Source: Nitrospinaceae bacterium
Lineage (GTDB): Bacteria > Nitrospinota > Nitrospinia > Nitrospinales > Nitrospinaceae
Reading direction: 5' to 3'
DNA length: 64,000 nt
Assembly (NCBI GenBank): GCA_965237905.1
Contig: OZ250172.1
Span: 960,001 to 1,024,000 of the forward strand
This document shows positions 1-64,000 of the stretch, in pieces. Below the pieces are notes generated by a model. That model worked only from the letters and a program-made list of their open reading frames with translations, had not been told where the DNA came from and made no database searches. The translations under genes were made by a program, and so were the position numbers. Numbering within the stretch: the first letter of the stretch is position 1; each line of letters opens with the position of its first letter.

Positions 1-3000
1 GTGAAATCCTCATCCTCCAGATCCAATAGGGCGTATACATCCTCATCCGGCTCCACATCGCCATTATCGATGTACCATTCATCATCATCACTGGTGGCTT
101 CGGATTCGCTGAACTCACCGGATTCCTCGTCAAAGACCAGCGCCAGAGTCTCCTCTGAGCCATCCTCCTCGTCCTCCGACTCGCCCGTCAAGCCCAACGT
201 CTCTTCCAGGAAGGCTGAACCTGCCGCAAAGAATGCACTGCTCAGAAGGGTATCTTCTCCCATATGCCGGTAGCTGGACTCTTCTCCCACATACCGGGAA
301 CCCGACTGCAGGGTATCGCTCATCACCGAGGTATCAGAAGTGGCATCGTCGTGATCCAGTCCCAGATAATGGCCTATCTCATGGCTGACCGCTGTCAGCA
401 GGTCCATCTTGCCATAAGCCGCGCTATTGGGCTTCGCCACCCAACCGTTACTGCTTAATAGGAACTCCTCATTGGCATCCGGTGTCTCATCGACAAACCA
501 GCCGTGACCCGCCGCGTTGGGATCGATAAAGATCCGGTTGCCGGAAGATCGGCCCAGGGCCAATCCGGCCATATCGGCAATGTAGAATTCCAGATCATCC
601 AAAGTCGCCAACCGGGCCTGATCAATATAACCAACCCCGGTCCACCGGGTAACCGCCGCGTCGAATATCTTCTCCAGCTGACCGTGCGTCAAGGTCGACG
701 TCGCCGTAGACTCACCCGCCGACTCAGCCGCCATCAAAGCCGCTTCCGGTACTTCGAACGCGCGGTCATCAGTCTTGACCCTGACGTCGTCGAAGTTGGC
801 GTTGCCACCTAATGCCATCAGGCCGAAGTGGCCGTCGACGGTCGAAGCATTAAACACGTGCCCGACTATCGCCTGGAAGCCGCCATTGCCGGCAGCGTTC
901 AGCGTTGCGCTCACCGTCGTACCCTTGAGCGTGAGGCCCAGCGTGTAGTCCGTATTTACCTCAATCAACGTGGTTACCGTTGCATCCTCGGCCCAGCCGG
1001 AATTCTTCGTGTAATGTCCGATGATCAGTTGATCAGTGGTTGCATCAATCGCCATATACTTGAAGCTTTCGTCACCGTAACGGTCGAAGATGAAGCCCGC
1101 CTGGTCGACCGTATTGACGGCAGCGCTCAACTCAAGATAGGAATTGAAATTGAGATTGTCCGGACCGAGATCCAGCAGGTTCATGCCGAGGCTCAAACCC
1201 GGGTCGACGGTGTAGCGTCCGCCAACAACATCCCAAGCCCCGATCATGCCCATGGTGAACAGATCGGGAACACCGTCTTCAAAATCTTCGGTGTCATCCA
1301 AAGTCACCTGTGGCGGTAAGATCTGCACGCGAACATTATCGAAACTGCCACGCGCGTTGTCGGAGCCCATACCGACCAGGCCCCAATTAAGGCCGTAGGA
1401 GTAGTCGTCGACGATACGCGGCGCATAGGTGTGCTGGAACACCTCTGTATTGTCGACCACCAGGGTGACGTTCACGCCGTTGATTGCGACCAGCATGTTA
1501 TACCACTTGTCGGGCCTGACGCCTCCCTGGACGACGCCTTGCTCATCGACATGCCAACCGCTCGCGTCGCGATGGCCCATGACCAGCTTGTTTATCTTGT
1601 CGTCGATCCCGACAAACTTGAAATCGGACTCGTTCTGGTAATCGAAAATCACATAGGCGTTAGCATCCCAGCCGCCTGTGGCTTTGTCAAATTTCACCGA
1701 AGCCTGCAATTCGAAGTATCCCGGCAGCTGGTCGCCGACGTGGAAAACCGCGACGGCGTCGCCGTCGAGCGACTCGGCCGCAACTTTCAGCTCGCCGCCG
1801 CTCACCTCGAACACACCGCTATCGACGAAGAAGCCTGTGCCGATGATCCCCTGGGTTCCATCGAAGCTCGCCGAGCGCAGCACGTCGCGAGGACCGCCGG
1901 GAATATTGCCAGGCTGCGGATCGTCCGGCGCGCCGGTCTGGTCTTGCCAGGCAAAGTCCTGCTGGCGTACAAGGCCCAGCTCGCCATCCGGCTCGCCATT
2001 GCGCGCCGGATCGCCGCCTCGCGTAAAGTCCGCGCCGTCGCTCTCCGACAAGGCGTAAAGGAACTCGGCCAGTTGTGGCTGCAGTGTGCGCGAGACCGTG
2101 CCCATGCCGAACGGCGCAAACGGCACGATATAGCTGTTAAACTCGCCCGCCCAGTCGATCAGCCGGTCGCCGCCGGTGTTGCCGATCAGCCGATCACGTC
2201 CGGCACCGCCATAAGCCCGATCCTCGTAAGTCGGGTGGGTGTCCGGAGCATCGTTCTGACCAACGCCTAGGATGGTGTTTGTGGTGTGATCGTCGTCGGC
2301 GTTGTGCAGGTCGTCACCCCAGCCACCGTACAGGTTGTCGCGCCCGGTGCCACCAACGATCCAGTCGTTGCCCAGATCGCCAAAGAGCTTGTCGTCGCCG
2401 TCGTCGTGTACTGGCCCGTATTCGATGCTTTGGTTTCCTCCGGTCGCGCCCGCTGGACGGAAAATCCCTTCCTCCTCGTTGAAGTTCAGGATGAACGGCG
2501 AGTTTGCTTCCAAGATGTACTGCCCGCCACCAGGCAGGTTGAAAACGACGTCCTGTCCGTCCTGCGCGCCGTAGAAGATCTCCAGACGCGGTTCGAACTC
2601 ATCGTACTCAGCGAATTCGCCCGTCACCATGCTGTAACGCAGCACGTCGCCCGGATTGAACGGCAGGTCGTAGTACTCGGGCAGTGCCTCGGCGCCCGAC
2701 ATCGCGTCGTCGCCCGAGCCGCCGTGCTGCCAGTCGCTTCCGAGACCGCCGTAGATAATGTCGTCAGCGTATTGAGGATCGGACAACTCATTGCCGCCCG
2801 CCACCGGGTTAAACGGCGTGAGGTCGACCGATTTCTTCAGCTCGCCGGTGACATGGATGTCGGCCTGCTGGACGTTGCCCGGCGTATCGATGTGCTCCTG
2901 GATCGTCGCCGCAATGCCGTAGAGCGGCTCCGCGGTGCCGTTGCGGCTGGTAAAGATGCGCCCGTCGTCGCCGAGCACGCCGTCGTCACCTGTGCCACCG

Positions 3001-6000
3001 GAAATCCAATCACGACCCCAGCCGCCGAACAGGTCGTCATCCTGACCTTCGCCAAAGACCACGTCGTCGCCGACTTGCGCGTAGATGAAATCGTCACCGG
3101 ATTCGCCGTGCAGTTCATCGCCGGCACCGTTATCGATCAGGCCCGGATCCCAGTCGGGTCCGCCCGGGGTATAGTCGAGTAATTCGGCGGCACGTACAAC
3201 AATCTGCTCGCCATAGCCGTCATCGTAATTAAAACTTAAAGGCGCACCGCTTGCATCCAGCAATCGGAAGATGTTGCCGTTGTCGCCGAGGATCATATCG
3301 CTGTCGCGCGAATGGCGGTCTACAAGAGCGATGTCAACCGCACCCGAGCCATCGCCCGTGCTACGGTCTTCTACATATTCGTTGCGATTGATGCGGATAC
3401 CGGCGCCGCCGAACAGAAGGTCACCTGCATCCGGACGTTCTTCATCCGTGTCGAGGCTGAAAAAGTTCGAATTACCACCGACAATGTCGTCCTGACCCAG
3501 GTTACCGAAGATCACATCGGTACCGGCATTGCCCTCTATATAATCGTCGCCGTCACTATCGGCCTCGAAGGAAGCCGTCACCAAGAGCGCACCAGTGAGC
3601 CCACCTGGGAGGACCTCACGACTGGCAGCTACAGGGATACCGCCCTCAACGAGGCCGTCTATCGAACCGTCGCCCTGGATCACGTCGTCACCGAGCTGAC
3701 CGAAGATGGTGTCGTCATCCGCTCCACCGGCGATGTAATCGTTGCCAAAATTGGTGCCGTCAGCGTCCTGCAACGCCTTGGTATGATCCAGACCGGTGAT
3801 CTCGAATTCGGCCCACGGCGCGCTGATCCGCGGATCGGCAAACCCCGTCACCCGATCGGCCAGGACATCCCCATTTTCGTCATAGATGAGCGAACCGGTC
3901 AGCGCGCGAACCCGTGGACTCGCATCACGCACGAGGGCGGTTTCCGGACGATGTTCGAGCACCACGTTGTCGCCGAAAATCAGGTCGTCATCGGTGCCGC
4001 CATCAATGCGGTCACCCAGGGTGTTGATGCTGTTGGCGCCGCCGATAAGGATATCCGCACCGCTGTCGCCGTAAATTGTGTCCTCGCCGCCTTCGTTGAG
4101 AACAGCACTTTCGATTTTAGCGATCTGGAAGTAGGCGGTAGAGAAAACCTTCAGTGCCGGGACCACTTCTGTGATAATGCCGTGGTCACCAAATACGATA
4201 TCGGCTCCGCCGCCGCCGTGAATGACATCGTCGCCAACGACGAGCGGATCGTGATTCGGGAAAGAGCTCGTGTTCACCGTTGGAATGGTCAGGAGGTTCG
4301 TTAACGGATCGACGTTGACGCCGGAATCGCCGTAAATATGGTCGACGCCGTCCTGTCCGAAAAACAAATCGTTGCCCGAGCCGCCGGCGAGATGATCGCC
4401 ACCCTGACTGCCGGTGATCGCATCGTCGCCCAGTCCGCCGTAAATCGTCAGGCCGAGAATGGAAGCCGAGGCATCAATGATGTCGTCGCCAAAATTACCA
4501 AACTGGATGGCCAGCGGGTTCTCTTCTGAATCCTGTTCCACGATACCTGACTGGCCTCGGTAGCGGTTGCCGTCCTGTGAGGTGTCGCCGTAGACCACCA
4601 GCGGCGAGGCCGAACCGCCGCCGCCATTGATGATGATGGTATCGCCGCCCCGCACGCCCGGTGCGGTCTCGGTGTTGCCGCCCCCGTGGACCAACGTCAG
4701 GCCACCGTGTAATGCCGGGTTCCTCAGAGTGTCGTTGATGGTCAGCAGGTCGTTGCCAGTGCCGAGCAGAATTTCAAGAACCTCCAGGTCATCCACCGTG
4801 ATGCCGCCCGGGAAGGTGATGTCGTCGGACGGATCACCGGGGGTGCCCAGATCCGTGGTCAGATTATCGCCCATACCAAATCCCGACAGGTTGATCGGTG
4901 CGGCCAGCGAAACCACATCATTGACCACAGTCACCGCATCAAGCACGCCCGTATCGTCAGAGACACTGCCATCATTGAAAATGTTCGTACGGTCGACCTG
5001 CAAATTCTCGTCGACAAAGAAATTCTCCGATTGATCGGTGATGGCAAAGGTGCTTGCGCTGGTGGGCACTACGGTATCCCCGAAGCCAGCCGATTCGAGC
5101 AGGGTTGGGTTCTGTAATGTCAATACCGAAGTGCCGGGCGTGGTTACCGAATCGATCGCGTTGATTTCCCAGAATCGGCCCTGGCCGGGACCGGTACTGA
5201 TCTCAAGCGTCAGTCCAACCAACTCACTAAAGGTGGCCAGACCCAGCCGGACACGTGCCACTTCAAGGTCGGCGGTTGCGACGGTCATGGTATCCACTGC
5301 GCCGGACTCCCCGGTGCCGGTGAAATCCTGAACGTCCCCGTCTGCCGGAAAGATATTGGATTCGCCCGGCAACATCACGGGGTTCACCAGCGAACGGTTG
5401 GCACCCTCAAGGAAGAAACCCTCGATGAGCAACGGACCCGCTATCCCGGCCAAGGTATGCGGCTGGACGGGGAATTTCTTAATGAACTCGGCTCCCGGCG
5501 CAGGTACGAAATCGGGGTCTACCGACACTTCCAGCGTGACGGCGTCAAACCAATTCGATGCATTAAACGTGACCGTCGGTGGCAGGCTGCCGGTCGCACC
5601 AGAGAACCTTATGTCGTCGCTACTGATCAACGTCTGCCCGTCCGTAAGAATGCTGACGACAACTTCTCCGACTGGGGCGCTGGTGAGGCGGATATCGTAG
5701 GAATCAGACACGGCAGGATTTGCAGCGTCAGCCTTGAAGAGCAACGTGGAGCCGTCGGTCTCGGTCACCAGCAACCCGGCAGTATCGTTATCGACCACGA
5801 TCACCTCGAGTTCCGGCGCGCCGTCGACCACGAAACCGGTATCGGTGCTGGTAACGTTGTGGGTGATGGCCAGGCGCAGGGTATTTTCCCGTACGCCATC
5901 ATCCACGGCTTCAACACCGATTTCGACTGGATTCATGTTAGTGGAATCGAAGACGATGGTATTCGTTGTCGTATCGAAGCGTGCATCTCCCATCAGGTTG

Positions 6001-9000
6001 GTCAGTACAAATTGTGTGCTATCGAAATCCAGCGATACCGTCACTGTCTCGCCTGCAACCGGTGGCCGCGTAAGCTGTAAGGTGTAGCTATCACTGATGC
6101 CGGTGATATTGCCCGGCGCCATGAGGTTGCCCTCCAGAATCTGAGTCTTGTTGCCCGTCTGCTCGAACACCAATCCGGCCTGATCGTCATCGATAACCGT
6201 CACTTCAACATCGGAAATAGCAAATTCCTGATCATTAGAATTGAAGAATAGATCATCGCTCTTCATGGCATGGCTGACAACATAGATACGTTCGCCTTCC
6301 ACGAAGCCATCGTCGATCCCCTTCACTGAAACGATCTGATCATCCATCCAGTTGTCAGAAGTAAAAGTGAGCACTACCGCTTCCTCGAAGGTTGTGCCAT
6401 CGGAGGAAACCAGGATACTGTCGCCGCCCTGATCTTCATCCTCACTCGCGGAGCGTGCCGCCGAAACAGTAACATAAACGTTTTCTGTCGGCGCACTGGC
6501 CAGGCGCACGGTGTAATCATCCAGGGCACCCATACCGGACTCGCGAACGACCGTTTTTCCGTCGGACTCTGTGATGATAACTTTCCCCTGATCTGCGGTT
6601 CCAATAGTGAGGTCAATACCCGGGGCGAGCAGTTGATCGTAGTCTGCGTCGGTCGTGCTACTAATGGAGTGATTGATGACGCCGCTCAGGCCTTCCGGGT
6701 CGCGGCTGATAATTGTTTGGGTCACATCACTGCCGACGTTGAATTGATCGCTACCCAGCCCGCCGATGACGGTGGTCACCACGCCGCTGGGGGTGCTCAG
6801 CACGAAGAAATCGTCGTCACCCTCGACGCCGTCGACCTGCACCGCTTCTATATTATCGAAACGAACGAAGAGGCCCGCGCCAAAGACGCCGTCTTCAGTG
6901 ATGGCGAAGTTGTCACTGAATTCGGTGCCGACCACCACCACGGTATCGAACCCGCCGCCGCCATCGATGGCTACAGGCGCGTTGATGTTGTACTGTATCG
7001 TGTCTTCGCCGAGTCCGGTATCGATCTCGGTAGTCTCTTCGGTGGTAAAGCCGTCGCCGGTAACAAGCGCGAAGGCCCGGATGACGAAGGTGTCGTTGCC
7101 GTCATTGCCTTCGAGGCGCAGTGGGGCCTTGTTGCTGTAAATCGAGAACTGATCCTCACCGGACCCGCCGTAGATAGTCATCGGCAGACTCACACCACGG
7201 CTGAGGAACCCGCGCGTGGCCTCCACGGTATCGAAGGCGTCTTCGGGTGCGACATCATCGGCGACCCGCGCTGTCTTGTACAATTGACCGATCTGGAAGG
7301 TATCTTTACCGGCGCCGCCATCCAAGGTGACAATGGCAGTGGTGTCGTCGCTGGCGAAGTAATCGTCGCCGCCGAGGCTGTTGACGATCAGCCGCCCGTT
7401 GATGTTCTCATCATAATTGATTCGCTCCTGCTCGATGGGGCGATCCGGAGAGTTGGCCAGCACTTCATCCAACGTGCCCTTGATCAGCGTCACGAAAGCC
7501 GGCGCATCGGCGACCTGTCCGATGATCTCCGTCACCCGGCGCAACAGGAAGATATCGGAATTGTCCGAACCGTTGATGGTCAGTGTATCGGCGCCATCGT
7601 TGGGCAGTCCGGTGTCAAGCACGTTGACCCGGTAATCAGTGAGCCCGCCGGTGGTGTTGATGATGTAAGTATCGTAACCGCCGCGACCGTCCAGATCCAC
7701 CGAATCACGCACCAGTCCATCAACGCCGTCGCCCGGACGGTCGTGGGAGTTTGTGATCGACGGCAACTGATCGAGAATAATCGTGTCACGTCCACCCGGC
7801 AAGCCATCGATATCACCCAGCACATGGGTGTAACCGGTCAGGGCTTCGGGTTCCAGGATGATCAGGTCGTCTTCGCGATTGCCCGCGATCTCAATGGCAT
7901 CCGTATCGAGGGTATTCAAGATGTGGATGAATGTAGGATCGGCATCGTTGTTGCCGGTGTCACCAATGTCGCCATGGAGAATTATTTCATCCGCCGACAC
8001 GACCAAACTTCCCAAGTCGAAGATCGCATTATCTCCGGCATTGAGAAAAACCGAACCCAGAACCGCGAAGATCCGCGCGTTCGGATCCATCAACAGGTCT
8101 TCACCTGTGTCGGCCGAATCGCGCACGTTCAAACCCACGTCGCCCTGATCGGAGTTCACCAGACCGACGTTCAATTCACCGTTCACCTCGGTCAGGTAGA
8201 TATCGCTAGTCGCCGTCGCATTGAGGTGACCCGTCGAGAGAATGGGCGACGAATCGATTTCAATGGCATCGCCACTGGTACCGATACTGCCATTTTGCGC
8301 CGTCATGTTAATGTTGATGGCAGAGATGTTGAGGTCTTCGGGGTCCAAAGGTGCAGTGATATTGAAATCAGCAAGGGTGAGACCCTCGATGCCGAGCGCA
8401 AATAGTAAATTTCCATCGAGAATCGAACCGTTGACAGTCTCCAAAGTCACATCGTCCGTCTCGGAAACGATAGTGTTAATCACCATGTCGTCATCGGTTT
8501 CGATCAGGCCGTCATCGGTTTCAATCAGGAAGATCTCGCCGAAAGCTTCCACCGTTACCGTGCCGCCGATCAAATGAGACGAGTTGATCTCGAAGGGATT
8601 CGGATTCGATGTACCAACCGTGCCGGCTTCGGCATTGAGCACGATAGTATTGGCGTCGATATTACTGGTGCTGTCCGAGCGACGATCAACGATGGAGAGG
8701 TCGGCCCTCACCGCCACGGTCCCCATCAAAGCAGTGATCTGGTCGATCAACGCGTCGCCTTCCACGTCCAGGGCCACATCACCGGAGTCGGACTTCAATT
8801 CCCTGATGTTCAAGGTGCGCGGGCTATGGATAAAGATGTCGCGACCGGCAAATGCGTCAAGATCCCCGAGCCTGATTTCTACATCCAGGAAGTTGGATGC
8901 GATTCCAATATCGCCCCCGGCTGTCAAAGTGACATCGCCGGTCGCGGGGCTCGTCACGTTGCCGGTAAAAACGTTGACAATCGGAGCGCCGCTGTCTTCA

Positions 9001-12000
9001 AAGGCATCAAGGATCGAGTCATCTGCTATCAGATCAACGGAAACATCAGAGGAGACCCGGCCAACAATCATGTTGCCTTCGATCACTTCGATGGTGGCGC
9101 TTCCACCTGCGTCGACCCGGGAAACGAAGAGATCTGAAATCTCCTGGAAGATACTGTTGATGGTGACGTCTTCGGCAACCTGTACAATATCCACCTCGCC
9201 TCCGGCGATGGCGCGGAGCGCACTGGAGGGAGACAGCTGGATACGGAATGGACTGGTCCCATCATCCCCTTGAATGAAACCGCTGGCCCCCAGAGTCAGA
9301 TTACCAAAAGAGCTGATCGCCGCTAGCGTCCCCGTGTCGTGGAGGTCGGTAATGTTACCTTGTGACTCGAGTCTCACATCACCGCCGGCGATGATGTGCT
9401 GGATCATCACGTCCGCCGGGGTCTCAAGGGAGACACCATCAAAAGCGTCGACGGTGAGACTCGATGTGGCCTCGAAGTCTACGTCATCCGAAAGCTCCAG
9501 AGTCAGTGACTCAACCACGAACTTGTTCAGCACCAGATCGCCCGCCATAATAGTGGCAACGGTATTATCGTCAGTCGCGTGTTCCGCAACCAGTTTTTGC
9601 CAGCGGGTTCCATCGTTGTAGTCCTGGTTGGCGAAATTGATCGAGCCTGAGGTACCCAGGAACTCGTAGACTCCATACACATCGGCGTCAAACTCCACCA
9701 ATACGGTATTGCCAGTATTCACCAACCCCGTTGAATCGACACTGGTGACGAAGTCAGGCGTAATCTTCTGCCATAGGCTGGTATCGCTGAATCTATCCTG
9801 ATTGAGGTAGTCACTTAAAAACCGGTCGTTATCAACATCCTGAACGAAAATGGTCGGATCGATATTTTTGAAGTTGCTGAAATAGCGGTTTTCAACCGGG
9901 TTCTGCTCGAAAGTAACCGGGTCAACCAACGTCGCTTCCATCCATAGGGTGATATCCGTGAAGTCAGTCTGAGACAGGAAGATCTCGGTCTCGGCACCGA
10001 TGTATTCGAATACAACTCCCTCATGATTGACCAGGGTAACGTTGGGGATAGCATTAATATTCGAAGTATCGATCCAGCTGGGATGACTCATGTCCGAAGC
10101 ATCGACCCAGTTGACGTCATTGGCGTAATCCACATCACGCAGAGAAATTTGGATGGCCGTGGCGCCAATGTATCGGTACACCGTGCCCGTGTTCAGATCT
10201 TTAACCAGGGTCACGTCTGGGATAACTTCAACATGAATCAAATTGACGTCCAGGTCCGCAGTCCCAATGTACCTGAACAGTTCATAGTTGACGCCGACAA
10301 TGTCGTTGGCCGTTGCACGCGACAAAAGCTCTTTCTCAGCGGTCGAGAGGGCGGAGTAATCGAACGGCTGGTCGGGAGAAGTTTGCTTAAAAACGATCGT
10401 GGTGATGGCCTCGACACGACCGATCTGGGCCTCGGCCTCGGCACCGCCGGCGATCAGCGTGACATTCGCTCCCTTGATGTTAAGCGTCTCCGGGGCGGAA
10501 GTCTCCTGTTCCTCACCCAGGAATTCGGCCAGTGGGAACAGAGTCTTGTAAAGGCCGGGCGAAACGGGAAACCTGAAAGCGTCCAGCGTGAAGGTATTGT
10601 CATTAACCAATTGCTGTTGCAAGGGATTCAGGTTATCGGCATCGATACTGCCGCTGAGATTGAACAACTCAGTAAAGTTGTCGAGGATCGAGCCGGAGAG
10701 AGTTTCAAGCCGAACGTCACCCGTAAGGGAGTGAATGGAAGCCTCCGCGTCCGGAATCGCCTCGGGCTGGAGCAGATTAAGGTCATCCGGTATCTGAGGG
10801 TCATCCGATATCTCAGTGGGGTCGCTCAATATTTCGACAATGTTAATATCGCCCAGGGCTCGGGCGGCCACGCCACCAAATCCATGGGTATTGCTGTCAA
10901 TCCGGATCGCCTGGCTGGCCGTACCGATGGCGCCCTCATCCACACGAAGCTCGACCCGCTCACCTCGAATGAAGGAGGAACTGTCAAACATCGTGACGCC
11001 GTGCCGGGCGTTCACGGTCACATTACCGAAGATCGAAGTGACCTGGCCGATCACCACACTATTGTGATCATTGTCTTCGGAGAAGACATTGATGATGATG
11101 TCCCCAGTGGACAACGCATTGACCGGTATCCCGGTATTGCCCACAACGACCAGAACCAGAGTCGCGTCGGGATCAGCCACCGAAGCCGGAGAGTTGAAGA
11201 CCACGCCCGCATTGAGGTTTGTCGCGGCGCTGAAGATGCCCACCCCTTCGGCCTGACTGATGGAGCCGCCGGAAGTCAGGTGAACGTTACCGGAATCGGG
11301 TGCCTCAAGATGACCTTGAATGAAGATATCCCCCAGGGATTCGATGGTAATGTCCGGAACCGCCGCTCCCCCGGTGAAAACGATATCGATCGGATGATCG
11401 GCTTCGAGGGTATGCGTGAAGAAATCCTTGATACCCGTCTCTATCCGAATAATCGTGGTGACGGTCAGCGTACGCAAATAGCCGCCACCGCTGACATGCG
11501 GACCAAATTGGGTTACCCGGACATTTATAAAATCACTCAGGAACTCGTTCTTGCCCGGATCGCTTTCTTCGAAATCGAGATCTATTTGCTCTTGTGGACT
11601 CAGCTCCTCCCAATCCGGATTGCTGGGAAAATCAATAGTATTCAACTCCACGTCGATGGGCTTAAGCTGAGGAATATACCTGTAGATCAAACCGGTACCG
11701 ACATCAGGGCGCATGTCCTTGACCAAGGCACCCGTATCGATATCAACAGTTATGTCATTGATCCTCCGGAGCGCAATGGTATACGCATCGCCATCCTCGA
11801 CGTAGCCCGGTATTCCGTCACCGTTCTTTTCTTCCAGACTTTCCGATTCAAGCAGGAAATCGTTGTCGCGGTCTACGATGGTTCGAGACTGCCAGCCCCT
11901 ATCCTTTACAAGAAAATCAACCTGGATGCCCGGAAGGAGACCGAAACTCTTCTCCTGATAAACCCGCCGGTCGACATTCGTCCTCTCCTGACCTTCCGTC

Positions 12001-15000
12001 CAGACATACCGGAGGCCGTCTTCCAGTTGATACTTGATGTCTTGTCCGATAGCGTGCTGTATATCAACACCTTCCTGAATATAGTCGATTCGAGGTATAA
12101 ACCCGTCTTCATAGTCCTCTTCTGCCAGCTCGCCTGGCGGGGGATTAACAATCGCGGTCCCATTGAAGTGGGTCTCAGTGATCTGGCCGCCGGAAAGCTC
12201 ATAAACGGTTTTTTCCAGAAGGTCGGTATCGATGATGGTGATCTTGCCAACCCGATCTTCCGTGGTATCGATTCGATTGACGACAAGTTGAAAGGGACTG
12301 TTGTTATCGATGTCGACGCCGGTGAACCCGCTGGCGACCTTGAGTTGCCCGTTGCCCGTGCTCATGATCTGACCGGCAATAATGATCTCACCTCCCTGAG
12401 GTACCAGTTCCTCCAGAACGATGGCTTGTCGCTGCGCATCCCAGTACCCGTCGATCGGAACGCCGTCCGCACCGAAGCTGATGCCGGGTAGAAAATTTCC
12501 GCTGGAATCGCGGAAGTTGGTGGTTTGGGTCGGCCCTACGAAATCGGCAGCAATATCCATTTCAATGACATCGGTACCGCTCTGTATCAGTCCGTTGACA
12601 TTCAGGAACCGGGCGGTGATAGAAATCCGTCCCTGCGACAAAATCTTCGAAGCAGAGGTAGGATCCTTTCTCACATTGAGATCGTCGGGGGATCGAACAT
12701 CAGACGCATCCTCGTTGATCGCGTCGGCCAGGGTCGCCAGGGGGGTTACCTGGACAACAGGGTTTTGCCTTAGAAAAAAGTTCAGAAAACCTGTGCCAAA
12801 ATTGCTCAGGTACCGGTTATTCTTCGGACTGCTGGAAGAGAAGTCGACGAAACCGTCGTCACCTGGCTCCAACAACTTCCAATTCGGATCGCCGGCATAA
12901 TCAACAGCATTCAGCAACACACTGGCAGCACCCGCCCCGACGTACTTGTAGACCGAACCAAAAGTAAAGGAGCCGAAGAAACCACCTCCATTTCCACCAT
13001 CATTATCAACGAACACCTCCCGGACCAAAGTAGCCGTCGTGGCCAACACATCGTTCAGGCTGCCAAACCGAAACGTTGAATCGGGATCGGGGGGTGCCGG
13101 GAAATCGGGTTTCGCGCTATTGAATACTTGTTCCCTAACTCTGTCGTAGTCGATGTACTGGCGCGGATCCCGGTTGGTGTGCAACCAGTCTTCCGCGTTC
13201 AGCGTGAAATCTCCGGCCGCCCCAATAACGACTTGTTCACCCCGGATCTCGCCGCTGACGCTGATACTCGCCTCGGCATTTTGGATTTCTATGGTGCCGT
13301 CCTCGTTGATGACATCGCCCCGGATGAAAAGATCTTGCTCCACCGAGGGAAGCAGAAAACCCTCGGTATCATAATCGGTGATCAATCCCAGAAGATTCTG
13401 TACGATGGTAATGGTCTTGTTTTGCAGGTTGAGGAATTCGATTTCCGCTTTGAATGCTTCGAGTTCCTCCGGCGTCAGGTCAGAAGGAAAAACCGGCTGG
13501 TTGTTGAGGTAGACGTTTCCGGGTTCAAGGAGCTGGAAATTCCCATTGTCATCGATCGTTATGCGCTTGTTGTCCCGAATAAACGTGTCATTGACGATCA
13601 TCGAAAAGGGCGTTTCGTTGAAAATACTGATTTGGGCGCCGGCTCCCGCCAGAATCTGGGTGCCCACAATATCGCCAAACGCGTCGGAAGCCGAATCCGG
13701 AGACTCGATAAAGACCGATCCGGGAGACGCTTCGATATTCGGCAGTTCCAGGAATAACGTATCCAGCTCGGCGTTGATTCCCAGTTTTTCTTCTCCCTCA
13801 ACCTCTTCCGTAGCGAACAGGCCCAATTTAATCAAAGCCGTTTCGACCGCCAATAATTGGACCGCATACCGCGCAAGCGCCTCGTCGTCTCCATCATGAT
13901 TGACAATCCAACCGAGTATCTTTTCGTACTCCTCAATCAGAAGGTTGCCCACGTTTGCGTAGGTCAAACGGAGATCTTCCATTTGGACCGGTTTGACAAC
14001 GTAGAATTTATTCTCCAGCGCTGCCCCCAACTGAAGCGTGATATCGCTGTCGTAAATAGGATTACCGGTCGTTTCTTCTATCAAAATCTCGTCGGCGGTG
14101 AGCACACCCAGATTCCTCCAACGACTGGTGTCAAAATAATTTTCTTGCTCCAGCAAAACCGCATCCGAGCTATGATCTGTCACCGGCCGATACTGGTAGT
14201 AGTTGCCCTCGATACCATTGGTGGAACCGGCAACCACTCTGACAATGGTTCCCTGGTTGATGCTGAGCACGATATTGTCGGCTCCCAGTGCGGCGAACTC
14301 GTAAGGCACGTTCTCAAGTTCTGCCGGCAGTCCAAAATCGATCTTTTGCTGAGTAGTCAGCTCCGTCCCCAGAAGGCTTGTGTCGATCCCCGGTATCACG
14401 GGGTTGCCCTGGAATTCGAAAGACTTGATCTGGACGATGATTTTATTGTTGCTGCCCGCTTTGACGGTAGCCGTGGGATCAATATTCACCTTGCTCACAC
14501 CCTTAACGACACCCGTGTCTGGAATACTCATGCCATAGGGAATCAACGAAAGCGATAGCGCCTGGCCATCGGTTTTGGCAAAAGGAAAAAGATCCGGATT
14601 GGCAACGAGGTTCACGTCTTGGAAAGCCTCGAGTTGGGTGTTGCCTGTAACGTTAACGAGGTTGTTCTCGTCGATTTCAGCCCTCAGTTTAGGTCTCGTG
14701 ATACTGGGCAGTAACGAGGCCGTCGTGATGGTGGCATTCGCAAAGCTAAACATAAGGTTCCCCGAGAGCAAGGCGCCTCCCTTCCCGGTGAACAGGTTGA
14801 CATCGTTCCCTTTGATCTGCGAATTGTGTACATCGACGCGGTTCTCGGCGCGCGTGATGGCATTGGCATCGCCGGAGGCCGACCCGCTCAGACCGCTGGC
14901 AACGAAAAGGTTGGCAGACGCCACATTGACGACTTCGCTCTTGGCCGAGAGCTGTACGTCTCCCCCAAGATTCTCCAGGATGGCGCCATCGACGGCGACG

Positions 15001-18000
15001 TTCGCCAGGGAATTTATGTTGACGGTGGACTTGGCAAAACTGTTGCCACTGACGCCGGATATGCCTTCGACCAGGACCGAATCAATCGCCTCGACATTGA
15101 TCCGTGTCGCAACTTCCAGGACTCCGTTGGCTATGAGGTGGCTCCCTGTGCCGATATTGACCACCGCCTGAAACTTGTCCGCGCCGGTTCCAATATCGGT
15201 GGTACTGCTCAGGAAATCAATAGCGCCGCTTAATGCGGCCGTCTCGGATCGAAGGTTGCCGCCTTCAAACTTGTTCTTAGTCAGCTCGTTGATCGCGGTA
15301 ATTCGCAGAGAACCGGTATTGACAGTGACTCCGGTACCAATGTCGACGTTGGCTTTGCTCGTGACCTTGTTATCCGTAACGGCACCGGTTCCCGAACCCG
15401 CTGCGATCGTCACACTATCCGAACGAGAGTCGACGTCCTGCTCGTGAAAAGACGAAATCTCCAGGGCATCCGTATTCACCTGAACATCATTACCTATTTT
15501 CGCAACGGCCGCCAAGTCGCTGTCGATCCCGGAAAAACTGCCGGAAATCGCAACCACACCACCTTTGCCCGCGAAAGTATCCGCCTCCAGATCATCCCGG
15601 CTTATGGCGCCGATCTGAAGGAATCGGGCATCCACCACGGAACCTTGGCGTACGCTCGCCTCAACTCCATCTCCCCCGCCGAGGTTGATGTTAGCCACCA
15701 TAAACCCGGCCGCAAAGCCCCCGACAGCCACACCTTTTCCATCCGCCCGGGCCTTGGTGTCGAAGTCTGCCCTGACGAGGACGTCACGATTGACTGTGAC
15801 GCGTGAGAAATCGCCGATGAAGGCCTGAACATCGGGCCTCATGACCACAAAGCCAAAATTAATGGTCCCCGCTCCGACACCTCCGGCCAAGCCAAAAGCC
15901 TTGATCGTGGGATCGATATCCGAATCGGCCCGGATAACCACATCGTTAACGGCGTTGTCAAAAAGCTGCCCGATCTGAACACCGTTTCCGAGGAAGGCAT
16001 GGGTCGAGCCTGATACCGTAATCTTAACGTAGCTCGCTCCAATCGCAGCGAGACCACCCGCGATTTGAGCCGCATCGCCTTTGATCGTCCGGCTGTCCAG
16101 AGCTTCAATGGTCACCGTATCGGCAATATGGATCGCCCCGCCATCTCCGATAGATGCGAATTGGGAACTGTTGTCCTTGATGACAGTCACCGCGGCGCCC
16201 AGCCCGACATAGCCGAAGGCCCCAGCGAAGCCCAGCCCTTCAACATCATCTATTAATTGCGCACGGACCAGAACATCATCCCCGGCCATGACCTCGCCGG
16301 AAATCGAAGCAATGGTCGTACTCCGGACGTTCAGAACTACTATACCGGCACCAAAACCCACTATCCCGACGGCGAAGGCTCCCGCAACCACATCAACGGT
16401 CATTTTCTCGATGGCACGGACTTCAACATCGTCTAGAGCTACAATCATGGTACCCGAGCCGACGGTCGCGGAAACACCGGGTGGTGTGGCAACAACCTCG
16501 CCGATCTTGGCCTCCAGGTCTCCAGCTCCTGATCCATCCGCATTAAGTCTGGCAGAGGCATCGCCCATAGCGCTTACAGTTTGCGCCGGAGCCGTACTAC
16601 CGACATTCAAGGAATCCGCCAGTAAACTCGTCGCTCCTGCAGACTGACCATCGGCTTCGCCCTCGCCGGTATTAGAACCCTCTCCGGAACCATCACCCTC
16701 GCTTGCGCTCGCACTCTGCAGGACTTTATCGCCATTTCCGTCAGTTTCCTGGTTATTTTCGTAGGTCGAATCAAAGGCCGTTCCTATCGACCAGATGTTG
16801 ATAGAACCAGCCAGACCGACAATACCCAGGGCGCCACTGATTGACAGAGTATCCAGCTCCTTGATCGACAGCGCATTCACATCGACATCCACCGAGGCCA
16901 AAACTTCAGCATTCTCGCCAATCGACGCCGAAGTATCGTTTTTGATATTGCCCATGTCGATGCCCCCGGCCAACCCGGCCACACCCCCGGCCAGCGCGCC
17001 GGCAAAGGTCTCGACGCTTGTAAAATTGGTGGCGGAAACATTGACTCCCTGATCGGCACTGCCACCGATGTCTGTCGTGAACCGAACGATAGTTGGCGCG
17101 TCTTCCCCTATCGCGATTGTTTCGCTAACAAGCACTCCCGCGGATTCCAGCACAAGGGTTTGGCCGCCATCGGTGATATCAGCAATCTTGTGCGTGCCGG
17201 CATTGGGGGAGTTCTGGCCCGATACCGAGATGGTATCGCCAATTCTAAAGCCGTCGTTTTCCCAGCTTCCGGCATCCCGCGTGATCGTATCCGGACTGGT
17301 GTCGGTACTTTCAACAAACGTGAGGGTTTCGTCTGTCGACCGCACGAATGTCGGGGACGGGTCTGCAGTGACTCGGGTAATAACCGGCGCTTCTTCCCCA
17401 ACCGTGATCGTTTCGTTAAAGAGTTCTTGATCGATTTCCAGCACGAGGGTTTGGCCGCCATCGATGATATCAGCAATCGTGTACGTGCCAGAATTGGGGG
17501 AGACCTCACCATCGACCGAGATGGTATCGCCAATTGCAAAGCCATCGGTTTCCCAGCTTCCAATGCTTCGTGTGATCGTGTCCGGATTTATTAAGTTGCC
17601 GTCAACATCGGTTCCGGGATTCTCAGTAAACGTGAGGGTTTCGTTGGGCAACCGCTGGAATTTCGAGGACCGGTCTGTGTTGATGAGAGCCCGGTCGCCG
17701 ATGGAAGCCGTGGTGTCGGAATCGATGAGCGTGGTCAGCAGACCGCCGGCGAGTCCAAAGTAAAGACCCACGCCTCCCGCAACGGCGAGGGTGAACACGT
17801 CCTCGCTGGAATGAGCCTGAACCGCCACGCCATTCATGGTTTCGGTATCAAAGTTACTACCGGAAATATCCCCGGAGTAGATATCGGAGAAGCCGGTACC
17901 GTGACCATTGGCATTAATAATCGCATCGACGCCAATAAAAGCCTGGGTGTCTTTGGTGATGTTGACGGTTCCTACGGAACCGGCGGCACCAGCAGCCGCA

Positions 18001-21000
18001 ATGCCGACTCCCACAGCTCCGGCGATCGCGTCGATGTTGGTGGTATCGCTTGCTGTTACCAGTACGTCGCCCTCGGCATATACCGTGGCGTTGCTGTCGA
18101 TGTGAGCCTTGGTGGTGTTTTCGATACTCAGATATCCGACACCGCCGGCAATACCCACCACACCGCCGACAGCCACCCCAGCAGTGATGACGAGAAAATC
18201 CTCACTGCCGACTGCGGAAACGATGACGTCGTTGTTGGCCTGCACCAGCGCACCGCTTCCGATATAAGCATCAACGTTGTTCTTGATGAGACTGATTTCC
18301 ACGCCGGGCGCACCCGTGCCCGTACCGGCCAGTGCAACCCCGGCCCCAAAGCCCAGATGATAAAAATCGTTGGCAGCCGCGACAAGCACGTCTTGACCGG
18401 TGCTGGCACCGCTGAGGTCCGCGTTGATTTGTGCCTGAGCGCCGATAAAAGCCCGGGTATTGGTTTCGATAATGTTGCTGGAACCGCCGATGGCCACGGC
18501 GGCAGTACCACTACCGGCCAGGCTGACCCCGTAGGTTTCGAGATCGTCGCGGTTGGTGGCCGTAATGGCTACGCCCTGCAGGTCAGCCCTCCCTGGGTCG
18601 ATCGTCCGGTCCCCGGTGAAGGACGCATCAGAATTTGCGCTTTCGCCCACCGGATCAACCTCGCCGTCAGCAGAGCTGAGCCGAACGATGACCAGCGCGT
18701 TGTCGTCAACCGCGATCGTTTCGGTGGTCAGGACCTGGCTGGGATCCAACACAAGGGTTTGGCCCGCATCGGTAATATCAGCAATCAGGTAACTGCCCGC
18801 ATTGGAAGAACCCTCGATGGAGATGGTATCGCCAATTGCAAAGCCATCCGTTTCCCAGTTTCCAACATCTCGCGTGATCGTATCCGGATTCAAGTTACCG
18901 TCCACATCGGTTCCGGGGATTTCGTTAAACGTGATAGTTTCGCCTACCTCCCCTTGGAGTTCCGGAGTCGGAATAAACACCGCATCGCCGAAAACACCGG
19001 TACGGGCACTGACGGCCGGCTGCTGGCCCTTACCCGTCACCTGAGCCAACGAACCAATAAACGCTTCTGTGGTTTTATCAACGATAGCCACGGCACCTGC
19101 GGCACCGACGCCCACGGATCCGGCACCAACAAGATTGCCTGCGATAAGATCCATTTCCGTAGAAGTATCCGCGCTGACAATCACACTGCCATCGGCGTGT
19201 ACATTCGTGATATCGACACTACTCAGACCGAGAGGGCCATCGTTGCCGATGTAAGCCCGGGTCGTGGTGGTGAGATGATAAACGGCGGCCGAAATAATTA
19301 CCCCCACCGATCCGGAGGCCGCACCGGCCACTGAAAACGAGGCCAGGTCCTCAGTCGATAAAGCTTCAACGATGACGTTACCGTCTGCCGTCACATTGGC
19401 CGCGGCGGCGATGTAGGCCTGGGTATCTTTGTTGATGACAGCCGTATCCACACCCGCACCAACGGCTACACTACTGCTCAGACTGGCGGCACCGGCGAAA
19501 CCCAGGACATCAGTATTGCTACTAGCCTTAACCGTAACATTCGGGGCACTGTCATCGGCAGAAGTCGCATTGATAACGGCATGGTCGCCGATATAAGCAT
19601 AGGTATTTTCGGTCAGCAGATTGATGGTCGCGGAACCCGCGATTCCGGCAGTGGTAGAACCTGCTCCGGCGGCGGCTATGGAGAGGATATCCTCACTCGA
19701 GGTTGCCAACACGGACAGGCCTTGCGCTCCCATGGAGACGATATCAGCATTTTGGCCAACAAAAGCCTCCACGGTATCCGTCTTGATCAAGGTGGTATTG
19801 GCTGCGCCGATTCCTGCAGAATCACCAATACCCACACTGCCCGCGGTCATCGAAATGTCAGCCTTGCCGTCCGCAGAAATCGCAATGTCACCTTCGGCAT
19901 GTACAGTCGTAATGGCAAGAGGCGCGCTGTCGATATAAGCGCGGGTGCTGGTGTCCAGTGTGTATTCCGACCCGGAGAATGCGATTCCAGCCAAATTGCT
20001 GGCACCGAAGTTGGCCGCAACCGAGGTGATATCTTCTTCAGAATTTGCATCGATGACAATATCACCCCTGGCATTGACCGGTGCCGAACGACTGATGTAC
20101 GCCTGAGTATTTTTTGTAATTGTGCCGAAGTCTAAACCGGCGCCCACGCCGGCGCTTCCGCCAAATTGAATGCCGCCGGCAACAGCAATAATTTCGGTTT
20201 CATCCGATGCACGGACCAGAACATCCTGATTGACTCCGGCGCCCATGCCGGGCAGGTTGATTTGCGTGCCCTGGCCAATGTACGCGAGAGTTGTTTCATC
20301 TAAATTATTGACGATGATTGAGCCGTCGACTCCAACCTCGGCGCCATTGGCCGCTCCGGCAGTGATGGTCAATAGATCCTCGTAGGAATTGGCGACAACC
20401 GCGACGCCATGCATGTCCTCCAGAACCTTGGTGTCTCCACTCCTCTCACCGGTCAAAACACTGACGGTGCCTCCCAAACCTTTGGCCGTCACTACCGATG
20501 CGTCGTCGATGAAGGCTTCCGTACGATCGGTATGGATCACCGTGGAAAGTGATGCTCCGACACCGACCGAATCAGCGGAGATCGCAATATTTCCGATAAT
20601 GGTCTTGAATATAGCCTCGCTGTCGGCAGAGACTTTGACATTGGCGTCGGCCACCACCGTAGCCCCGGTAATAAAGGCCTGGGTCGTCGTATTAAGGGTA
20701 ATCACCGTGACGGCACCCGCGACTGCGACACTGCTGGAGCTTGCTCCGGCGACCACTGTTGTCAGGACATCCTCGCTTGAGGTCGCCAACACGGACACGC
20801 CTTGCGCTCCCATGGAGACGATATCGGCACCCTGACCAATAGAAGCCACTATGGTATTCGTCTTGACCAAGGTGGTATTGGATGCGCCGACTCCCGTAGA
20901 ATCGCCAACACCAACAGCGCCCGCGATCATTGTAATGTCGGCCGTGTTGTCCGCAGAAATCGCAATGTCACCTTCAGCATGCACAGTCGTCATGGCAAGA

Positions 21001-24000
21001 GGCGTGCTGTCAATATAAGCGCGGGTGTCGATATTCACTACCTGGACTGACACCGAGCCAGCTACGCCGGTAGTCCCTGCGATGCCTGCGTTCGCGGCGA
21101 TAGAAAGGATATCTTCATTGGAGTTCGCGTCTATTTCAATGTTCCCGTCCGATTCCACCTGGGCACCACTGCCGATATAGGCCCGCGTATCCTTGTCGAT
21201 CACGGCTACGTCCAGCCCCAGTCCCACGCCGGCGGCATCGGTCGACAGACCCAGCGCCCCTGCGACGCTCACTATATCTGTGGTACTGGTCGCTTGAACT
21301 ATCACCGATCCTTTTGGTGAGATGATGGCATCCTTATTAATCATGGAACCATCATCGATATAGGCTGTTGTTGTCAGATCGAAAACGTTGACGACCACCG
21401 CCGCCCCGACGCCCGTTTGCCCTTGGGTGGCTCCACCGGCAATAGCCATCGACATGAAATCGACGATATCAGTTTCCCCTAATAGTGTTTGGGTGAAAGT
21501 GATGGGAGCCAAATCTGTCTCGGCGGTAACGGACATGGTATCCGCTGCGTCGGCATTCCCTGCGATATACGCGGTTGTCATGGGATCCCCGCCCACACCT
21601 TCAAGAACTGTCACAGCCACAGATGCGCCGACCGCAGTCCCATCGGTGGAGAATCCTCCACCCGCGGCAAGAGTCTGAAGACCGATATCAGTCTCAGCAT
21701 CGACTTTCAATGTACTCTCAGACTTGAGGATCGATCCGTCGCGAGCTGAGGCCTCCGTAGAGAAGTCGACCACATTTATGCCGACAGATCCGGCTACGCC
21801 AACATCACTCTTTCCACCACTGGCAGAAGCCCCCCAGGCAATGAATTCGTTCCGCTCAGCACCGGTAGTAAGGGCCTCAATGATGATTCCGTTGCCCTCG
21901 ACCAGGGATCCAGAGTCGATGAATGCCCTATTCTCGACAGTCGCCACGTTCAGGGCGACAGCGGCGGCGACATTGATCGATCCGCTCTCAAGACTAATGG
22001 AGCCTCCCAAGGCCTTTGCAGTTGCATCCACTTCGGCCATGGCGCTCACCCGAACCGCACCTGCCGTATCAATGTCTGCACCGCTTATGATCGAAGCTGT
22101 GTTGGATACGTCGACAACATTCACCGCCACAGCAGCCGCCACACCAACGCTACTCGAACTATTGCCTGACTCAGAGTCCGCTGTGGCGCTGGCGCTGGTG
22201 ATCTCACCGCCTGCACTGGGCAAGGTTCGACCAAGGCCTCCATCATTGGTAAGTGAATTGTCGTTAACCTGCCCGTCCGCTTCATCATCGGAGTTTCGAG
22301 CGGACGAAGAGTTCCCGCCGGCACCTGCTTTTGCGATCACCTCACTTGTAATTGCCGATTCCGCAAGAATATCAATGGCACCGCTAGCGCTAATACTCCT
22401 GGCCACGATGGCATCTATCGTTTCATCAACAATATTGATGCCTACTGAAGCCCCCACTCCAACACTGTCTGCAGCCACATCAGCGCCAACAGTCGTTGTT
22501 ATCGAGCTGTTGTGGAGTGCATTCACCCCCACCGTGCCGGAGGCATCCAGAGCAGTGGTCCCGGTCCCGATCCGGGCTGTGGTGTCATTATCGACAATGG
22601 AGATCGCAGTAGACGGGGAGATGGCGATACTGCCGTCAGCCGCACCCGCCTCGGTGGTCGTAGTCACGGTGTGCCCCGCTGTCGTCGACACCAACACGTC
22701 ACCCGCCCCCGTGAGCCCGGCACCGTCCATTATCTCGGCCCGCGTGATGTTTATATCAAGTATATTCAGCGCCACTGACGCGCCGACACCCACATCACCA
22801 CCGGTCGCCGAGGTAGCCTCTACCGTGTGATCCGTGGTGTTCTCCGCCTGAAGGGTAACCGCACCACCCCCCGCATCAACATCCGCACCCGTCTGGATCA
22901 CTGCCTCAGTTCGGTTGTCCACATTATTCAGAGCAAAGGCGCCCGCAACCCCTACACTACTGTCCGGAGCGCCGGCGCCAGAGGTTGCGGTAGCCCCAAA
23001 CTTGTGCGTGGTGTCCCCTGTGGTGTTCATCAAGGCCCCGACATCTACACCCGTGGCTTCCACCGTACTCGAAGCACCGATCATCGCTTCGGTGGTCAGG
23101 CCCACCACATTGATCGCCACCGCCGCACCGATGCCCACACCCGCGACGGCACTACTGTCAGCGGTAGCTGACGCATCGGTATCACCGGCTGTCTGTACCG
23201 TAAGCTGGCCCGAGGCACTGCCTGACCCCGTAGCCCCATACACATTGTCCGAAAGTTTCGCGCGCGTCTCGGAGTCAGCCAGGTTCACCGCGACTGCAGC
23301 CGCAACACCCACATCCTCGCTACCACCGGCCCCATCACTGGATGTCGCATCAGGAGCATCATTCCCGGTACTCCCCTCCGTGGTTAGCGCGCGGCCGTGG
23401 CCCATTTGATTATCCGCTTCGGTATTGGCATCGTTCCCACCACTGCTCGGAGCTCCCTTGGCAGCCGCTTTCGCCCTCGTACTCGTCAGGGCCGCAGAAT
23501 GCGCCGTGATGGTCACAGCCCCACCAGCCCAAAGCTCACGCGTGAGTTCCGCCATCACGATGTCGTTGGCATCCGTAACCGCAACCGCTACACCCACCCC
23601 GACTTCACCGACCACACTGCCATCGGAGAGTGTCGTCACTGAACTGCTGTGGAGTGCATTCACCCCCACCGTGCCGGAGGCATCCAGAGCAGTAGTTCCG
23701 ATCCCGATCCGGGCTATGGTGTCATTATCGACAATGGCGATCGCAGCCGACGGGGAGATGGAGACATTGCCGCCAGTCGCACCCGCCTTGGTGGTCGTAG
23801 TCACGGTGTGCCCCGCTGTCGCCGACACCAACACGTCACCCGCTCCCGTGAGCCCGGCACCGTCCATTATCTCGGCCCGCGTGATGTTCGTATCAAGTAT
23901 ATTCAGCGCCACTGACGCGCCGACACCCACATCACCACCGGTCGCCGAGGTAGCCACGGCCGTGTGATTCGTGATGTTCTCCGCCTGAAGGGTGACCGCA

Positions 24001-27000
24001 CCACCCCCCGCATCAACATCCGCACCCGTCTGGATCACTGCCTCAGTTAGGTTGTCCACAAAATTCTGAGCATAGGCGCCCGCAACCCCTACACTACTGT
24101 CCTGAGCACCGGCGCCAGAGGTTGCTTTTGCAGTCAAGGTGTGCACAGCCGTCGTTTCATCTGAGCGGGACGCCATCGTTGCGCCCACCGTCAGAGCCTT
24201 GCTCTCGACGTTGATCAATGCGGGGATGTACGCCGTGTTGCTCACATCGGCAAGATTGATGGCAGCGGCTGCCCCAATACCAATATTGGTTTTTGTCACA
24301 CTGGCATCAGCGGTCGTAATGACATCGGCATTGGCGCTGGACTCGACCGCCAGACTGCCACCCACACTCAAGTCGCTCAGAACCGTCGCCGCAGAACTGA
24401 TATCCGCGATCGTTACGCCAACAGCAGCACCGATCCCAATCGGACCCCCACTGGAATCCGCATTCGGCGTTGTGGGTGAATCGTTGCCAGCGGCGCTTCC
24501 TGCATCGGCGGATTGCTCCTGCCCAAAAACCCGCTGTTTCCCTATTTGTGCATTCGCGCTACCCTCGTTATTCGCCTGCGACGAAGTCCCGGCGGCCGAC
24601 GCCTTCGCTATGCTCTCCCGACGGCCTACCACACGCGAAGAAATCTTCGATTCACCCGTACCCGTTGCCACGGTAGACCGCCAAACGGTCGCACCGACCA
24701 AATCCTTACCCAAAGTCAACGCCAAGGCAGCGCCAACCCCTACGCTGGACGCACCAGTGATCGTACCATCGGCTGTGGTGCTGACCGTACCCTCGTCCTG
24801 GGCAGCTTCAACCGACAGCGTCCCGCTCAGCGCCATCGGTCCCGCAAAGGTTCCCACCCGGGAGAAGGTCTCGACGTCTGCTATCGTGATCGCGACCGCA
24901 CCGCCGACACTCACATTCGCACCCGACGCACCCGCCTCGGCCAGAGTCGTAATCTTTGGCGTGGTCGTGGCTTTCAGACTCAGGTCGCCGACATTGGTCA
25001 GCGTTGCATTGTCTTCGATTTCGGCTCGGGTCAAGAGATCGACGATGTTCAGCGCCACACCGGCCCCGACCCCGGCCGTCCCGCCTGCCCCTTCAGTCTT
25101 TGCTTTCGCCATCGCCTCGGCACTCACACTGGCTTCTGCAATCAGCGAGACATCTCCCCCAACCACCGTCGCACCGTCCGCAACATACGCTTCTGTGATA
25201 ACATCGATGCTGTTCAACGCAAACGATCCAGCCACACCCACGGTCTGAGCACCGGCGCCAGAGGTCGCTTTTGCAGTCAAGGTGTGCGCAGCCGTCGTTT
25301 CATCTGAGCGGGACGCCATCGTTGCGCCCACCGTCAGAGCCCGGCTCTCAACATTGATCAATGCGGGGATGTACGCCGTGTTGCTCACATCGGCAAGATT
25401 GATGGCAGCGGCTGCCCCAATACCAATACTGGTCTCTGTCGCACTGGCATCAGCGGTCGTGATGACATCGGCATTGGCGCTGGACTCGACTGTCAGGCTG
25501 CCACCCACACTCACGTCGCTCATGACCGTCGCCGCAGAACTGATATCCGCGATCGTTACGCCAACAGCAGCACCGACCCCAATCGGACCTTCACTGGAAC
25601 CCGCACCCGGCGTCTGGGCTGAACCGCTGCCCGCGGTGCTTCCTAAATTGACGACTTGCTGCTGCCCAAAAACCCGCTGTTTCCCTATCTGTGCATTCGC
25701 GCTACCCTCGTTATTCGCCTGCGACGAGGTTCCGGCGACCGACCCCTTCGCCGTGCTCTCCCGACGGCCTACCACACGCGAAGAAATCTTCGATTCACCC
25801 GTACCCGTTGCCACGGTAGACCGCCAAACGGTCGCACCGACCAAATCCTTACCCAAAGTCAATGCCAGGGCAGCACCAACCCCTACGCTGGACGCACCAG
25901 TGACCGTACCATCGGCTGTGGTACTGACCGTACCCTCGTCCTGGGCAGCTTCAACCAACAGCGTCCCGCTCAGCGCCATCGGTCCCACAAAGGTTCCTAC
26001 TCGAGCAAAGGTATCGACGTCCGCTATCGTGATCGCGACCGCACCGCCGATGGAGGTACTACCACCTGCGACTCCGGCTTCGGCCAATGTCGTGACCTTC
26101 GGTGTGGTCTTGGAATTCAGACTCAGGTCGCCGACATTGATCAGCGTTGCATTGTCTTCGATTTCAGCTCGGGTCAAGAGATCGACGATGCTTAATGCAA
26201 CTGAACCACCCACTCCCACAGATTCACCTGCCCCTTCAGTCTTTGCTTTCGCCGACGTGTCAACCGAAACGCTGCTATCAGCATTGATAGACACATTTTG
26301 ATCGCCGCTTGAAACTGTGCCGGAGATTAACGCTTCCGTTACGACCGTTACCGTATTGAGCGCAAATGAACCGGCTACACCGACATCACTCGCCCCTGCT
26401 CCCGAAACAGCCTTGGCAGAGAAAGCACTCTTTTCATCCTTGGCCAATGTGCTTGCACTTATTTCAACGCTGCCCGAATCAATCTGACCGCTAATGAGCG
26501 CTTTTGTTGATATATCCCCGACATTGATCGCCACACCGACGCCGACACCGTCGCCACCGCCACTTACTGTAGAACCGTCCGCATTTGCGGCAACTGCAAG
26601 CTTACTCTGCCCGGATACTGCGATTGGGTTCTCTACTGCTAAAAAGCCCGGTGGAGCGGTTGTCGGTGAATCGATCTGCGCTAATGTGTCGGCATTAACG
26701 ATATTAAGAGAAATGGCAGCCGCGATTTGAAGATCTCCATCCGAGGTTTTTCCTCCGTTATTCTGCACTTCCGATTGCGTTTCAGCACCGTTGCCGGTGG
26801 AACCACCCGGGGTGGCAATAGACTTGGTGTCCACAGACAAATCCGTCTGTGCATTTATTGCAATCTCAGAGGGTTGCGATGCAATCAATACCGAGTCTTC
26901 GATGCGGGCTGTCGTCTCAACATCAACAAAGGCAACAGCAACACTACCGCCAACGGAACCTGTAGACCCTGAAGGCATCCCATCAGCGGTCGTTTTAACG

Positions 27001-30000
27001 GATACCGTGTTAATGGCAGAGATTTCCAGTGACCCATTGGCCGAAAGTGTTGTGGACTCATCGACATACGTAAGGGCATCACTTGTGAGAAATGAAAACG
27101 CGAATGTTGCGTTTAAACCCAGATCATTGTCTGACTCGTCTGCTTCGGCCAGCGCGCTTACGTCAACATTCGACGTAGACATTATTTTCAGATCTTCAGA
27201 ACTGGTGATGGAAGCACCACCGGTGATCACCTGAGCGCTGGATTGAGCGATGGCAAGAGCTACGGCAAATCCCGGAAACTTAAGCTCGAAACCAAGATCC
27301 TCAGTATCAACCGGCAGAAAATGCTCTGAAATACCGGTTACAGTCGAAATCGCACTGAGGGTGACATTGGCACCACTGATCGAGGCGCCGGAGCTGTCCA
27401 CACTCGCCGTTGACGTACCCAACAGAATCTGCTTGATGGTTTCATAGTTGAGAGTTACGGAACTTCCCGGGGCGAACGCTAATATGCTGGCCAGGAGCTC
27501 AACAATGTCTTTTTGGCTGATATCGATGCGTGAAGCGGCATTGATATTGACATCCCCAAAAGTAACAATGCTTGAGCCGGGGTCGAAAAGAATTGTTTCG
27601 GCGAAAAGGAAAAGATTTTTGTCTCCGAGATCGATGTCTCCGACAACCGTTAACTCATCGACACGTTCCCCTAAATCAACAATCACATCCAGTTCAGCGG
27701 GCAAGGCCAACAAATCGATGATTTTTTCATGGTCAGGGCCAAGGAATGTGGGGGCGCTTATTGTGAGGAAATTTTCGGTGACTATCCCAAAGCCGTCTTC
27801 GATAATCGTTTGCGACAAAGTGGCAATATCATCAGCGGGGAGAGAGAGTATATCGTTTAGAAATCGGTCTCTATCGGCTTCGACGGACAAATTGTAATAG
27901 TTCAGTCCATGGACGGCCCATACGGTGTCGCTGAACAACAAGAGCGAGTCGAGCGTGAACAAATTGAACTCACCGAAACCGACATCGATCAAAACGGCCA
28001 AGTCTTTGATGAAGCCGAATTTCTGACTACCCGCTATGGACGGATCAAACGTCAATTTGACAGCGCCGGACGTGGCGGTAAATACACCCAACACATCCAA
28101 ATTCAGTTGATCCATACTTAAATCAAGGATCTCGGTGTTAAAATCATACATCAAATCCACATCGGTGCCAAAGGCGGTCAAAAACGGCACGCCAGCCACA
28201 TCCACATTCAAATCCAATCGAGTAAAATTCATCTCAAAGACTGCCGTGCCAATATCATAGGAAGCCACAAAATCGGAGGCTGTGGCAGTGATCACCCCTA
28301 AAATATCCAGCGTTACCGGATCGGCCGTTAAGCCTAATTTTGTCGAGAAGGGACCGCCGGCCGTGTAATCGATACGTTCAGCAAACACGGTCAGATCCGT
28401 GAGAGTTAAAAACGAACCAAGGTTAAAAGTACCAAAATTTTTCTCGATTTTTCCAAGGGTAAACCCGTTGTTTCGAACGCTGAGCGATCTTTGGACCTGC
28501 TGTAGACCGGCCCCCGCTGCTATGATTTCCAAATCTGGTATAAAGCTAACGTCAAGGGTAGTATCAAAAGGCAACAAGGTGACGGATAGGTCCTCTACTA
28601 TTCCCAAAACCTCTTGTTCGGGAGGAGCATTCGAATCGTAGGTGATCACCACAGTGCTGGCATTGGCGGTCAATAGATTCTCGACTGTGAAATCGACCTT
28701 ATCGGCCGTCAGTCTCAAGATATTTGTATCTAAATCGAATGATCCGCTGATTGCGTTTCCATCTAAATCCGAGTCCGTTATGGATGCGGTGATCGTGTCA
28801 AAAATATTGATGGACGCACCTGCCGCGTTCAGTTCAATTATTTGATTTCCGGACTCAAGCTTAAAATCAACACGGGGTTTGTCTATTTTCAGGAAGTCGC
28901 CAACAACAATCTCGTCCAAGGTAACGGATCCGGTTGCGGTGAAGGTTGCGGGAGTATCGTCGAAGACATTATCGTCAGTAATAGCGATTGTTGCTGTGGC
29001 TTCAATTTCAGTATTCCCTATCTCACTCGTGGCCACAATGGGAAGAAGAATATCCAAGGCGCCGGTGACCGTCACCGCAACGTCGACGTCATCATTGATG
29101 ATATCCGTTATGGTCAGTCTCCCGTCTTCGGGAGTCAGGTCCGTGAGCGCGACACCGGCAGTAAAGTTAAATTGCGCCAGCGCATCCTTTATTCCCAGCT
29201 CTATAACATCCAAATCGGCCGAAAAATTTAAATTACCGGCACCCACCCGCGCATTAAGCTCGATGAAACCCACTTCGATAAACATATCGTCCAAGGTGAG
29301 CGGGTTCGCGTCGGGATCCTCAAAAAAATCATTTAAATCCAGCCTCAAGGACAATTGCGCATCCAGATTTACGGAAAGGCCAAGATCAACCTTATTATCC
29401 GAGGAATCCATGAATGGGAGGAGGCCGGACAGGTCCAGCTGGTAATCTATGTTTTTACCCAGCGAAAAGTTAATATCGAACTCAACGATGTTTGATGTGG
29501 TCAACCCGCCGGACACCGTTATCCCGATGTTTGAGAGCCCCTCCTCGGCATCGGCCCACAACCTGGTAATGTAATCTTCTATTGTCTGGTTTATGCCAAA
29601 ATACGTTGGGTTTTCGTCGAACGACACTACCCGATCGAAGTAAGCCAGAATAGGTTGGCCAAATTGCAGAAAATCCCCAAGGTCAGGGCCGGGAGAGTTG
29701 TGCACAAACCCGTTTAGTGTCCCGAGTCTTCCCTTAAGTCCGCCAATGGCTTTATTTACAACGGGGTTTCCGGTGATCGTTCGCGAAACAATACCTAACT
29801 CATTGGCACCTTGCTGAATAACCTCTTTGGCAGCGGCCGGAAGCTCTACAGGTTTACTGGGCGCCCCGATTTCTATTTGGTAAAACGTTGTAAAAGCCTC
29901 ATCAACCTGGGCAATACCAGGGAATTGTTTGTTAAATTCATCAACGATGCGTTGATAGGCAATTTTGATGCGTACAACGGACGCTACGGGTTGTTGGTTG

Positions 30001-33000
30001 GGGTCGGTAACGGGCACTTTGGATTGGTTGGCAAAAGCCAATAGTTCAGCCAATACTTGTTTTTCGGCGTCATTCAGCGGACCGGTGGCAGCTTGGATCG
30101 CTGCCACGTCGTTAATTTGAATATCCACGTCCATCCCGGATTTATGTTCTCTATCGCCAGGGTCATGGTTAGGAAAGTCGTCTTTGGGGTCATTAGGGTC
30201 GTCGACGGTGTGCCCATTTTCGCTGATGGCCAGGATGGTCTGGGTTTCCAGAACGCTGGCCGTTGCCGTTTTAATCAGGTCAATCAACCAGCTAGTACCA
30301 TAACGTAATTTGGTCGGCGTAGTCCCATCACTCTCTACGGCAATGGCGAAATTGCCTTTACCGTCATCCACCAACTCCGTCCAACGGGGAGCATTGGCCG
30401 CGTTCAGCCACGCATGCGTGAGCAAGGTCCGGTCCACCCTGCCGTCTTCAGTCGCCGGATCTCCGGCGTCTGTTCCTGTCTGCACGTCATGGATCGCGGA
30501 CTGAAACAGTTTAATGGCCTCAATGGTTTTGGGTCCCACAACTCCATCCACTGCGAGCGGATTCCCATCTGCGTCCGGATACCCAAGATAGGCCAACCGT
30601 TGCTGGACCTGAAACACGTTCAAAACGAAATCCGTTCCGTTGGCACCGACACTATCCAGCTCATCCGGTAGATGATCTTCCATTTTAATTTCATTGAAAC
30701 CATCTGAAATATCAATGGCTATCGTCTGTGTCTCGTCATCAACCACCACGTTTAATAATGTGGTTAATCCTTTGAAATCGGTTTGCAGTGCTGTGACATC
30801 CGGAACAAAATACAGTTTACCGGAATCCTGAAACCAATCCTTCACTCCGACCAATTTTTCAAAGTCAACCAGAAAGGATTCGCTTGTGGTTAGAGACGCG
30901 ATCTCAGATGCATACGCATTGCCGCCAAGTCTGGCAACAGCGTGCAAGATACGCATGGTGGACTCAAGCTCTTCCAAGGTCAAAGTACCCGTATCGCCAT
31001 CAAAATTCTCAAAAATACCGTCTCTTGCAACGATTGCTGAATCGATCATATCTGTTGTTGATTCATCGGCCACATCCTGCCAAAAAACGCTGTCGTAACT
31101 GAGGCTGGCCCGGGCCGTTGCTTCCCAATCCGGTCCGCGTCCCATTAATTCCCCAAAGAAGATCCGGCCGCCGGGTACCGCAACCGGAGTTGTTGTATCT
31201 CCTGTAATGACGTCAAACGTTGCACCTGGGTAAACTTTCGAAAGATCCAACTCGATCACATCACCGACTTTCCCCTCATCAAACAAAGGGATAAATCGCA
31301 CATTGTCGATTGTTACGCTGGCAGCAATGCCATCTGCTTCGTTGACAACCGTATTTGGATCGTCAGCCCTATCCGTAAGCTCAAAAGTAAGATTATGCAC
31401 TTTGTTGAGCAGATCCTCGGGGATCAACACAAACTTCCCAGTCAGCCCATCATTGCTGGCGAGAGACAAATCAATTTCCGCAACGATATTTTTTCGTCCG
31501 AAGGAGTCCAGGCTTACCTTCAACAGATCAGTCGTCGGGTCTCCAAGCAAGTGCATATCGAAGGCAAGCATAACGTTGTCCGGAAAATACATCCAGTTAT
31601 GGGTGCGGTCTACATGTCCAGGGGTAAACTCTCCATCGGACAATAGAACAGAATGATCCGCCGGCGTTAAAATATCTCCTTCACCACCCCCGCCATAATG
31701 GGACCAGCCAGGTTGTTGAAAACCGTCCTCGTTGGAATTTGTAGGAGTTTCAGGGTTGAAATGCTGAAAATCGCCATTGACGATCTCAAAGGGAGTCCAG
31801 GACGGTTTCCACTTGGCTTTGGCAAGCCCATCTTTTGTCAGCGTTGAGAGATCGAAGTTTGCTATATCTGCGGTATCGATGCCTGCGATACCCGCGATGT
31901 TGGCTACGCCGGCGGCATCCGATATAAAACGCGGGGTATGCCCGTGATCTTGATTGGGAGGAGGAGGAAGAAGAGGAGGAGAGGGAGGAGGAGGATCAAA
32001 GAAATTATCCATTGGTGGCCTGTCTGCTTTACCTCCGGCCAATCGGCTTAACTGATAACCCTTTCCAGCAAAGTAAGTGCTGGCAGATTGAGTTACTCCA
32101 TTAACAACTTCAACAAAATCCAATGGAGCTTCAAACTCTTCATCCGAGGTGCTGGAGTCTCTATCCGTATCGCCCTCGAAATCACCGTCATTAAACGTCA
32201 GTCTGTCAGGGGCTATAGAACCCAGGTAATATCCGTTCCATGTCCAACTATGGTCCGAACCAGAGTCCGGCAATTCCCCGCCAGGGCCAGCATCCAGCCA
32301 TACGTTATAGGCTCCGGGAATGGGCCTACCCAAAGGATCAAAAACATCAGGTATTACGCTGCCGACTCGCTGTCCTCTGGTTTCATAATAAACATCGGCA
32401 AAATTGACGTTATCCCAGATCGTTACCCCATACCCACCTTCAGTTCCAGCAGGGTCTTGCGGCAGGCCCAGGTCGAATTGTCTTGTAGCTGCATCAATGG
32501 TGTCAGTAAACTCTTGCTCAAAGTCATGGGGATCCATGAAAGTGGCATGATCCACCTGAATGTCGTAAAAGGCTAGACGCTCGATAACCTCACTGTTAAC
32601 CGCGGCTCCGAAACTGTGGGCGATAAAATGCAGAGGAACTGTATTTCCTTTTTTACCGGTAGTAGGATCGATGATACCGAAGTTAACCAGTTGACTGAAC
32701 AAGGCATCAGCCGCGGTCTCTGCAAAACCTGGTGCTGCCTCATTAGACGCGCCAGCCCAGTCCCAAAGCAGAATCAGCTCACCCTTGGACGGGTCAGCCA
32801 GTGTGGGCAATGCTGAATCCTCAGGATCAAACCAAGCAATCCCATCGTCGCCATCAGGTATATCGAGATCAATCAACCAGCTTTGCCCCGGCAGGCCGTG
32901 GATGGCCTGAGCTATCGGAAGAAGCGAGTCCCCATCCGAGCCGAGCACTTGAAAGCCATGGGTGACAATCGTGACTCCGCTGAATTCGATCTTCAGTGCT

Positions 33001-33029
33001 TTGAGTAAAGTGCTTATATTAGGAAGCAT
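1..33029 (-). CDS. Giant RTX/adhesin-like multidomain exoprotein, main 3' segment (>11,000 aa, runs off the left edge)
   Basis: Not in the ORF track. The frame starting at ATG 33029 gives sensible protein at every spot I translated: 32.6 kb VPLHFIAHSFG, 30 kb QVLAELLAF, 20 kb YISRSAPVNARG, 7.2 kb DDVAPEDAFD, 0.4 kb HEIGHYLGLDH, 1-60 DVEPDEDVYALLDLEDEDF. The track lists no long closed minus-strand ORF here, which fits no in-frame stop. Not every codon was checked. Confidence 0.9.
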   Translation of the reverse strand, partial: MLPNISTLLKALKIEFSGVTIVTHGFQVLGSDGDSLLPIAQAIHGLPGQSWLIDLDIPDGDDGIAWFDPEDSALPTLADPSKGELILLWDWAGASNEAAPGFAETAADALFSQLVNFGIIDPTTGKKGNTVPLHFIAHSFGAAVNSEVIERLAFYDIQVDHATFMDPHDFEQEFTDTIDAATRQFDLGLPQDPAGTEGGYGVTIWDNVNFADVYYETRGQRVGSVIPDVFDPLGRPIPGAYNVWLDAGPGGELPDSGSDHSWTWNGYYLGSIAPDRLTFNDGDFEGDTDRDSSTSDEEFEAPLDFVEVVNGVTQSASTYFAGKGYQLSRLAGGKADRPPMDNFFDPPPPSPPLLPPPPNQDHGHTPRFISDAAGVANIAGIAGIDTADIANFDLSTLTKDGLAKAKWKPSWTPFEIVNGDFQHFNPETPTNSNEDGFQQPGWSHYGGGGEGDILTPADHSVLLSDGEFTPGHVDRTHNWMYFPDNVMLAFDMHLLGDPTTDLLKVSLDSFGRKNIVAEIDLSLASNDGLTGKFVLIPEDLLNKVHNLTFELTDRADDPNTVVNEADGIAASVTIDNVRFIPLFDEGKVGDVIELDLSKVYPGATFDVITGDTTTPVAVPGGRIFFGELMGRGPDWEATARASLSYDSVFWQDVADESTTDMIDSAIVARDGIFENFDGDTGTLTLEELESTMRILHAVARLGGNAYASEIASLTTSESFLVDFEKLVGVKDWFQDSGKLYFVPDVTALQTDFKGLTTLLNVVVDDETQTIAIDISDGFNEIKMEDHLPDELDSVGANGTDFVLNVFQVQQRLAYLGYPDADGNPLAVDGVVGPKTIEAIKLFQSAIHDVQTGTDAGDPATEDGRVDRTLLTHAWLNAANAPRWTELVDDGKGNFAIAVESDGTTPTKLRYGTSWLIDLIKTATASVLETQTILAISENGHTVDDPNDPKDDFPNHDPGDREHKSGMDVDIQINDVAAIQAATGPLNDAEKQVLAELLAFANQSKVPVTDPNQQPVASVVRIKIAYQRIVDEFNKQFPGIAQVDEAFTTFYQIEIGAPSKPVELPAAAKEVIQQGANELGIVSRTITGNPVVNKAIGGLKGRLGTLNGFVHNSPGPDLGDFLQFGQPILAYFDRVVSFDENPTYFGINQTIEDYITRLWADAEEGLSNIGITVSGGLTTSNIVEFDINFSLGKNIDYQLDLSGLLPFMDSSDNKVDLGLSVNLDAQLSLRLDLNDFFEDPDANPLTLDDMFIEVGFIELNARVGAGNLNFSADLDVIELGIKDALAQFNFTAGVALTDLTPEDGRLTITDIINDDVDVAVTVTGALDILLPIVATSEIGNTEIEATATIAITDDNVFDDTPATFTATGSVTLDEIVVGDFLKIDKPRVDFKLESGNQIIELNAAGASINIFDTITASITDSDLDGNAISGSFDLDTNILRLTADKVDFTVENLLTANASTVVITYDSNAPPEQEVLGIVEDLSVTLLPFDTTLDVSFIPDLEIIAAGAGLQQVQRSLSVRNNGFTLGKIEKNFGTFNLGSFLTLTDLTVFAERIDYTAGGPFSTKLGLTADPVTLDILGVITATASDFVASYDIGTAVFEMNFTRLDLNVDVAGVPFLTAFGTDVDLMYDFNTEILDLSMDQLNLDVLGVFTATSGAVKLTFDPSIAGSQKFGFIKDLAVLIDVGFGEFNLFTLDSLLLFSDTVWAVHGLNYYNLSVEADRDRFLNDILSLPADDIATLSQTIIEDGFGIVTENFLTISAPTFLGPDHEKIIDLLALPAELDVIVDLGERVDELTVVGDIDLGDKNLFLFAETILFDPGSSIVTFGDVNINAASRIDISQKDIVELLASILAFAPGSSVTLNYETIKQILLGTSTASVDSSGASISGANVTLSAISTVTGISEHFLPVDTEDLGFELKFPGFAVALAIAQSSAQVITGGASITSSEDLKIMSTSNVDVSALAEADESDNDLGLNATFAFSFLTSDALTYVDESTTLSANGSLEISAINTVSVKTTADGMPSGSTGSVGGSVAVAFVDVETTARIEDSVLIASQPSEIAINAQTDLSVDTKSIATPGGSTGNGAETQSEVQNNGGKTSDGDLQIAAAISLNIVNADTLAQIDSPTTAPPGFLAVENPIAVSGQSKLAVAANADGSTVSGGGDGVGVGVAINVGDISTKALISGQIDSGSVEISASTLAKDEKSAFSAKAVSGAGASDVGVAGSFALNTVTVVTEALISGTVSSGDQNVSINADSSVSVDTSAKAKTEGAGESVGVGGSVALSIVDLLTRAEIEDNATLINVGDLSLNSKTTPKVTTLAEAGVAGGSTSIGGAVAITIADVDTFARVGTFVGPMALSGTLLVEAAQDEGTVSTTADGTVTGASSVGVGAALALTLGKDLVGATVWRSTVATGTGESKISSRVVGRRESTAKGSVAGTSSQANNEGSANAQIGKQRVFGQQQVVNLGSTAGSGSAQTPGAGSSEGPIGVGAAVGVTIADISSAATVMSDVSVGGSLTVESSANADVITTADASATETSIGIGAAAAINLADVSNTAYIPALINVESRALTVGATMASRSDETTAAHTLTAKATSGAGAQTVGVAGSFALNSIDVITEAYVADGATVVGGDVSLIAEASVSAEAMAKAKTEGAGGTAGVGAGVALNIVDLLTRAEIEDNATLTNVGDLSLKATTTPKITTLAEAGASGANVSVGGAVAITIADVETFSRVGTFAGPMALSGTLSVEAAQDEGTVSTTADGTITGASSVGVGAALALTLGKDLVGATVWRSTVATGTGESKISSRVVGRRESIAKASAAGTSSQANNEGSANAQIGKQRVFGQEQSADAGSAAGNDSPTTPNADSSGGPIGIGAAVGVTIADISSAATVLSDLSVGGSLAVESSANADVITTADASVTKTNIGIGAAAAINLADVSNTAYIPALINVESKALTVGATMASRSDETTAVHTLTAKATSGAGAQDSSVGVAGAYAQNFVDNLTEAVIQTGADVDAGGGAVTLQAENITNHTAVATSATGGDVGVGASVALNILDTNITRAEIMDGAGLTGAGDVLVSATAGHTVTTTTKAGATGGNVSISPSAAIAIVDNDTIARIGIGTTALDASGTVGVNALHSSSVTTLSDGSVVGEVGVGVAVAVTDANDIVMAELTRELWAGGAVTITAHSAALTSTRAKAAAKGAPSSGGNDANTEADNQMGHGRALTTEGSTGNDAPDATSSDGAGGSEDVGVAAAVAVNLADSETRAKLSDNVYGATGSGSASGQLTVQTAGDTDASATADSSAVAGVGIGAAVAINVVGLTTEAMIGASSTVEATGVDVGALMNTTGDTTHKFGATATSGAGAPDSSVGVAGAFALNNVDNRTEAVIQTGADVDAGGGAVTLQAENTTDHTVEATSATGGDVGVGASVALNILDINITRAEIMDGAGLTGAGDVLVSTTAGHTVTTTTEAGAADGSIAISPSTAISIVDNDTTARIGTGTTALDASGTVGVNALHNSSITTTVGADVAADSVGVGASVGINIVDETIDAIVARSISASGAIDILAESAITSEVIAKAGAGGNSSSARNSDDEADGQVNDNSLTNDGGLGRTLPSAGGEITSASATADSESGNSSSSVGVAAAVAVNVVDVSNTASIISGADIDTAGAVRVSAMAEVDATAKALGGSISLESGSINVAAAVALNVATVENRAFIDSGSLVEGNGIIIEALTTGAERNEFIAWGASASGGKSDVGVAGSVGINVVDFSTEASARDGSILKSESTLKVDAETDIGLQTLAAGGGFSTDGTAVGASVAVTVLEGVGGDPMTTAYIAGNADAADTMSVTAETDLAPITFTQTLLGETDIVDFMSMAIAGGATQGQTGVGAAVVVNVFDLTTTAYIDDGSMINKDAIISPKGSVIVQATSTTDIVSVAGALGLSTDAAGVGLGLDVAVIDKDTRAYIGSGAQVESDGNIEIDANSNEDILSIAANAGIAGTTGVAGSVSVQVVNIDTRAYIDSTPLAMTTVHAEGDIAISADNTADITMIAGAVGVGDSTGVGASNTTLVKTNTIVASIGQGADIVSMGAQGVSVLATSSEDVLTTVVAGASSSSVAVAGAVTVITLNTTTQAFITGATVVADANVKVSADSEAIFKTIIGNIAISADSVGVGASLSTVIHTDRTEAFIDDASVVTAKGLGGTVSVLTGERSGDTKVLEDMHGVAVVANSYEDLLTITAGAANGAEVGVDGSIIVNNLDETTLAYIGQGTQINLPGMGAGVNQDVLVRASDETEIIAVAGGIQFGGSAGVGAGLDFGTITKNTQAYISRSAPVNARGDIVIDANSEEDITSVAANFGASNLAGIAFSGSEYTLDTSTRAYIDSAPLAITTVHAEGDIAISADGKADISMTAGSVGIGDSAGIGAANTTLIKTDTVEAFVGQNADIVSMGAQGLSVLATSSEDILSIAAAGAGSTTAGIAGSATINLLTENTYAYIGDHAVINATSADDSAPNVTVKASSNTDVLGFAGAASLSSSVAVGAGVDTAVINKDTQAYIAAAANVTADGNVIVEALSTEDLASFSVAGAASGSVGVIISAAVYHLTTTTRAYIGNDGPLGLSSVDITNVHADGSVIVSADTSTEMDLIAGNLVGAGSVGVGAAGAVAIVDKTTEAFIGSLAQVTGKGQQPAVSARTGVFGDAVFIPTPELQGEVGETITFNEIPGTDVDGNLNPDTITRDVGNWETDGFAIGDTISIEGSSNAGSYLIADITDAGQTLVLDPSQVLTTETIAVDDNALVIVRLSSADGEVDPVGESANSDASFTGDRTIDPGRADLQGVAITATNRDDLETYGVSLAGSGTAAVAIGGSSNIIETNTRAFIGAQAQINADLSGASTGQDVLVAAANDFYHLGFGAGVALAGTGTGAPGVEISLIKNNVDAYIGSGALVQANNDVIVSAVGSEDFLVITAGVAVGGVVGIAGGVGYLSIENTTKAHIDSNATVYAEGDVLVTASDTTNIDAIAGAVGVGIAAAGAAGSVGTVNITKDTQAFIGVDAIINANGHGTGFSDIYSGDISGSNFDTETMNGVAVQAHSSEDVFTLAVAGGVGLYFGLAGGLLTTLIDSDTTASIGDRALINTDRSSKFQRLPNETLTFTENPGTDVDGNLINPDTITRSIGSWETDGFAIGDTISVDGEVSPNSGTYTIADIIDGGQTLVLEIDQELFNETITVGEEAPVITRVTADPSPTFVRSTDETLTFVESTDTSPDTITRDAGSWENDGFRIGDTISVSGQNSPNAGTHKIADITDGGQTLVLESAGVLVSETIAIGEDAPTIVRFTTDIGGSADQGVNVSATNFTSVETFAGALAGGVAGLAGGIDMGNIKNDTSASIGENAEVLASVDVDVNALSIKELDTLSISGALGIVGLAGSINIWSIGTAFDSTYENNQETDGNGDKVLQSASASEGDGSGEGSNTGEGEADGQSAGATSLLADSLNVGSTAPAQTVSAMGDASARLNADGSGAGDLEAKIGEVVATPPGVSATVGSGTMIVALDDVEVRAIEKMTVDVVAGAFAVGIVGFGAGIVVLNVRSTTIASISGEVMAGDDVLVRAQLIDDVEGLGFAGAFGYVGLGAAVTVIKDNSSQFASIGDGGAIHIADTVTIEALDSRTIKGDAAQIAGGLAAIGASYVKITVSGSTHAFLGNGVQIGQLFDNAVNDVVIRADSDIDPTIKAFGLAGGVGAGTINFGFVVMRPDVQAFIGDFSRVTVNRDVLVRADFDTKARADGKGVAVGGFAAGFMVANINLGGGDGVEASVRQGSVVDARFLQIGAISRDDLEADTFAGKGGVVAISGSFSGIDSDLAAVAKIGNDVQVNTDALEISSFHEQDVDSRSDSVTIAAGSGTGAVTDNKVTSKANVDIGTGVTVNTGSLRITAINELTKNKFEGGNLRSETAALSGAIDFLSSTTDIGTGADKFQAVVNIGTGSHLIANGVLEVATRINVEAIDSVLVEGISGVSGNSFAKSTVNINSLANVAVDGAILENLGGDVQLSAKSEVVNVASANLFVASGLSGSASGDANAITRAENRVDVHNSQIKGNDVNLFTGKGGALLSGNLMFSFANATITTASLLPSITRPKLRAEIDENNLVNVTGNTQLEAFQDVNLVANPDLFPFAKTDGQALSLSLIPYGMSIPDTGVVKGVSKVNIDPTATVKAGSNNKIIVQIKSFEFQGNPVIPGIDTSLLGTELTTQQKIDFGLPAELENVPYEFAALGADNIVLSINQGTIVRVVAGSTNGIEGNYYQYRPVTDHSSDAVLLEQENYFDTSRWRNLGVLTADEILIEETTGNPIYDSDITLQLGAALENKFYVVKPVQMEDLRLTYANVGNLLIEEYEKILGWIVNHDGDDEALARYAVQLLAVETALIKLGLFATEEVEGEEKLGINAELDTLFLELPNIEASPGSVFIESPDSASDAFGDIVGTQILAGAGAQISIFNETPFSMIVNDTFIRDNKRITIDDNGNFQLLEPGNVYLNNQPVFPSDLTPEELEAFKAEIEFLNLQNKTITIVQNLLGLITDYDTEGFLLPSVEQDLFIRGDVINEDGTIEIQNAEASISVSGEIRGEQVVIGAAGDFTLNAEDWLHTNRDPRQYIDYDRVREQVFNSAKPDFPAPPDPDSTFRFGSLNDVLATTATLVREVFVDNDGGNGGGFFGSFTFGSVYKYVGAGAASVLLNAVDYAGDPNWKLLEPGDDGFVDFSSSSPKNNRYLSNFGTGFLNFFLRQNPVVQVTPLATLADAINEDASDVRSPDDLNVRKDPTSASKILSQGRISITARFLNVNGLIQSGTDVIEMDIAADFVGPTQTTNFRDSSGNFLPGISFGADGVPIDGYWDAQRQAIVLEELVPQGGEIIIAGQIMSTGNGQLKVASGFTGVDIDNNSPFQLVVNRIDTTEDRVGKITIIDTDLLEKTVYELSGGQITETHFNGTAIVNPPPGELAEEDYEDGFIPRIDYIQEGVDIQHAIGQDIKYQLEDGLRYVWTEGQERTNVDRRVYQEKSFGLLPGIQVDFLVKDRGWQSRTIVDRDNDFLLESESLEEKNGDGIPGYVEDGDAYTIALRRINDITVDIDTGALVKDMRPDVGTGLIYRYIPQLKPIDVELNTIDFPSNPDWEELSPQEQIDLDFEESDPGKNEFLSDFINVRVTQFGPHVSGGGYLRTLTVTTIIRIETGIKDFFTHTLEADHPIDIVFTGGAAVPDITIESLGDIFIQGHLEAPDSGNVHLTSGGSISQAEGVGIFSAATNLNAGVVFNSPASVADPDATLVLVVVGNTGIPVNALSTGDIIINVFSEDNDHNSVVIGQVTSIFGNVTVNARHGVTMFDSSSFIRGERVELRVDEGAIGTASQAIRIDSNTHGFGGVAARALGDINIVEILSDPTEISDDPQIPDDLNLLQPEAIPDAEASIHSLTGDVRLETLSGSILDNFTELFNLSGSIDADNLNPLQQQLVNDNTFTLDAFRFPVSPGLYKTLFPLAEFLGEEQETSAPETLNIKGANVTLIAGGAEAEAQIGRVEAITTIVFKQTSPDQPFDYSALSTAEKELLSRATANDIVGVNYELFRYIGTADLDVNLIHVEVIPDVTLVKDLNTGTVYRYIGATAIQISLRDVDYANDVNWVDASDMSHPSWIDTSNINAIPNVTLVNHEGVVFEYIGAETEIFLSQTDFTDITLWMEATLVDPVTFEQNPVENRYFSNFKNIDPTIFVQDVDNDRFLSDYLNQDRFSDTSLWQKITPDFVTSVDSTGLVNTGNTVLVEFDADVYGVYEFLGTSGSINFANQDYNDGTRWQKLVAEHATDDNTVATIMAGDLVLNKFVVESLTLELSDDVDFEATSSLTVDAFDGVSLETPADVMIQHIIAGGDVRLESQGNITDLHDTGTLAAISSFGNLTLGASGFIQGDDGTSPFRIQLSPSSALRAIAGGEVDIVQVAEDVTINSIFQEISDLFVSRVDAGGSATIEVIEGNMIVGRVSSDVSVDLIADDSILDAFEDSGAPIVNVFTGNVTSPATGDVTLTAGGDIGIASNFLDVEIRLGDLDAFAGRDIFIHSPRTLNIRELKSDSGDVALDVEGDALIDQITALMGTVAVRADLSIVDRRSDSTSNIDANTIVLNAEAGTVGTSNPNPFEINSSHLIGGTVTVEAFGEIFLIETDDGLIETDDDMVINTIVSETDDVTLETVNGSILDGNLLFALGIEGLTLADFNITAPLDPEDLNISAININMTAQNGSIGTSGDAIEIDSSPILSTGHLNATATSDIYLTEVNGELNVGLVNSDQGDVGLNVRDSADTGEDLLMDPNARIFAVLGSVFLNAGDNAIFDLGSLVVSADEIILHGDIGDTGNNDADPTFIHILNTLDTDAIEIAGNREDDLIILEPEALTGYTHVLGDIDGLPGGRDTIILDQLPSITNSHDRPGDGVDGLVRDSVDLDGRGGYDTYIINTTGGLTDYRVNVLDTGLPNDGADTLTINGSDNSDIFLLRRVTEIIGQVADAPAFVTLIKGTLDEVLANSPDRPIEQERINYDENINGRLIVNSLGGDDYFASDDTTAIVTLDGGAGKDTFQIGQLYKTARVADDVAPEDAFDTVEATRGFLSRGVSLPMTIYGGSGEDQFSIYSNKAPLRLEGNDGNDTFVIRAFALVTGDGFTTEETTEIDTGLGEDTIQYNINAPVAIDGGGGFDTVVVVGTEFSDNFAITEDGVFGAGLFVRFDNIEAVQVDGVEGDDDFFVLSTPSGVVTTVIGGLGSDQFNVGSDVTQTIISRDPEGLSGVINHSISSTTDADYDQLLAPGIDLTIGTADQGKVIITESDGKTVVRESGMGALDDYTVRLASAPTENVYVTVSAARSASEDEDQGGDSILVSSDGTTFEEAVVLTFTSDNWMDDQIVSVKGIDDGFVEGERIYVVSHAMKSDDLFFNSNDQEFAISDVEVTVIDDDQAGLVFEQTGNKTQILEGNLMAPGNITGISDSYTLQLTRPPVAGETVTVSLDFDSTQFVLTNLMGDARFDTTTNTIVFDSTNMNPVEIGVEAVDDGVRENTLRLAITHNVTSTDTGFVVDGAPELEVIVVDNDTAGLLVTETDGSTLLFKADAANPAVSDSYDIRLTSAPVGEVVVSILTDGQTLISSDDIRFSGATGSLPPTVTFNASNWFDAVTLEVSVDPDFVPAPGAEFIKKFPVQPHTLAGIAGPLLIEGFFLEGANRSLVNPVMLPGESNIFPADGDVQDFTGTGESGAVDTMTVATADLEVARVRLGLATFSELVGLTLEISTGPGQGRFWEINAIDSVTTPGTSVLTLQNPTLLESAGFGDTVVPTSASTFAITDQSENFFVDENLQVDRTNIFNDGSVSDDTGVLDAVTVVNDVVSLAAPINLSGFGMGDNLTTDLGTPGDPSDDITFPGGITVDDLEVLEILLGTGNDLLTINDTLRNPALHGGLTLVHGGGNTETAPGVRGGDTIIINGGGGSASPLVVYGDTSQDGNRYRGQSGIVEQDSEENPLAIQFGNFGDDIIDASASILGLTIYGGLGDDAITGSQGGDHLAGGSGNDLFFGQDGVDHIYGDSGVNVDPLTNLLTIPTVNTSSFPNHDPLVVGDDVIHGGGGADIVFGDHGIITEVVPALKVFSTAYFQIAKIESAVLNEGGEDTIYGDSGADILIGGANSINTLGDRIDGGTDDDLIFGDNVVLEHRPETALVRDASPRVRALTGSLIYDENGDVLADRVTGFADPRISAPWAEFEITGLDHTKALQDADGTNFGNDYIAGGADDDTIFGQLGDDVIQGDGSIDGLVEGGIPVAASREVLPGGLTGALLVTASFEADSDGDDYIEGNAGTDVIFGNLGQDDIVGGNSNFFSLDTDEERPDAGDLLFGGAGIRINRNEYVEDRSTGDGSGAVDIALVDRHSRDSDMILGDNGNIFRLLDASGAPLSFNYDDGYGEQIVVRAAELLDYTPGGPDWDPGLIDNGAGDELHGESGDDFIYAQVGDDVVFGEGQDDDLFGGWGRDWISGGTGDDGVLGDDGRIFTSRNGTAEPLYGIAATIQEHIDTPGNVQQADIHVTGELKKSVDLTPFNPVAGGNELSDPQYADDIIYGGLGSDWQHGGSGDDAMSGAEALPEYYDLPFNPGDVLRYSMVTGEFAEYDEFEPRLEIFYGAQDGQDVVFNLPGGGQYILEANSPFILNFNEEEGIFRPAGATGGNQSIEYGPVHDDGDDKLFGDLGNDWIVGGTGRDNLYGGWGDDLHNADDDHTTNTILGVGQNDAPDTHPTYEDRAYGGAGRDRLIGNTGGDRLIDWAGEFNSYIVPFAPFGMGTVSRTLQPQLAEFLYALSESDGADFTRGGDPARNGEPDGELGLVRQQDFAWQDQTGAPDDPQPGNIPGGPRDVLRSASFDGTQGIIGTGFFVDSGVFEVSGGELKVAAESLDGDAVAVFHVGDQLPGYFELQASVKFDKATGGWDANAYVIFDYQNESDFKFVGIDDKINKLVMGHRDASGWHVDEQGVVQGGVRPDKWYNMLVAINGVNVTLVVDNTEVFQHTYAPRIVDDYSYGLNWGLVGMGSDNARGSFDNVRVQILPPQVTLDDTEDFEDGVPDLFTMGMIGAWDVVGGRYTVDPGLSLGMNLLDLGPDNLNFNSYLELSAAVNTVDQAGFIFDRYGDESFKYMAIDATTDQLIIGHYTKNSGWAEDATVTTLIEVNTDYTLGLTLKGTTVSATLNAAGNGGFQAIVGHVFNASTVDGHFGLMALGGNANFDDVRVKTDDRAFEVPEAALMAAESAGESTATSTLTHGQLEKIFDAAVTRWTGVGYIDQARLATLDDLEFYIADMAGLALGRSSGNRIFIDPNAAGHGWFVDETPDANEEFLLSSNGWVAKPNSAAYGKMDLLTAVSHEIGHYLGLDHDDATSDTSVMSDTLQSGSRYVGEESSYRHMGEDTLLSSAFFAAGSAFLEETLGLTGESEDEEDGSEETLALVFDEESGEFSESEATSDDDEWYIDNGDVEPDEDVYALLDLEDEDF
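270..560 (-). other. Metzincin (matrixin-like) Zn-protease domain within the giant protein
   Basis: AAGHGWFVDETP...MDLLTAVSHEIGHYLGLDHDDATSDTSVM: HExxHxxGxxH at 351-383 plus a downstream Met-turn candidate. Confidence 0.8.
830..1800 (-). other. Concanavalin-A/LamG-like beta-sandwich region (probably two domains)
   Basis: Beta-rich aromatic sequence (NAYVIFDYQ...WYNMLVAING...GLVGMGSDNARGSFDNVRV); fold inferred only. Confidence 0.45.
2150..7950 (-). repeat. RTX/hemolysin-type Ca-binding repeats with Calx-beta-like modules (~5600-6600)
   Basis: Dense GGxGxD/GDxG motifs; modules of the type DSYTLQLTRPP...VEAVDDG. Confidence 0.7.
14500..27500 (-). repeat. Ala/Gly/Val/Ser-rich beta-solenoid-like repeats (filamentous adhesin type)
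   Basis: Recurrent GVGASVAxN / AxI / small-residue motifs over ~13 kb. Confidence 0.6.
22500..26400 (-). repeat. Near-identical ~1.14-kb tandem duplications inside the giant gene
   Basis: Matching text at 22512 vs 23649 (offset 1137), and at 24139 vs 25282 and 24513 vs 25656 (offset 1143); both offsets are multiples of 3. Confidence 0.85.
29850..30660 (-). other. Peptidoglycan-binding domain plus MepA-like (LAS/M74-type) peptidase-like domain
   Basis: VFQVQQRLAYLGYPDADGNPLAVDGVVGPKTIEAIKLFQ (PG_binding_1 pattern), then RYGTSWLIDLI...ILAIS...HKSGMDVDI (motif at 30120-30146). Confidence 0.7.
32200..33000 (-). other. Alpha/beta-hydrolase (lipase/esterase-like) domain within the giant protein
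   Basis: VTIVTHGFQ; LLWDWAG; nucleophile elbow HFIAHSFG (32607-32621); TFMDPHD; candidate catalytic His in GSDHS (~32250). Confidence 0.8.
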
Positions 33030-36000
33030 CCAATTGCTCAACTGAATCTACGTCGAACCATGAGGGTGCGCTAGCCGCAACCACGCTGGGAAGTTCACCG
33101 GTAATCAAGGTGTCTGTGCCAAAACCACCATTGACGGTTAAGTTATTTATATCAAAAGTCGGATCAATACTTTCAATGACGATGGTGTCGTCCCCGAAGC
33201 CAGCATTAATGACTAAATTGTGGGTAGCAAATGTGATCTCTTCGAAGCTTTTAGTATCACTTCCAATGGTCATCATTCCCGGAGTTTCATGATTCAAAAG
33301 GCGGATATGATCATCCTTAATAAGGAGTTTTCCTGAAAATGTTATCGTATCGGTTGGAGTACCCGAAAGCGTAATGGGTTCCATTCCGGTGAATGTCAAA
33401 AGCATACCGTCAAGAAGCATGGTTCCGGAATCTGGCCCTAAAGCGTCGTAAGCAACCTCGCTATAACTTCCACTAAAAATAATACTGTCAAACCCTCCGT
33501 CACCGCCTGCCACGACTCCGCTGAGACTGCCTGTAGCGGTGAACGTGAACGTATCCTCATTGTCGGCCGCGCCGGTCAGGTTTTCGATGCCGCTGAAGAA
33601 CGTCACTCCGGCCACGTTCCCGGAGTCGGCGCCATCGATCGTCCAGTCGGTATCGGCCGCGGGACCGGACAACGTGTCACTGCCTGCGCCGCCAACAACC
33701 GTTTCAGCCTCTTTGACAGTAAGATCGATAAACACACCGGAAATTGTGGCGCTGTAATCCAACACATCCGATCCGGCGTTACCGAAAATTGTGCCCGCAA
33801 TATCCGCTCCCTCACTAAACGTGAAGCTGTCGGCATCGGCACCGCCCTGCAGATTCTCAATGCCGGAGAAACTGGTGCCGCCCATCGTACCGGAGTTGAG
33901 GCCCGTGATGTTCCAGCTATTCGCCGTATCGGCACCGGCTAACGTGTCACTGCCACCGCCACCTGTTACTGAGTCCACCGCACTACCGGTACTGAACGTA
34001 AAACTGTCGGCACCTGCGCCGCCACCCAGATTCTCGATGCTGGAGAAACTCACGCCACCCACGGTACCTGTGCTCACTCCCGTGATGTTCCAGGCATTCG
34101 CACCATCGGCACCGGTTAAGGTATCGTTACCGCTGCCACCGATCACGTTGACGATATTGGCTACCGTACCGGTCACACCCGTTGCTGTATTCGTATTCAG
34201 ATCGACGTTGATGCCGGTGGTGTTCGCTGAATGATCGAGCCGGGAGGTGCCCGCGCCGGTGATCGATCCGGTGACCGCCGCGCCGTCCGCAAACACGTAA
34301 GTGTTGGTCGTATTTCCGCCGACGAGGTGTTCAACACCGGTAAATATTTCGCTGTTAAGGGTCCCGGCATCCAGCCCGGTGATATTCCAGATATTGTCGA
34401 TGTCCTCCGCCAGTAGGGTATCGATACCCAGGCCGCCGATAATACTGTCCACACCTGCTTCGCCGATCAGCGTGTCGTCACCCCCGCCGCCGGAAAGCGC
34501 GTCATTGCTGGCCCCACCAATCAGCAGGTTGGCCCCGCCATCACCGGTCAAGATGTCCGCACCTGCGCTACCGGTCACGTCCTCGAAGCCACCAATCCCG
34601 CCCGTGCCGCTTGCGGTTCCAACAGACAGATCCACCGAAACACCCGTCAGCCAAGCACTGTAATCCAGCGTATCACTACCGAGCCCGGCAGAAATCACGC
34701 CACCGATACCCGCACCTTCGGCAAATGCAAAAAGATCGCTCAACACGCCGCCTGTAAGGTTTTCAATTTCACTGAATGCGATGCCTGCAAGATCACCTGC
34801 ATTCGCTCCGGTAATGCTCCAGGTATTTGCGCTGTCGGAACCGATCAGCGTGTCACTGCCTACACCGCCACCCGCCACCGAATCCACCGAACTCAGAGCA
34901 GCGAACGTAAAACTGTCGGCACCCGTGCCGCCTGCGAGATTCTCGATGTTGGAGAAACTAGTGCTGCCAACCGTACCCGTATTGACACCCGTGATGCTCC
35001 AGGCATTGGCACTGTCGGCACCGGTCAAGGTGTCGTTACCCGCACCACCGATGACGCTCACGACATTGGCTACCGTACCCGTCACACCGGTTGCCGTATT
35101 CGTATTGAGATTGACACTGATGCCGGTGGTGTTTGCAGAATGATCGAGCACGTTGCTGCCGCCGGTGATGTTACCGGCAATCGATGCGCCGTCTTCAAAG
35201 GTGTAGGTATTGGTTCCGGTACCACCCACAATGTTCTCGGAACCGGCGATGTTGCTCACCGTATCAACGCCGTCAGAAACACTCAGTGTCCCGTCAGCTT
35301 GCACCGTGATATTTAAGTTGGAGGTGATGTTGGAGAAGTCGAGTGTATCCGTGCCGGCGCCCGTGTCGAGCAACACTGCACTCAACGCACCGACGATCGT
35401 ATCGTTACCCGCTCCGGTAACGACATCCTCAATATCAGAGATCGTACCCGCATAACTCGCCGTGCCGGCACTGAGATTAACCGTCACACCCGTCGTGTCT
35501 GAGGATAGATCAAGCGTGTCACTACCATCGCCACCGGTTACTGAATCCACTGAACTTAAAGCAGCGAACGTAAAACTGTCGGCTCCCGTGCCGCCTGCGA
35601 GATTCTCGATACCACTGAAACTGACTCCACTCACACTGCCCGCATTGACGCCCGTGATGTTCCACGCATTGGCACTGTCGGCACCGGTTAACGTGTCGGA
35701 GCCTGTGCCGCCAATCACGTTGACGATATTGGAAACCGTACCGGTCACGCCCGTTGCCGTATTCGTATTGAGGTTGACACTGATACCGGTGGTGTTGGCG
35801 GAATAATCGAGCACATTACTGCCACCGGTGATATTACCGGTGATGGAGGCGCCGTCTTCGAAGATATACGTATTCGTCCCCGTACCACCGACGATGTTCT
35901 CAGCACCGGCGATGTTGTTGACGGTATCCACACCATCGGTCACGCTGGTCGTACCATCAACATGCACCGTGATATTTAAATTGGAAGCAACATTCGAGAA

Positions 36001-38040
36001 GTCGAGCGTATCCGTGCCGGCACCCGTATCCAACAACACCGCGCTCAACGTACCGATGATGGTATCGTTACCCGCACCGGTCACCACATTTTCGATATCA
36101 GAGATCGTACCCGCATAACTGGCCGTGCCGGTACTGAGATCCACCGTCACACCCGTCGTGTCTGAGGACAGATCGAGGGTGTCACTGCCACCGCCACCCG
36201 CTACGGAGTCCACCGAACTCAGGGCGGCGAACGTAAAACTATCACTGTCTGTGCCGCCTGCGAGATTTTCGATACCACTGAAACTGACTCCACTCACACT
36301 GCCCGCATTGACGCCCGTGATGTTCCAGGTATTCGCTGTATCCGCACCCGTCAGGGTGTCGTTGCCCGTGCCGCCGATGACGTTCACCACGCTGGAAGCA
36401 CCACCCGTGCCCGTCGCGGTATTGGTATTTAGATTGATGGAGACATTCGTCGTGTAGGCTGAGTAGTTCAGAATGTTACTGCCGCCGGTGATGTTACCGG
36501 CGATCGATGCGCCATCTTCGAAGGTGTAGGTGTTCGTACCGGTACCGCCGACGATGTTCTCGGCACCGGCGATGTTATTAACCGAATCCACGCCATCGGT
36601 CACGCTCAGCGTCCCACCCGCATGCACTGTGATATTTAAATTGGAAGCAACATTCGAGAAGTCGAGCGTATCCGTGCCGGCGCCCGTGTCGAGCAACACT
36701 GCACTCAACGCACCGACGATCGTATCGTTACCCGCACCGGTGACAACATCCTCGATACCCGAGATCGCACCGGCATAACTCGCCGTGCCGAGACTCAGAT
36801 CCACCGTCACACCGGCCGTGTCGGAGGACAGATCGAGGGTATCCGATCCGGCATTGCCCGCTACGGAATCCACCGAACTCAGGGCGGCGAACGTGAAACT
36901 GTCGGCATCGATACCACCCGCGAGATTCTCGATACCACTGAAACTGACTCCACTCACACTGCCCGCATTGACGCCCGTGATGTTCCAGGTATTCGCTGTA
37001 TCCGCACCCGTCAGGGTGTCGTTGCCCGCGCCGCCGATGACGTTGACGATATTGGACACCGTACCCGTTACGCCGGTTGTTGTATTCGTATTGAGATTGA
37101 CACTGATGCCGGTGGTGTTTGCAGAATGATCGAGCACATTACTGCCGCCCGTGATCGACCCATTCAGAACCGCACCGTCTTCAAAGGTATAGGTATTGGT
37201 ACCGGTACCGCCGACCACGTTCTCGGCACCGGCGATGTTACTCACCGTATCGACACCATCGGTCACGCTGGTCGTACCATCCGCAGGCACTGTGATATTT
37301 AAATTGGAGAGAACGTTCGAGAAGTCGAGCGTATCCGTGCCGGCGCCCGTGTCGAGCAACACTGCACTCAACGCACCGACGATCGTATCGTTACCCGCAC
37401 CGGTGACAACATCCTCGATACCCGAGATCGCACCGGCATAACTCGCCGTGCCGAGACTCAGATCCACCGTCACACCCGATGTGTCGGAAGACAAATCGAG
37501 GGTATCCGATCCGGCATTGCCCGCTACGGAATCCACCGAACTCAGGGCGGCGAACGTGAAACTGTCGGCGCCCGTGCCGCCGGCGAGATTCTCGATACCA
37601 GAGAAACTGGTGCTGCCCACCGTACCCGCATTGACACCCGTGATGCTCCAGGCATTCGCCGCATCGGCACCCGTCAACGTGTCATTGCCACTGCCGCCGA
37701 TCACGTTGACAACGCCAGAAGCACCGGAAGTTCCGGAAGTTCCGGTGGCTGCGCCAGTTTGCAGGTCCACATTCACCGCAGTGGTGTAGGCCGAGTAATC
37801 AAGTACATTACTGCCACCGGTGATGGTACCGGCGATCGATGCGCCATCTTCGAAGGTATACGTGTTCGTGCCTGTACCGCCGACGATGTTCTCGGCGCCG
37901 GCGATGTTATTAACCGAATCGACGCCATCGGTCACGCTGGTTGTACCGTCAGCGTGTACCGTAATATTTAAATTGGAGGTGACATTCGAGAAGTCCAGCG
38001 TATCCGTGCCGGCACCCGTGTCGAGTAGAACCGCACTCAA
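33019..38040 (-). CDS. Giant exoprotein, middle segment: ~220-aa Gly/Thr/Asp-rich RTX-like repeats
   Basis: 1673-aa ORF with GGxGxD motifs. It begins mid-repeat (SAVLLDTGAGTDTLDFSN) as the continuation of the upstream ORF after a 2-bp shift, so the listed start is probably not a real start. Confidence 0.85.
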   Translation of the reverse strand: MSAVLLDTGAGTDTLDFSNVTSNLNITVHADGTTSVTDGVDSVNNIAGAENIVGGTGTNTYTFEDGASIAGTITGGSNVLDYSAYTTAVNVDLQTGAATGTSGTSGASGVVNVIGGSGNDTLTGADAANAWSITGVNAGTVGSTSFSGIENLAGGTGADSFTFAALSSVDSVAGNAGSDTLDLSSDTSGVTVDLSLGTASYAGAISGIEDVVTGAGNDTIVGALSAVLLDTGAGTDTLDFSNVLSNLNITVPADGTTSVTDGVDTVSNIAGAENVVGGTGTNTYTFEDGAVLNGSITGGSNVLDHSANTTGISVNLNTNTTTGVTGTVSNIVNVIGGAGNDTLTGADTANTWNITGVNAGSVSGVSFSGIENLAGGIDADSFTFAALSSVDSVAGNAGSDTLDLSSDTAGVTVDLSLGTASYAGAISGIEDVVTGAGNDTIVGALSAVLLDTGAGTDTLDFSNVASNLNITVHAGGTLSVTDGVDSVNNIAGAENIVGGTGTNTYTFEDGASIAGNITGGSNILNYSAYTTNVSINLNTNTATGTGGASSVVNVIGGTGNDTLTGADTANTWNITGVNAGSVSGVSFSGIENLAGGTDSDSFTFAALSSVDSVAGGGGSDTLDLSSDTTGVTVDLSTGTASYAGTISDIENVVTGAGNDTIIGTLSAVLLDTGAGTDTLDFSNVASNLNITVHVDGTTSVTDGVDTVNNIAGAENIVGGTGTNTYIFEDGASITGNITGGSNVLDYSANTTGISVNLNTNTATGVTGTVSNIVNVIGGTGSDTLTGADSANAWNITGVNAGSVSGVSFSGIENLAGGTGADSFTFAALSSVDSVTGGDGSDTLDLSSDTTGVTVNLSAGTASYAGTISDIEDVVTGAGNDTIVGALSAVLLDTGAGTDTLDFSNITSNLNITVQADGTLSVSDGVDTVSNIAGSENIVGGTGTNTYTFEDGASIAGNITGGSNVLDHSANTTGISVNLNTNTATGVTGTVANVVSVIGGAGNDTLTGADSANAWSITGVNTGTVGSTSFSNIENLAGGTGADSFTFAALSSVDSVAGGGVGSDTLIGSDSANTWSITGANAGDLAGIAFSEIENLTGGVLSDLFAFAEGAGIGGVISAGLGSDTLDYSAWLTGVSVDLSVGTASGTGGIGGFEDVTGSAGADILTGDGGANLLIGGASNDALSGGGGDDTLIGEAGVDSIIGGLGIDTLLAEDIDNIWNITGLDAGTLNSEIFTGVEHLVGGNTTNTYVFADGAAVTGSITGAGTSRLDHSANTTGINVDLNTNTATGVTGTVANIVNVIGGSGNDTLTGADGANAWNITGVSTGTVGGVSFSSIENLGGGAGADSFTFSTGSAVDSVTGGGGSDTLAGADTANSWNITGLNSGTMGGTSFSGIENLQGGADADSFTFSEGADIAGTIFGNAGSDVLDYSATISGVFIDLTVKEAETVVGGAGSDTLSGPAADTDWTIDGADSGNVAGVTFFSGIENLTGAADNEDTFTFTATGSLSGVVAGGDGGFDSIIFSGSYSEVAYDALGPDSGTMLLDGMLLTFTGMEPITLSGTPTDTITFSGKLLIKDDHIRLLNHETPGMMTIGSDTKSFEEITFATHNLVINAGFGDDTIVIESIDPTFDINNLTVNGGFGTDTLITGELPSVVAASAPSWFDVDSVEQLDAS

Positions 38041-40150
38041 CGCTCCGATGATCGTGTCGTTACCGGAGAACCGGTGACGACATCCTCGATATCAGAGATC
38101 GCACCGGCATAACTCGCCGTGCCGGTACTGAGATCAACCGTCACACCCGTTGTATCAGAGGACAGGTTAAGCGTATCCGATCCGGCATTGCCCGCTACGG
38201 AATCCACCGAACTTAAAGCAGCGAACGTAAAGCTGTCGGCGCCGGTGCCGCCTGCGAGATTCTCGACACCACTGAAACTTGTGCCGCCCACGCTACCGGA
38301 GTTCAGTCCCGTAACGTTCCAGGTGTTCGCACTGTCGGCACCCGTCAACGTGTCGTTGCCTGCACCACCGATCACGTTGACGATATTGGACACCGTACCC
38401 GTTACGCCGGTTGTTGTATTCGTATTGAGATTGACACTGATGCCGGTGGTGTTCTGGGAATGATCCAGCACATTACTGCCACCGGTGATGTTACCGGCAA
38501 GCGATGCCCCATTCTCGAAGGTGTAGGTGTTGGTGCCTGTACCGCCGACCACGTTCTCGGCGCCGGCGATGTTATTAACCGAATCGACGCCATCGGTCAC
38601 GCTGGTCGTACTATCAGAATGAACCGTGATATCTAAATTGGAAGCAACATTCGAGAAGTCGAGCGTATCCGTGCCGGCACCCGTATCCAACAACACCGCG
38701 CTCAACGCACCGATGATGGTATCGTTACCCGCACCGGTGACTACATTCTCGATATCAGAAATCGTGCCCGCATAACTGGCCGTACCGGCACTGAGATCAA
38801 CCGTCACACCCGTCGTGTCTGAGGATAGATCAAGCGTGTCACTACCATCGCCACCGGTTACTGAATCCACCGAACTTAAAGCGGCGAACGTAAAACTGTC
38901 GGCACCCGTGCCACCCGCAAGATTCTCGATACCAGAGAAACTGGTGCTGCCCACCGTACCCGTATTGACACCCGTGATGCTCCAGGCATTGGCATTGTCC
39001 GCACCCGTCAAGGTGTCGTTACCTGTGCCGCCGATTACGTTCACCACGCTGGAAGCGCCACCCGTGCCCATCGCGGTATTGGTATTTAGATTGATGGAGA
39101 CATTCGTCGTGTAGGCTGAGTAGTTCAGAATGTTACTGCCGCCGGTGATGTTACCGGCGATCGATGCGCCATCTTCGAAGGTATACGTGTTCGTGCCTGT
39201 ACCGCCGATGATGTTCTCGGCACCGGCGATGTTGTTGACGGTATCCACACCATCGGTCACGCTGGTCGTACCATCAACATGCACCGTGATATTTAAATTG
39301 GAAGCAACATTCGAGAAGTCGAGGGTATCCGTGCCGGCACCCGTATCGAGCAGAACCGCACTCAACGCTCCGATGATCGTATCGTTACCCGCACCGGTAA
39401 CAACATCCTCGATACCCGAGATCGCACCGGCATAACTGGCCGTGCCGAGACTCAGATCCACCGTCACACCCGATGTGTCGGAAGACAAATCGAGGGTATC
39501 CGATCCGGCATTGCCCGCTACGGAATCCACCGAACTCAGGGCGGCGAACGTGAAACTGTCGGCGCCCGTGCCGCCTGCGAGATTTTCGACACCACTGAAA
39601 CTGGTGCCGCCCACACTGCCAGTGTTTGTTCCCGTGACGTTCCAGGTGTTCGCACTGTCGGCACCGGTTAACGTGTCGGAGCCTGCACCACCGATCACGT
39701 TCACCACGCTGGAAGCGCCACCCGTGCCCGTCGCGGTATTGGTATTTAGATTGATGGAGACATTCGTCGTGTACGCCGCGTAGCTCAGAACATTACTGCC
39801 GCCGGTAATGGTACCGGTGATGGACGCGCCATCTTCGAAGGTATAGGTATTGGTAGCGGTACCGCCGATGATGTTCTCGGCTCCGGCAATGTTATTAACC
39901 GAATCAACGCCATCGGTCACGCTCAGCGTCCCGGCGGCATGCACCGTGATATTTAAATTGGAGAGAACGTTCGAGAAGTCGAGCGTATCCGTGCCGGCAC
40001 CCGTGTCGAGCAGAACCGCGCTTAACGCACCGATGATCGTGTCGTTCCCGGCGGAACTGATCACATTCTCAATGCTGCTGATGCCACCGGTGCCGGTTGC
40101 GGTACCATTGGAAAGATCGATGGTGACACCGGCAGAGGTTTCACTGTAGT
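34900..40150 (-). repeat. Eight tandem ~660-bp (~220-aa) repeat units
   Basis: LSAVLLDTGAGTDTLDFSN recurs at about 40020, 39360, 38700, 38040, 37370, 36710, 36050 and 35385. Confidence 0.9.
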
Positions 40151-42476
40151 CGAGGGTGTCTGATCCTGCGCCGCCGGTGAGCGTGCCACTGATGGAACCC
40201 AGCGCTTCGAGGATGAAGTCGTCGGCATCACTGCCGCCCTCGATGTTCTCAATCCCGCTGAAGTCGCGGTCGTTCAGTTTGCCGCTGTTACTGCCCTTGA
40301 TGCGCCAGGTATTCTGTTGGTTGGCTCCCCGTACCCGGTCCAGTCCCGGACCGCCGGTAAAATGTCCCGAGATGAAGCCCGCGACCGCGAACAGAAACTC
40401 GTCTTCGTTCGTTCCCCCCACCAGACTTTCGATATCGTAAAACGGCAGAGCGTTCAATGTACCGCTGTCACCCGCGTCCACCGTCCACGTATTGAGTCCG
40501 TCCGCGCCAAACAGCTCATCGAACCCAAGACCGCCTGACAATGTTCCGGTCAAACCGCCGCCTACTTGCACCACAAACGTGTCGGCAACCGAACCGCCTT
40601 CCAGATTCTCAATGTCGCTAAAATCCGTGCTGCCCACCGAACCCGTATCGAGACCGGAGAGTGTCCATACATTCGAGGCATCCAAACCGCGCAGGGTGTC
40701 CGCACCCGAGCTGCCCGTCACCTTGTTGATACCGGTGAAGTTGCTCAGTCCCGTGGCTGAGCCGGTTTCCAGGTTGACCGCAACCCCCGCCACCTGCGAC
40801 GAGTAATCCAGGGTATTGATGCCGCCCGCGCCGTCGATGGTGCCGCTGATACTGCCGCCATTCAGGAAGCGGAACAGGTCATCTCCGGCACCGCCGGTGA
40901 GGTTTTCGATATCCACAAACACCAGCGTGTTCAGCGTTCCCTGATCGGCTCCGGTAATCTCCCACACATTGTCGCTGTCGGAGGCGATCAGCGTGTCATT
41001 GCCCGCACCGCCCGAGATCGATCCGGTCAATCCACCGGTCAGAGTCAGCTGGAAGGTGTCATCGAGGGCACCGCCTTCAAGGTGTTCCATTCCGGTGAAC
41101 GTCGTACCGCTCACATTACCGGCACCTGATCCGTCAATGATCCACGTGTTCGTGCTGTCCGCACCTGTCAGGGTATCCGTACCCAGACCACCGGTAACAC
41201 TCTCAATGCCACTAAATCCAGCCGTATCCGAGGCCGCAGCCGTTCCCAGGTTGACGTTCACACCCGTCGTTCTTGTGCTGTAGTCTAATGTGTCTGTGCC
41301 ACCGCCGCCGGTTACCGTACCAATCGACGCACCATCGGCTAACGCGAAGGTGTCATCAAGCGCACCGCCTTCCAGATTTTCCAAACCACTGAAAGAAACG
41401 CCACCGACCACACCGGTATGGGTTCCGGTGAGATTCCATATGTTCGCGTCATCCGCACCCGTCAGGGTATCCGTACCCAGTCCACCGGTAATACTTTCAA
41501 TATCCGCAAAGCCGCCGGTATCCGAAGCTGTAGCCGTTCCCAGGTTGACGTTCACGCCGGTCGTGCGCGTAGCGTAATCCAGTTCATCGGCCCCGCCGCC
41601 GCCGGTGACCGTACCGGTAATCCCCGCGCCATCGTCAAAACTGAAGATGTCCGCCGAGTTCCCCCCGATCAGGTTCTCCACTTCACTGAACGCGACGCCA
41701 TCGACATTCCCCTGATTGCCGGCTGAGATCCGCCAGGCGTTGGCCTTATCCGCACCCCGTACCGTGTCACTGCCCAAACCACCTGCCAGAGAATCCGTGC
41801 CACTGCCGCCGAACAACACATCGTGGCCTCCGCCACCGATGAGGACATCATCTCCCGAACCACCGATCAGTGTGTCATGGCCCCCGGCTCCCTCAAGCCT
41901 CACATTACCGCTGAACCCTGACGCATCCAGGATGTTATCCCCTGCACCACCGGTCAGACGCGCCGCATCGAATCCCGATACCGTATAACCCAGACCGTTC
42001 ACCGTCAGCTGGGTACTCGTCAGGTTCATATCGCTGTCCGATAACACCGACAGCGTATCCGTGCCCAATCCCGTAAAGTTGATGTTTTTGCCACCCAGCA
42101 GTGTCGCCCAATCCAGGCCCAGCGTGTCGTCTCCGGCACTGCCGTCGATATCAATCACACCATCGCCGCCATCGACGGTACCGGCCGTGATCTGACTGAC
42201 CACATTGCTGAGGTCGTCGATCAGTTGGTATTCGCTGGCAAGGGAATCATATTGCAGGGTGAGATCGGTCGCGGCGCCGAACGATAAATCCGCCGCCAAC
42301 AGAACGCGCGGTTCCAGAGTTTCCAATACATGTTGGTTGGCGGGAGGCTTGCGATAACCGCCGGTGGTCCCCTTGGAGGAACGGCGGATAAAAGGAAGTT
42401 TGCTTAAAAAAGAAGGAACGTAGCCTTCAGCGGCAGGTGGTGTGCGGGTGTCAAATTGCGCGAACGGATAGGCCAC
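38037..42476 (-). CDS. Giant exoprotein, N-terminal segment with LEPR-XLL motif and RTX-like repeats
   Basis: LETLEPRVLLAAD near the N-terminus; many GGxGxD repeats; GTG start preceded by GGGGGA; the last residues (SPVTTRSSER) are out-of-frame repeat sequence. Confidence 0.88.
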   Translation of the reverse strand: MAYPFAQFDTRTPPAAEGYVPSFLSKLPFIRRSSKGTTGGYRKPPANQHVLETLEPRVLLAADLSFGAATDLTLQYDSLASEYQLIDDLSNVVSQITAGTVDGGDGVIDIDGSAGDDTLGLDWATLLGGKNINFTGLGTDTLSVLSDSDMNLTSTQLTVNGLGYTVSGFDAARLTGGAGDNILDASGFSGNVRLEGAGGHDTLIGGSGDDVLIGGGGHDVLFGGSGTDSLAGGLGSDTVRGADKANAWRISAGNQGNVDGVAFSEVENLIGGNSADIFSFDDGAGITGTVTGGGGADELDYATRTTGVNVNLGTATASDTGGFADIESITGGLGTDTLTGADDANIWNLTGTHTGVVGGVSFSGLENLEGGALDDTFALADGASIGTVTGGGGTDTLDYSTRTTGVNVNLGTAAASDTAGFSGIESVTGGLGTDTLTGADSTNTWIIDGSGAGNVSGTTFTGMEHLEGGALDDTFQLTLTGGLTGSISGGAGNDTLIASDSDNVWEITGADQGTLNTLVFVDIENLTGGAGDDLFRFLNGGSISGTIDGAGGINTLDYSSQVAGVAVNLETGSATGLSNFTGINKVTGSSGADTLRGLDASNVWTLSGLDTGSVGSTDFSDIENLEGGSVADTFVVQVGGGLTGTLSGGLGFDELFGADGLNTWTVDAGDSGTLNALPFYDIESLVGGTNEDEFLFAVAGFISGHFTGGPGLDRVRGANQQNTWRIKGSNSGKLNDRDFSGIENIEGGSDADDFILEALGSISGTLTGGAGSDTLDYSETSAGVTIDLSNGTATGTGGISSIENVISSAGNDTIIGALSAVLLDTGAGTDTLDFSNVLSNLNITVHAAGTLSVTDGVDSVNNIAGAENIIGGTATNTYTFEDGASITGTITGGSNVLSYAAYTTNVSINLNTNTATGTGGASSVVNVIGGAGSDTLTGADSANTWNVTGTNTGSVGGTSFSGVENLAGGTGADSFTFAALSSVDSVAGNAGSDTLDLSSDTSGVTVDLSLGTASYAGAISGIEDVVTGAGNDTIIGALSAVLLDTGAGTDTLDFSNVASNLNITVHVDGTTSVTDGVDTVNNIAGAENIIGGTGTNTYTFEDGASIAGNITGGSNILNYSAYTTNVSINLNTNTAMGTGGASSVVNVIGGTGNDTLTGADNANAWSITGVNTGTVGSTSFSGIENLAGGTGADSFTFAALSSVDSVTGGDGSDTLDLSSDTTGVTVDLSAGTASYAGTISDIENVVTGAGNDTIIGALSAVLLDTGAGTDTLDFSNVASNLDITVHSDSTTSVTDGVDSVNNIAGAENVVGGTGTNTYTFENGASLAGNITGGSNVLDHSQNTTGISVNLNTNTTTGVTGTVSNIVNVIGGAGNDTLTGADSANTWNVTGLNSGSVGGTSFSGVENLAGGTGADSFTFAALSSVDSVAGNAGSDTLNLSSDTTGVTVDLSTGTASYAGAISDIEDVVTGSPVTTRSSER

Positions 42477-42598
42477 TTATTTCCCCCATGGATACAAGAT
42501 AGTTTTACAGCCTTTACTGTCTTGGCAACCGTAAAGAAAAAAATTTCAAATCATATTGGAGAAGTCATAATTATCGAGAATTAGTAATGATGAAAGTG

Positions 42599-42627
42599 AA
42601 TTTAGGCGTACGCACAAACTTTGTCAA
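42599..42627 (-). promoter_or_regulatory. Sigma70-type promoter candidate for the giant gene
   Basis: Minus strand TTGACA-N17-TAAATT, about 120 nt upstream of the GTG. Confidence 0.55.
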
Positions 42628-42885
42628 TATTTTAGGTATACCCTCATTAGGCTATAAAAATGCATCGAAAATAAGTTTCGGAATAACTGATTGTTTAATT
42701 GACTACTAATTTTAAAGAGTTACACCCGATTAGACTCTAAAAATATAAATATATTTTTACTTTTTTTGGGCTAGGTGGAGATCAGTGAAAATATACCCAT
42801 TTCTGGCTAACCAAACTTTGTATTTCAAAAATTACATACTTTGACTTAGGCGGAGCATCAATGAACTAACCAAAAGAAACTAACC

Positions 42886-42912
42886 AAAAAAAATCCCCGC
42901 CGAAGCGGGGAT
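42886..42912 (-). terminator. Rho-independent terminator after DUF3467
   Basis: ATCCCCGC-4-nt loop-GCGGGGAT hairpin followed by a T-run on the minus strand. Confidence 0.8.
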
Positions 42913-42965
42913 GACAAAAAACCAATGTCCATCTTTTTTAAAAAAGATGGTTTCGACGGTTCAAT

Positions 42966-43325
42966 TTATTTGGTGTCGCCTTCCAGCTTCAAGGCTCCAA
43001 AACGGTTTTCATATTCCTTGATAATTCGGGATAACAACACCAGCAAACGTTTCGCTGCATAAGGATTCAATACCATGCGATCCGACAGCTGGATGGACAA
43101 TTGTTTATCTTCCGAAATATTCCACGACTGGTTGGTGCCAAAGAAAATGGAAACCTCTTCCCGGGTGCTCGACGCATTCACCACGTTAGCGTAAGTGGTC
43201 TGCATCTTCGAATCATCCCAGTTGAGTGTCAGGGACTTCAGAAGATCATTGGTTGCGTTATCTGCTTTTGTGGATTGCGTTTCAGTTTTTTGTGCTTCTG
43301 CGACTGGAGTCTTTTGCTCTGCCAT
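42966..43325 (-). CDS. DUF3467 family protein
   Basis: TYANVVNASSTREEVSIFFG...LNPYAAKRL...EYENRFG pattern; AGGAGG RBS. Confidence 0.8.
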   Translation of the reverse strand: MAEQKTPVAEAQKTETQSTKADNATNDLLKSLTLNWDDSKMQTTYANVVNASSTREEVSIFFGTNQSWNISEDKQLSIQLSDRMVLNPYAAKRLLVLLSRIIKEYENRFGALKLEGDTK

Positions 43326-43455
43326 TGGATACCCTCCTAAACTGCAAATTAATAATCACTCGATTACCCCAATACAAGCTCAATGCGGGTTTGTAGGAAT
43401 AGTCAGAATTTTTCAATTTCAATCCTGAAGACCTTGTTTTCAAAAACCCCGGATT

Positions 43456-43519
43456 ACAGCCCAAGATGAATCGGCCGGGAAAGTATCCCAAAACCGTTGG
43501 CTTTAATTCACCGGACTAC
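43456..43519 (-). ncRNA. Candidate structured cis-regulatory RNA in the DUF3467 leader
   Basis: Nested pairings GUAGUCC/GGGCUGU and GGUGAAUU/GAUUCAUC enclose hairpins AAGCC-AAC-GGUUU and GGGA-UACUU-UCCC. Confidence 0.35.
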
Positions 43520-43551
43520 TCTCTCAATAATATTGGATTAATTTAAGGATC

Positions 43552-43581
43552 AAGCTAGCAAATAACCGTCCATAGTGTCAA
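43552..43581 (-). promoter_or_regulatory. Sigma70-type promoter candidate for DUF3467
   Basis: TTGACA-N18-TAGCTT with an extended -10 TG. Confidence 0.45.
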
Positions 43582-43695
43582 TTAATTTAGCCAAAAATAA
43601 ATTTTTTAAAAAATTACCCTAATTAAGGAGGTTAGTTGGAATATTCATCAGGGTGATGGCTGTTGAGAATCCTCACTTCCCCGTACCGCTTCATT

Positions 43696-44535
43696 TTATA
43701 CCTGGGTTTCATTCCCTGATTTCTCGCCGACTTCATAGTAAACGCTAAGAAAGTCCTTGCCTTCCCTGTTAATACCGCCGGCCAGGTGCCCGAATATTTC
43801 AGTGTTTACCCGGGAATAAAGACGACTGAATTCCTGAATAGGACTCGAGTAGTGCCGGCCCAGTTCAGACAACATCGGAGAAAGATCGCGTATTCTGAGG
43901 TTCGCGCTGTAGAAGTTAATATCGAACGATTTTCTCGGGCTATTTTCTTCGCCGGCCTCAAGATACCGAAATGAGGTGGGATCGGCTCGGCTGGCGGCAA
44001 GATGAATGATTTTCCTGGCTATCTCAATAGATGTCTTGTCCTCATGAGAATGATAGAGATCAGACAATCTTTCCAGAATGCGCTCGGCAGTAAGCTGAGG
44101 ATAATAGTCATATTTAGTAATCGCTGCCTTTGTATTGTCCAGGGCGTCCCACTTGAGTCCCAAACCTAGAATCCCTGGAACAGTTTTATCCGTCCTTTGG
44201 CGCATATCTTCGAGAAACTTGTCCCAGAACTCAAAGTAAATTTTGAAGATACAGTTTTCACGATTTTCTTCGAAGCCCAACATGATAAGATTTGCTTCGG
44301 CCAGATTATCCTGAAATTCGCGCAGAAAATTCCCCGGCATGTTCATTTCTCTGCAGATGACCTCAAGCTTTTCCTGGTCCAAGTCGGCTGTGCTGATACC
44401 CAGAATGTAACGGTTAGGTAATAATTGTTGATCCAACAGCTTAAAGGATTTTTCATAGCCGCATTTCAGATTGAATTTTTCAACCAGCTTAAAGGGCACA
44501 ATGTATTTGTCGAAAACCGTTTTCTCGTCAATCAT
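43696..44535 (-). CDS. Hypothetical cytoplasmic protein, 279 aa (weak resemblance to ABBA/LynF-type prenyltransferase barrels)
   Basis: Clean ORF; EKSFKL...NRYILG, FKIYFEF, LKWD and C-terminal SVYY segments. Family assignment is tentative. Confidence 0.6.
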   Translation of the reverse strand: MIDEKTVFDKYIVPFKLVEKFNLKCGYEKSFKLLDQQLLPNRYILGISTADLDQEKLEVICREMNMPGNFLREFQDNLAEANLIMLGFEENRENCIFKIYFEFWDKFLEDMRQRTDKTVPGILGLGLKWDALDNTKAAITKYDYYPQLTAERILERLSDLYHSHEDKTSIEIARKIIHLAASRADPTSFRYLEAGEENSPRKSFDINFYSANLRIRDLSPMLSELGRHYSSPIQEFSRLYSRVNTEIFGHLAGGINREGKDFLSVYYEVGEKSGNETQV

Positions 44536-44737
44536 GGGTAGCTAGACCGATCGTGATGCTCCGGGAAGTTTTGTTCGAAACCTGCGAAGCCATAGTTATA
44601 CCACTTATTTTAAGTTCGGGATTCTACTTTCCTGGCAAAATAACCCAACGATTTCAACATCCCAAGCAATCCGTTTGAGCCAGGAAACAAAACCTGTTGT
44701 ATTTATTGATGAACCGTAAACGATAGGAGAAAACGTA

Positions 44738-45616
44738 ATGGATATCCTTTTTGATCAAATTAAATTCGCATGGAATCTACTCAGCACCCCGTTGTTTGAA
44801 TTGGGCAACAGCCAGATCTCTCTGGCTTCTCTTTTTGTTGTTTTATTGATTCTCAGTGGTTTTTTTATAATTTCAAGAATCATTGAACGAGGAGTGCAAA
44901 ATGCACTTAAAAATAAGGCCATCGACCCGGGAATCAAAGGATCGATTGGACGATTTTTAAGGTATTTGACGGTAACTGTAGGCGCATTCATTGCCCTGGA
45001 CACCATTGGAATAAGCCTTGCCTCCATAGCTGCTTTGGGTGCAATCCTGATGGTGGGCGTCGGTTTTGGATTGCAGAATCTAGCGCAAAACTTCATCTCG
45101 GGAATAATCATCCTTCTTGAACGGCCGATCAAACAAGGCGACATTGTTTTTGTGGGCGGGGTCTCAGGAAGAGTTCGCGATATTCGGGTTCGGTCAACGG
45201 TCATCGAAACAAGAGATGACGTGGCTATCATCATTCCCAACTCCCAATTCATCGCCGAGCAGGTCATAAACGATAGCTTTTCGGGGCACAATATTCGGAG
45301 AACTCTTAAAGTGGGTGTGGCTTACGGCTCCGATATTGAAAAGACAACGGGAATATTAATGAAAATTGCCAATGAACATGAACAGATTCTTAAAACCCCC
45401 GGCGCCAAGGTCTTGTTTATGGATTTCGGAAGTTCCTCGCTGGATTTTGAGTTGCGGTTTTGGGTAGCAGAACTTTGGACAACAGACATTATTCTTTCCG
45501 ATTTAAGATATGCCATCGATCGCGAGTTCAGAAATGAGGATATAAACATTCCCTTCCCGCAACGGGATCTTCATATCAAGACCTGCGAACCCCAATTCAG
45601 CCTCGCCCAGGAGTAG
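44738..45616 (+). CDS. mscS: Small-conductance mechanosensitive channel (MscS family)
   Basis: GVGFGLQNLAQNFISGIIILLERPIKQGD, IIIPNS, VGVAYGSD and IPFPQRDLH motifs; N-terminal TM helices. Confidence 0.92.
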   Translation: MDILFDQIKFAWNLLSTPLFELGNSQISLASLFVVLLILSGFFIISRIIERGVQNALKNKAIDPGIKGSIGRFLRYLTVTVGAFIALDTIGISLASIAALGAILMVGVGFGLQNLAQNFISGIIILLERPIKQGDIVFVGGVSGRVRDIRVRSTVIETRDDVAIIIPNSQFIAEQVINDSFSGHNIRRTLKVGVAYGSDIEKTTGILMKIANEHEQILKTPGAKVLFMDFGSSSLDFELRFWVAELWTTDIILSDLRYAIDREFRNEDINIPFPQRDLHIKTCEPQFSLAQE

Positions 45617-45678
45617 CCAGACTCATGATCAAAAGTTAACGGAGGAGGAAACAACAGAAGAAACTTTCATGTCCAATT

Positions 45679-48600
45679 TTATACTTCACTGCCTTTAGGC
45701 GCGACGATTTTAGATTTGCTTCTCCAAGTTTCACTCTTACTGAAACAGGACCAGCCCCATCGCAGCCATTTCAACAAAGCAAAAGCCATCCAAAGAGCCC
45801 ATAGCAATATAGCCACCCGGTAGAACACAAGCGACACGGAAATAAACCCCGCGGTCGGCAAGGGCCCCGCTATCCGGTCCTGATTCCAATTCAGAAGATT
45901 TGCGGTCGACCCGTTGCCCACAATGTGCATGTCGGGGGACCCCAATAATCCTGCAGGAATGATAGAGAACAGACTGATGACGGCGGCAAGAGTGAGAGCG
46001 GTTAAAACGGTCTGGATCAAATTAAACTGCCATCGTCCGTAGCTTTTAGTATCCAATTTTTCTCTATTATTCAGGGCCAACAGCCACAAGACGACGATCA
46101 AGAAACCGACGACGGTGATCGTGCTCATCGCAAGCCCCAGGAGCACCCAATGAGAGGTTTTCAGCGGCGTCAGAGAAGTACGGCCCAAGGCGACCGCCAA
46201 GAGGAGGACGACAATCAATTCCCCCCAGAATAAAACCCCGGGCCCCAGGCTTGGACCGTGGACAAACCATATCCACCGGTCGCGGGGAACCTTGATTTTT
46301 AAATCAATATTTGAGGCTTCATGTCCCAAATCAATGTCCGGGGTCTGGAATCGAAAGGCCATGCCCACCGGGGTTTTAAATTTCAGTTGATATTCCTGAC
46401 TGCCGGGATGGATGGGTAGAGAAACCTGGTTTCCTTCCATACGGATAGGTTGTGTTTTTCCATTCAATAATACCGTCTCCAACTCCGTATCGTTTGGAAG
46501 AACAAGACGGTGCTGTCCACCCTGGCTGCTGCGCAATTTAAGTCTAAGTTCGGATTGGGTGACTCTGGCTCCCGGGGTTTGAGTCAATTCAACCCCATCG
46601 AAAGCCAAAGTACTTCCAGGCACCGCTTCAGGACGGGTGAAGTTTAATGTCAACGTTTCTCCCGGCCACGGGCGAAACTGCGGTTTCAATCGGTCTTGAT
46701 TCTGCTGAATGATGGATGGAAGGCCTGCAAAATCGACATGAAAAATTGGACTGGCGTCCACGATCCAGTGCTCTACCCAATGATTGCTGTTGGGCGCCTG
46801 CAAAGTCAACAGATCGGTTGGGTCCAAAGAAGAAACCCACCGAATTTCTTTTTGCCCCGATCCCAATGACAAAATCACATTACTGCCATTGAATTTAACT
46901 CGCTCGGAAAGAACCGATTCTCCCGGGATCAATGGGATCTCCAAATTAATGGGACCAGAATAAGGTGCGATTCGGGTCACTCGGGTTTGAACGCGCCAAT
47001 CCAGCCCCAACGCCAACGTTCGCTCAACTAAAGCGAAGGCGGGTGGAGCATCGGAACGCAAATCCTCTTTTTGGGTTTTACTGCGAACCCGGGTCAATTG
47101 CAGGCTATCGCTGAGAAGCTGTTTTTCTCTCAAGCCTCCGGCTTCCCATCCCTGCAATCGGGTCGTCACATGGCGGGGTTTTCCTGGAAAAAAGATTTGC
47201 ACTTGATCCTTTTCAGGCAACGGACCGGACAAAATAATTTGATGAATCCCAGGCCGCAAATGCACCCAGATGCCTGATTTTTCCGTTTTCCGCAACAATT
47301 CTTTTGCCGGCTTGCCATCGATCAGGACGCGAGTGGGCAACCACTGCTCCCTTGTCCCAGGCAAAGGAACCGCTAAGTTTTCTTCACTGTGAATTTCCAG
47401 CCGGAGGGTCAATACAGCCTTTTGGACACTGACAGCCACCCGCTGAACATCGAAACAGTCATTGCCGCATTCGGGCGGAGCCAGGAGCCGTTGCTCCAAT
47501 TGGTTTAACATCTCCGGGCTGGGGAAATCCGCCAAGGCGTCCTGGGTCGGCGCCATCCCACTTATGAGAAGAAACCAAAAAATCACCGGGGAGGCACGCG
47601 TCAGGGTCGGCAAAGAAAATCCCTTTCCAGGACGGAAACTAAAATTCAATATTCCAAACGTCAGAAAAAGGAGCAGAGCAATTCTGAGAAATCCGAGAAA
47701 GGAATTGAGCGTTGGCGGAATCAGGATGAGGCTGACTGTTTCATCCTGGCTGACCGGACCTCCCCAAGTGAGGTTGACCCGATTCCATCTCCATACCGGC
47801 AACCCCGGACCCGTTTGTACTTTTGCATCAGGATCAAAACGCCTGAACTTTTGCCGCTTTCCAGAACTATATTGGTCGAAATATGAGCCAGAAAAAGAAT
47901 CAAGGCCTGGCTCCGCCGGTGATTCGAATTGCAACGCGCCTTCCATTTCCATTTTTCTCATGGCCTTTGGTGGAGCGGCCCTCGATTTATACTGAACCAT
48001 CGGGTTGGAAAATGTTTGCCGGTGTTCGTGTTCTAGCTGAGGATGTATACTCTGCCGGGCTTGGTCGATCATAAAGGGAATGGAGATGATCAACAGCGCC
48101 GCAATACTAAAATTTCGATACCAGGAAACAACCGATCGGAATTTACCGTCTGGGATAACTTTCAGCAACGCCAGGCTGGCAAGGATGCTCAGCCAGACGT
48201 ATACCGGTGCATTGACCTCGTGATAAATGATCCCGATGGTGAAGAAAGCGAGAAGCCCCCACACGTTTCCCATTAAGTTTCTGACGGCCGCCATAATCAT
48301 CAGCAGAATAAAAAAGTCAAACAAAGACCATTGGCTGATCCAGGAAGAATAAGCGCGGTCCATTCCTGTCCCCGCCAAGAGATCATATCCCGGCGGCAGG
48401 TGAACGGTGGTTTTTAGAGAATGGAACCCGTGGTTCCAGCCAACAGAGTTGAACTTATGATCTTGACGCTCGATCCGGCTCACAGCGGCGATGTTTACTT
48501 TACCTTGACGGATTTCCACTCCAGGTGTTTTCCCGTCCCGGCCGTAAGTGATGAGCTGATCTTTATTGTTTATGGTCACCCGTCCCAACAACGTTTCCGG

Positions 48601-49815
48601 ATTGGCATCCAGTCGCCAGCCTTCATTCATCGTTCCGGTGATATGATCTTTTACGGTATAACCCTTGCCATCGAAATCCAGCCATATCTCACGCTGGATA
48701 TTTAAAACGTCTGCGGCGGGTTCGGAGTTTCCTCTTCGTTTTTCGCTTAAGGCGAGGGTGTCCCCCGGCCGAATCCGATACGCAGGCAATGTCCTCCATT
48801 CCTCAGGAACATCACTTTGCGTGGGGTCGACAGCCGGGACACCCGACGATTCGGTGAGTCTCAAATTCGTGTTTGCTTGAAAGCTCCATACCTCCTCAGC
48901 GGCCCAGGGACCTCCATCCGGATTCCATTTGATTTCTGACAATGGCCCCGCGTGCCGGCTCAACAAATTGATCACCCAATGTCCGGGTTTCACCTGCAGC
49001 CTCAACCGACCGTCGGCTTCGAGTCGCCCTGGGATGGGACTGCTCAAATTCATCGGAATGGTACCCTCCAGCAAAACCCGCCCCAGCAAGGTTTCGCGAC
49101 CAGGTCCCGATACATCCAGGAGAATTCGTGTTTCAATGGTCGCCGGAATTTCGTCACGGATCTTCCTGTACACTTTAATCTGAAGACTTTCTTTGGCAGG
49201 CTGATCTCCTTCAACCTGTTTCAACCCCAGCCCGATTTTGTTTTTATTAAATCGAGGAAAGAGGATGGATCTCCCATTTAAGGAAAGACGGACCAATCCT
49301 GTGCCCGATGGAGTCGTCAGCCATTTCGGCAGGGCGTTCCATTGAAATTTTCCCTTGACCGAGTATTTTCCCTTTTTCAAAAACAGTGCGGGCAATCCTC
49401 TCTGGGATAAAACGGGATGCAAACGATTATTCACTGTTACCCCGAGCGGCCAATATTGGGAATCACCTGGCAACGGAACGAACCCGTCATCATAAAGAGT
49501 CCAGTGTTGCTCAAACTTGGCCCCTCTTGTCGTCACATCCAGCTCAAGAGGAGAAGACCAGGCACAAATTCTACTGGGGGAAAGGTTTTTCTGGCCGGGA
49601 ATTGAGGCACGCATCTCACCTGCCAGGAAAGGACAGTCAGGATCCGGTTTCCCTTCAAGAACCCAATTTTTCCAAGGTTCCAATGGTTTCGGAACATAGG
49701 CGGGGTCGGAGGAATAAGCGGCTCCCGGAATAATTTGAAGCAGTCCCAATAGAACTAACAATAAAATATTTTTTAGAACGATTGGTCGATTATAAATGGT
49801 CATAGCTTTTTCCAA
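45679..49815 (-). CDS. Large membrane protein of unknown function (1378 aa; probable start ATG 49803)
   Basis: N-terminal signal-like segment; two large soluble regions, each followed by TM bundles. Confidence 0.85.
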   Translation of the reverse strand: MEKAMTIYNRPIVLKNILLLVLLGLLQIIPGAAYSSDPAYVPKPLEPWKNWVLEGKPDPDCPFLAGEMRASIPGQKNLSPSRICAWSSPLELDVTTRGAKFEQHWTLYDDGFVPLPGDSQYWPLGVTVNNRLHPVLSQRGLPALFLKKGKYSVKGKFQWNALPKWLTTPSGTGLVRLSLNGRSILFPRFNKNKIGLGLKQVEGDQPAKESLQIKVYRKIRDEIPATIETRILLDVSGPGRETLLGRVLLEGTIPMNLSSPIPGRLEADGRLRLQVKPGHWVINLLSRHAGPLSEIKWNPDGGPWAAEEVWSFQANTNLRLTESSGVPAVDPTQSDVPEEWRTLPAYRIRPGDTLALSEKRRGNSEPAADVLNIQREIWLDFDGKGYTVKDHITGTMNEGWRLDANPETLLGRVTINNKDQLITYGRDGKTPGVEIRQGKVNIAAVSRIERQDHKFNSVGWNHGFHSLKTTVHLPPGYDLLAGTGMDRAYSSWISQWSLFDFFILLMIMAAVRNLMGNVWGLLAFFTIGIIYHEVNAPVYVWLSILASLALLKVIPDGKFRSVVSWYRNFSIAALLIISIPFMIDQARQSIHPQLEHEHRQTFSNPMVQYKSRAAPPKAMRKMEMEGALQFESPAEPGLDSFSGSYFDQYSSGKRQKFRRFDPDAKVQTGPGLPVWRWNRVNLTWGGPVSQDETVSLILIPPTLNSFLGFLRIALLLFLTFGILNFSFRPGKGFSLPTLTRASPVIFWFLLISGMAPTQDALADFPSPEMLNQLEQRLLAPPECGNDCFDVQRVAVSVQKAVLTLRLEIHSEENLAVPLPGTREQWLPTRVLIDGKPAKELLRKTEKSGIWVHLRPGIHQIILSGPLPEKDQVQIFFPGKPRHVTTRLQGWEAGGLREKQLLSDSLQLTRVRSKTQKEDLRSDAPPAFALVERTLALGLDWRVQTRVTRIAPYSGPINLEIPLIPGESVLSERVKFNGSNVILSLGSGQKEIRWVSSLDPTDLLTLQAPNSNHWVEHWIVDASPIFHVDFAGLPSIIQQNQDRLKPQFRPWPGETLTLNFTRPEAVPGSTLAFDGVELTQTPGARVTQSELRLKLRSSQGGQHRLVLPNDTELETVLLNGKTQPIRMEGNQVSLPIHPGSQEYQLKFKTPVGMAFRFQTPDIDLGHEASNIDLKIKVPRDRWIWFVHGPSLGPGVLFWGELIVVLLLAVALGRTSLTPLKTSHWVLLGLAMSTITVVGFLIVVLWLLALNNREKLDTKSYGRWQFNLIQTVLTALTLAAVISLFSIIPAGLLGSPDMHIVGNGSTANLLNWNQDRIAGPLPTAGFISVSLVFYRVAILLWALWMAFALLKWLRWGWSCFSKSETWRSKSKIVAPKGSEV

Positions 49816-49926
49816 TCCCTGATGAACCGCGAATCAAAGGCGTTTATAGGATAGGGCTATAGTGGGGCAAAATCACATAAAAATAAAAATGGCCCACACC
49901 ATAAAAGCGTAAGCCATTGTATAAAT

Positions 49927-49972
49927 TGGTGGGCCGTCACGGGATCGAACCGTGGACCTACTGATTAAGAGT
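49927..49972 (-). tRNA. 3' fragment of tRNA-Lys(CTT): att site, not an intact tRNA
   Basis: Minus strand ACTCTTAATCAGTAGGTCCACGGTTCGATCCCGTGACGGCCCACCA has the anticodon loop, T-arm and CCA. The 5' acceptor strand and D-arm are absent. Confidence 0.88.
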
Positions 49973-50003
49973 TAGCGGTTATTCATTTTTAAGCACTTTG
50001 AAT

Positions 50004-50121
50004 CCTGCCTATTATTTTTTAAAAATCCTTGAGTTTCATACTATATAAGAGTATTCTATATACAAGGAATCAGAACGCCTTCTAAAGAGTTCTAAATGCC
50101 CTGCCTATTACATGCCTATTA
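50004..50121 (+). repeat. Putative integrase arm-type and accessory sites
   Basis: TGCCTATTA at 50006, 50102 and 50113; TTCTAAA at 50080 and 50090. Confidence 0.55.
50029..50057 (+). promoter_or_regulatory. Sigma70-type promoter candidate for the integrase
   Basis: TTGAGT-N17-TATTCT. Confidence 0.4.
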
Positions 50122-50142
50122 ATTTTGAAAGTTAGCGATTTC

Positions 50143-51351
50143 ATGGAAAATATCAAAATCACCAAAACTACGGTAGACAAGCTCCCCTACCCCGCCACAG
50201 GGCAGGTTTTTTACAGGGATAAGAACTTACAGGGCTTTGGTCTCTATGCGGGGGCAAAATCTAAAACTTACTATGCAGAGAAACGGGTCAACGGCAGAAC
50301 GGTACGCCAAAAACTGGGAAAGCACGGAGATATTACCGCCGAAACTGCCAGAAATCTCGCAAAAGTCGCCATTGGGGACATGGCTAAGGGTATCAACCCC
50401 AATGAAAGTAAACAGGCCCTGAAGGCCAAGAGCGTTACACTCAAAAAAGCTTATTCAGATTACAAGGCAGAGAAGAAAAACCTCAAACCTAAGACTTTGT
50501 ACGATTATGACCGGATTATGGAGGTGGTGTTCAAGGACTGGCATAGCAAGCACCTCACCCAAATCTCTAAGGAGATGGTAGCCAAAAAATATAAAAAATT
50601 GGGTGAGGAAAATGGTAAGGCTTATGCCAATCTGTCAATGCGTTTGTTAAGAGCCATCTTTAATTTCGCAAAATGGCAATATGATGATGGTAAAGGTGCC
50701 CCCTTTATCAGTGAAAACCCTGTCAATCGTATTTCCCAAGCAGGGGGATGGTATAAAATTAAACGTAGGGAAACGGTGATTCAACCTGAAGAATTATCGG
50801 ATTGGTATCAGGCCGTTTTACAGCTTCCAAACGAAATTTTCAAAACTTATCTGATTTTTCTTCTATTCACAGGCATGAGGCGGGAGGAAGTTGGAAAATT
50901 AAAATGGGACCAAATCAACACCAAAGCCAGAACGGTTACCCTCCACGATACCAAAAATAATCAGACTCTAACCCTACCTCTCTCAGATTTCCTTTGGAAA
51001 CTCTTGTCAGGGCGCAAGAAAGCCGCTATTAATAAATTCGTATTTCCCGGTCCGGGGGCCAATGGCCATATAGTTGACCCGAGATCAGCTATTAAGTTAG
51101 TTTCAGAACAATCCGAAATTAAATTCAGCATTCATGATTTACGCAGAACATACATTTCGATAGCCTCTGGATTAATCACGGCATATGAATTGAAGATGCT
51201 GGTAAACCATAAAATGGATGCAGATATCACAGGTAGTTATATAGTTCCAAACTTAAATCAACTAAGGAAATGTACCAATAAAATAACTAATTATTTACTT
51301 GGTATTGTTGGGGAAACGAAGCCGGGGGAAATTATTCAGTTCCAAAAATAG
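50143..51351 (+). CDS. int: Tyrosine integrase with N-terminal arm-DNA-binding domain
   Basis: N-terminal YRDKNLQGFGL...KLGKHG; catalytic TGMRREE, HDLRR, H...ITGSY. ATG 50143 preferred over TTG 50125. Confidence 0.93.
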   Translation: MENIKITKTTVDKLPYPATGQVFYRDKNLQGFGLYAGAKSKTYYAEKRVNGRTVRQKLGKHGDITAETARNLAKVAIGDMAKGINPNESKQALKAKSVTLKKAYSDYKAEKKNLKPKTLYDYDRIMEVVFKDWHSKHLTQISKEMVAKKYKKLGEENGKAYANLSMRLLRAIFNFAKWQYDDGKGAPFISENPVNRISQAGGWYKIKRRETVIQPEELSDWYQAVLQLPNEIFKTYLIFLLFTGMRREEVGKLKWDQINTKARTVTLHDTKNNQTLTLPLSDFLWKLLSGRKKAAINKFVFPGPGANGHIVDPRSAIKLVSEQSEIKFSIHDLRRTYISIASGLITAYELKMLVNHKMDADITGSYIVPNLNQLRKCTNKITNYLLGIVGETKPGEIIQFQK

Positions 51352-51440
51352 TATTTAGAATAATTTCAAAGGTTTTAGAATACCTATAATCACAAAATCT
51401 ATTTTTTTGAATATTTTTATGATATTTTTTACTAGTTGCT

Positions 51441-51469
51441 TTGAATTTTATAGTCACATCTGATATTAT
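51441..51469 (+). promoter_or_regulatory. Sigma70-type promoter candidate for the xis-rep unit
   Basis: TTGAAT-N17-TATTAT. Confidence 0.5.
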
Positions 51470-51623
51470 GACTCTCTAGTATTAAATTGAAGTATTAGCA
51501 CACCCAAGGCTCCGCCCACCGGAGCGACTTTAATCGCATGGATGCATTGTGGCTTCTCCAGCCACTCATTGGCCGGACTTCTCTACTTTAGTCCGGTAAA
51601 AACTTTTTCTATGCGAGTAAAAA

Positions 51624-51869
51624 ATGAATACCAATGGTAATACGGATTATTGCAACCCCACAGAAATACCCAAACTTTTGAATCAACAGCAGGTCGCAGA
51701 AATGCTGGGCCTGTCAGTCAAGTGGTGTGAACGCAAACGCTGGAGTGGAGGGGGACCGCCATATCGAAAGATAGGTGGCTCAGTACGCTATGAGCTTTCT
51801 GATGTTTTGGAATATATCAATTCTCACCAAAAACAATGCAATACGAATGATGGAGGTGAGAAATGCTAG
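51624..51869 (+). CDS. Excisionase/AlpA-like helix-turn-helix protein
   Basis: LLNQQQVAEMLGLS...GGGPPYRKIGGSVRY pattern. Confidence 0.85.
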   Translation: MNTNGNTDYCNPTEIPKLLNQQQVAEMLGLSVKWCERKRWSGGGPPYRKIGGSVRYELSDVLEYINSHQKQCNTNDGGEKC

Positions 51870-53026
51870 TAGAAAAGAAAATCTTTTTACCATCAAAGAG
51901 TGCTGAAGTTCCATTTAAGCTTACAAGCAAATTTTTCATTTTAACGCCTCCAGAATGCCCTGCGTATTTTGGAGGTACTTCCCTTTTGGAGCTACCCTAT
52001 TTTGAGAAATCCGCCATTGCTTCTAATAAGCCAGCAGAAGGGGGAATTACTCCTAATGAGCATGAAGAGATAAAACCATTAGAAGTACTCCCTATTGTCG
52101 TGGATAAGGTTTCCCTAGTTATGGATATTAGACCAGAAGACAGGGAAGGTGTTAAGAGCCTCTTCACAAACATCCGAGCTGAAGATCAACAGAATGGGAG
52201 CCTACATACATCGTATGCCCCCAAGGGTATGTATGATTTTGCTTTTAATTACAGGCTTGGTCCTCTTCCGATTAAGGGTAAAGGAGGTAAGGATACTTCT
52301 AATCTCCTGATCCAGTTAGACCCTAAGTCTCCTAAACGTCCTTTCCTCAGGTTTGAGTTCAATCCCAATGCTGTCGGTATAAGTGGAGTTGAAAAAGCCC
52401 GGAAATTCCTTGAGGAGGCTCTCGATTTCATAAACACGCATGGGGACTACCCGGATGTCAATGAAAGGATATCTATAACCAGACTCGATCTGGCAGTGGA
52501 TGTCAGTGGAGCCTCGATGGAGGATTTACTGTTTTATAAGCCGGGACTTCACCAATGGGAGGTTTACAGGCTTAATGGTAAGGGTTTCATCCAAACTCAA
52601 TACCTCGGTTCCTCTAAAAGCAATACGAATTTTTGTGTGTACGATAAAAAGGCTCAGCAAAAGAAAAATGGAAAAGGGGAATTATTAAAGGAATGTACTC
52701 GAATTGAATGCCGAATTTCAAAAAAATCGACCCCATTAGTTTCCATTCTTGAAATAAAAAATCCATTTAAAAATTTAAAAGTTCTGGATGCCCGGCTTGT
52801 GGAGGAAGGAAATCGTTTTAATGAGAAATATTCATTATTCATTGACTCGGTTTATAGAAGAGGAGTGGCGGGGGCCTTGAAATTAATCAAAGATAAAAAA
52901 ACCCGTTCAAGTTATCTGAAAATCCTTGAGGATAACGCAAAGGTTGATTGGTGGCAGCCGGACAAGATTTTTGCGGGCCTGCCTGAGGCATTGGTAAAAG
53001 CGGGCCTTTCACCTTTTAATTCGTAG
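51863..53026 (+). CDS. Rep_trans-like rolling-circle replication initiator/relaxase
   Basis: LRFEFNP, ITRLDLAVD, TQYLGSSKS...CVYDK and TRIE motifs in the expected order. Confidence 0.75.
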   Translation: MLVEKKIFLPSKSAEVPFKLTSKFFILTPPECPAYFGGTSLLELPYFEKSAIASNKPAEGGITPNEHEEIKPLEVLPIVVDKVSLVMDIRPEDREGVKSLFTNIRAEDQQNGSLHTSYAPKGMYDFAFNYRLGPLPIKGKGGKDTSNLLIQLDPKSPKRPFLRFEFNPNAVGISGVEKARKFLEEALDFINTHGDYPDVNERISITRLDLAVDVSGASMEDLLFYKPGLHQWEVYRLNGKGFIQTQYLGSSKSNTNFCVYDKKAQQKKNGKGELLKECTRIECRISKKSTPLVSILEIKNPFKNLKVLDARLVEEGNRFNEKYSLFIDSVYRRGVAGALKLIKDKKTRSSYLKILEDNAKVDWWQPDKIFAGLPEALVKAGLSPFNS

Positions 53027-53073
53027 TGCCATTAATTTCAATTTTAAACTAATATTTTTAATGATTAAGGTTT

Positions 53074-53556
53074 TTGATTATGAAAAATTCACAAAATGTG
53101 AAGAAATCTAAAGGATTATCGCCATCGCAAGTCAAGGCGGCCACCCTTTTAGTATCGGGTATGTCTGCCACAGATGTAGCGAAGGAGATCGGGATTCATC
53201 CTTCCACAATTTCGGTTTGGAAGACTGATCCCCAATTTGAATCAACCATGAATGTCCTTCTGAGAGAACAGAGGGATGCTTGTAAGGAAAAATTACGCGC
53301 TTTAGGGCATGATGCTTTATCCGCCATTGAGGAGATTATGAAAAACGGCAAAACTCCTGCTAAGGAGAGATTAACCGCCGCTTTGAAGATAGTGGAGATG
53401 CTGGGTATTGAAAATCACTCAAAAACTAGAATAGGTAAGTTGGATATAGATTACGCTAATTTCGATGTTCTCGATAATACAGACCATGAAAAGCTACTGG
53501 AACTAAAAGACCTTGAGGCATATTTAGGAAATGATTTTGAAGAAGTTGAACAATAA
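53074..53556 (+). CDS. HTH protein (N-terminal HTH plus helical C-terminus; terminase-small-subunit-like pattern)
   Basis: LSPSQVKAATLLVSGMSATDVAKEIGIHPSTISVWKTDPQF...ERLTAALKIVEMLG. Confidence 0.7.
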   Translation: MIMKNSQNVKKSKGLSPSQVKAATLLVSGMSATDVAKEIGIHPSTISVWKTDPQFESTMNVLLREQRDACKEKLRALGHDALSAIEEIMKNGKTPAKERLTAALKIVEMLGIENHSKTRIGKLDIDYANFDVLDNTDHEKLLELKDLEAYLGNDFEEVEQ

Positions 53557-54152
53557 TCATGGTTGATTTTAATACCTGTATTGATTTAATTAATATTTAA
53601 ATTAAGAAGAATTAAGGAGAAAATTTGCAACTAATTGCAAAATCTGGATATGGAAAAAATTAATAACAAAATTAGGAAGGAGAATTAATTGTATGTATGT
53701 ACAGTGATGGTACTCGCCAAACAGGGGCCGCTGTCAGGTGAATACCATCACAGATCAATATAAACTTCGATTTGCGAAAAATCCTTATCATTCTCAAAAC
53801 TTAACGGATGAACAAAAAATGGCGCGGGCAGAGAAATTAAAAAAACCCATTCACATCCAGAACTACTGGGGGAAAGTGGCTTGAATTTGCCGCATTTCCT
53901 CTATCCCCGCCTCCAAGGTCGGAAAATCAAAGAAGCCATATTTTTTGCGAATATTTCCATGCCCAATCCAAATGGGGGTAAACTCTATTAAGCCTCTACC
54001 CTGCTGAAATTCCCCACCTTGCAGGCAATCTCCTGAATCCCCTAAATATGGAAATTTTCCCCCTATTTGCACAGAACCCCCTCCTGTAAATCTGAAGAAG
54101 AAAGATTACCCACTTAAATTTGACATACTAAAATCCAGAAGTTAGCCTATAA

Positions 54153-54187
54153 ATGCTATCTATAGTCTGTCGATTAATAGGGTTCAT
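54153..54187 (+). promoter_or_regulatory. C-box-like operator
   Basis: 35-bp ATGC-TATC-TAT-AGTC-TGTC-GATT-AAT-AGGG-TTCAT directly upstream of the XRE gene. Confidence 0.6.
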
Positions 54188-54206
54188 GAAAGCTATCTTA
54201 GCTTGC

Positions 54207-54431
54207 ATGAAACGACAGACTTCAAATGTAAAATTAGGGCTGGCAATCCGCAAGGAAAGAAATAAACTCGGACTCTCTCAAGAAAAATTTGCCGAGAAAG
54301 CGGGTCTCCACCGTACCTATATCGGACATATTGAAAGAGGAGAGAAAAACATAACTGTTGGGGGACTCTTGAAAATAGTTAAAGCATTAGGAATCTCCGC
54401 CTCACAGCTTCTCGCTAAGGCAGGTCTTTAA
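54207..54431 (+). CDS. XRE-family HTH regulator, R-M controller (C) protein-like
   Basis: LSQEKFAEKAGLHRTYIGHIERGEKNIT. Start could be ATG 54186 or 54207; the ORF-track start at 54153 lies in the operator. Confidence 0.85.
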   Translation: MKRQTSNVKLGLAIRKERNKLGLSQEKFAEKAGLHRTYIGHIERGEKNITVGGLLKIVKALGISASQLLAKAGL

Positions 54432-54446
54432 TGAAAGTTTTTTCTT

Positions 54447-55130
54447 ATGAAAAATCATCTCAAGATTTCCACTGTATATCTATATCTCCTGCTAATTATT
54501 GTCCCTTTGCTTGGAGTTCAATGTAAAGGCAATACAGAAAAGTTTAATGAAGGGTTGGCTGCATATGAAGCAGGCTATTACCAGAAGGCTCTTAATATAA
54601 TTAAACCTCTTGCTGAGCAAGGATACCCTGATGCTCAATTCAGTTTGGGGAAGATGTATGGCAGCGGTAAGGGAGTCCCAAAAAATAACACCAAGGCTTT
54701 AAAGTGGTTCCGCAAAGCGGCAGAGCAAGGACATACTCTAGCCCAGACCATACTTGGAGCCATTTATCTCTGGGAAGGTGGAGGAACACCCAAAGATTGC
54801 GCGGAGGCGGTGAGGTGGTACCGCAGGGCAGCAGAACAGGGATACTCCAATGCCCAATTTTCTTTAGGAATCATGCATCAAATGGGTTGGGGAATACCAC
54901 AGGATTACGTTCAGGCTTACAAATGGTTTAGCCTAGCTGCTTCTCACTCTCAAAATGGTCCAGATCATGCTCGAATGGTTGCTGCGGGATTGGCTGGAAA
55001 ACATAAACCTGAAGATTCTGTTAATAAGCGAGAAGAAATAGAAACAGAATTGACCCTAGATCAAATTGCAGAGGCTAAAAAACTGGTAAGTGAGTGGAAA
55101 CCAAAATCTTTGGAAGAGTTGTCATTGTAA
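54447..55130 (+). CDS. Exported Sel1-like repeat protein
   Basis: Hydrophobic N-terminus ending in Cys; three AEQG..AQ..LG..Y/H..G.G repeats. Confidence 0.9.
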   Translation: MKNHLKISTVYLYLLLIIVPLLGVQCKGNTEKFNEGLAAYEAGYYQKALNIIKPLAEQGYPDAQFSLGKMYGSGKGVPKNNTKALKWFRKAAEQGHTLAQTILGAIYLWEGGGTPKDCAEAVRWYRRAAEQGYSNAQFSLGIMHQMGWGIPQDYVQAYKWFSLAASHSQNGPDHARMVAAGLAGKHKPEDSVNKREEIETELTLDQIAEAKKLVSEWKPKSLEELSL

Positions 55131-55184
55131 AATAGGAAATAATCGTTTACGTAATTTGCATGAAATCGCGTAAGAAAAGTATTT

Positions 55185-56105
55185 TCATGAGTTCTCTTCA
55201 GGCTTTCTTTTAAAAGGTTTTAATATTAGATTGTCACCCTCCTCTTGAATATAATATTCCTCAGTAAAATTAATACTTCCCAGCGATATCGGATTCCGAG
55301 CTAAATAATTGTGGATAAATATAAAATCCCTTTCTGGCGGCACGGTTGTCCAATGGCCGGGTGCTTTATGGGAAAATAAAACTCCAGAAATACCCGTATA
55401 GTCATCCTTGCCTTCTTTCATAAAAACCGAAGTTTCTATTCCCCTTTCATTCTTTTTAAAAATAACCTCCCTAAAACTATAAGAGGTTTCTGTTTCCGTC
55501 TGGTTTTTAGAAAAAGTAACGGTTAAATCCCCCACAGGGTAAAGTGCTTTTACGATCAATGGAATATTATTAGGAGGCGGGGTATCTTTCAAGTAATGGC
55601 TGTGAATGGCAATAATATACGGATCGGATTCTTTAATGGTGCCATTTTCTAATCTTTCTTGATATTGGTTATTTTTAACGTCAACAGCATTGGTATACCT
55701 GAGGATGATTTGTTCGTTTGGCGCCAATTGCGCCATTCCTTGTGTCGCTCTGCGTTCTGGAACCTGATCAGCCCCCTCCCCGCGTTGAGGCATAGTAGCC
55801 TCAACCCAAATTAGACTTTCTCCGCTCTCAACACAAATATCTGGTTGATCTATTTCTGTCTTTCTTAAATTAAATCCATTTTGTAAAAAGATTATCCCAA
55901 GAAACATTTCCCACCAAAATGGAAAAAATTGCTTTTGGGCATCTTCTCTAAACTGAGGATTAGCATAAGGATGGAAAATCTTCCAAAGTTCCTCTGCATG
56001 TTCTCTCCATTCAAGATCACCGTCATTGTCGCCATTTCTGACAATTGTATAGTTGCCATCCTCTTCTTCATTTTGAGGAAGGAAAAATGAATCGTTTTGA
56101 GCCAT
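55185..56105 (-). CDS. Hypothetical protein, possible PD-(D/E)XK-like fold
   Basis: Clean 306-aa ORF; WEM...PDICV...IWVEAT resembles an E..PD..ExK core with K replaced by T. Confidence 0.65.
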   Translation of the reverse strand: MAQNDSFFLPQNEEEDGNYTIVRNGDNDGDLEWREHAEELWKIFHPYANPQFREDAQKQFFPFWWEMFLGIIFLQNGFNLRKTEIDQPDICVESGESLIWVEATMPQRGEGADQVPERRATQGMAQLAPNEQIILRYTNAVDVKNNQYQERLENGTIKESDPYIIAIHSHYLKDTPPPNNIPLIVKALYPVGDLTVTFSKNQTETETSYSFREVIFKKNERGIETSVFMKEGKDDYTGISGVLFSHKAPGHWTTVPPERDFIFIHNYLARNPISLGSINFTEEYYIQEEGDNLILKPFKRKPEENS

Positions 56106-56334
56106 AAATCACCTATTAATGGAAAAATCCCAAAACGAATATTAACTTATGGCCGCCAAAACGACAATGGGGCTCTTGGTGTGTGATGGAGGGAAAAGGG
56201 TAAACTTCAAAACCATGTCCCGTCCTCCCTCTTCTCTAGACTGGGCTAATCGCGGAAAATGACCTCCTGCAATTAAGTGCAATCCTGAAAGAATGACCTG
56301 CCCTCTCCACACTTTCCCCAAAACGGCAATTTCC

Positions 56335-56363
56335 TTGATCCGACCCCCGAAAACCCATAGAAT
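56335..56363 (+). promoter_or_regulatory. Sigma70-type promoter candidate for the hsd operon
   Basis: TTGATC-N17-TAGAAT, 32 nt before the hsdM ATG. Confidence 0.55.
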
Positions 56364-56395
56364 ACGGCCACTCTATTCCACTTAAAAGACTGGTT

Positions 56396-57994
56396 ATGGC
56401 CCGAAAAAAGGCTAAAAAAGCCTCTAAAACAAAAGCTTCCACTCCCAATGGCAAGCTGGAGATCAAGGAACTCGAAAGCTGGCTATGGGAAGCGGCCTGT
56501 GGTATTCGTGGTGCCCTCGATGCCCCCAAATACAAGGACTACATCCTCCCCCTGATTTTCCTGAAACGCCTGTCTGATGTCTTCGATGATGAAATTGACC
56601 GCATGGCGGAGGACTTTGGCGATCCGGAAACCGCCCTCGAAATGGCCAAAGAGGATAGAGACCTCATCCGTTTTTGGGTCCCAAAGGTTTCCCGGTGGAC
56701 CAAAATCCGAAAACTGACCAATAAGATCGGGGAGAAATTGACCGATGCCATCCGGGCCATCGCCAAGGAAAACCCTCGCCTCCGAGGGGTAATCGATAAT
56801 GTGGATTTTAACGCCGCGATTGCCGGAGAACGGATCATAGGAGAGGACAAACTTTCCGCCCTGATCGAAACCATCAACCGCATCCGCCTTGGACTCAAAG
56901 ATGTTCAACCTGACATTTTAGGCCGCGCCTATGAATACCTGCTCCGTAAATTTGCCGAGGGACAGGGACAAAGTGCGGGAGAGTTTTTTACGCCTCCAGA
57001 GGTGGCTTGGGTCATGGCTTACTCAGTGGCTCCCAAAGAAGGGGAAAGCGTCTATGACCCCTGCTGTGGATCGGGAGGACTTCTCGTAAAATGCGAACTC
57101 TTGGTTGATGAGAAAGCCGGTGGAAGCCGAAAGGTCAAGAAACCTCTGAAGCTTTATGGTCAGGAAGAAAATAATACCACCTTTGCCATGGCCAAAATGA
57201 ATACCATTGTTCACGACATGGATGCGGAAATTAAAATTGGGGATACCTTGCGGGCACCAAAATTTCTGGAGAGCACCAGTTTGCAAAGGTTCGATATGTT
57301 GGTGGCCAACCCCATGTGGAATCAGGACGGGTACACGGAAGCCTTTTACGATGCCGATCCCTACGAACGATTCAAATTTGGTTTTCCTACCGCTGGTTCG
57401 GCGGATTGGGGCTGGGCGCAACATATGACCGCTAGCCTTACCGACAAGGGCCGGGCCGCCATTGTATTGGATACGGGAGCGGTCTCCCGTGGTTCCGGGC
57501 AAAAAGGCACCAACCGGGAAAAAGAAATCCGCAAAGCCTTTGTGGAAAAGGATTGGATTGAAGCCGTGCTTCTTTTGCCCGACAACCTGTTTTACAACAC
57601 CTCCGCTCCGGGGATTGTATTGTTTCTCAAAAAGGCCAAATCCAAAAAGAAACGGAAAAATATTTTATTGGTGAATGCCTCTCAGGAATTTGAAAAAGGC
57701 CGCCCAAAAAACTTCATTACTCCAGATGGTATCCAACGAATATCAAAAACCATCGGAAAATGGAAGGAAGAAGAGAAATTCAGTCAAATCGTATCAATCG
57801 AAGAGGTTCAGAAGAACGATTACAACCTTTCTCCTTCCCGATATATAGAGGTGGTGGAAGCGGAAACCCACCGTCCCAATGAACATATTTTATATGATCT
57901 GGAACAGGCCGAAAAAGAGGCCAAAAGTGTGGACAAGGAACTTACGAACATCCTGAAAAAGATGGGTCTCAAAGCGGAGGCTTATGATGCCTGA
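56396..57994 (+). CDS. hsdM: Type I R-M methyltransferase subunit
   Basis: YKDYILPLIFLKRLSD, GEFFTP, motif I DPCCGSGG, motif IV ANPMW, YNLSPSRY. Confidence 0.95.
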   Translation: MARKKAKKASKTKASTPNGKLEIKELESWLWEAACGIRGALDAPKYKDYILPLIFLKRLSDVFDDEIDRMAEDFGDPETALEMAKEDRDLIRFWVPKVSRWTKIRKLTNKIGEKLTDAIRAIAKENPRLRGVIDNVDFNAAIAGERIIGEDKLSALIETINRIRLGLKDVQPDILGRAYEYLLRKFAEGQGQSAGEFFTPPEVAWVMAYSVAPKEGESVYDPCCGSGGLLVKCELLVDEKAGGSRKVKKPLKLYGQEENNTTFAMAKMNTIVHDMDAEIKIGDTLRAPKFLESTSLQRFDMLVANPMWNQDGYTEAFYDADPYERFKFGFPTAGSADWGWAQHMTASLTDKGRAAIVLDTGAVSRGSGQKGTNREKEIRKAFVEKDWIEAVLLLPDNLFYNTSAPGIVLFLKKAKSKKKRKNILLVNASQEFEKGRPKNFITPDGIQRISKTIGKWKEEEKFSQIVSIEEVQKNDYNLSPSRYIEVVEAETHRPNEHILYDLEQAEKEAKSVDKELTNILKKMGLKAEAYDA

Positions 57995-59278
57995 TAATTC
58001 TGGGTTTTTGAAGAAGTTTACTTTAAGGACGGGTGAAGCTTTCCCTAAAGATTGGAAAGTTGATGACGTTGAAGATTGCTTTGATTTGCAACAGGGAAAG
58101 GCTTTATCCCGTAAAAATAATAAAGGAGTCTCTCCTAAACCATTTCTTAGAACTGCAAACGTCTTTTGGAATCAAATCGACTCAACCCTTTTAGATGAAA
58201 TGGATTTCAATGAAAATGAGATCAAGAAATTAGCGTTGCAATATAATGACGTTCTTGTTTGTGAAGGAGGTGATGTAGGAAGAACAGCCGTCTGGAAGGC
58301 TAAGGGTTTTCTTTGTTTCCATCAGAATCACGTTCATCGCTTACGTTATAAAAATGGAAAAATAGAGCCCAATTTTTTTGGGTTTTGGATGGAAGCGGCC
58401 TTCAAGCTATTTTCTTTTTATAGTGGGTCAAGCAACAAAACAACGATAGCGAACTTGTCAGGAGCAAGATTAAAGGCCTTTCAATTTCCAAGGCCCTCTC
58501 TCCCGGAACAAAGAGCGATAGCAAAGGTATTATCCACCATCCAACAGGCCATTGCTGCTCAGGATAAGATTATTGAGCATACCCACGAACTCAAAAATGC
58601 CCTTATGCTCAAACTCTTCACCGAGGGATTGAATGGCGAACCTCAAAAACAAACAGAAATTGGCCCTATTCCAAAAAGCTGGAAAGTTGTACCTATCGAT
58701 GAAGTTCTTACATGTGGTCAATATGGACTTTCGGTTAGAGGGGAAACTGAGGGTGAAATTCCTATATTGCGAATGAATTGCCAAATAGATGGCAGAGTTT
58801 ATTTTAGTGACCTGCAATACGTCAATTTGACTTCAGAAATATTAAATAAGTTCCTACTTAAAAAGGGGGATGTGCTTTTTAATCGTACAAATAGTTATGA
58901 GCTAGTTGGGAGAACCTCAATTTTTGATTCTGGCCAAAATGTGTTTTTGCCTCTTATTTGATTCGGCTACAATTCAAAAAAGACAAAATGCTTCCCGAAT
59001 TATTTAATTATTATTTTAATATGGACGAAACACAAGTGCGTTTAAAAAGGATTGCAACACGAGGGGTAAGTCAATCAAATATCAGCGCTAGCAAACTAAA
59101 GGGATTCCAGATTCCATTACCACCTATTAAAGACCAAATCAAAATAACTCAAATATTAAATCCAATTTCCCAAAAGATAGATACGAATGTATCGAAAAAA
59201 TTTATTTTAAAAGATTTATTTAATTCCATTTTAAGTAAATTAATGACCGGTCAAATCAGGGCTACCAACTTGATCTAA
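57984..59278 (+). pseudogene. hsdS: Type I R-M specificity subunit, split by a 1-bp frameshift at ~58936-58948
   Basis: Two TRDs with conserved PSLPEQRAIA and PLPPIKDQ...SKLMTG regions; VFASYLIRL continues in another frame across the break. Confidence 0.88.
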
Positions 59279-59295
59279 AATTAGGGGAATGAAAA

Positions 59296-60327
59296 ATGGC
59301 ATTATGGATGGTAAGGGCGGGAAGGCAGGGACTGCATGAAAATCTAGCTTTGGAAAAGGGACAGATAATCATCGGATGGGATGAGTTGCCGGACGTTTCT
59401 TCAATCCAAACCCCTGAAGAAATGAAAAATTTATGTGAAGAGAAATACCCAAACTCCTCCAAAGCCCAACTCGGTATGTCCACCGGACAAATCTGGAAGT
59501 TCAAAGACCGGATCAAGGTGGGCGATTTGGTGGTGCTTCCCCTTAAAAGCCAGTCAGCCATTGCTCTGGGCAAAGTAACCGGTCCCTACAAATATCTTTC
59601 CAATAACCCCTATGGGGCCAAGCATACCCATGCGGTGAAGTGGGTCCGAACCGATGTTTCGAGGAATGATTTCGGGCAGGACCTGCTTTCTTCCATGGGA
59701 GCTATCATGACAGTTTGCCAGATTAGGCGGAACGAAGCGGAGGAAAGAATCAAATCAATGCTGGATGGACAAAAGGATCCGCATCTTGGAGCCAAGCTCC
59801 CATCCATCGGGGAGGGGGAAGATGATGGAGGAGAGGAGGGAATTCCTTATAATCTTGAAGAATATTCTCAGGATCAGATTCGCAAACATATTGAAGCCCA
59901 TTTTAAAGAGCATGAATTAACCCGGTTGGTTTCTGCCATCCTTAAAGCTCAGGGTTACCAGACCTATATGGCCCCTCCCGGTCCGGATGGGGGAGTGGAC
60001 ATCATAGCGGGTCAGGGTCCCATGGGGTTTGATCCCCCAAAATTATGCGTTCAGGTGAAATCCGGATCTTCCCCCATGGGTGTGACCACGCTCCGGGAAC
60101 TTCAGGGAGTCATGAAAAACTTTGGAGCCCATCAGGGATTGTTTGTATCTTGGGGAGGGTTCAAGGATACCGTCCGCAAGGAAGCAAGGACCCTGTTTTT
60201 TGAAATGCGTTTGTGGGATTCAGGGGATTTGGTCAAAAGTCTTCTGCAAAATTATGAAAAATTGTCGGATGAAATCCAAGCAGAATTACCCCTGAAAAGA
60301 ATCTGGACTTTGGTTCAGGAAGATTAA
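59296..60327 (+). CDS. mrr: Mrr-family restriction endonuclease
   Basis: C-terminal GPDGGVDI...VQVKS...GLFVSWGGF; N-terminal WMVRAG..IGW..GDLVVLP domain. Confidence 0.85.
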   Translation: MALWMVRAGRQGLHENLALEKGQIIIGWDELPDVSSIQTPEEMKNLCEEKYPNSSKAQLGMSTGQIWKFKDRIKVGDLVVLPLKSQSAIALGKVTGPYKYLSNNPYGAKHTHAVKWVRTDVSRNDFGQDLLSSMGAIMTVCQIRRNEAEERIKSMLDGQKDPHLGAKLPSIGEGEDDGGEEGIPYNLEEYSQDQIRKHIEAHFKEHELTRLVSAILKAQGYQTYMAPPGPDGGVDIIAGQGPMGFDPPKLCVQVKSGSSPMGVTTLRELQGVMKNFGAHQGLFVSWGGFKDTVRKEARTLFFEMRLWDSGDLVKSLLQNYEKLSDEIQAELPLKRIWTLVQED

Positions 60328-60347
60328 CCCTAATCCATCACCCTAAT

Positions 60348-63245
60348 ATGGCGCCCGGATTTGGAGCCGAAGCTCCTTCAGTTCAAAATCCCATTCTTGG
60401 TTATGTTTCCGAGCAGACCGATGGTCTGAAATGGGACTATGTGGAACGGGAACAGGCGGAGGATCGGCGGGGTGGAATGGCCGGGGTCTTTTTCTACGAT
60501 TCCCTTCACCAAAAACTCCTTGAGCTGAATGACTGGATGGATGATTCCCTCGCCAAGGAAGTCATCAAGCGCATAGCGAATGTCCGCCCAACGATTGACG
60601 GCAATCAGGAACTCCTCTCATGGTTGCGGGGCCGACAATCCATTCACCACGACCAAGAAAAACGGGAGCGCAACGTAACCCTCATCGATTTCGACCATCC
60701 CGAAAACAATAGTTTTGAAGTAACCGAAGAGTGGCAATACACCAATGGCCGGTTTACCAACCGGGCAGATATTGTTTTTCTCATCAACGGGGTTCCCGTA
60801 GTTTTGGTGGAAGCCAAGGCCGCCCACAAGGAGGAAGGAGTTGCCGAGGGAGTGGAGCAAATACGCCGTTACCATGAGGAAACCCCCGAGATGGTCACCA
60901 TCAACCAGATATTTGACGTGCCCAACCTGCTCGATTGGTATTACGGAGTCACTTGGAATACCAACCGCAAGAATCTGTTCAACTGGCGGGATGAACAACC
61001 GGGAAACTATGAGCAAAAGGTAAAAGCCTTCTTTCAAAGGGATCGCATTCTTAAATTCATTCAGGATTATATTCTATTTATTAAAAGTGATGATGAACTT
61101 CAGAAATACATCCTCAGACAGCATCAGACACGGGCTATAGAAAAAGGAGTTCTACGAAGTTTGGAGGAGGAGAAGAGGACAGGATTATTCTGGCACACTC
61201 AGGGGTCCGGCAAAACCTTCACCATGATCGTTACCGCTAAAAAACTGCTGGATCAACCTGAACTGGAGAAGCCCACGGTTTTGATGTTGGTGGACCGGAA
61301 TGAACTGGAGTCTCAACTGTTTCAGAATCTGGAAGGGTATGGTTTTGGTGATGTCAAAATTATAGAAAGTAAGGCAGATTTAAAGGACACATTAAGGCAT
61401 GACCGGCGGGGTTTGATCGTCAGTATGATCCATAAATTTGAAGGTATTCCTGAAAATATCTGCACTCGGGACAATGTATTTGTACTGGTCGATGAGGCAC
61501 ATCGATCCACGGGAGGTGACTTTGGGAATTACCTCATGGCGGCCTTGCCCAATGCCACTTACTTTGGTTTCACGGGAACGCCTATCGACCAAACCGCCTA
61601 CGGGAAAGGCACTTTTAAAACCTTCGGGCGGGATGATGCCCCCAAGGGATATTTGGACAAATATAGCATGGCGGAGTCTATTGAGGATGGCACCACTCTG
61701 CCCCTCCATTACACCCTTGCCCCAAACGATATGCTGGTAAATCAGGAAACCTTGAGCAAGGAATTTCTCGATCTGGCGGAATCTCAGGGGGTCAGTGACG
61801 TGGAAGAGTTGAACCGCATTCTGGAGCGGGCCGTTACCCTGAAAACGCAAATGAAGGCTCATGATCGGATAGAAAAGGTAGCGGGATTCGTGGCCAAGCA
61901 TTTTCGGGAAAATGTGGAACCCATGGGCTACAAGGCATTTTTGGTTGGGGTGGACCGGGAAGCCTGTGCTTTATATAAAAAGGCTCTTGACCAGCATCTA
62001 CCAGCGGAATACAGCCGCGTGGTTTACTCTCCCAGTCATAATGACAGAGCTTTACTGAAGGAATTTCATCTAAGCATTCAGGAGGAAAAGGATATTCGCA
62101 AGGCATTCAAGCGAAAGTCTGACCTTCCAAAAATTTTAATCATAACGGATAAGCTGTTGACCGGCTTTAACGCACCCCTTCTGTACTGCATGTACCTTGA
62201 CAAACCCATGAGGGATCATGTTTTATTGCAATGCATCGCACGGGTCAACCGACCCTATGAGGACTCGGATGGATTAAAAAAACCAGTGGGATTTATTCTG
62301 GATTTTGTGGGCATTTTTGAAAAGCTGGATAAAGCACTGGCCTTTGATTCAGATGAAGTTTCGAGCGTGATTCAGGACATTGATCTAATCAGAAATGAAT
62401 TTGAAAAACTGATGAAAGACCGGGCCGGTGAATATTTAAAGTTGGTGAAAGGAAAATCAACGGACAAAGATTTTGAAGAGGCGGTTGAGTTTTTCGCTCA
62501 GAAAGAAAAGCGGGATGAGTTTTTCAAACTCTTCAAGACCATTGAATCCTTCTATGAAATCCTTTCGCCGGATGCGTTTTTAGGACCTTTCATTGAAGAC
62601 TACAATAATCTGGCCCGGCTTTATTTTTCCATCCGCAACGCCTATAAGAAGCGAATATATGTTGACCGGGAACTCATGGCCAAAACCAAGGAATTGGTTC
62701 GCCAAAACGTATCCGCCGAAGGGTTCACAGGAGCCCTCCCCATTCAGACTATCGATGAGAATACACTGACCGCCTTAAAGCAATCGAAGAGCACCAATCA
62801 CGTCAAAGTGATTAATCTCATCAAAACAATTCGTATTACGATTGATGATGAAGGCGGAGATAATCCCTTTTTGATCTCCATAGGAGAAAGAGCGGATGCC
62901 ATTGCCGAAATGTACGAGGACCGGCAATTGAACACAGAAAAAGCCCTTCGCAAACTGGAAGTATTAATCCGGGAATATAATGAAGCCCTGCAAGAATGGA
63001 AGAAAAAGGGGCTAGATATAGATACCTTTTCCATTTACTGGTTGTTGCAGAAATCAGGATTAAAAAAAGCTGAAAAACTGGCTGTGGAGGTCAACGCTGT
63101 ATTTAACTCCAATCCTAATTGGAAGGTGAACGGCAATGAGTTTCGTATTCTTAAAAGGGGATTGTATAAGGTTTTGATGAAGCCGGTGGGAAAGGACAGA
63201 ATCAAGCAAGTGACGGATCAGCTTTTGCGGGTTAGAAAAGGATGA
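60348..63245 (+). CDS. hsdR: Type I R-M restriction subunit
   Basis: DIVFLINGVPVVLVEAK nuclease motif, HTQGSGKT, DEAH, FTGTP, QCIARVNR. Confidence 0.95.
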   Translation: MAPGFGAEAPSVQNPILGYVSEQTDGLKWDYVEREQAEDRRGGMAGVFFYDSLHQKLLELNDWMDDSLAKEVIKRIANVRPTIDGNQELLSWLRGRQSIHHDQEKRERNVTLIDFDHPENNSFEVTEEWQYTNGRFTNRADIVFLINGVPVVLVEAKAAHKEEGVAEGVEQIRRYHEETPEMVTINQIFDVPNLLDWYYGVTWNTNRKNLFNWRDEQPGNYEQKVKAFFQRDRILKFIQDYILFIKSDDELQKYILRQHQTRAIEKGVLRSLEEEKRTGLFWHTQGSGKTFTMIVTAKKLLDQPELEKPTVLMLVDRNELESQLFQNLEGYGFGDVKIIESKADLKDTLRHDRRGLIVSMIHKFEGIPENICTRDNVFVLVDEAHRSTGGDFGNYLMAALPNATYFGFTGTPIDQTAYGKGTFKTFGRDDAPKGYLDKYSMAESIEDGTTLPLHYTLAPNDMLVNQETLSKEFLDLAESQGVSDVEELNRILERAVTLKTQMKAHDRIEKVAGFVAKHFRENVEPMGYKAFLVGVDREACALYKKALDQHLPAEYSRVVYSPSHNDRALLKEFHLSIQEEKDIRKAFKRKSDLPKILIITDKLLTGFNAPLLYCMYLDKPMRDHVLLQCIARVNRPYEDSDGLKKPVGFILDFVGIFEKLDKALAFDSDEVSSVIQDIDLIRNEFEKLMKDRAGEYLKLVKGKSTDKDFEEAVEFFAQKEKRDEFFKLFKTIESFYEILSPDAFLGPFIEDYNNLARLYFSIRNAYKKRIYVDRELMAKTKELVRQNVSAEGFTGALPIQTIDENTLTALKQSKSTNHVKVINLIKTIRITIDDEGGDNPFLISIGERADAIAEMYEDRQLNTEKALRKLEVLIREYNEALQEWKKKGLDIDTFSIYWLLQKSGLKKAEKLAVEVNAVFNSNPNWKVNGNEFRILKRGLYKVLMKPVGKDRIKQVTDQLLRVRKG

Positions 63246-63589
63246 AAGTGGCTATCAACAAGGAATCGATCAAGAAAAAAGCCAAAGCGGCTAAACCGTG
63301 GACCGACAAGGCGGGATTAAAATCTCGTGTCCGGGAGTGGGAAAAGAAAATTAAGGTTGATGTTAGGGAGGTCCATATTCGGGATATGCGGAATAAGTGG
63401 GCTTCCATAACCACCGATGGGGGCCGGTTGACATTGAATAGGGAGTTGCTCAGGCATCCCTCTGATTTTGCCGATTACGTGATTGTGCATGAGTTGATTC
63501 ATTTAAAGGTCCCTAATCACGGAAAACTCTTCAAAAGCCTAATGACCATCCACCTTCCAAAATGGGGAAATTATTCAAATACTAAATAA
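63242..63589 (+). CDS. YgjP/M48-like metallopeptidase (short form)
   Basis: MRNKWAS...DYVIVHELIHLKVPNHG; ATGA overlap with hsdR. Confidence 0.85.
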   Translation: MKVAINKESIKKKAKAAKPWTDKAGLKSRVREWEKKIKVDVREVHIRDMRNKWASITTDGGRLTLNRELLRHPSDFADYVIVHELIHLKVPNHGKLFKSLMTIHLPKWGNYSNTK

Positions 63590-63610
63590 TTAACTTTAAA
63601 GGAATTATTT

Positions 63611-64000
63611 ATGGGGTCTCATGATTTAGAAAACATAAAAAGCATTATTAATAAAGAGGGGTATCAAATTGAGGATGAGAAAAGGCTAGGGAATAATACA
63701 GGCTCTCAATTGCGATTAAAAAGTGGTGAAATCATCAATATTTATGATAAAGGCACAATACAATTTCAAGGAACCCAAAATGGTGCTCTGGAGGCCCTTA
63801 TTAAAGGAGAAGGAAGGTCTTCTGGACCAAAGCATTTACCAAAAGAAAATCGAAAGGTTTTTATTGTTTACGGCCATGATGAAAATGCTAAATGCGAATT
63901 GGAAGCGATGCTGAGAAGGTGGGAAATCAATCCTATATTTTTGGATCAATTGCCATCAGAAGGCCAGACTATAATTGAAAAATTGGGAAAATACAGAGCT
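63611..64000 (+). CDS. TIR-like nucleotide-binding protein (CAP12/Pycsar-effector-type TIR), partial
   Basis: Not in the ORF track (open at the edge). Translates MGSHDLENIK...KVFIVYGHDENAKCELEAMLRRWEINPIFLDQLPSEGQTIIEKL. Confidence 0.85.
   Translation, partial: MGSHDLENIKSIINKEGYQIEDEKRLGNNTGSQLRLKSGEIINIYDKGTIQFQGTQNGALEALIKGEGRSSGPKHLPKENRKVFIVYGHDENAKCELEAMLRRWEINPIFLDQLPSEGQTIIEKLGKYRA

Follow-up and report, generated by a model that had tools for sequence, protein, structure and literature searches.

An ancestral LEPR-XLL giant gene in a Nitrospinaceae nitrite oxidiser, likely encoding an exported adhesin-like filament and probably inactivated recently by two small insertions

Giant RTX adhesins such as LapA and MpIBP are exported by type I secretion, and combine RTX nonapeptides and an acidic, Cys-free stalk with C-terminal domains of ligand-binding type. 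Giants of another kind, Cag_663 and Cag_665 of Chlorobium chlorochromatii, carry an N-terminal LEPRxLL motif, exceed 14,000 aa and lack a classical signal, as described in the available excerpt of their report (10.64898/2026.03.19.712371). According to the same excerpt, Cag_665 bears LktA-like repeats and is exported, both giants were observed at the protein level and located in the partner cell, and TolC/SapC/HlyD were proposed as their exporter (10.64898/2026.03.19.712371). A locus of GAF-HlyD, M50-HlyD and SecA_DEAD genes is presented as an export module, in excerpted text, on the basis of computational prediction (Kamneva, Poudel and Ward 2015, PMC4452313). The membrane-rich giants of Omnitrophota carry fused SecA domains, and the excerpt of their report mentions neither LEPR nor Nitrospin- (10.1101/2023.11.21.568195). 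A literature search, which covered few subscription journals, found nothing on giant LEPR proteins in Nitrospinaceae.

Here we describe a giant LEPR-XLL gene from a genome (G000) that consists of a single contig of 3.09 Mb, of which a window of 64,000 nt (positions 960,001-1,024,000) was analysed. The EF-Tu of the host belongs to a 90% cluster with named members from Nitrospinota, Nitrospinaceae or Nitrospina, and its NxrA-like protein groups with Nitrospina sequences, which identifies a nitrite oxidiser of the Nitrospinaceae. In the 64-kb window, neither Rfam nor tRNA scans gave a match. The giant gene occupies the minus strand from window position 42,476 to 81 bp past the left edge, a span of 42,558 bp that corresponds to 14,184 codons after three extra bases are set aside. 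An initial annotation had treated this stretch, from 42476 to the edge, as one minus-strand coding message; we found it split over three minus-strand frames (42,476-38,037, 1,479 aa; 38,091-33,019, 1,690 codons; 33,047 to -81, 11,042 codons), listed here with the leader motif and the stalk:

38037..42476, minus strand: piece 1, 1,479 aa, with a GTG start, the LEPR-XLL leader, RTX-type repeats and the first stalk units
33019..38091, minus strand: piece 2, 1,690 codons stop to stop, with the remaining stalk and a linker domain
1..33047, minus strand: piece 3, 11,042 codons stop to stop, its stop lying 81 bp left of the window at genome position 959,919
42267..42326, minus strand: LEPR-XLL motif at residues 51-70 (NF012209, 31.4 bits, cut-off 17)
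34830..40060, minus strand: stalk of eight glycine-rich repeat units of 220-223 aa, across pieces 1 and 2

From sequence comparison we read the three pieces as one ancestral gene for a LEPR-XLL giant of 14,184 residues, because nine of nine sister repeats lack the two extra bases found in one stalk unit, because a homologue, P0002, runs continuously from stalk to hydrolase, and because 49 of the 62 hydrolase frames whose 5' end is closed have a LEPR-like motif upstream. As an ancestral gene, the giant LEPR-XLL exoprotein of >14,100 aa that had been proposed is borne out. There are no in-frame stops within 1-33,029, the frame being open from 33,047 past the window edge, and this overrun is the sole reason why most of the gene was, as previously remarked, unseen in the ORF track. 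Piece 2 matches P0002 at 74% over 583 aa. All three pieces contain zero cysteines and no clear membrane helix was seen in the giant protein; because of these two features and the RTX repeats, export to the cell surface is likely. The 220-aa repeat stalk noted earlier was recovered as the eight units listed above, whose anchors are spaced 660, 660, 665, 669, 663, 660 and 663 nt apart.

The three frames are separated by two breaks:

38065..38069, minus strand: break 1, two extra bases within one stalk unit (comparison with sister repeats)
33018..33021, minus strand: break 2, a single additional base between the linker and the hydrolase (homologue P0002 and run contigs)

At break 1, a 2-nt gap opened in every one of nine full-length alignments to sister copies, six from the giant gene and three from a second LEPR-XLL gene of the same genome (paralogue B), and the spacing of the affected unit, 665 nt, is the only one not divisible by 3. 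At break 2, P0002 is matched by piece 2 as far as residue 582 and by piece 3 from 584 onwards, with four bases standing against one codon, and P0002 itself passes from stalk into hydrolase in one frame with no stop. Break 2 is present in the DNA of the sample sequenced in two runs (X1, X2), because their contigs, each spanning 27,000-34,200 unbroken at depths of 144 and 157, match the assembly with 0 differences and 0 gaps; both runs derive from one sample, probably the source of the assembly, their library type is unrecorded, and contigs drop rare variants. Two further runs with small shares (X3, X4) hold a relative at ~90% in fragments, with joints near 33,016-33,019, and do not decide break 2. 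The 32 piece 3 substitutions listed for them, a filtered subset, fall on first, second and third codon positions in 17, 6 and 9 cases, with no third-position bias.

Could the gene be intact in living cells, both breaks being assembly errors? Break 1 does lie inside an array of repeat units 80-90% identical, and the related long contig encoding P0002, P0044, P0117 and P0232 also has the gene in short pieces, as is usual for error-prone assemblies. However, break 2 recurs letter for letter in contigs of high depth and the ordinary genes of the assembly are almost break-free, and we hold this explanation to be very unlikely. The latter point comes from a control in which 257 ORFs from 359 kb of a congener (G001) yielded 190 real-frame orthologues over 222 kb, shadow frames and over-long starts having been excluded. 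Two of the 190 were frame-split, in one genome or the other, hence there are at most 2 breaks in 222 kb. At that rate 0.66 breaks would be expected in the 73 kb of the two giants, which contain 3 (Poisson P about 0.03); the enrichment is modest, and repeats are prone to assembly errors. For break 1 alone, an assembly error perhaps has a minor but appreciable chance.

The breaks might instead act as switches, with ribosomal slippage or reversible indels giving a minority of full-length protein, or with piece 3 translated alone from an ATG at 33,029. At the end of piece 2 a Ser codon precedes the stop, the following frame is open at +1, an in-frame ATG overlaps that stop, and the coding sequence is otherwise undecayed. 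Yet neither break sits in a long simple repeat, P0002 continues with no stop, a full-length product would take two independent shifts, and piece 3 alone would be made with no leader and with no clear ribosome-binding site before 33,029, so that we judge switching improbable. The reading that two small insertions recently inactivated the giant gene, for which break 1 is argued by comparison of repeats, is in our view quite probable. If the gene is dead, its death would be recent, because it has no in-frame stop even though 2.2% of single-base changes create one; fewer than about 133 neutral substitutions would have accumulated since the loss. The whole protein is probably not made in the host strain, where translation would stop after 1,479 residues and leave a stub of leader and part of the stalk. 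Metagenome scans revealed no intact close relative of the giant gene and one distant stalk-bearing contig.

Pfam profiles were run on 32 of 36 protein tiles and NCBIfam profiles on 32. Piece 3 opens with a series of domains that recurs in other large proteins:

32013..33020, minus strand: lipase-like alpha/beta-hydrolase, with Ser145, Asp172 and His266 of piece 3
31956..31994, minus strand: poly-proline linker, not in homologue P0002
31293..31781, minus strand: conserved module after the hydrolase (31-row alignment)
30495..30620, minus strand: peptidoglycan-binding domain PG_binding_1 (28.8-29.8 bits, cut-off 23)
29850..30370, minus strand: MepA-fold domain, predicted inactive, with H-x6-D kept at 30,123-30,149 and H-x-x-H-x-H replaced at 29,877-29,894

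The structure model of the hydrolase (pLDDT 81) superposes on 3ds8 with Z 14.4 (rmsd 3.6 over 212 residues) and on pancreatic lipase-related protein 2 with Z 13.9, and the domain is weakly similar to Tle1 and phospholipases. Of 173 homologous copies, 164 cover the Ser site, 164 the Asp site and 149 the His site, and these retain the triad residue in 145, 163 and 141 cases, respectively. A lipase-like enzyme with a full Ser-Asp-His triad is plausibly predicted, the triad being assigned from sequence and fold rather than measured geometry. The poly-Pro that had been placed after the hydrolase was found there. For the next module, annotated as a beta-sandwich, conservation is supported by the alignment and a sandwich fold is not, the best PDB match having E 0.21 and Pfam giving no match; it may be a carbohydrate-binding sandwich.

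The peptidoglycan-binding and MepA-like domains were modelled together (pLDDT 82), and the MepA fold matches MepA 1tzp with Z 11.8 (rmsd 3.4 over 152 residues; Foldseek E 3e-4). The C-terminal histidines of MepA provide the base and the third zinc ligand. At that site the giant gene has F-T-T-F-Y-Q where four of four stand-alone homologues have H-x-x-H-x-H, no His occurs between residues 969 and 1115 of piece 3 (ORF3), and the close relative P0117 reads F-T-T-S-Y-Q. We predict from these replacements that the domain is an inactive pseudo-enzyme that has lost its three C-terminal His. Most giant-embedded copies have lost the C-terminal His motif: a regular expression found H-x-H in 2 of 23 such copies from the loci, with a third visible off register, and P0043 and P0101 keep the full MepA site. 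Downstream of the hydrolase, 19 of 49 proteins and 15 of 42 sufficiently long frames have a PG/MepA match, and the combination is therefore a recurring cassette. Frequent in giants and with no Pfam name, it is expressible as small domains.

The remainder of piece 3 is largely repetitive:

16053..26957, minus strand: LktA-like 53-aa tandem repeats (29 NF012206 (LktA_tand_53) matches, tiles up to 132 bits, cut-off 50)
2184..7319, minus strand: RTX region, containing 11 nonapeptides of RTX type (several tiles above the PF00353 cut-off)
1308..1865, minus strand: lectin-like domain (three ConA-type Pfam matches below cut-off, best E 1.8e-4)
258..737, minus strand: small metzincin-type domain (PF00413, Peptidase_M10, 28.3 bits, cut-off 24)
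1..200, minus strand: acidic tail (Asp and Glu make up 29% of the last 130 aa)

All 29 NF012206 matches lie inside the giant gene, over 11 kb, and this region likely forms a beta-solenoid filament. The C-terminal part of the RTX region recurs in paralogue B and in the intact giant of a relative (G013). An RTX pore-forming toxin or Fusobacterium leukotoxin was considered and rejected, since NF033943 reached at most 43 of 1,000 bits in 25 tiles, on nonapeptides only. The lectin-like domain had no PDB match, and its identity is weakly indicated by the ConA-type profiles. The metzincin-type domain carries HExxHxxGxxH at 351-383 and a Met-turn candidate at 309-326, with the motif kept in homologues reaching that far, and has a karilysin match at E 3e-5 and an Atlas value of 0.95 for a matrixin cluster. 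A metzincin-type protease is a plausible prediction, in agreement with the module assigned there before. The G013 giant ends in a similar way to the last 70 aa of the acidic tail (32% over 71 aa; pairwise E 1.6e-4). This shared end speaks against the idea that the N-terminus alone is conserved among giants of the family; a general C-terminal motif was also rejected, as a similar end occurs in only 1 of 34 other giants, many of them partial.

Profiles and folds place the modules in the order originally given, with three qualifications: the Calx-like label is unsupported (no profile match in the tiles or in a 4-row alignment), the lectin-like domain is sub-threshold and the beta-sandwich has no significant match. 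Three enzyme-like modules stand, the hydrolase and MepA-like ones as modelled folds and the metzincin as a predicted fold, and the loss of the MepA-like site leaves two plausible enzymes. This bears on the contact-dependent attack suggested by the initial annotation, and on the rival view of the intact protein as a contact weapon with three enzymes, aimed at neighbouring bacteria. The weak Tle1 and phospholipase likeness of the lipase fold, the peptidoglycan-binding domain, the metzincin motif and the full MepA site of P0043 and P0101 would suit such a weapon, but in the giant gene itself that site is destroyed, the neighbouring genes that we inspected include no small immunity-type gene on either flank, the host is a nitrite oxidiser, and the intact giant of G013 does without lectin and metzincin parts. 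The modules are moreover common, even routine, in large proteins of Planctomycetota, and shared by those of Verrucomicrobiota and other phyla. The attack claim found no support, and we give the weapon very little credence.

The surroundings of the gene were compared with those of paralogue B:

42966..43325, minus strand: gene for a DUF3467 protein of 119 aa, located upstream of the giant gene (PF11950, E 8e-20), in the same position in three genus-g4 relatives
42893..42912, minus strand: terminator-like hairpin 3' of DUF3467
42,599-42,627: sigma70-like site ahead of the giant gene, a match to consensus only

The hairpin after DUF3467 and the sigma70-like site suggest that the giant gene is probably transcribed from a promoter of its own, with promoter-like sites upstream numbering 4 against 3.2 in shuffles, a weak excess. 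Type I secretion genes had been expected beyond the left window edge, where there lie instead a convergent two-component pair, exosortase T and a sortase-target-like gene. No canonical T1SS exporter was found among the neighbouring genes on both flanks, and genome-wide the two T1SS models searched stayed below cut-off (TIGR01843, best 45 of 208.65 bits; TIGR03375, 341.5 of 693.1). OEP genes exist in the host genome, none of them beside either giant.

Paralogue B (G000:2,363,989-2,394,763) lies 1.4 Mb from the giant gene and is itself frameshifted near G000:2,388,000 (8,033 + 2,271 codons), its two halves adjoining each other when placed on the intact protein of G013. The first 2,652 bp of the two genes are identical and the last 821 bp 98% identical, with a different middle. 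Paralogue B adjoins DUF3467, GAF-HlyD, M50-HlyD, a short SecA_DEAD protein and an MFP, and the host genome holds the complete GAF-HlyD/M50-HlyD/short-SecA/MFP module at G000:2,395,597-2,402,467; the giant gene adjoins DUF3467, with the module 1.4 Mb away. This arrangement points to the ABC-less short-SecA module beside paralogue B as the likely exporter. Together, the two giant exoprotein genes take up ~2.4% of the 3.09-Mb genome, a share that in a chemolithotroph suggests that attachment or partner contact matters to such nitrite oxidisers.

Among 40 relatives searched, M50-HlyD matched in five, DUF3467 in six and LEPR in four, with DUF3467 in all five of the module-positive genomes, and the hydrolase in none. 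G013 and G017 have intact LEPR giants of 6,047 and 6,051 aa between DUF3467 and the module, G019 has a split giant in the same place, and G008 has three giant-gene ends at contig ends, an example of how giant genes tend to fall into assembly gaps. In G005, DUF3467 and M50-HlyD sit on short contigs and LEPR has no match, and the single-contig genome G020 retains DUF3467 and a 268-aa LEPR stub with no M50-HlyD match. Such co-occurrence of giant, DUF3467 and module, and co-loss of giant and module, in genomes that are kin, not independent, is suggestive of a link between giants and module. Relatives with intact ~6,000-aa giants beside the module, and one lacking both, offer a natural test of the export module predicted in 2015. 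Hydrolase loci numbered 76, with a module gene within 10 kb at three of them in windows shorter than the genes; a frame was obtained in 66, and 35 frames reached at least 2,000 aa. We infer from this distribution that hydrolase and cassette may have been acquired horizontally as modules.

Taken together, we propose that the ancestral gene encoded a LEPR-XLL giant of 14,184 residues, likely an exported, adhesin-like contact filament, and that it was probably inactivated recently by two small insertions; as a whole we consider this account somewhat better than an even bet. The intact protein would be exported in trans by the ABC-less module and one TolC-type channel of the genome, and in seawater calcium would fold into a long repeat filament. 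Its lectin-like and peptidoglycan-binding parts would grip polysaccharide or cell-wall material, with the dead MepA fold as a binder, while the lipase-like and metzincin domains may trim acyl esters and proteins where the filament makes contact. An adhesin-like contact protein is the most likely role. As an alternative, the intact protein may have been a symbiosis factor directed at a partner and handed over on contact, as is reported for Cag_663/Cag_665, rather than a plain adhesin. Its leader and LktA-like repeats are as in the Cag proteins, which localise in the partner cell in the excerpt of their report (10.64898/2026.03.19.712371), and loss in a partner's absence would fit two broken paralogues; nevertheless, the genome data indicate no partner, neither Cag-type haemagglutinin motifs nor adjacent TolC/SapC were found at the giant locus, and the gene is missing from most relatives (hydrolase in 0 of 40), making this possibility unlikely. 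About as unlikely is a bolder proposal: an ABC-less SecA/M50/HlyD machine would export nitrite-oxidiser LEPR-XLL giants, which would make contact with partner cells and bear a widespread unnamed cassette (lipase, sandwich, PG binder, MepA pseudo-enzyme), and the paralogues, inverted, almost symmetric about the replication origin and sharing 2,652 identical 5' bases, would swap promoters via chromosome inversion as a payload switch, with the frameshifts as a further off state.

Our preferred reading of an adhesin-like contact protein places the giant between several known systems. With LapA and MpIBP it shares RTX nonapeptides, an acidic, Cys-free repeat stalk and ligand-binding-type domains near the C-terminus; unlike them, it has a LEPR leader and enzyme modules, and no canonical T1SS ABC/HlyD over cut-off. 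With Fusobacterium LktA-type filamentous proteins (NF012206) the structural repeat alone is common, and nothing points to a toxin function. With MepA and peptidase M74 (LAS enzymes) it has in common the fold and the H-x6-D zinc motif, whereas it lacks the third zinc ligand as well as both catalytic histidines. The Omnitrophota giants, as far as the excerpt describes them, are of a different type from the LEPR-XLL giant (10.1101/2023.11.21.568195). The secondary SecA_DEAD locus corresponds to what lies beside paralogue B, with GAF-HlyD, M50-HlyD, a short SecA_DEAD and HlyD/biotin-lipoyl in one operon without an ABC transporter, and names no substrate in the excerpted text (PMC4452313). Closest are Cag_663 and Cag_665, which in the excerpt of their report share with the giant the LEPRxLL motif, a length of >14,000 aa, LktA-like repeats (Cag_665), calcium-binding repeats and the absence of a classical signal (10.64898/2026.03.19.712371); the giant differs from them in its 220-aa stalk, lipase/PG/MepA cassette, metzincin tail, frameshifts and nitrite-oxidiser host, and in having no TolC or SapC beside it. 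The giant is a further, broken member of the already known, poorly studied class of LEPR-XLL giants.

The gene for the giant LEPR-XLL exoprotein of the window (gene A) and its paralogue (gene B) lie at comparable distances on either side of the replication origin, which we place near position 1,733,000 from the GC-skew minimum and a dnaA-like ORF at 1,723,044. Gene A (1,002,476) is 731 kb and gene B (2,363,989) 631 kb from the origin; the two are inverted relative to each other and both are directed away from it. By rough estimate, such near-symmetric placement would arise by chance with a probability of ~1/8. The 5' 2,652 bases of the two genes are identical, and recombination between them would exchange their upstream regions. 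In two congeners, G001 (L125, contig C20) and G003 (L127, contig C116), the sensor-kinase gene next after gene A adjoins gene B-side DNA, corresponding to positions 2,331,408 and 2,404,113 of the Nitrospinaceae genome G000. These joints suggest inversions or rearrangements with breakpoints at the giant-gene loci.

The other features near gene A are as follows:

Window 43,696-44,535, 279-aa protein
Window 45,679-49,815, membrane-type protein, 1,378 aa
Window 50,125-64,000, low-GC island (GC about 0.40-0.48), containing a tyrosine-recombinase-like gene, a 387-aa ORF without NCBIfam match, and type I restriction-modification genes plus an intervening 343-aa ORF
Window 57,984-59,278, inside this island, type I restriction-modification specificity gene, apparently split over two ORFs
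L001:11009-14694, strand opposite to gene A, ~4 kb past its end, exosortase T and an adjoining sortase-target-like gene

Neither the 279-aa nor the 1,378-aa protein matched Pfam or NCBIfam, and a search for the latter in five congeners found it in none of them. The exosortase T pair has no evident link to the gene A giant.

The lipase-like alpha/beta-hydrolase domain of gene A has homologous copies in other proteins, with the catalytic Ser replaced by Gly in 18 of 164. Some giants, such as P0001 and P0041, hold several copies, with 11 matched stretches in P0041.

Among relatives, G013 encodes a LEPR-XLL ORF of 715 codons standing alone (L123:9958-12105), whose similarity to the giants is limited to the motif. 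G020 has a 268-aa LEPR stub behind DUF3467 (L122:16594-17400), and M50-HlyD, from the putative export module beside gene B, found no match in this single-contig genome. In G008, fragments of giant genes lie at contig ends (L126, L119, L128): a 3' end in two cases and a 5' end in the third, with the same flanks as in G000. These represent two giants, their bodies missing from the assembly.

Follow-up and report, generated by a model that had tools for sequence, protein, structure and literature searches.

Organization of the giant gene and its surroundings

The window, i.e. the whole 64,000-nucleotide stretch of DNA that was analysed, carried on its minus strand a giant gene split by two frameshifts into three reading frames (Table 1), which summed to ~14,200 residues. 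The LEPR-XLL motif of ORF1 was recognized by NF012209 with 25.7 bits (cut-off 17). RTX repeats (PF00353) scored over the cut-off in ORF1, ORF2 and ORF3, and LktA tandem repeats were additionally found in ORF3. The module described here comprised ORF3 residues 794-1061, and no continuous frame led to it from the LEPR-XLL motif.

Table 1. Features of the giant gene, its module and the adjacent gene, with positions in the window
Feature	Position	Strand	Remarks
DUF3467 gene, upstream of the giant gene	42966..43325	-	second copy follows the other giant gene of the genome
ORF1, N-terminal piece	38037..42476	-	1479 aa; LEPR-XLL motif and RTX repeats; out of frame with ORF2
ORF2, middle piece of the same gene	33019..38040	-	1673 aa; RTX repeats; out of frame with ORF3
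ORF3, host frame of the module	1..33041	-	11,040 codons; stop lies 81 bases outside the window
Alpha/beta-hydrolase-like domain, upstream in ORF3	32214..33020	-	AHSFG elbow, DPHD, DHSW; label is a motif reading
PG_binding_1-type domain and conserved WLNAANAPRW linker	30387..30662	-	ORF3 residues ~794-885; Pfam core 808-849 (30620-30495)
MepA/M74-like LAS domain, degenerate active site	29859..30302	-	residues 914-1061
H959, spare His, only candidate substitute ligand	30165..30167	-	acidic low-confidence loop, pLDDT < 50
Retained H-x6-D half of the zinc site: H966, D973 (MepA H113, D120)	30123..30146	-	residue-level register versus MepA
Lost H-x-x-H-x-H slot: F1050, F1053, Q1055 (MepA H206, H209, H211)	29877..29894	-	model strand E260-266

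The ORF2/ORF3 junction lay inside the interval 27000-34929, which was reproduced by Logan contigs of runs X1 and X2 with no other letters and no gaps. The ORF1/ORF2 junction was bridged over 37912-38143 by an X2 contig (record 14), also with no difference. Since the contigs matched in this way, both frameshifts and the segment were considered real in the sequenced DNA, the two runs representing one sample that is possibly the assembly's own. At the frameshift sites (33019-33041 and 38037-38050) the start codon of the next frame overlapped the preceding stop or end. Hence, translation of ORF3 could restart at the ATG overlapping the end of ORF2, and translational coupling across both frameshifts is possible. 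The giant gene may be a pseudogene in this strain.

The alpha/beta-hydrolase-like domain matched no Pfam family over 32214-33020, and its Ser/Asp/His set was apparently intact. It was 37-46% identical to P0002, P0038 and P0039, all of which carry the module. Towards the C-terminus of ORF3, an HExxHxxGxxH stretch (306-452, minus strand) contained an apparently intact zincin motif, HEIGHYLGLDH, with Peptidase_M10 staying under the cut-off. Two further minus-strand genes, 45679-49815 (a 1378-aa membrane-like protein) and 43696-44535 (279 aa), belonged to no Pfam or NCBIfam family. The region 50125-64000 was a low-GC island (about 40-48%) with an integrase, a Rep_trans-like gene, an HTH gene, a Sel1 protein and type I restriction-modification genes, among which an Mrr-type gene was inserted. 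No tRNA was found within the window.

A second LEPR-XLL giant gene was located at G000:C1:2363968-2394763; it, too, was split, into 8033 and 2271 codons. The N-terminus was 95% identical to that of the window gene and the last 835 bases were 97% identical at the DNA level, while the middle differed; by these alignments, it looks as if the cores had been swapped while the ends stayed common to both genes. The module gave no match in this paralogous gene. DUF3467 and HlyD-like genes came after it. Nine HlyD-like matches were present in the genome, none over the type I cut-off, and three of them directly followed the second giant gene. In type I export, the periplasm is bypassed. Judging from the RTX repeats and the HlyD-like genes, the chain is likely exported past the periplasm and would thus be unlikely to act on the wall of its own cell.

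Domain composition and fold of the module

A peptidoglycan-binding domain had been claimed in the preliminary description, and PF01471 indeed matched residues 808-849 with 27.9 bits (cut-off 23, E 2.7e-6); the domain had the three-helix PGBD fold. The sequences VFQVQQRLAYLG (30617-30582) and DGVVGPKTIEAIKLFQ (30548-30501), as well as DEAFTTFYQIEIGAP (29903-29859) at the end of the LAS domain, were read in the minus-strand frame from 33041. The same frame contained all three motifs reported earlier (YGT..LI..I, I.AIS and HKSGMDVDI), namely as YGTSWLIDLI at 30302-30273, ILAISE from 30236 and HKSGMDVDI ending at 30120 (all minus strand).

The Pfam scan of the LAS domain returned no family, PF03411 included, and PF03411 appeared under the cut-off in six of the nine relatives scanned (best 20.2 bits, cut-off 25). 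The likeness to MepA was instead derived from relatives, the ESM Atlas, hhalign (95%) and fold searches. The model of the module (pLDDT 83.4, pTM 0.83) was built from aligned relatives, most of them intact; it retrieved MepA first, followed by Hedgehog, VanX and LdcB lower in the lists, in agreement with the LAS/MepA-like fold proposed before.

Active site

In the hhalign register, H966 and D973 were kept and F1053 and Q1055 occupied the HxH positions, so the earlier observation that H-x6-D is retained and the downstream HxH is lost was reproduced. We take H209 of MepA to be the general base and H211 to be the third zinc ligand. It is well supported by the alignments that the MepA-like domain is a pseudo-peptidase, predicted to be inactive, having lost the His of the general base and that of one zinc ligand. 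The signature of LAS enzymes is given in the available passages of PMC8416486 as HXXXD and HXH.

Completion of the zinc site by an alternative His pair is unlikely, as the histidines of the segment were 790, 851, 876, 944, 959 and 966 only. H944 was rejected as a substitute ligand because relatives have Phe there, and E1057 as a new base because it matches the family consensus E. No open HxH alternative existed in the other two frames over 29781-30260. An assembly error was rejected as the source of the His loss by the contig matches over 27000-34929.

H959 might help to bind a metal. It was kept in P0004 and, together with H966 and D973, in close relatives; more distant decayed copies had no counterpart of it. 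Among the matches listed from runs X3, X4, X5 and X7, H966 and D973 showed no amino-acid change, and the sole change in REHKSGMDVDI among the matches listed was that of the R in X7. The general-base position (1053) read F or S in the query and its close relatives, F1053S being found in two close relatives among the sediment-run matches listed. None of the sediment-run matches listed had a His restored in the slot.

Intact and decayed copies

The representative search retrieved 4810 proteins at E ≤ 0.001. Both motifs were covered by 145 of the best 150 proteins (149 domains) and not by the other five. When homologues were aligned for HxH retention, a check suggested in the preliminary description, all four key residues (H/D/H/H) were kept in 145 of these 149 domains; H206 was retained in 149, H209 in 148 and H211 in 147, in a set that favours intact copies, since it comprises the best-ranked matches to a profile that was itself mostly intact. 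Of 12 representatives scanned, 4 intact relatives were fused to amidase, muramidase or VanY domains. Six relatives were long (1.9-6.0 kaa) and carried RTX repeats or a LEPR-like motif, and the site was intact in only one of the seven long RTX/LEPR-XLL-type carriers. The HxxHxH slot read HGGHFH in P0038 (intact), HLYGLH in P0035, RPFVLH in P0036, AADSAH in P0037, AENSYY in P0002, ASGPLR in P0039, FTTFYQ in the query and FTTSYQ in the close fragment P0004. P0005 and P0018 were short proteins with an intact site and a LEPR-like motif recognized by eye and unlisted by NCBIfam.

Three proteins of 3.4-3.9 kaa (P0040, P0141 and P0181) had 4-5 matches to the module each. In a cyanobacterial cluster (L001:4677-9710), an intact copy of the module was surrounded by several genes that appear to be wall-related.

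A tree of 20 domains was calculated with the HxxHxH columns removed. Nine rows (the six long relatives, the query, P0004 and P0005) grouped together (100/99). The intact P0038 was sister to the decayed P0039 (97/93), and a clade supported at 99/96 united the intact P0005 with four decayed rows, the query among them. A single decayed clade was rejected by the AU test (p-AU 0.03). Because intact copies were nested among decayed ones, at least three independent His losses are likely, given no regain.

Among the seven decayed rows, the equivalent of H209 was lost in 7, H206 in 6, H211 in 4, D120 in 2 and H113 in none, and the slot replacements differed between the decayed lineages. Of 53 non-catalytic LAS columns, 12-19 were kept in decayed rows (18 in the query) and 15 and 19 in the intact sisters. 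The query kept 23 of 27 binding-domain columns, comparable to the intact P0005; other decayed copies kept only 9-16 of 23-26, and the intact P0038 kept 12 of 23. The PG_binding_1 score of the query was 27.9 bits versus 19.4 for the intact P0005. As judged from these columns, the retention of the fold and the binding domain in the query is the pattern of a pseudo-enzyme.

Divergence and distribution of close relatives

Relatives at about 85-95% identity were found in sediment runs, and 5 of 5 net indels in close relatives were frame-keeping among the matches listed. For the LAS domain, comparison of the window with the sediment relatives away from indels gave synonymous to non-synonymous codons of 4:12 and 3:11; the ratio was 1:6 for the binding domain, and other parts of ORF3 gave 4:8, all from small, tool-selected lists of mixed contigs (40 of 41 and 40 of 2348 rows). 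With a neutral expectation of 0.25 for the silent share, the short-range substitutions look neutral. Such divergence and the upstream frameshifts count against a selected wall-binding role. Also counted against a selected function was the 69% identity of P0004 over the domain, compared with 92% identity of P0034, encoded on an equally long contig, to the window gene 45679-49815. Neither the module nor the domains upstream of it were detected in any of 60 related genomes, 43 of which were at least 90% complete, and the LEPR motif was detected in 2 of 30. The presence of the module was patchy.

Proposed function and alternatives

The pseudo-peptidase of the preliminary description was thus upheld, and its suggested tether to the cell's own wall is unlikely for a module located ~3,950 residues into an RTX chain whose export probably bypasses the periplasm. 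We proposed, with about even confidence, that the PG_binding_1 domain and the disarmed MepA-like domain act together as a grip that holds exposed foreign peptidoglycan but does not cut it, the giant protein being a likely secreted adhesin. An active two-domain wall-hydrolase cassette, common in multi-enzyme lytic proteins, would have been captured by LEPR-XLL giant proteins. The general base would have been lost first (7/7 decayed rows) and the third ligand next (4/7), with the first ligand His staying in place (7/7). The chain would exit through the DUF3467/HlyD-like system encoded beside the second giant gene, never meeting the own wall. The binding domain would then fasten the cell to sacculi, to detritus or to Gram-positive neighbours, a task to which the vacant peptide groove may contribute. 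For such a grip to work in this strain, ORF3 would have to be translated despite the two upstream frameshifts. The host genome encodes ATP-citrate lyase, which suggests an autotroph, and adhesion therefore fits better than predation. A wider proposal is, in our estimate, unlikely: that LEPR-XLL/RTX giants repeatedly turn a captured MepA-like hydrolase into a peptidoglycan lectin, in which loss of the base comes first, part of the metal site persists and uncleaved cross-links are clamped in the empty groove, yielding a wall-recognising adhesin for non-predatory bacteria docking on cells or sacculi.

It is possible, at clearly less than even probability, that the cassette is a functionless, decaying passenger that is folded and in frame only since thousands of downstream residues need translation and export, its unselected catalytic residues being free to drift. 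The neutral-looking codon ratios, the different slot replacements of each lineage, the two real frameshifts, the patchy presence of the module and the weaker binding domains of other decayed copies would all be accounted for. However, the loss was ordered and non-random (H113 equivalent kept in 7/7, D120 in 5/7, H209 lost in 7/7), the binding domain of the query outscored that of the intact P0005 (27.9 versus 19.4 bits), and the fold columns were kept despite long branches.

An adaptor role, in which the dead LAS domain binds protein or a metal (H959/H966/D973) and positions or regulates the adjacent hydrolase-like domain, was judged improbable. The upstream domain was shared by three of the six long relatives but gave no match in the other three; REHKSGMDVDI showed no listed amino-acid change save the R in X7, yet H959 lies in the loop of pLDDT < 50 and is not common to the more distant decayed copies. 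Degenerate LytM factors and Drosophila Hedgehog offer precedents (PMC8416486, PMC4102407), but no partner candidate was identified here. Least probable, and very much so, is a still-active endopeptidase with a rearranged site, using H959 or Q1055 as the third ligand and an acidic loop residue as the base. LAS enzymes do vary, a confirmed one having Pro at one His position (PMC4102407), and close relatives keep H959, H966 and D973. Against such activity, all three C-terminal His were replaced where the best 150 of 4810 proteins keep them almost throughout (149, 148 and 147 of 149 domains), position 1053 varied between F and S, E1057 as the consensus residue provided no new base, and LytM structures with such substitutions contained no zinc (passages of PMC8416486).

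The module would add the MepA-like branch to the LAS pseudo-enzymes represented by M23 and Hedgehog, and the slots form a natural series that begins with an intact site and ends with a completely dead one (HGGHFH, HLYGLH, RPFVLH, AADSAH, FTTFYQ). Wall-hydrolase domains in giant genes, often taken as signs of predation, may be disarmed. Should the module turn out to be a passenger, it would be a tidy example of domain decay within a giant gene.

Comparison with known systems

E. coli MepA (M74, PF03411; PDB 1tzp, 1u10) shares the LAS fold, was the top structural match and has H-x6-D in register. The module differs by F/F/Q at H206/H209/H211, 11-12% identity, no PF03411 match, an N-terminal PG_binding_1 domain and its place in a giant RTX chain, whereas MepA is a small enzyme. 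The pairing of PGB1 with M74 is already known, PGB1 being among the binding domains found with M74 in the accessible part of PMC6403190. No report of inactive M74 domains was found in the literature searched; bioRxiv supplements, whose domain tables may list the module, lay outside the search. The Zn DD-peptidase of Streptomyces albus G (1lbu, M15) has the same order, PG_binding_1 and then a LAS domain, but the catalytic half of the module is nearer to MepA and its site is incomplete.

The degenerate LytM factors EnvC and NlpD (M23) and Drosophila Hedgehog are LAS-group proteins with lost zinc ligands and non-catalytic roles (passages of PMC8416486 and PMC4102407). They belong to other LAS families and act on their own as regulators or signals, with established roles, whereas the losses of the module recur inside giant secreted proteins and its role is predicted only. 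The LEPR-XLL giants (NF012209; Chlorobium chlorochromatii Cag_663/Cag_665) have the same motif, giant size and neighbouring type-I-like export genes (10.64898/2026.03.19.712371); the word peptidoglycan is absent from the main text of that source, and its available passages contain no wall-hydrolase relic. The giant proteins of Omnitrophota, proposed to digest prey walls (10.1101/2023.11.21.568195), likewise combine genes > 30 kb with a wall-related domain. They have many membrane helices and SecA-like domains, with MepA and LEPR unmentioned in the accessible text of the same source, whereas the hydrolase described here is disarmed and its host possesses ATP-citrate lyase.
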